This document shows positions 1 through 24,605 of a stretch of DNA of 24,605 bases, one piece after another. The first letter of the stretch is position 1; each line of letters opens with the position of its first letter. This DNA comes from an uncultured Prevotellaceae bacterium (GTDB taxonomy: Bacteria > Bacteroidota > Bacteroidia > Bacteroidales > Bacteroidaceae), in assembly GCA_947306605.1 (NCBI GenBank), contig CAMZHB010000001.1, positions 1 to 24,605 on the forward strand. The letters are read 5' to 3'. Under the pieces are notes generated by a model, which searched no databases, was not told where the DNA came from, and saw nothing but the letters and a program-made list of their open reading frames with translations. The position numbers and the translations under genes are program-made.

Positions 1-3000
1 TACCAGCTGACGGGCTACCCCGTGCTGCTGCCCAAGTTCGGTTTCTACGAAGGACACCTCAATGCCTACAACCACGACTACTGGAAAGAAAGTGAAAACG
101 GCATCCTCTTCGAGGACGGCAAGAAATATAAGGAAAGCCAACAGGACAACGGCGGCATCCGCGAATCGCTCAACGGCGAACTGCCGGGCAACTACCAGTT
201 CTCAGCCCGCGCCGTCATCGACCGCTACGAGAAACACGACATGCCGCTGGGATGGATTCTTCCCAACGACGGCTACGGCGCCGGCTACGGACAGACGGAA
301 ACACTCGACGGCAACATCGAAAACCTGCGGCAGTTCGGCGAATACGCCCGCAAGAAAGGTGTGGAAATCGGTCTGTGGACACAAAGCGACCTGCACCCCG
401 TGGACAGCATCAAGGCGTTGCTGCAACGTGACATCGAAAAAGAAATCGGCGTAGCCGGCGTGCGCGTGCTCAAGACCGACGTGGCCTGGGTGGGCGACGG
501 CTACTCCTTCGGCCTGAACGGCATCAGCGAAGTGGCCGGACTCATGCCGAAACTCGGCAACCACGCCCGTCCCTTCATCATCACCCTCGACGGATGGGCC
601 GGCACACAACGCTACGGCGGCGTGTGGACCGGCGACCAGACGGGCGGCAAATGGGAATACATCCGCTTCCACATCCCCACTTACATCGGCGCGGGACTGT
701 CGGGCATGCCTAACATCTCAAGCGATATGGACGGCATCTTCGGCGGCAAAAACATGCCCGTCAACGTGCGTGACTTCCAATGGAAGACGTTCACGCCAAT
801 GCAGCTCAATATGGACGGATGGGGCTCCAACGAGAAGTATCCGCACGCCCTGGGCGAGCCGGCCACCAGCATCAACCGCTCGTACCTGAAACTGAAGACC
901 ATCATCATGCCCTACATCTACACCATCGCCCACAGCGCCATCAAGGGCAAGCCCATGGTGAGGGTTATGTTCCTCGACTACCCCAACCAATACACGATGG
1001 GTAAACAGACGCAGTACCAGTTCATGTTCGGCCCATCCTTCCTCATTGCACCAGTCTACCAAAACACCAGGGCCGACGAGAAGGGCAACGACATCCGCAA
1101 CGGCATCTATCTGCCCGAAGGCCGCTGGTACGACATGTTCACCGGCAAGACCTACGACGGCGGTTGCATCCTCAACAATTACGACGTGCCCATCTGGAAA
1201 CTGCCCCTCTTCATCAAGGCCGGTAGCATCTTGCCAGTCACCTACGCCCACAACAATCCCAATCAGATCCGCAAGGGCATACGCTCCTACGAACTCTTCC
1301 CCTACGGCGAGAGCGAGTTCACTGAATACGACGACGACGGCAAGACCGATGCCTATCTGCGCGGCGACAGCGCCACCACATGTATCCGCTCCAGTTTGAA
1401 GAAGGACGTCGCCACCGTTATCATCGAACCCACGCAAGGACACTACGAAGGCATGGTGACACAAAAGAGCCTCACGCTGACCTTCAACGTGTCGAAGGAG
1501 CCCAAGAGCGTCACGGCACGTGTGAACGGCAAGAAAGTGAAGTTGCAGAAGACCACCAGCATGCAGGAATTCGGCAAACACAAGAATTCCTACTTCTATC
1601 TGGCCAAAACCGACCTAAACGGCTACAGCACGCCTGGCAGTCCGGCGTCGAAAGTCAAGCTGCCCGCCTGCCCCGTGATGTACGTCCGCATGGAAGCCTG
1701 CGACATTACAAAGACGACCATCGAAGTGACCGTAAAGGGCTACGAGTTCAACATTGACAACGGTCTCAGACAAAAGTCGGGCTCCCTCACCGTCCCGCAG
1801 AGCATAACCGTAAGCGACAGCGCCCGCCAAGCCTATAGTCTCACGCCCTCGTGGCAACCGGTGCCCAACGCCGACTACTACGAAATCCGTTACGACGGCA
1901 TAACCTACACGGGCATCCGGGACACGTACTTGAAGTTCGAAGACCTGCAACCCGAAACCGAATACGCTTTCGCCCTGCGCGCCGTAAACAAGGATGGCAG
2001 CAGCGACTGGACCGACTTCAAGGCCACCACGGCCGCCAACCCGCTCGAGTTTGCCATCCGCGGCATCACGGCCACTTGCACCGCACCGAGCCAGCCGGGC
2101 GAAGGTCTGAACAAACTCTTCGATCTTGACGAAAACACCATGTGGCACACCAAGTGGGACACCAAGGCCACGCCGTTCGAACTGGTCTGCGACCTGCACA
2201 GCGTCAACACCCTCGACCGCATGGAATACCTGCCGCGCCAAGTGGGCGTGAACGGCATACTGCTCGTGGGCAAGGTGGCCTACAGCATGGACAAGGCCAC
2301 ATGGGCCGAAGCCGGCAACTTCGCCTGGTCACGCGACATGATGAAGAAGACCTTCTCCTTCAAAGGCCAGCCGCAGGCACGCTACATCCGCCTCACCGTG
2401 GAACGCGCTTACGGCGAATACGGGTCGGGGCAGGAACTCTACGTCTTCCGCCAGCCCGGCTCACCCAGTTACATCCCCGGCGACATCAACGCCGACGGAC
2501 AGATCGACGAGAACGACCTCACGTCGTACCTCAACTACACAGGCCTGCGTCAGGGCGACAAAGACTTTGAAGGCTATGTGAGCAAGGGCGACATCAACGG
2601 CAACGGCCTCATCGACGCCTACGACATCTCCAACGCCGCCGTCGAAACAGGCGGCAAAGCCAGAACCAACGACAACGAGCCCGTAGCCGGCAAACTGCTG
2701 CTGGTTCCCGACAAGAAGACGTACCGCACCGGCGAGACCGTCACCGTCACCGTACGCGGCTTCGGACTGACCAACGTCAACGCCCTCAGTTTCGCCCTGC
2801 CCTACGTCCCCGCCGAATACGAATACCTCGGCATGGACCTCGGCGATGCCGTCAAAGCCATGCGCGATTTCACCAACGACCGGCTCCATTCCAACGGCCA
2901 AAAGGCTCTCTACCCCACCCTCGTCAACGTGGGCGACCGGCCCGCACTCAACGGCAGCGCCGACCTCTTCACCCTGCGTTTCCGCGCCGCCAAAGCCGGA

Positions 3001-3066
3001 GCCTTCACTCTCCAGATGAAAGACGCCCTGCTGGTCGACAAGAACCTCCTTTCCGTCTCCTTCTAG
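1..3066 (+). CDS. GH31 glycoside hydrolase, 5'-partial; probable alpha-N-acetylgalactosaminidase (Nag31-like) with FN3, CBM32/F5-8C, dockerin and cohesin modules
   Basis: The frame is open from base 1 (YQLTGYPVLLPK). Motifs: WILPNDGYG, KTDVAW (Asp codon 478-480), WTGDQ (Asp codon 634-636), FMFGPSFLIAPV. C-terminal modules: FN3 (LQPETEYAFALRAVN), CBM32-like (FDLDENTMWHT...ARYIRLTV), a duplicated GDINADG/GDINGNG dockerin and a terminal cohesin-like beta domain. Confidence 0.9.
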   Translation, partial: YQLTGYPVLLPKFGFYEGHLNAYNHDYWKESENGILFEDGKKYKESQQDNGGIRESLNGELPGNYQFSARAVIDRYEKHDMPLGWILPNDGYGAGYGQTETLDGNIENLRQFGEYARKKGVEIGLWTQSDLHPVDSIKALLQRDIEKEIGVAGVRVLKTDVAWVGDGYSFGLNGISEVAGLMPKLGNHARPFIITLDGWAGTQRYGGVWTGDQTGGKWEYIRFHIPTYIGAGLSGMPNISSDMDGIFGGKNMPVNVRDFQWKTFTPMQLNMDGWGSNEKYPHALGEPATSINRSYLKLKTIIMPYIYTIAHSAIKGKPMVRVMFLDYPNQYTMGKQTQYQFMFGPSFLIAPVYQNTRADEKGNDIRNGIYLPEGRWYDMFTGKTYDGGCILNNYDVPIWKLPLFIKAGSILPVTYAHNNPNQIRKGIRSYELFPYGESEFTEYDDDGKTDAYLRGDSATTCIRSSLKKDVATVIIEPTQGHYEGMVTQKSLTLTFNVSKEPKSVTARVNGKKVKLQKTTSMQEFGKHKNSYFYLAKTDLNGYSTPGSPASKVKLPACPVMYVRMEACDITKTTIEVTVKGYEFNIDNGLRQKSGSLTVPQSITVSDSARQAYSLTPSWQPVPNADYYEIRYDGITYTGIRDTYLKFEDLQPETEYAFALRAVNKDGSSDWTDFKATTAANPLEFAIRGITATCTAPSQPGEGLNKLFDLDENTMWHTKWDTKATPFELVCDLHSVNTLDRMEYLPRQVGVNGILLVGKVAYSMDKATWAEAGNFAWSRDMMKKTFSFKGQPQARYIRLTVERAYGEYGSGQELYVFRQPGSPSYIPGDINADGQIDENDLTSYLNYTGLRQGDKDFEGYVSKGDINGNGLIDAYDISNAAVETGGKARTNDNEPVAGKLLLVPDKKTYRTGETVTVTVRGFGLTNVNALSFALPYVPAEYEYLGMDLGDAVKAMRDFTNDRLHSNGQKALYPTLVNVGDRPALNGSADLFTLRFRAAKAGAFTLQMKDALLVDKNLLSVSF

Positions 3067-3171
3067 AGTACGACACACAGTTGCCGTTTTCGCAACGGGA
3101 GCGAGCTCCAGCAGACGAGACTTTGACATTTCAGAAATATCTGAAAATCCACGTTACCAAAAATACGAAAA

Positions 3172-3249
3172 CAGAAACGGCGTTTCAAAATTTTGAAACG
3201 CCGTTTCTGCGCGCCAAGACGCCGTCTCTGCAGCCCGAAGCCCCACCTC
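3172..3249 (+). repeat. 21-bp-phased box array, copy 1 (4 boxes), containing a perfect 38-bp palindrome at 3172-3209
   Basis: Boxes GAAACGGCGTTTC 3174, GAAACGCCGTTTC 3195, AAGACGCCGTCTC 3216 and GAAGCCCCACCTC 3237. CAGAAACGGCGTTTCAAAA/TTTTGAAACGCCGTTTCTG is a perfect inverted repeat. Lies between convergent genes. Confidence 0.9.
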
Positions 3250-3280
3250 CGTTTTTCCAAATGCCCATCACCCTTGACAG

Positions 3281-3793
3281 CTAAGACAACGACGGCAGAA
3301 CGATGTCGCACCACTCGCTTTCGAAGTTAGGTGTGAAAATGCCCTTGCCAAGGCTCTCCCCAATTTCCTGGCGCGACCAGAAACGGCCGCCGGCCAGTTC
3401 GGTAGTGTCGGGACGGATGGGCCGGTCATAGACAGCGGTGTGGACAAACACCAGTTCGCGCTCACGCTGCGAGTCATACACATACTGCGCAATGCGCCTG
3501 GGTTCGTAATCCGTGATACCCAGTTCCTCCCGCACCTCGCGCCGCAGCGCCTGCTCCACGTTCTCGCCCAGGTCCACGTGTCCCCCACAGGCCGTGTCCC
3601 ACTTGCCCGGCTGGATGTCCTTCCACTCCGGCCGCTTCTGCAAATACACGTCGCCCGCCGTGTTGAACACGTGCAGATGCACCACCGGATGCAGCAACCG
3701 GCTGCCGCCGTGGCACTCGCGGCGCGTGGCCGCCCCTGTCAAATTGCCGTTCTCGTCCACCAGCGGGAGCATATCGTCAAGAGAATCTATCAT
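3281..3793 (-). CDS. NUDIX hydrolase (YfcD/IPP-isomerase-like)
   Basis: Nudix box GHVDLGENVEQALRREVREELGI plus LHPVVH and PGKWD. The start is placed at ATG 3793 (MIDSLDDMLPLVDENG) because the longer track start at 3892 overlaps queA. Confidence 0.88.
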   Translation of the reverse strand: MIDSLDDMLPLVDENGNLTGAATRRECHGGSRLLHPVVHLHVFNTAGDVYLQKRPEWKDIQPGKWDTACGGHVDLGENVEQALRREVREELGITDYEPRRIAQYVYDSQRERELVFVHTAVYDRPIRPDTTELAGGRFWSRQEIGESLGKGIFTPNFESEWCDIVLPSLS

Positions 3794-3818
3794 GAGAGTT
3801 GAGATTTGAAAATTCGAA

Positions 3819-5048
3819 TCATGGCATGAGCAGCGAGCTGTCGCCGTAGCTGAGGAAACGGAAGTCATGGCTGAGGGCATAGTCGTAGGCACGGCGCCAG
3901 TCGTCGCCTATGAAGGCGGAGACGAGCAGAAGCAGCGTGCTCTTGGGCATGTGGAAGTTGGTGACCATGCGCTCCACGATGTGATAGGTATAGCCCGGGG
4001 CGATGATGATTTGGGTCGAGGAGTGCAAGGCATTGAGACCGTTACTTCGGAGCCATTCGACAATGGCCTGCAGGGCATCAGTCACAGGTGTGTCGCGCCA
4101 TTCGGCAGGCAAGTCATAAGGTTCCCACTGTGCCACGTGCAGAGCGTTCTCCGGGAGATTGGGATTGCGAAGCAACTTTATACCTATATAATATAAACTC
4201 TCCAGAGTGCGCACGCTGGTCGTGCCAACGGCAGTGCAATGGCCGCCGTGACGGATAAGGCGCTCCAGGCTGTCGCGCGAAACAAAGATGTATTCCGAGT
4301 GCATCTCGTGACCGGCGATTTCTTCGCTCTTCACGGGACGGAACGTGCCGGCACCGACGTGAAGCGTGATTTCGTCGCACACGATGTGGCGGGCTTCGAG
4401 GGCACGGAACACACGCTCCGTGAAATGCAGTCCGGCAGTGGGTGCAGCCACGCTGCCTTCAATCTTCGAATAGACCGTCTGGTAGGTTTCCTTGTCCTGC
4501 TCTTCGGTGTCGCGGTTCAGGTAAGGCGGAATGGGCAGTTCACCCACCGCTTCGAGCACTTCTGCAAAGGTGAGCGAAACGTCGTCCCATTCGAAACGTA
4601 CCACCTCGCCCGTGCCCTGCGTTTCCACCACCTCGGCCGTCAGCGTCACCTGACCACCGGCATGCGGTATCGTGCGCTCCAGACGTCCCTGCTTCCATTT
4701 CTTACGGTTGCCGACCAGGCAAATCCATTGACACGCGCCCCGGCTATCGAAGTTCTGCTGATATTCGTGCGGTGTGTGAGGTTCCAGGCAGAAGATTTCG
4801 ATGAGGGCACCGGTGTCCTTACGGAAATGAAGGCGGGCCTGGATGACTTTCGTGTTGTTGAACACCATCAGACTGTCAGCGGGCAACAGCGAGGGCAGGT
4901 CGGTGAAAGGACTGCTGGAGATTTTGCCTTTGTCGTACACCAGCAGTTTCGACCCGTCGCGGCCCGGCACGGGATAGCGCGCGATGCGGTCGTCGGGCAG
5001 CGGGTAGTCGTAGTCGTCGATGCGGATATGCTTTGTGTCGTAAGCCAT
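3819..5048 (-). CDS. queA: S-adenosylmethionine:tRNA ribosyltransferase-isomerase
   Basis: Motifs YDYPLP, VFNNTKVIQARL, LPIPPYL, YQTVY, AAPTAGLHF, LHVGAGTF, TNFHMPKSTL and RFLSYGD. Confidence 0.97.
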   Translation of the reverse strand: MAYDTKHIRIDDYDYPLPDDRIARYPVPGRDGSKLLVYDKGKISSSPFTDLPSLLPADSLMVFNNTKVIQARLHFRKDTGALIEIFCLEPHTPHEYQQNFDSRGACQWICLVGNRKKWKQGRLERTIPHAGGQVTLTAEVVETQGTGEVVRFEWDDVSLTFAEVLEAVGELPIPPYLNRDTEEQDKETYQTVYSKIEGSVAAPTAGLHFTERVFRALEARHIVCDEITLHVGAGTFRPVKSEEIAGHEMHSEYIFVSRDSLERLIRHGGHCTAVGTTSVRTLESLYYIGIKLLRNPNLPENALHVAQWEPYDLPAEWRDTPVTDALQAIVEWLRSNGLNALHSSTQIIIAPGYTYHIVERMVTNFHMPKSTLLLLVSAFIGDDWRRAYDYALSHDFRFLSYGDSSLLMP

Positions 5049-5067
5049 GGATTTGTTTTAGCGACTG

Positions 5068-5075
5068 CAAAAGTA
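5068..5075 (-). promoter_or_regulatory. Bacteroidetes sigmaA -7 box for queA-NUDIX
   Basis: TACTTTTG on the minus strand (consensus TAnnTTTG), 19 nt upstream of the queA ATG. No clean -33 box. Confidence 0.65.
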
Positions 5076-5110
5076 CATTTTTATTATGTTGTGGGACGAC
5101 ATTCCGGCAC

Positions 5111-5141
5111 AAAAAATCTGCGGCTGTCGCCAGCCGCAGAT
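5111..5141 (-). terminator. Intrinsic terminator of rpoD
   Basis: On the minus strand: 11-bp stem ATCTGCGGCTG/CAGCCGCAGAT, GCGA tetraloop, then a T-run. Lies 45 nt downstream of the rpoD stop. Confidence 0.88.
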
Positions 5142-5185
5142 AACATATTTAACCATTAAAACCTTTGCGAATGTACGTCCGGGGA

Positions 5186-6043
5186 TTAGAAATACTTCTT
5201 CAGCATTTGGATGGACGCGTTCTCGCGCAGCCGGCGCAAGGCGCGTTCTTTGATCTGGCGCACGCGTTCACGGGTTAGGTTCAGCGAATTGGCCACTTCC
5301 TCTGCCGTCATTTCTGGGTGACCGATACCGAAGAGCATTTTCAGCACAATCTGTTCGCGGTCGGAGAGGATGCTCAGTGCGGCCTCGAGGTCGTTGGAGA
5401 GCGACTCCTGTTCCATGCTGTTGTCGGTGGTCGGTGCGTCTTCGTCGGTCATCACGTCGATCATGGCGCTTGATTCGTCATTTTGGAACGGTGCGTCCAC
5501 GCTCACCTTCTTGCCGTTGGCGCCCATGGCCTCGGCGATTTTGTCCTCCGACGTTTCCATCAGTTCAGCCAGTTCCTGTACCGAAGGACGGCGCTGGTGT
5601 TTCTGTTCAAATTCCACTCTTGCCTTACTCAATTTACTTTGGAAACCCACCTGATTCAGCGGCATCCGCACAATGCGGCTCTGTTCCGAGATGGCCTGCA
5701 GAATGCTCTGGCGTATCCACCACACGGCATAGGAGATGAACTTGAAGCCTCGCGTTTCGTCAAACTTCTGGGCGGCTTTAATCAATCCCACGTTACCTTC
5801 GTCAATCAAATCGTTCAGAGCGAGTCCCTGGTTCTGATACTGCTTGGCCACGCTGACCACAAAGCGCAGGTTGGCTTTCGTCAGTTTGTCGAGAGCCTTC
5901 TGGTCGCCTTTGTGAATGCGCTGGGCGAGTTCCACTTCCTGGTCGGTCGTGATCAGTTCCTCGCGGCCTATCTCCACCAAGTACTTGTCGAGAGCGGCGC
6001 TCTGACGGTTCGTAATACTTTTGTTGATTTTAAGTTGACGCAT
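5186..6043 (-). CDS. rpoD: RNA polymerase sigma-70 factor, Bacteroidetes RpoD/SigA type (no region 1.1)
   Basis: MRQLKI..SITNR start, ANLRFVVSVAKQY, DETRGFKFISYAVWWIRQSI and LTRERVRQIKE; 285 aa. Confidence 0.93.
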   Translation of the reverse strand: MRQLKINKSITNRQSAALDKYLVEIGREELITTDQEVELAQRIHKGDQKALDKLTKANLRFVVSVAKQYQNQGLALNDLIDEGNVGLIKAAQKFDETRGFKFISYAVWWIRQSILQAISEQSRIVRMPLNQVGFQSKLSKARVEFEQKHQRRPSVQELAELMETSEDKIAEAMGANGKKVSVDAPFQNDESSAMIDVMTDEDAPTTDNSMEQESLSNDLEAALSILSDREQIVLKMLFGIGHPEMTAEEVANSLNLTRERVRQIKERALRRLRENASIQMLKKYF

Positions 6044-6092
6044 ATAACTTCATTTATTAGCCTTTCGCACCAGTACGCACGGGTGCGAGATG

Positions 6093-6100
6093 CAAAATTA
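6093..6100 (-). promoter_or_regulatory. sigmaA -7 box for rpoD
   Basis: TAATTTTG on the minus strand, 49 nt upstream of the ATG. It is followed by a 7-bp 5'UTR hairpin (TCGCACC/GGTGCGA, 6065-6088). Confidence 0.6.
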
Positions 6101-6281
6101 TAAAATATTTTTCTTATACGCGCCGACAAAAACCGCTTTTTTCGAGCCGTGACGAAAGAAAAATATCTTCGGGCATGCAACGCATCGTCACTACGGCCGT
6201 TTTGACATCTGGCCGGGCCAATTTCAGCCCTTTCATACCACAAGGCACGATTTACAGGCTCCCCTACCCGACTTTTACGCA

Positions 6282-6340
6282 CAGAAGTGGGACTTCAAAA
6301 ATTACAAACGGCGTCTCAGAATTTTGAAGTCCCACTTCTG
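6282..6340 (-). repeat. 21-bp-phased box array, copy 3 (3 boxes)
   Basis: Plus-strand boxes GAAGTGGGACTTC 6284, CAAACGGCGTCTC 6305 and GAAGTCCCACTTC 6326. The outer 19-bp arms (6282-6300 and 6322-6340) are perfect inverted repeats. Confidence 0.9.
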
Positions 6341-6437
6341 CAAAACCAAATCACGTTCGTTCCGCCCATGACGTACCGGAAAAGCGCGACGGTGGAGCAA
6401 ATTCGCGGCACACGGCCTTCAACTCTCAATTAATTTG

Positions 6438-6445
6438 TAACTTTG
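6438..6445 (+). promoter_or_regulatory. sigmaA -7 box for the Smr gene
   Basis: TAACTTTG, 24 nt upstream of the ATG at 6470. Confidence 0.65.
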
Positions 6446-6469
6446 TAACTCAAAACAGCAACGAAGACA

Positions 6470-7561
6470 ATGAAAATAGGAGATAAAGTTCGTTTTCTGA
6501 ACGAAATAGGCGGCGGAGTCGTCACCGGCTTCCAGGACAAAGGCATTGTGCTGGTGCAAGACGCCGACGGGTTCGACATTCCCGTACGCGTCAGCGAATG
6601 TGTGGTGGTGGAAGAGAAAAACGCCGCCAAACTGGCCTCGACAGAACCTGAAACGCCCCGGCCTACGCCGGCATCCCCGGCCACCACGCCCGAGCCGGCG
6701 CGACAGCCACAGGCTCCCGTGCCCCACGCCACACTCACCGTCGAACGCACGGGCGGCGACGTGCTCAACGTGTTCATGTGCTTCGTGCCGGTGGAAATCA
6801 CGACATTGAGCCAAACGGAATTCGACGTATATCTTGTCAACGACAGCAACTACTGGCTCGACTTCGTCTACCTCAGCGGCGAAGGCAGCAACTGGATGCT
6901 GCGCCAACGCGGCACGGCCGAGCCCAACACCAAAGTATTCGTCGAAACCGTCGGCCGCGACGTGCTCAACGACCTGAAACACGTGTGCCTCCAAATGTCC
7001 GCCTACAAGGAAGAACGCACATTCCGGCTGAAACCCGCGCTCAGCGTGGAGCTACGCCCCGACCTCACCAAGTTCTACAAGTTGCACACGTTTGCTCCCA
7101 ACGACTTCTTCAACGAACGGGTGCTCACATGGAATTTCATCCGCAACGACCAACCCGAGCACCAGGTATTTGCCAACGCCGACGACTTGCGCGAAGCATT
7201 GCTCGGAGGAAACACCAGGGACGACTACGACACGCGTCCGCACATCCACGCCATTGCCAAGAAACCGTCGCGGGAAGACGAGCCCGAAGTCATCGACCTC
7301 CATGCCGCCGAACTGCTCGAAACCACGCGCGGCATGTCGCCCGCCGACATCCTCGGATACCAGCTCGACGTGTTCCGCAAGAAAATGAACGAACACCGCA
7401 ACCAGAAGGGCAAAAAACTCATCTTCATCCACGGCAAGGGACAGGGCACCCTGCGCAACGCCGTACTGCGCGAACTGCAACTGAAGTACAAATCGTGCAC
7501 CAGCCAGGACGCGTCGTTCCGCGAGTACGGGTTCGGAGCCACCATGGTCATTATCCATTGA
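6470..7561 (+). CDS. DUF2027-Smr domain protein (N-terminal SH3/KOW-like domain, Pro-rich linker, DUF2027, C-terminal Smr)
   Basis: Starts MKIGDKVRFL. Central region YLVNDSNY...FYKLHTF. Smr motifs IDLHAAEL, FIHGKGQGTLR and YGFGATMV. Confidence 0.88.
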   Translation: MKIGDKVRFLNEIGGGVVTGFQDKGIVLVQDADGFDIPVRVSECVVVEEKNAAKLASTEPETPRPTPASPATTPEPARQPQAPVPHATLTVERTGGDVLNVFMCFVPVEITTLSQTEFDVYLVNDSNYWLDFVYLSGEGSNWMLRQRGTAEPNTKVFVETVGRDVLNDLKHVCLQMSAYKEERTFRLKPALSVELRPDLTKFYKLHTFAPNDFFNERVLTWNFIRNDQPEHQVFANADDLREALLGGNTRDDYDTRPHIHAIAKKPSREDEPEVIDLHAAELLETTRGMSPADILGYQLDVFRKKMNEHRNQKGKKLIFIHGKGQGTLRNAVLRELQLKYKSCTSQDASFREYGFGATMVIIH

Positions 7562-7776
7562 AACAGCAACCGTCCCGCCGTCTCACCGAAGACCTCCGTC
7601 CCCTTACCGGAAACCGATTTGCGCAACGGATTTAGCAAGCTGCTGACATCACTTTTGGAAACCGCGTCATCGCCCTATTCACAAAGAGTTACGAAAGAAA
7701 CCGCCACCTCTGGAATTTTTTCTGAAAAAATCGCGTTTTTTCCGCTCCGGATTACTTACATCTGAAAAAAACTTCG

Positions 7777-7784
7777 TATTTTTG
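7777..7784 (+). promoter_or_regulatory. sigmaA -7 box for the fasciclin gene
   Basis: TATTTTTG, 27 nt upstream of ATG 7812. Confidence 0.55.
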
Positions 7785-7811
7785 AAGCCGATTTCAAGAA
7801 ACGAGTGCACA

Positions 7812-9884
7812 ATGATTAAAAAAGTTTTCATTCCGCTGACAATGGCAATGTCCATTGTATTCTTCGCCAACACTTCGTGTGAAGACAAAATTGACGAAAG
7901 TAACTTGTTCACGTTTACAGGAATGACCATATCAGAATTCCTGGAGTCTGACACAACTTTCAGCGATTTCTATGAAATTCTGAAACACGCCCAAGTGTCC
8001 GTCCGACAGAAAAGTTCCCTTGACAAACTCCTGTCCACACGCGGCAACTACACTTGCTTTGCTCCCACGAACCAGGCCGTCCGCCTGTTTCTCGACTCCG
8101 TCTACGACCACCGGCCCTACGAGATTGACACCATGAGCCAGGAAGTGGCCAACACCATCGTGCTGAACTGTCTCATCGACCACGGCGACGGACAGCCCCT
8201 CCTGAGCACCCAGTTCGTCAGCGGAGCCATCGAATGGACCACCTTCAACGACCGTCACATCATCCTCGACTTCGACACCATCGAGGGCGGACACTTGGCC
8301 GTTGTCCTCAACAACTCATCGCGCATCACCCGCAGCGACATCGAGGTGTCAAACGGTGTGATTCACGCCGTCAACCGCGTGCTCTCCCCCTCCACCGCTT
8401 CCTTGTCGGCCCTGATAGCCGAAACGCCCAACCTGCTCATATTCTCCCACCTGCTTGAAATGACCGGCTGGGCAGACTCCATGCTGCTCTACCGCGACGA
8501 AGCCTATGAACTGCTGCCCGAAGGCTACCTGCAGCCCAAGAAAGGCCAGTCGTGGCAGTGGAAAAAGCCTAATCCCGCCCACCGCTACTACGGATACACC
8601 GCATTCGTTGAGCCCGACAGCGTCTATTGCGCCCAATGGAACTTGCCGGCATTACAAGTCGAGAACGGAAAGATCACGAACTGGAACGAAATATTCCCCA
8701 TCATTGAGCAACGATGCAAGGAAGTCTACACCGACGCCACGAGTGACGACTACACCAATCCTTACAACGCCGTCAACCAGTTTGTGTCGTACCACCTGCT
8801 CGATTTCCGCGTTCCCTTCAACAACCTTGTTTACCACTACAACGAGTTGGGCTATTCCCCAAAGAAGCCCACGCAGCTGACTCTTGACATCTGGGAATAC
8901 TACGAGACTTACGGCAAATTCCGTCGCATGTTCAAGATTACCCACTCAGCCAAAGACGGACGCATGAGCATCAACCGCCACAGTAAATACGACGATGCCT
9001 TCCGCGGCACCTATAAGGAGCTTTCGTGTGACCGCGAGGGCATAGAAGTGCTCAGCAGCAACGGGAAATACACCAACAACGCCCTCAACGGCTACTACCA
9101 TATCATCAATGGCATCCTGCTCTACGACCAGGACGTGCCAAACAAGGTGCTCAACGAGCGCATCCGATTCAACGCCATGGCCACCATGCGCGAGCTCATG
9201 ACCAACGACATCCGCAGCGTCTCCTACACCATCAACGCCAACCACAACATCCCGCGTGGCTACATCACCGACTTCTGGTTCTCCGACGAGACCGAAGTGA
9301 CCTACATCAACCAGATGTCGGAGCACAGCTACGAGGGCTGGCGCGACTTCCAGGGCGACGAACTCCTCATCAGCGGCTTGGTGGACTTCACCTTCAAACT
9401 CCTGCCCGTGCCCTTCGACGGCACCTATGAAATTCGCTTCGGCATGACCAACCAGTCCGGCCGTATCATGGGACAGCTCTACTTCGGCACCAATCCCGAC
9501 AACCTCCAGGCTCTCGGCCTGCCGCTCGACTTCCGCATGTCAACCAGCGACCCCAGCATCGGATGGGTGCCCGACGAGAAAGACGTGGAGATCAACCTCG
9601 AGAACGACAAGCACATGCGCAACCGCGGCTACATGAAAGGCCCCAACCAGTTCGCCGTCAACTCCTACGGCAACGCCATGACGCAGCCCCTGCGCTCCGC
9701 CACCGGCACCAGAAACGCCATCCGGCGCATCATCTACACCGGCAAACTGGAACAGCAAAAGACTTACTACATCCGTGTGAAAACCCTGCTCGAAGGCGTC
9801 ACCACCAACGGTCTCGCCCTTGACTACATGGAGCTCGTGCCCAAATGGGTTTACAGCGGCATCGAAGCAGAGGACATCTGGTAA
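7812..9884 (+). CDS. Fasciclin (FAS1) domain lipoprotein
   Basis: Lipoprotein-type signal MIKKVFIPLTMAMSIVFFANTSC-EDKIDE. FAS1 motifs YTCFAPTNQA and NGVIHAVNRVL, with a second degenerate pair YTAFVEPDSV and NGYYHIINGIL. Start placed at ATG 7812 rather than TTG 7782. Confidence 0.82.
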   Translation: MIKKVFIPLTMAMSIVFFANTSCEDKIDESNLFTFTGMTISEFLESDTTFSDFYEILKHAQVSVRQKSSLDKLLSTRGNYTCFAPTNQAVRLFLDSVYDHRPYEIDTMSQEVANTIVLNCLIDHGDGQPLLSTQFVSGAIEWTTFNDRHIILDFDTIEGGHLAVVLNNSSRITRSDIEVSNGVIHAVNRVLSPSTASLSALIAETPNLLIFSHLLEMTGWADSMLLYRDEAYELLPEGYLQPKKGQSWQWKKPNPAHRYYGYTAFVEPDSVYCAQWNLPALQVENGKITNWNEIFPIIEQRCKEVYTDATSDDYTNPYNAVNQFVSYHLLDFRVPFNNLVYHYNELGYSPKKPTQLTLDIWEYYETYGKFRRMFKITHSAKDGRMSINRHSKYDDAFRGTYKELSCDREGIEVLSSNGKYTNNALNGYYHIINGILLYDQDVPNKVLNERIRFNAMATMRELMTNDIRSVSYTINANHNIPRGYITDFWFSDETEVTYINQMSEHSYEGWRDFQGDELLISGLVDFTFKLLPVPFDGTYEIRFGMTNQSGRIMGQLYFGTNPDNLQALGLPLDFRMSTSDPSIGWVPDEKDVEINLENDKHMRNRGYMKGPNQFAVNSYGNAMTQPLRSATGTRNAIRRIIYTGKLEQQKTYYIRVKTLLEGVTTNGLALDYMELVPKWVYSGIEAEDIW

Positions 9885-9886
9885 CG

Positions 9887-9964
9887 AAGGCCAGGTTTCG
9901 GGGCGCAGAAACGGCGTCTCAAAATAACGAAGTCCCACCTCAAATTGTTGAAGTGGGACTTCTG
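9887..9964 (-). repeat. 21-bp-phased box array, copy 4 (4 boxes); the hairpin plus U-tract may terminate the fasciclin gene
   Basis: Plus-strand boxes AAGGCCAGGTTTC 9887, GAAACGGCGTCTC 9908, GAAGTCCCACCTC 9929 and GAAGTGGGACTTC 9950, followed by TGTTTT. Lies between convergent genes. Confidence 0.88.
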
Positions 9965-10009
9965 TTTTGCCACAGACTGTAACTGCCGGCAACAATTAAA
10001 TCCAGACGA

Positions 10010-11305
10010 TCAAAGCTGCTTCAGTTGGAAATTACGCCAGAGCACCTTAATGTCGTTCCCGTCGTGAATCTGCAGCATCAAGCGGCCCGGAGTATTGCCA
10101 ATGAGTTCGTCCTCCAGGTCTGACATAGGTTCACCATTGAGCCAAGTCTGTACATGATTGCCTTCAACACGCAGGCGCAGAGTGTTCCATTCGCCTTCCT
10201 TCAGGATGCTCTCCTTTTCGTCGGGAATCTGCTGAAGCCAGCCGCGTCCGTACGACTCGTAGATGCCACCCGTGTCACTACCCTTGGGAGCCACCTCGCA
10301 CTGCCATCCGTGAACGGTGTTGGTGCCTTCAATGAAAGAATGGAAGAAGAGGCCGCTGTTGCCGTTCGAAACCTGCTTGAACTCCACAGTAAGGTCAAAG
10401 TCCTTGTAATACTTGCGGGTGCAGAGATAAGCGTACTCCCGCTTGTCACCGTTCTCGGTCACCAGATTACCCTCGCTGTCCACGCTCCACTTGCCGTCAC
10501 CGAAGGATTCCCAGCCCATCAGGTCCTTGCCGTTGAAGAGACTCTCGGTCTGTCCGCCCTTATGAGGCAGAGGACGAATTTTGATGTTCTTGAAAGAAGC
10601 GGGGTCCCCATGGTCCTGCAGGCAGATGACACCTTCACTGGCCAGGCCGTATTCGGGAGCATGAGACCACTTGCCGCTGCCTTTCCTGGCAAACCAGTCG
10701 TCGGTCCAAGCCTCGAACTCCAGTATCTTCTCACCGTTGAGCCAATGCTCCACGTGGCCGTTGTCGAAGACAATCCGCGAATTGTTCCACTCGCCCACGG
10801 GATTAATGTGCATCTTGGTAGAGTCAGGCAGGTGCATGGCATAGTCCACGCCCAGTTTCTGCCACTCTTCGAGTTTCTCGGGAGCATTCACTTCTTCCCA
10901 ACCCTCGTTGTCTATCAACTGATATTCGGGGCCGGTCACATAAGGAACACTGAACACGGGATTCTCCACCACGTGATAGAGCATACCGCTATTGCCGCCA
11001 TGAGTCAGTTTCCAGTCCCAGGAAAGCTCAAAATCTGCAAACTTGCGCTTGGTAACGATGTAGCCGGACTCGTCGGCGCCCTCGCCACTTGCCTGAACGC
11101 AACCGTCAACAGCCGTCCATCCGTTGGACAGCACGGTATCGTTGAAGTTACGCCACTCGGACAGATCCTTGCCATTGAACAGCAGTTCCCATCCTGCCTT
11201 TTTCTCGGCTCTTGTCAGCGAATTGTCCTGAGGTTGCGTCTGACAAGACCAAAGCATTCCACTCATTGCCACTACAGCGAGCAGCGTCAGATTTTTCTTT
11301 TTCAT
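10010..11305 (-). CDS. Tandem DUF1080 (3-keto-glycoside hydrolase-like) lipoprotein
   Basis: Lipobox MLWSC. Two repeats: LFNGKDL...NSG...EYQ...GEWN...LQDHG...FKNIKI, then LFNGKDL...NSG...GEWN...LQIH...WRN. Confidence 0.9.
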   Translation of the reverse strand: MKKKNLTLLAVVAMSGMLWSCQTQPQDNSLTRAEKKAGWELLFNGKDLSEWRNFNDTVLSNGWTAVDGCVQASGEGADESGYIVTKRKFADFELSWDWKLTHGGNSGMLYHVVENPVFSVPYVTGPEYQLIDNEGWEEVNAPEKLEEWQKLGVDYAMHLPDSTKMHINPVGEWNNSRIVFDNGHVEHWLNGEKILEFEAWTDDWFARKGSGKWSHAPEYGLASEGVICLQDHGDPASFKNIKIRPLPHKGGQTESLFNGKDLMGWESFGDGKWSVDSEGNLVTENGDKREYAYLCTRKYYKDFDLTVEFKQVSNGNSGLFFHSFIEGTNTVHGWQCEVAPKGSDTGGIYESYGRGWLQQIPDEKESILKEGEWNTLRLRVEGNHVQTWLNGEPMSDLEDELIGNTPGRLMLQIHDGNDIKVLWRNFQLKQL

Positions 11306-11441
11306 TTCTTTACGTTGGTTTTATGTTTATGAAAGTTTTCTTCTCATCGGTTCGCTTATGACAAAGCCGCCACAGTGAAAACAGGTCGGTTTCCACATCA
11401 TTCTTCTTCAGTCTTACAAAAGACAACGTCTGCAGGCAACG

Positions 11442-11999
11442 CTATTTCTTCCCGAACAGGCGGTCGTAGAGGCCTTTGAAGCCACCGGCGTGACGGGCTT
11501 CGTCGCGTGCCATTTCGTGCACGGAGTCGTGAATGGCGTCAAGTCCGAGTTCCTTGGCACGCTTGGCAATGCGCGTTTTGTCTTCGCAGGCACCCACCTC
11601 GGCGGCAATGCGAGCCTCCAGATTTTTCTTGGTGTCCCACACACAGTCGCCCAGCATCTCCATGAAACGGCTGGCATGGTCGGCCTCTTCGTAAGCGTAA
11701 CGGCGGAAAGCGTCGGCCACCTCGGGATAGCCCTCGCGGTCGGCCTGACGGGCCATTGCCAGATACATGCCCACTTCGGCACACTCGCCCTGGGCATGGG
11801 CCTGGAGGCCCTCCACCACCTCGGCGTCCACACCCTTGGCAATGCCAATGACGTGCTCGGCGGCAAACGTCTGGGCGGCGCCACCTTCTACATATTCCTT
11901 AAACTTACTGGCGGGAACACCGCATTTAGGGCACTTCTCGGGTGCCGAATCACCTTCGTGAATATATCCACATACGGTGCAAATGAATTTCTTTTTCAT
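11442..11999 (-). CDS. rbr: Reverse rubrerythrin / NADH peroxidase (N-terminal rubredoxin, C-terminal ferritin-like domain)
   Basis: CTVCGY...CPKC, followed by the di-iron motifs [14 protein letters not shown] and DEARH. Confidence 0.93.
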
Positions 12000-12032
12000 C
12001 CTTAATTGTCGCTAAATTGATTTTGTACCCCA

Positions 12033-12063
12033 CAAAGTTACGAAAAAACGAGGGCAGAGCAAG
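12033..12063 (-). promoter_or_regulatory. sigmaA promoter of rbr, embedded in the end of the 84-bp repeat
   Basis: Minus strand reads CTTG-N19-TAACTTTG, matching the Bacteroidetes -33/-7 consensus and spacing. Lies 33 nt upstream of the rbr ATG. Confidence 0.75.
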
Positions 12064-12187
12064 AAAAATGAAACAAAGTTTCAAGTTTTTGCTATGCCGA
12101 GTGTCAGTAACTTCTCTAAAGTTACGAAAAAACGAGGGCAGAGCAAGAAAAATGAAACAAAGTTTCAGATTTTTGTCTTGCCGAGTG
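12034..12187. repeat. Tandem direct repeat with 84-bp period (one full unit plus a 70-bp partial unit); each unit is an imperfect hairpin
   Basis: 12034-12083 and 12118-12167 are identical over 50 nt, and the next 20 nt have 5 mismatches. Unit 1 is bounded by AAGTTAC/GTAACTT, with internal pairing GGCAGAGCAA...TGAAAC-AAA-GTTTCA...TTGCTATGCC. Confidence 0.92.
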
Positions 12188-12197
12188 AAAAAAACAA

Positions 12198-12256
12198 CAG
12201 AAACGGCGTTTCAAAATTTTGAGGCGCCGTTTCTGACTTTTGAAACGCCGTCTTTG
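12198..12256 (+). repeat. 21-bp-phased box array, copy 2 (3 boxes)
   Basis: Boxes GAAACGGCGTTTC 12200, GAGGCGCCGTTTC 12221 and GAAACGCCGTCTT 12242. Similarity to copy 1 extends over about 90 bp. Confidence 0.9.
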
Positions 12257-12424
12257 CGTCCGGAAGCGAAACGGCTTTTCCATTTCCTGTCATTTTGTCA
12301 ACTTTTAGTTGCAAAATCGAGCGAAAAGAAGATTTTTCCATGAAAATATAGACAATATTTTATTTTTATAAGCAATAAAGTAACAAAATGACAGCAAAAC
12401 TGCCGATTTTCTTTCAAATTGGTG

Positions 12425-12432
12425 TAAATTTG
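12425..12432 (+). promoter_or_regulatory. sigmaA -7 box for the purF-asnB-carAB operon
   Basis: TAAATTTG(CA), 45 nt upstream of ATG 12478. Confidence 0.65.
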
Positions 12433-12477
12433 CATCCCGAAGGTATCATCCTATTATAATTATACTTTTTACGACCC

Positions 12478-14211
12478 ATGGAACAGTTGAAACATGAATG
12501 CGGTGTGGCATTGATCCGGTTGCTGAAACCGCTGGCTTATTATGAGCAGAAGTACGGCACATGGCGCTACGGGCTGAACAAGCTCTACCTGATGATGGAG
12601 AAGCAGCACAACCGTGGCCAGGAAGGAGCCGGCGTAGCCTGTGTCAGCCTTGACGCACCGACAGGCCGTGAATACATGTTCCGCGAACGGGCCGAGGGAA
12701 CGAACGCCATCACTGAAATCTTCAAACGCATGGACGATTCGTTTGCCGGACAACTGTATATGGGCCACCTGCGCTACTCCACGACGGGCAAGAGCGGCCT
12801 GACCTATGTCCATCCGTTCCTGCGCCGCAACAACTGGCGGTCGAAGAATCTTTGTCTTTGCGGCAATTTCAATATGACCAACATCGAAGAAGTCTTTGAC
12901 TGCATGACTGCCCAAGGCCAATCGCCCCGAATCTATGGCGACTCTTACATCACGCTCGAACTCATGGGTCACCGCCTGGACCGCGAAGTGGAGCGCCTCT
13001 ATGCAGAGGCCCGGGAGCAAGGGCTGCAAGGCACGGACATTACCCGCCACATAGAAGACAACATACAGATAGCAAACGTATTGCGCACGACGATGACACT
13101 TTTCGACGGCGGTTACGTGATGTGCGGACTGACAGGCTCCGGCGAGACATTTGCCGTGCGCGACCCGTGGGGCATCCGTCCCGCGTTTTACTATCAAGAC
13201 GACGAAATCGTAGTGCTCGCCAGCGAGCGACCAGTCATTCAAACCACCTTCGACCTCCGCGCCGGGGACATCAGCGAACTGCAGCCCGGACAAGCGCTTA
13301 TTGTGCGGAAAAACGGTGAAAGCCTTCTGCAACAAATCCTGAACGCAGAGAAATACTCGGCCTGTTCCTTTGAACGCATCTATTTCAGCCGCGGCTCCGA
13401 CCGCGACATCTATAAAGAACGCAAACAGTTGGGCGAGCAGCTCATCAGCCCCATTCTGAAAGCCATTGACGGCGACCTGGCACACACGGTGTTCTCCTAC
13501 ATTCCCAACACGGCCGAAGTGACATTCTACGGGATAACCGACGGTTTCCGACGGCTGAATCACGACGTGAGGATAGAAAAAGTGGTGTGGAAGGACATCA
13601 AACTGCGCACGTTCATCACCGAAGGCACGGAACGCAACGATCTGGCCGCCCATGTCTACGACATCACTTACGGCTCGCTGCGCCCCTACGAAGACAATCT
13701 GGTCATCATTGACGACTCCATCGTGCGGGGAACGACCCTGCGCGAGAGTATCTTCAAGATACTCGACCGCCTCCACCCGAAGAAAATCGTGATGGTGTCG
13801 AGTTCGCCCCAAATACGCTATCCCGATTACTACGGCATCGACATGTCGCACCTTGAAGAACTTTGTGCTTTCCGGGCGGCCATCGAATTAATCAAAGACC
13901 GGAATATGACCGGGCTGATTTCCGACACTTACCGGGCATGTCGCACCGAACCGCAAGCCAAGAACCATGTCCGTGCCATTTATGCTCCCTTCAGTGTGGA
14001 AGAAATCAATGGCAAAATCATCGAAATGCTCCGGCCCGAAGGCATGCAATCACCCGTGGAACTAGTGTTCCAGAGCATTGAAGGCCTCCACAAAGCCTGC
14101 CCCAACCATCCCGGCGACTGGTATTTCACCGGCCATTACCCCACGCCCGGCGGCATCCGCATGGTAAACCAGGCGTTCGTAAACTATGTGGAAAACGTAT
14201 TGAAAGTATAA
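12478..14211 (+). CDS. purF: Amidophosphoribosyltransferase (class II glutamine amidotransferase plus PRTase domain), Bacteroidetes type
   Basis: Propeptide MEQLKHE-CG, NRGQEGAG, GHLRYST, RDPWGIRP, CSFERIYFSR and the PRPP motif IIDDSIVRGTT. Confidence 0.9.
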   Translation: MEQLKHECGVALIRLLKPLAYYEQKYGTWRYGLNKLYLMMEKQHNRGQEGAGVACVSLDAPTGREYMFRERAEGTNAITEIFKRMDDSFAGQLYMGHLRYSTTGKSGLTYVHPFLRRNNWRSKNLCLCGNFNMTNIEEVFDCMTAQGQSPRIYGDSYITLELMGHRLDREVERLYAEAREQGLQGTDITRHIEDNIQIANVLRTTMTLFDGGYVMCGLTGSGETFAVRDPWGIRPAFYYQDDEIVVLASERPVIQTTFDLRAGDISELQPGQALIVRKNGESLLQQILNAEKYSACSFERIYFSRGSDRDIYKERKQLGEQLISPILKAIDGDLAHTVFSYIPNTAEVTFYGITDGFRRLNHDVRIEKVVWKDIKLRTFITEGTERNDLAAHVYDITYGSLRPYEDNLVIIDDSIVRGTTLRESIFKILDRLHPKKIVMVSSSPQIRYPDYYGIDMSHLEELCAFRAAIELIKDRNMTGLISDTYRACRTEPQAKNHVRAIYAPFSVEEINGKIIEMLRPEGMQSPVELVFQSIEGLHKACPNHPGDWYFTGHYPTPGGIRMVNQAFVNYVENVLKV

Positions 14212-14228
14212 CTATAAAAGAGATTCAT

Positions 14229-15893
14229 ATGTGTGGCATCGCGGCAATCCTCAATGTAAAGGAACAAACACAAGAATTGCGTCAGAAAGCATTGCGCATG
14301 AGTCAGAAAATCCGTCACCGCGGCCCCGACTGGAGCGGTATTTATTGCGGAGGTTCAGCCATCTTGGCTCACGAGCGGTTGAGTATTGTTGACCCCGAAT
14401 CGGGCCGGCAACCATTGTATTCTCCCGACGGCAAACAGATTTTGGCTGTCAACGGTGAGATATACAACCATCAGGAGATTCGCAAGAAGTATGCCGGACA
14501 ATACGAGTTTCAGACCGGCAGCGACTGTGAAGTCATCCTTGCGCTCTACCGGAAAAAAGGCGTCGGCTTCTTGGAAGACTTGAGCGGCATTTTTGCTTTT
14601 GTCCTATACGATGAAGAACGTGACGAATTCTTAATTGCCCGCGACCCGATTGGTGTCATACCGCTCTATATCGGTTACGACGGCAACGGGATGATCTATG
14701 TGGCTTCAGAGTTGAAAGCTCTCGAAGGACAGTGTGAACACTACGAATCATTCTTGCCCGGACATTATTATTGGAGCCGGGAACCGGGAATAAAAAGGTA
14801 TTACCAGCGCGACTGGATGGAATACGATGCTGTCAAGGACAACGAAGCCAACGTCCCGGCAATTCGCGATGCACTCGAAAAAGCCGTAAAACGCCAGCTA
14901 ATGTCCGACGTGCCTTATGGTGTTCTGCTTTCGGGCGGCCTCGACTCGTCAGTAGTTTCCGCCATTGCCGAAAAATACAGCGAAATGCGCATTGAAGACA
15001 ACTCCAGAACGAAAGCCTATTGGCCCCGTCTTCATTCGTTCGCGGTAGGACTGAAAGGGGCTCCCGACTTGGCCAAGGCGAAACAGGTAGCCGACCACAT
15101 CGGCACCGTCCACCACGAAATCAACTATACCATTCAAGAAGGGATTGACGCCATTCGCGATGTTATCTATTACATCGAGACATACGACGTTACCACGGTC
15201 CGCGCCTCCACGCCAATGTATCTGCTGGCACGAGTCATCAAATCAATGGGCATCAAGATGGTGCTTTCGGGAGAAGGAGCCGATGAAATCTTCGGAGGAT
15301 ATCTCTATTTCCACAAAGCACCTTCAGCCAGGGCATTCCATGAAGAAACAGTCCGCAAGTTAGGAAAACTGCATCTTTACGATTGTCTCCGTGCCAACAA
15401 AAGTTTGTCAGCATGGGGTGTCGAAGGCCGTGTGCCATTTCTTGACAAAGAATTTCTGGATGTTGCCATGCGGACCAATCCGGAAGCCAAGATGTGTCCA
15501 GGCAATACCATTGAAAAGAAAATCGTACGCGAAGCCTTTGCCAACATGTTGCCCCCTGAAATAGCCGGGCGACAAAAGGAACAATTCAGCGACGGTGTCG
15601 GATACTCATGGATTGACACGCTCAAGGCCATCACTGCAGAAGCCGTGAGCGATGAGCAGATGGCCCATGCCGCCGAGAGTTTCCCTATCAATCCGCCCAA
15701 GAATAAGGAGGAATACTTTTATCGCACCATCTTTGCAGAGCACTTCCCCAGCGACTCCGCTGCAAGAACTGTTCCGAGCGAGGCCAGCGTAGCCTGTTCC
15801 ACAGCAATTGCTTTGGAGTGGGATAAAGCATTCCTGAATCTTAACGACCCCAGCGGACGTGCGGTAAAGGGAGTCCATGAACAAGCATACTGA
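14229..15893 (+). CDS. asnB: Asparagine synthetase B (glutamine-hydrolysing)
   Basis: MCGI start, RHRGPDW, HERLSIVD, VNGEIYN, LSGGLDSS, SGEGADE and EGRVPFLD; 554 aa. Confidence 0.97.
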   Translation: MCGIAAILNVKEQTQELRQKALRMSQKIRHRGPDWSGIYCGGSAILAHERLSIVDPESGRQPLYSPDGKQILAVNGEIYNHQEIRKKYAGQYEFQTGSDCEVILALYRKKGVGFLEDLSGIFAFVLYDEERDEFLIARDPIGVIPLYIGYDGNGMIYVASELKALEGQCEHYESFLPGHYYWSREPGIKRYYQRDWMEYDAVKDNEANVPAIRDALEKAVKRQLMSDVPYGVLLSGGLDSSVVSAIAEKYSEMRIEDNSRTKAYWPRLHSFAVGLKGAPDLAKAKQVADHIGTVHHEINYTIQEGIDAIRDVIYYIETYDVTTVRASTPMYLLARVIKSMGIKMVLSGEGADEIFGGYLYFHKAPSARAFHEETVRKLGKLHLYDCLRANKSLSAWGVEGRVPFLDKEFLDVAMRTNPEAKMCPGNTIEKKIVREAFANMLPPEIAGRQKEQFSDGVGYSWIDTLKAITAEAVSDEQMAHAAESFPINPPKNKEEYFYRTIFAEHFPSDSAARTVPSEASVACSTAIALEWDKAFLNLNDPSGRAVKGVHEQAY

Positions 15894-15896
15894 ATT

Positions 15897-16997
15897 ATGA
15901 GACAAGCAAGATTGATTGTCGATGATGGCAGCGTGTTCTACGGTTGGTCGTTTGGTTCAGAATGTAATGTATCAGGCGAGGTCGTCTTCAACACCGCCAT
16001 GACAGGCTATCCCGAGAGCCTGACCGACCCCAGCTATGCAGGGCAAATACTCACGTTCACATATCCATTGATAGGCAACTACGGTGTGCCTTCGGTGGGA
16101 ACAGGCGACAACGGATTGCCCACACTGATGGAAAGCGGACGGATTCATGTCAAAGCAATCATCGTGGCGGATTACAGTCAAACGTTTTCCCATTGGAACG
16201 CGAAAGAATCGTTGGCAGCATGGCTTCGGCGCGAAGGAGTGCCGGCCCTAACAGGCATCGACACCAGACGGCTGACGAAGTTGCTACGCGAGCATGGGGT
16301 CATGACGGGACGGATTGTGATTGAAGGCGAAGAAGACAACATTGCAACAGAAAGCTATGGTGACATCAACTGGGTGGAACAGGTTAGTTGCAAGGACGTA
16401 ATCACATACTTGCCTGAACGCGCTGTCGACGTACACAAGCGAGTAGTCCTCGTGGACTGCGGTGTCAAGGCAAACATCATCCGTTGCCTGCTCCGGCGTG
16501 GTCTTGAAGTGATACGAGTTCCATGGGACTATGACTTCAACACACACGATTTCGACGGGCTGTTCCTGACAAACGGCCCGGGAGACCCCGACCGTTGCGA
16601 GAAGACGGTGGAACACATCCGACAATTCCTGAACAGCAAGTATCCGAAGCCGTGCATGGGCATTTGCCTCGGCAATCAATTGCTGGCCAAGGCAGCAGGA
16701 GCAAGGACTTACAAACTGAAATATGGGCACCGCAGCCACAATCAGCCAGTGAGAAAGGCAGGGAGCAACCAATGCTTCATCACGTCGCAGAACCATGGCT
16801 ATGCCGTGGACGAAACGACGTTGCCTTCGGATTGGGAGACTCTCTTTGTGAACATGAACGACGGTTCTAACGAAGGTATCCGTCACAAAAGCCACCCGTG
16901 GATGTCTGCGCAGTTCCATCCCGAGGCCTGTTCGGGGCCGGTGGACACGGAGTTTTTGTTTGACGAATTTGTAAACATGCTAAACGCTACGGAATAA
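15897..16997 (+). CDS. carA: Carbamoyl-phosphate synthase small subunit
   Basis: [41 protein letters not shown] and QFHPE, so the catalytic triad is intact. Confidence 0.97.
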
Positions 16998-16998
16998 C

Positions 16999-18696
16999 AT
17001 GACGGACAAGAGCATAAAGAAGGTTCTGCTGCTCGGCAGCGGAGCATTGAAGATTGGACAGGCGGGCGAGTTCGACTATTCCGGTTCGCAAGCTTTGAAA
17101 GCCTTGAAAGAAGAAGGCATACATACCATTCTCATCAACCCCAACATCGCCACGGTCCAGACATCGAAGGGCGTGGCCGACACCGTGTATTTCCTTCCCG
17201 TGCGGACAGACTTTGTGGAACGCATCATCGAGAAAGAACGGCCCGACGGCATACTGCTGTCGTTCGGCGGACAAACGGCCTTGAACTGCGGTGTGGAACT
17301 GTACAGGCAAGGCATACTCGACAAATACCATGTGCAAGTGCTGGGAACGCCAGTGCAGGCCATCAACGACACCGAAGACCGCGACCTTTTTGTGAAACGA
17401 CTGGACGAGATTGGTGTAAAAACCATCAGCAGCCAGGCTTGCAGCAACATCGAAGAGGTGAGGCAGGCTGCCGCCGAACTGGGATTTCCCGTCATTCTCC
17501 GCGCCGCCTACGCCTTGGGAGGACTGGGTTCCGGGTTCTGCGACAACGAGGAAGAACTGTCCTTACAGGCTGAAGAGGCCTTCTCGTTTTCGCCACAGGT
17601 ACTGGTGGAAAAGTCTCTGAAAGGTTGGAAAGAGATAGAGTATGAAGTAGTGCGCGACCGCTACGACAACTGCATCACCGTGTGCAACATGGAGAACTTT
17701 GACCCGTTGGGCATCCATACAGGCGAGTCCATCGTGGTTGCTCCTTCGCAGACGCTCAGCAATGCCGAATACCACAAATTGCGCGCCCTCGCCATCAAGA
17801 TTATCCGTCACATCGGCATCGTGGGCGAGTGCAACGTGCAATACGCCCTTGACCCGCAGTCGGAGGACTATCGTGTCATTGAGGTTAACGCGCGCTTGTC
17901 GAGGTCGTCGGCCTTGGCATCGAAGGCCACAGGCTATCCCCTGGCCTTCGTCGCCGCCAAACTCGGACTGGGTTACGGATTGTTTGAATTGAAAAACTCG
18001 GTCACGAAGACCACGTCGGCTTTTTTCGAGCCGGCCCTCGACTACGTGGTATGCAAGATACCCCGTTGGGACCTTTCGAAGTTCCACGGCGTGAACCACC
18101 AGCTCGGCTCGTCCATGAAAAGTGTCGGCGAGGTCATGGCCATCGGGCGCACTTTTGAGGAAGCCCTGCAGAAAGGGCTGCGCATGATCGGTCAGGGCAT
18201 GCACGGTTTCGTGGAGAACAAGGTGCTGCGTGTCGACGACATGGAGGACGCCCTGCTTCACGCCACCGACAATCGCATTTTCGTCATATCCAAAGCCATG
18301 CAGATGGGTTACACCCTGGAACAGATTCACCGGCTGACCATGATTGACCTCTGGTTCCTGCAAAAGCTGAAACATGTGGTTGACATCGACCTGCGGCTAC
18401 GCGAGTTCGCCTCGTTCATGAGTTTTGCCGGGTCCATGGAGCGCACGGAACTCATGGAATGCTTCGAAACACCGGAGTTCGTCGGGTTGTTGCGCGAAGC
18501 CAAGGTCTACGGTTTCTCCGATTTCCAAATAGCGCGGGCCGTCGGTCTGGGAACCGTCATGGGCATGGAACAGGCCATGCTCCTCGTCCGGGAATGGCGG
18601 AAAGAGTGCGGCATACTTCCCGTAGTCAACCAGATAGACACCCTGGCCGCCGAATATCCCGCACAGACAAACTACCTCTACCTGTCGTATTTGTAA
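16999..18696 (+). CDS. carB: Carbamoyl-phosphate synthase large subunit, N-terminal half only (565 aa; truncated or split)
   Basis: [54 protein letters not shown] and [11 protein letters not shown]. Stops at [20 protein letters not shown], where full-length CarB (about 1070 aa) continues into its second ATP-grasp half. Confidence 0.92.
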
Positions 18697-18747
18697 ATTC
18701 CCGGCACATCACGAGAATTATATTCGGCAGTGATGTACATTGAAAAA

Positions 18748-18806
18748 CAAAGGCGGCGTCTCTAACTTTTGAGACGCCGCCTTTGCGCGCAGAAATCCGA
18801 CCTTTG
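18748..18806 (+). repeat. 21-bp-phased box array, copy 5 (3 boxes, third degenerate)
   Basis: Boxes AAGGCGGCGTCTC 18750, GAGACGCCGCCTT 18771 and GAAATCCGACCTT 18792. Perfect 15-bp stem CAAAGGCGGCGTCTC/GAGACGCCGCCTTTG with an 8-nt loop. Confidence 0.85.
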
Positions 18807-18852
18807 TCAGAAAAAGAGCATACATTTTAAAGCGGAAGAAACAGCCTGACAT

Positions 18853-18883
18853 TTTGACATATCAGCAAAAGGTTGTAACTTTG
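18853..18883 (+). promoter_or_regulatory. Canonical sigmaA promoter of the AlkD-like gene
   Basis: TTTG(18853-18856)-N19-TAACTTTG(18876-18883). The ATG follows only 7 nt later. Confidence 0.8.
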
Positions 18884-18890
18884 TGTCCGT

Positions 18891-19568
18891 ATGGAAGATT
18901 TTGACTTGCAATCGTGGATTGCCGAACATAGCGACGCCGACGTGCTCGAACGCCTGCTCGACGCCGGAGCCCTCAGAGTTTCGGGCGTGCCGAGGGGAGC
19001 GTTGGCCGAATTGGCACGCGAATGGAGCCGGCGCCACGACTGGAAAACTGCGGCCGACTCCCTGGGAAACACCTACGAGGAAGCCGTGCTGCAGGCCATG
19101 GTCTACGGCGAAGCGTCGAAGGGCAACCAGACCACGCTCAAATGGCTGGCACGTTTCCTGAAACAGGTGGACAACGTGCCGCTCTGCGACGCCACCGCCC
19201 TTGCCTGCTCCTTTGCCGTGCGCCGGCCGGACGAAACGCTCGAGTTCGTGACCAACCGTCTCAACGACACGGCTCCCTTCATCCAACGCTTTGCCATCAT
19301 GGTGCTGATGGACCACTACATGACAGGCGACCGCCTCAACCGCACACTGGAACTCTACGGCACCGTCAAGCCCCACTCACCCGAAGCGGAACAAGCGCTG
19401 GTGAAAGGTTACACGGCAGCATTTCTCAACAGCCCGGCCCGCACCCGCGAAGCCCTGTTGCACGACCGGCGGCCTGCAGACGACTTCAACCGCCTGCTCG
19501 ACGCCATGCTGCAATCGCCGCGCCTCACACCGCCCCTGCAAGAGACCTTGGCAGAGATAAAGCGCTAA
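18891..19568 (+). CDS. Divergent AlkD-like HEAT-repeat protein (DNA alkylation repair family)
   Basis: The pattern GV....L..LA..., YEE..LQ.M, F...VDN...CD, RFA.MVL and the terminal S.R is colinear with the AlkD family; 225 aa. Confidence 0.68.
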   Translation: MEDFDLQSWIAEHSDADVLERLLDAGALRVSGVPRGALAELAREWSRRHDWKTAADSLGNTYEEAVLQAMVYGEASKGNQTTLKWLARFLKQVDNVPLCDATALACSFAVRRPDETLEFVTNRLNDTAPFIQRFAIMVLMDHYMTGDRLNRTLELYGTVKPHSPEAEQALVKGYTAAFLNSPARTREALLHDRRPADDFNRLLDAMLQSPRLTPPLQETLAEIKR

Positions 19569-19583
19569 AACTGACACCTGATT

Positions 19584-20465
19584 ATGACCATAAGATTAGA
19601 ACGACCCGAAGATTACCGCGAGGTGGAGAACCTCACACGCGAAGCTTTCTGGAACGTTTACCGTCCCGGATGCACGGAACACTATGTGCTCAACCAATAC
19701 AGGACAAATGACGACTTCATTCCCGAACTTGACTTTGTGATGGAAGAAGACGGCCAAATCATAGGGCACGTGATGTACTCCAAAGCAGAAATCATCCTTG
19801 AAGACGGCAACCGTTTCCCGGCATGGACCTTCGGACCCATCAGCATCCGCCCCGACTACAAGCGCAAAGGCTACGGTCTGGAATTACTGAATTATTCACT
19901 CAAAAAAGCCAAAGAAACGGGCATCGGCATGCTGTGCATGGAAGGAAACATCGACTTTTACCGCCATGCCGGTTTCGACCTTGCCAGCAAACTGAAGATA
20001 CACTACCATGCCGAGCCCAAAGAGGCCGAAGTGCCATACTTCCTTGCCCAAGAACTCACACCGGGCTACTTGAACGGCATCGAAGGCACCTACTGCCCTC
20101 CCAAAGGCTATTTCGTTGCCAACGAACAGCCCGAAGCCTATGAAGCCTACGAGGCAACCTTTCCCAAAAAAGAGAAAGCTTTCCAACCCGGCCAGCTCCC
20201 GCAGTTCTGCCAGAGCTGCGGAATGCCGCTGACCCGCGCTGAAGATTGCGGCACCGATGCCGACGGCAACACCTGCTTCGACTACTGCCGTTACTGCTAT
20301 CAGGGCGGACAGTTCCTGCAAGACTGCACCATGGACGAAATGATTGAACACTGCGCCCAGTTTGTGGACGAGGTCAACAAGAATATGCCCAAACCGATGA
20401 CGAAGGAAGAGTACAAGCAGATGATGCGACAGTATTTCCCTGACCTAAAACGTTGGAAGAAATGA
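19584..20465 (+). CDS. GNAT N-acetyltransferase fused to a C-terminal zinc-ribbon domain
   Basis: IRLERPEDYREVENLTREAFW, IIGHVMY, GPISIRPDYKRKGYG; C-terminal FCQSCGMPL...DYCRYCY...CTMDEMIEHC. Confidence 0.88.
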   Translation: MTIRLERPEDYREVENLTREAFWNVYRPGCTEHYVLNQYRTNDDFIPELDFVMEEDGQIIGHVMYSKAEIILEDGNRFPAWTFGPISIRPDYKRKGYGLELLNYSLKKAKETGIGMLCMEGNIDFYRHAGFDLASKLKIHYHAEPKEAEVPYFLAQELTPGYLNGIEGTYCPPKGYFVANEQPEAYEAYEATFPKKEKAFQPGQLPQFCQSCGMPLTRAEDCGTDADGNTCFDYCRYCYQGGQFLQDCTMDEMIEHCAQFVDEVNKNMPKPMTKEEYKQMMRQYFPDLKRWKK

Positions 20466-20809
20466 GAAAGATGATTGCTTTTTGTGGGTTGGACTGTGAG
20501 AAGTGCGATGCTTACATTGCCACCAAGACTGACAACCAAGCACTGCGCGAGAAAACTGCAAAGCTATGGGCCGAGTTGAACAATGCTCCTATCCTTCCTG
20601 AGCATATCAATTGTGAGGGTTGTCGTATGGGTGGAGCGAAAACTATATTCTGCAGTACCTTGTGCGAGATCCGAAAGTGCGTGAAAAGCAAAGGATTCGA
20701 GACCTGTGGCAATTGCCCCGACAAGGACACCTGCCCCAAAATTGCACCAATCTGGCAGTCGAGTCCCCAAGCGAGGAAGAATCTGGAAGAAGCAAAAGCA
20801 GATGCATAG
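20462..20809 (+). CDS. DUF3795 family Cys-rich (probable Fe-S or Zn-binding) protein
   Basis: IAFCGLDCEKC...CEGCR...C...CEIRKC......ETCGNC....C. The ATG at 20462 overlaps the upstream TGA. Confidence 0.85.
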   Translation: MRKMIAFCGLDCEKCDAYIATKTDNQALREKTAKLWAELNNAPILPEHINCEGCRMGGAKTIFCSTLCEIRKCVKSKGFETCGNCPDKDTCPKIAPIWQSSPQARKNLEEAKADA

Positions 20810-21466
20810 ATGAAACAGGAAATCAATCCCAAAGACACCAGTCGGGTGCAGGCATTCGAACTTTGGATGAAGTCACCTATGCCGATGGTGACGCTCACGA
20901 AGACGATTGATGTGACGCGACTATATAAAGTGAGTCGGCGGCGAGGACTGAAGTTCAACATGCTCCTGTGCTGGTGCATCGGGCGTGCTGCCAGCAGGAT
21001 TGACGAGTTCCACCTGTTGCCATCGCAGGGCAAACTATACAAGTACGACCGCCTTGCCATCAACGTGATAGTAAACAATAAAGAAGGCGGCATCTGCTCA
21101 TGCGATATTCCTTATACGGATGATATGGAGCAGTTCGGACAAGATTATATGGCCCTAACACAGTCTGCCAGTACGTCATGCCAGAGTTCCTTCATAGATG
21201 GTGCAATGGTAATTGGCACATCCGCGATGGTTGAGACGGAACTTGACTGCATCGTCAATCAATATACCGATCAGTTCTGTAATCCGATGGTAATGTGGGG
21301 CCGCTACCGCAAAGGCTGGTTGAGGATGACCTTACCCATTTCCTTTCAATTCCATCATGTACAGATGGACGGCGGACAGGCCGCCCGATTCTTGGAAGAA
21401 CTTCAAAAGGCAATCAATACAATATGTGATGGAAACAGAAAGAATAACCTTGCGGCCCTGGCGTGA
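20810..21466 (+). CDS. CatA-like O-acetyltransferase (chloramphenicol acetyltransferase fold)
   Basis: MVTLTKTIDVT, WGRY and LPISFQFHHVQMDG (compare CAT HHAVCDG). The ATG immediately follows the upstream TAG. Confidence 0.82.
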   Translation: MKQEINPKDTSRVQAFELWMKSPMPMVTLTKTIDVTRLYKVSRRRGLKFNMLLCWCIGRAASRIDEFHLLPSQGKLYKYDRLAINVIVNNKEGGICSCDIPYTDDMEQFGQDYMALTQSASTSCQSSFIDGAMVIGTSAMVETELDCIVNQYTDQFCNPMVMWGRYRKGWLRMTLPISFQFHHVQMDGGQAARFLEELQKAINTICDGNRKNNLAALA

Positions 21467-21569
21467 CAGCGATGTTGAAACTCTCTTCAAGTATGCCTCC
21501 GACCCTGAAATCGGGCCACGGGCAGGATGGCCGCCCCATCAGAGTGCTAATGGAATTGTAAACTATTAA
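21429..21569 (+). pseudogene. Truncated RimJ/RimL-type GNAT acetyltransferase remnant
   Basis: METERITLRPWRDSDVETLFKYASDPEIGPRAGWPPHQS is a typical N-terminus of this family. Similarity ends there and a stop follows 7 codons later (46 aa total). Confidence 0.8.
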
Positions 21570-21574
21570 TCGTA

Positions 21575-22660
21575 ATGAGAATAAAATCGTATCTGCTCTG
21601 TCTTATTCTACTTGGCGTTGTCACCGGCACCAGCGGACAGACGTTCCCGCTACAACCCGTGCCGGCAGACAGTGTGAGTGTGGAAGGTTTTTTCTGGCAT
21701 GACCAAATGAAATATGTTACCGACAAGTGGCCGCAACTCCAACCCAAAAGCATCGAGATCACAGCGAAGAACCTGAAGAAAATTCCCTCACTCACCAAAC
21801 AATGGCAAAAACTCATGCTCAAAGCCTCACCCACGGGTATTGACAACGGAAACGTAAAAGCCACCTGCCGTTTCGTCGAGTTGTGTCTCCGGTTGGCGCA
21901 GCTAACTGGAGACAGCCGTTACACCTGTGCCGCCGAGCAAATGCTTGTCAATGCTTTGTGCCAGCAGAGTGACCCTTTGGCCGGGCGCACATTGCTCAAT
22001 CTGCCAGAGAATATCTACGCCACGAGCGGCAATCATCTATTTGTGAATTTTCCCATACGCAGCAGTGCCCACATAACAACACCCGACCTCGACGTGAAAC
22101 TGCGATGTGTCACAAGTTCACCGTGGTTCAACGACGAATACATTCTGTGGCTCAATTTCGGTGGAAAACAGCGTCACATGACGCTTCATCTGCGCCTGCC
22201 CTCATGGATGGACACTGAGGAACTGACAGCCTACCGTGTCGACCGCCTGCCAAAACTGAAGCAGGTAAAGACGGCCGACGGACTCATCCTTAGCCCACAC
22301 GTAGAAAACGGTTTCCTGATAATTGAAAAAGAATGGTGCGATTCCGACTACGTGGGCATACAGATAAACACGCCCATCTACCGCATCAGCGACCCGGTGC
22401 GTCCTAGTTTTGTGGCATTCCAAAAAGGCAGTGTGCTTTACCGTCTGCTTAACTTGCCGGCCGGCATGAGCGTCCGCCCAAAAGACGCGGTGCACTCCGA
22501 ATTTGATGCCGATCGTCACACCAACGTGCTCTCAGCACCTTACTATGATGCCAACGGAAACCAGACTGGCACCTTCATGGCAGAGCCTTATCTTTTCCAC
22601 AGAGCAGACGGACCGGGAAACGTCTATGTACCGAAAGAACCCGTTCCGACACATAACTGA
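21575..22660 (+). CDS. Secreted, internally deleted GH127-like protein
   Basis: Signal peptide, then PLQPVP..SV.V...FW, RLAQLTGDSRY, NLPENIYA...LFVN, TSSPW, LHLRLPSW, GFLIIEKEW..SD and KGSVLY. These match the GH127 N-terminus, last barrel helices and C-terminal beta domains, but the protein is only 361 aa. Confidence 0.65.
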   Translation: MRIKSYLLCLILLGVVTGTSGQTFPLQPVPADSVSVEGFFWHDQMKYVTDKWPQLQPKSIEITAKNLKKIPSLTKQWQKLMLKASPTGIDNGNVKATCRFVELCLRLAQLTGDSRYTCAAEQMLVNALCQQSDPLAGRTLLNLPENIYATSGNHLFVNFPIRSSAHITTPDLDVKLRCVTSSPWFNDEYILWLNFGGKQRHMTLHLRLPSWMDTEELTAYRVDRLPKLKQVKTADGLILSPHVENGFLIIEKEWCDSDYVGIQINTPIYRISDPVRPSFVAFQKGSVLYRLLNLPAGMSVRPKDAVHSEFDADRHTNVLSAPYYDANGNQTGTFMAEPYLFHRADGPGNVYVPKEPVPTHN

Positions 22661-22704
22661 CAAAATCGCACTTTTAGAGTATCCAAGTTGACTTCAAAAT
22701 GTAT

Positions 22705-22720
22705 TGGCACGCTTTTTGCT
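22705..22720 (+). promoter_or_regulatory. sigma54 (RpoN)-type -24/-12 promoter upstream of groESL
   Basis: TGGCACG-CTTT-TTGCT matches the consensus TGGCACG-N4-TTGCW, with GG-N10-GC spacing. Lies 56 nt upstream of the groES ATG. Confidence 0.72.
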
Positions 22721-22776
22721 TACTTTTTGGTGCGTTCAACAAAGAACAAAGTAAAACATAAAAATAATACGTAATT

Positions 22777-23049
22777 ATGAACATTCAACCATTAGCAGAC
22801 AGAGTTCTGATTACTCCGGCTCCAGCCGAAGAAAAGACAGTGGGCGGCATCATCATTCCCGACACCGCCAAAGAGAAACCCCTTCAAGGCACCGTTGTGG
22901 CCGTAGGTGAAGGCAAGAAAGACGAACCCATGATTTTAAAGGCCGGCGACACCGTACTCTACGGTAAATATGCAGGCACTGAAATCGAATACGACGGCGA
23001 GAAATACCTCGTGATGCGTCAGAGCGACGTCGTAGCTATCCTTAAGTAA
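22777..23049 (+). CDS. groES: Co-chaperonin GroES
   Basis: [29 protein letters not shown] and [13 protein letters not shown]. Confidence 0.98.
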
Positions 23050-23061
23050 TAATCCTTTTAA

Positions 23062-24605
<1,544 letters not shown>

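Follow-up and report, generated by a model that had tools for sequence, protein, structure and literature searches.

The window analysed here, the whole stretch of 24,605 nt (contig CAMZHB010000001.1, positions 1-24,605, forward strand, assembly GCA_947306605.1), carries five intergenic arrays of short palindromic boxes that repeat at an exact 21-bp step, which raises the question of whether they are phased binding sites for a protein or copies of a repetitive extragenic element. Its host is an uncultured rumen Prevotellaceae bacterium (GTDB Bacteroidota; Bacteroidales; Bacteroidaceae), whose metagenome-assembled genome (MAG), labelled G000, comprises 1.71 Mb in 281 contigs and is 68.7% (about 69%) complete. 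A first-pass annotation of this DNA had put forward both readings. In our analysis, the reading as a REP-like repeat fits, while the phased binding sites found no positive support, and we class the family as a variant of the REP/BIME-like repeats. The coordinates reported for the arrays (3172-3249, 6282-6340, 9887-9964, 12198-12256, and 18748-18806) were borne out, and the listed box starts proved correct on re-reading, the outermost boxes at 9887, 3237, and 18792 being degenerate.

The 13-bp box that had been taken as the unit is present, but the natural unit is a 19-nt arm that contains the box as its inner part and forms a 38-bp inverted repeat. The arm consensus of this family (family 1) is CAGAAGCGGCGTTTCAAAA and that of the type-B variant CAGAAGTGGGACTTCAAAA, and conservation along the arm peaks at the central CGGCG and not in the half-sites. 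An arm together with a 2-nt linker makes a module of 21 bp. Two arms placed head to head, with no spacer, form the element core, a palindrome that ends in CAGAAG / CTTCTG and folds as a hairpin or cruciform of 17-19 bp, with energies of -19 to -24 kcal/mol and z of -4 to -7 for the core hairpins; folding always favours this long arm-to-arm stem, and mini-hairpins at the level of the box were rejected on that ground. Extra modules of the same orientation stand on one side of the core in 21-bp steps (layouts F..F R..R), giving arrays of one to five modules around one central dyad. Among the arms found in G000 with a position weight matrix (PWM), 162 of the 163 F-to-R spacings measure 19 bp, same-orientation spacings (F-F or R-R) are 21 bp (n=86) or 42 bp (n=4), and linker lengths are fixed at 0 or 2 nt. 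The constant box-to-box distance of 21 bp without indels, first noted for the window, therefore holds across the genome, where arms are spaced by only 19, 21, or 42 bp. FR layouts number 99 and FFR or FRR layouts 51, with FRF rare and RF almost absent, some of these labels being wrong because the matrix, built from type-A arms, overlooks those of type B. Beyond the inner 19 nt, complementarity between left and right sides ends, and no leader or tail consensus was seen outside the modules. Both an 80-bp standard element in the form of a B-A-A'-B' palindrome and a nested insertion of a new palindrome into the centre of an old one, with target duplication, were considered and rejected, because the outer modules of one side are not complementary to those of the other (a value of about 0.3, where random sequence gives 0.25); the nested model is further contradicted by the lack of any repeat relationship between linker pairs, and the apparent 80-bp form stems from an averaged consensus that blends left-extended and right-extended copies.

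The core of array 1 is a perfect 38-bp palindrome at 3172..3209, in which the F arm (3172-3190) abuts the R arm (3191-3209); these arms are 100% complementary, have PWM scores of 30.7 and type-A boxes starting at 3174 and 3195, and fold as DNA into a hairpin of -23.6 kcal/mol (z -6.35). The core is followed at 3210..3251, in the 21-bp register (boxes 3216 and 3237), by two R-side modules of increasing degeneracy that have no left-side partners, and the same layout is found in a strain of about 94% identity, the differences being confined to the outermost module. Array 2 (6282..6340) consists of a type-B F arm (6282-6300) and a type-B R arm (6322-6340) that are 100% complementary and flank a single unpaired A-like F module (6303-6321), the fold having a stem of 19 bp and a loop of 21 nt (-19.8 kcal/mol, z -7.05); it occupies the divergent gap between a sigma-70 gene on the minus strand and a DUF2027/Smr gene on the plus strand. 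Array 3 (9886..9964), in a convergent gap, begins 2 nt past the stop of a fasciclin-domain gene and runs from a degenerate module (9886-9905) through an A-type F arm (9906-9924) to a type-B hairpin with arms at 9929-9943 and 9948-9962; compared with array 2, this hairpin has its central triplet flipped. Its minus strand is terminator-like in a pattern scan, and it is unchanged in three conspecific contigs. Array 4 (12198..12256) has the layout F R R, with F at 12198-12216, R at 12217-12235, and, after a 2-nt linker, a second R at 12238-12256, the F arm being 89% complementary to each R arm; it lies in the divergent gap between rubrerythrin on the minus strand and an amidotransferase-like gene on the plus strand. 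Two conspecific contigs carry it in identical form and four more apparently unchanged, and the differences nearby in those four are one flank substitution and a 1-bp indel in the upstream A-run. Array 5 (18748..18806), located between co-directional genes and 51 nt past the stop of a 565-aa ORF, is a variant palindrome of the CAAAGGCGGCGTCTC subtype whose arms (18748-18765 and 18768-18785) are 94% complementary and fold into a hairpin of -21 kcal/mol (z -5.86); one degenerate module follows at 18786-18806.

The expectation of a high-copy family, raised from these five copies, was confirmed genome-wide. Matches to the arm consensus with at most four mismatches number 355 in G000, against 6 in the reversed sequence used as the chance-level control, and the PWM gives 753 raw matches against 14, which resolve into at least 479 non-overlapping arms at a minimum of 219 loci in 1.71 Mb (lower bounds, given the missed type-B arms). 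The predicted intergenic bias is likewise evident, with 34 of the 753 raw matches (~4.5%) inside predicted genes despite an assembly that is 83% coding by a crude codon-usage caller. Among gaps of at least 80 bp, arrays occupy 42% of convergent, 35% of divergent, and 31% of co-directional ones. The upstream stop is nearer than the next start (median 93 vs 145 bp; 57:28, p 0.002), arrays in divergent gaps lie a median of 133 bp from the nearer start, and asymmetric arrays between co-directional genes read FRR along the gene direction in a ratio of 32:12 (p 0.004). Several arrays stand downstream of a separate, unique terminator hairpin. Long hairpins occur at 12.7 per 100 kb in G000 versus 3.1 in G010, an element-free relative. 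On metagenome contigs, genes with elements on both sides include those for a BspA-type LRR protein and an OPT transporter, beside which lie a HAD-family hydrolase and cytochrome c assembly genes; no mobility gene was found among the element-flanked genes of these contigs.

The species range of the family is narrow. The FR-centre pattern occurs at 76 sites in G000 and 67 in G019, a sister species represented by a rumen Bacteroidaceae MAG that is 63% complete, and is absent from the other 27 of the 29 species of the genus and from 16 other families of the order. A scan of 185,579 species genomes returned it only in the G019 record, plus three single matches, and viral contigs gave no match to the repeat pattern. 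G019 also carries a second family of different sequence, again with a 21-bp period. The two sister species share ~84% coding identity, and their intergenic DNA is too diverged for alignment, so that no target-site duplication or clean empty site is definable against G019. Orthologous gaps could be compared in 15 cases, with family 1 present in both species in four, in G000 only in two, and in G000 opposite family 2 in G019 in three; occupancy differs in five of the nine occupied gaps. Separately, G014 has a dispersed element with two tandem 21-bp units, and G010 has 42/43-bp arrays.

Partner arms covary. Paired F and reverse-complemented R arms share 15.49 of 19 positions, compared with 14.54 (sd 0.10) for shuffled partners, and odds ratios for covariation reach 6-14 at positions 5, 6, 16, and 17. 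The earlier observation that half-sites change together is correct between box types A and B but does not extend within type A, where covariation is lacking at the box-internal pairs 5/13 and 6/12 (odds ratios of 0.77 and 0.68) and these pairs hold A-C combinations in 173 and 47 of 479 arms, respectively. Between strains, arms have 0.0060 transversions per site, other intergenic DNA has 0.0157, and 4-fold sites have 0.0164, a 2.7-fold depletion in arms (p 7e-5 against intergenic DNA, 1.6e-5 against 4-fold sites). Transitions per site are 0.0211, 0.0190, and 0.0292, respectively, placing arms at 0.7 times the 4-fold sites and about level with other intergenic DNA. Since transversions are depleted and transitions only mildly reduced, it is the hairpin pairing that is conserved: within the species, purifying constraint acts on the base pairing between arms. 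Such constraint is not what a purely selfish model predicts, and it suggests a function at the level of the host. In 50 arrays spanned by conspecific contigs, from strains of 97-99.7% identity, no insertion or excision polymorphism was seen, and the sole indel of at least 4 bp measures 21 bp and is, in this one case, a deletion between 9-bp direct repeats of adjacent modules.

We consider it probable that the arrays belong to a lineage-specific, REP/BIME-like family of extragenic palindromic repeats, built of 21-bp modules, spread in trans and persisting. This reading fits because the genome holds hundreds of intergenic hairpin-forming palindromes, because the family is restricted to two sister species among those scanned, because orthologous gaps are occupied differently in the two, and because covariation runs between the arms of the palindrome and not within the box. 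The distribution suggests an expansion in the common ancestor of the two species, with turnover since. Arrays would change by whole modules, as in the one direct case, and slippage would keep the 21-bp period exact. By analogy with REP/RAYT, copies may have been spread in trans by an enzyme with specificity for the folded single-stranded form. They would persist where harmless, behind genes and at a distance from promoters, and the hairpin itself is probably of some use to the host, for instance as a buffer or as a hairpin at the transcript end. As for the enzyme, the co-distributed RAYT/TnpA(Y1) that the first-pass annotation had proposed to look for did not turn up: six-frame searches with PF01797 (RAYT/Y1), in which positive controls worked, gave no match in G000 or G019, and the chance that a single-copy RAYT was missed in both incomplete MAGs (68.7% and 63%) is roughly 0.1. 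PF07282 (TnpB) and PF01548 (IS110) were not found in G000, G019, or G010, the first two of which are only 63-69% complete. A search of the whole window against Rfam (E<=1) returned nothing over any array, and no such Bacteroidota family was found described in the literature, in agreement with the initial impression that this is not a named element.

Phased sites for a lineage-specific dimeric DNA-binding protein, whether nucleoid-associated, regulatory, or recombination-related, appear improbable. One dimer would occupy each 13-bp 5-3-5 palindrome, and, as 21 bp corresponds to two helical turns, the step would set the dimers on the same helix face. A protein of this kind would account for box-to-box distances of 21 bp whatever the arm orientation, for the same module length in the second, different-sequence family of G019, for purifying constraint on the arms between strains, and for the 5-3-5 palindromy of boxes A and B alike in spite of their different half-sites. 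However, the type-A half-site pairs lack covariation and carry the A-C combinations noted above, conservation is best at the central CGGCG, covariation is found between partner arms, and the wobble-tolerant constraint is of the kind expected from pairing and not from base-specific contacts. No candidate protein was identified, and a core nucleoid system is unlikely to be so young as to be missing in 27 of the 29 species of the genus. We also give little credence to RNA-level devices, that is, intrinsic terminators or 3'-end stabilising hairpins that have been homogenised, with a neighbouring module supplying the U-tract. The conserved pairing, the proximity of arrays to stops over starts, and the FRR bias along the gene direction are all in line with such devices, as are the terminator-like scores of three of the five window arrays and the ordinary unique terminator that the orthologous 3-keto-disaccharide hydrolase gene of G010 has where G000 has array 3. 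Yet divergent gaps are occupied about as often as convergent and co-directional ones, and, as noted, several arrays lie beyond a separate, unique terminator hairpin. T residues in the 9 nt after the core hairpin, of which about 40% of core hairpins have at least five, number 3.25 on the sense and 3.17 on the antisense side in co-directional gaps (p 0.92), and arm mismatches are symmetric (position 13: 33 T/C vs 33 C/T), so that neither strand is favoured as RNA. Metatranscriptome contigs from four runs gave sparse coverage, part of it from the sister species, and nothing on transcript ends.

DNA uptake sequences like those of Neisseria or Pasteurellaceae are hardly credible here. They often occur as inverted pairs behind genes, and a short over-represented word in intergenic inverted pairs is what we observe, but they are common inside genes and shared across a genus or family, whereas only ~4.5% of our matches fall in genes, two of the 29 species of the genus have the family, and the 21-bp modular arrays are without counterpart among uptake sequences. 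A broader interpretation, which we raise tentatively, is that the family is one local representative of a class, as yet undescribed, that extends more widely through uncultured Bacteroidales, with lineage-specific sequences, a shared module length of two helical turns (21-22 or 42 bp), and no RAYT, the period being set by common machinery and not by descent; that machinery would be a protein footprint or an enzyme that processes single-strand DNA. The second 21-bp family of G019, the tandem units of G014, and the arrays of G010 point in this direction. If a module length of 21-22 bp is general in Bacteroidales, it would imply a shared mechanism that nobody has described.

To our knowledge, only the REP-type repeats of Proteobacteria have been studied well, and these are explained by a RAYT transposase. 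The REP/BIME-like family favoured here forms a comparable population that takes about a third of the usable intergenic gaps in a Bacteroidota genome, and what differs is the arrangement of 21-bp modules around one dyad, with no RAYT detected and with measurably conserved pairing. Such repeats fragment MAG assemblies and can also serve as species-specific markers for rumen Prevotella-like lineages.

REP sequences and REPINs, with their RAYT transposases, have been described from Enterobacteria and Pseudomonas (PMC3116915, PMC3337134, PMC3733652), and one end of a REP palindrome carries a conserved tetranucleotide, GTAG or CGTC (PMC3733652). Our family shares with them short imperfect palindromes of 20-40 bp in hundreds of extragenic copies, a sequence specific to the lineage, inverted doublets whose folding gives a longer hairpin, the possibility of several families per genome, and slow turnover with vertical inheritance between sister species. 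It differs in that the end tag is missing (of 159 palindromes, 5 have GTAG near an outer end and 12 have CGTC), no RAYT was found in either genome, the arms abut without a spacer, extra arms of the same orientation follow at a rigid 21-bp step, and the host is a Bacteroidota MAG. With the BIMEs of E. coli it has in common intergenic mosaic clusters, more than one type of palindromic unit, and linkers of fixed length. BIME units alternate in orientation and are joined by type-specific linkers, whereas here there is a single dyad, the units on either side of it all point the same way, RF is almost never seen, and each repeat unit holds a 13-bp sub-palindrome of its own. That sub-palindrome recalls E. 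coli matS, the example given in the first-pass annotation, in its length and 5-3-5 design; matS, however, comprises about two dozen single sites in the terminus macrodomain only, as opposed to at least 479 arms at 219 or more loci, in phased arrays over many contigs. Within the Bacteroidota, BrickBuilt, a minisatellite-MITE of Porphyromonas gingivalis with 19 copies per genome, is composed of 23-nt bricks that form long arrays of direct repeats, accompanied by leader and tail subunits and by small terminal inverted repeats (PMC4596501). It resembles our family in being strictly intergenic and species-restricted and in its short head-to-tail bricks without spacers, whereas the family described here occupies ~220 loci, each with one to five 21-bp modules arranged around a central palindrome.

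The repeats of family 1 are built from a 19-nt arm, called F in one orientation and R as the reverse complement, laid out in 21-bp modules. The five arrays of the window (arrays 1 to 5, at 3172-3251, 6282-6340, 9886-9964, 12198-12256 and 18748-18806) lie where the first-pass annotation put them, and our ruler re-reading agrees with every box start that it listed. An inverted-repeat scan recovers in each array two arms of 15-19 nt with 89-100% complementarity, which adjoin without a spacer at 3172-3190 and 3191-3209 and at 12198-12216 and 12217-12235, and enclose 21 nt at 6282-6300 and 6322-6340. The 13-bp palindrome noted first, here called the box, occupies positions 3-15 of the arm. Across the arms of the source MAG (G000), F is followed by R at 19 bp in 162 of 163 neighbor pairs, and F by F, or R by R, at 21 bp (n = 86) or 42 bp (n = 4); because the box is off-centre in the arm, boxes nonetheless follow one another at 21 bp in all cases, which is the exact period originally described. 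The loci of this genome are arranged as FR (99), FFR or FRR (51), single F (39), FF (12) and a few longer forms, and an RF layout is almost never present. While an averaged profile about the FR junction suggests a palindrome of ~80 bp with a B-A-A'-B' layout, we reject it, since left-right complementarity per element, 0.46-0.99 across the inner 19 nt, drops in the next module out to ~0.3, compared with 0.25 for random sequence. The extra modules are therefore one-sided. Folded as single-stranded DNA, the window arrays are predicted to pair one arm with the other in a long hairpin (-19 to -24 kcal/mol, z -4 to -7) in preference to box-sized mini-hairpins.

The source MAG comprises 281 contigs and 1.71 Mb at 51.8% G+C and 68.7% completeness, with the window as the whole of its longest contig; the closest proteins to the QueA encoded there come from ruminant Prevotellaceae/Bacteroidaceae MAGs (best identity 70%). 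Its top over-represented 10-14-mers are all fragments of CAGAAGCGGCGTTTCAAAA joined to its own reverse complement. This arm has 355 matches at up to 4 mismatches, against 6 in a reversed-sequence control, and with an iterated PWM the raw hits number 753, compared with 14 in the control; they resolve into 479 non-overlapping arms in 219 loci. Both counts are lower bounds, as the PWM was trained on arms of one variant (type A) and misses those of the other (type B), for example in window arrays 2 and 3; at no fewer than these numbers, the high-copy family proposed from the window is confirmed. The intergenic bias suspected earlier is equally clear, with only 34 of the 753 raw hits inside genes in an assembly of which a crude codon-usage caller called 83% coding.

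Elements occur in 42% of convergent, 31% of co-directional and 35% of divergent gaps of at least 80 bp and are not restricted to gene 3' ends. In co-directional gaps, the upstream stop is a median of 93 bp away and the next start 145 bp (57:28, p 0.002), and in divergent gaps the nearer start lies at a median of 133 bp; start-proximal DNA is avoided. Asymmetric arrays in co-directional gaps are mostly F R R when read in the direction of the genes (32:12, p 0.004), and a congener free of the repeats (G010) has, at its orthologous hydrolase gene, an ordinary unique terminator in the place of array 3. We consider it unlikely, all the same, that the arrays are themselves terminators: T content 3' of the core hairpin shows no difference between sense and antisense (p 0.92), and several arrays are preceded by a unique terminator hairpin of their upstream gene region, separate from the array itself.

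A second reading, that the arrays are phased binding sites for a protein, would account for boxes set two helical turns apart and had been offered together with the claim that their half-sites change together. In boxes of type A, no covariation links the presumed half-sites: positions 5/13 read A-T 190, A-C 173, G-T 61 and G-C 43 times, and positions 6/12 read A-T 137, A-C 47, G-T 239 and G-C 56 times. By comparison, the paired arms of one palindrome have 15.49 of 19 positions in common, against 14.54 (sd 0.10) with shuffled partners, with arm-to-arm odds ratios of 6-14 at positions 5, 6, 16 and 17; the hairpin, not the box, is the unit copied or selected. Variation across the family consists almost solely of transitions (position 6: A 117, G 235, C 0, T 0; position 13: T 209, C 141). 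Between strains, arms accumulate 0.0211 transitions and 0.0060 transversions per site, other intergenic DNA 0.0190 and 0.0157, and 4-fold degenerate sites 0.0292 and 0.0164. Arm transversions are thus depleted ~2.7-fold (p 7e-5 against other intergenic DNA and 1.6e-5 against 4-fold sites), and arm transitions proceed at the rate of other intergenic DNA and at ~0.7 times that of 4-fold sites (p 0.02). On one strand, a transition leaves a G-T or G-U wobble in place of the Watson-Crick pair. Arm pairing is under constraint, in a pattern expected of selection, or of hairpin-templated correction, for pairing; base-specific protein contacts would not give it, and the protein-array reading appears improbable. 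Arm-to-arm mismatches at position 13 are symmetric (33 vs 33), so no single strand is favored.

G000 has 76 sites of the FR-centre pattern, and G019, a rumen MAG of the same genus with ~84% identical coding DNA, has 67; the pattern is absent from the 27 remaining species of the genus and from 16 other families of the order. A scan of 185,579 species, one genome each, returned repeated occurrence only in the G019 record, a Bacteroidaceae MAG from water-deer omasum, and single hits in 3 unrelated genomes. Viral contigs gave no matches, and rumen metagenome contigs gave many.

Among 15 orthologous gaps compared between G000 and G019, family 1 is common to both species in 4 and present in G000 only in 2; in 3, G000 has family 1 and G019 a second family, and in 1, family 2 occurs in G019 only. 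Family 2 has arms like ACGAAAACGGAGTTAG, with CTAAATCCGATTTAG boxes or palindromes, and is dispersed and intergenic (L089, L092, L093, L096, L100, L105, L106, for example L106:465-530, L109 and L115, all loci of G019). Its period is again 21 bp, in 12 of 13 same-orientation neighbors, and G000 is nearly devoid of it: the core 14-mer of family 2 matches there once. Among conspecific strains, the 50 distinct arrays covered by 40 metagenome contigs (97-99.7% identity) show no presence/absence differences, and every conspecific contig that covers array 3 or array 4 has it unchanged. The sole array indel of at least 4 bp is exactly 21 bp (contig C85:2336 vs locus L164) and is flanked by a 9-bp direct repeat, CCGCTTCGG, of two neighboring R modules, one case of an array changing by a whole module. 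In G019 (L088:5880-6370, L122), the region matching window 9885-12000 runs from a fasciclin-domain gene directly through an array to rubrerythrin, with no 3-keto-disaccharide hydrolase gene (window 10010-11305) between them; this is a gene-sized indel or rearrangement with the array at the junction.

Different modular repeats occur elsewhere in the genus. G010 lacks palindromic family 1 and has long arrays in which units of 42 or 43 bp follow one another head to tail (L271:7100-7400, L272:90-300, L278:40-300 and L278:11040-11130) with a common core, CCAATTAGCACGTGTAAA, the remainder of the unit differing from array to array. G014 has a dispersed element of ~150 bp, with 8 copies in 218 kb (L283:2505, L287, L289:2008-2084, L290, L293, L294), which contains GATAACAACTCGCCTTCCAG and, after it, a tandem pair of 21-bp units of form TTTAAACTACATCCGACCTTG. 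That a two-turn module length is general is conceivable, if doubtful.

Further features of the window deserve mention. In the interval separating array 4 from the rubrerythrin start, 12034-12187 comprises two tandem copies of an element with an 84-bp period (12034-12103 vs 12118-12187, 70-nt stretches 92.9% identical), retained in the conspecific contigs covering that region. The longest NUDIX ORF (3281-3892, minus strand) overlaps the end of queA (3819-5048, minus strand) by 74 nt, because of which it was dropped by the gene caller and its real start is probably further downstream. Positions 1-3066 encode a large GH31-family glycosidase with fibronectin type III and F5/8 type C domains, as well as a weak dockerin-like domain that falls slightly short of the Pfam cut-off (E 1e-4), a combination unusual in a Bacteroidota protein.

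As to partner genes, six-frame HMM searches with working positive controls were negative for a Y1/RAYT transposase (PF01797) in G000 and G019, and for TnpB (PF07282) and an IS110-type transposase (PF01548) in G000, G019 and G010, both carrier MAGs being incomplete; genes with elements on both sides, on unbinned contigs, are ordinary genes. An enzyme that works in trans on the folded single strand may have dispersed the copies of family 1, and the host might make use of the hairpin.

The module layouts of BIMEs and of BrickBuilt (PMC4596501) are unlike that of family 1. REP/REPIN elements, on the other hand, resemble it in anatomy, copy number, intergenic restriction and narrow phyletic range, as well as in the coexistence of sister families and slow turnover (PMC3116915, PMC3337134, PMC3733652), and family 1 matches such REP/REPIN-like selfish or semi-domesticated palindromes. 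The suggestion of a REP-like mobile element holds for anatomy and distribution. Of two features that define REP/RAYT systems, the end tag is lacking (GTAG in 5 and CGTC in 12 of 159 palindromes), and no RAYT gene was detected in the two incomplete carriers. Given this likeness and these two differences, we regard family 1 as a new variant that stands outside REP/RAYT membership.
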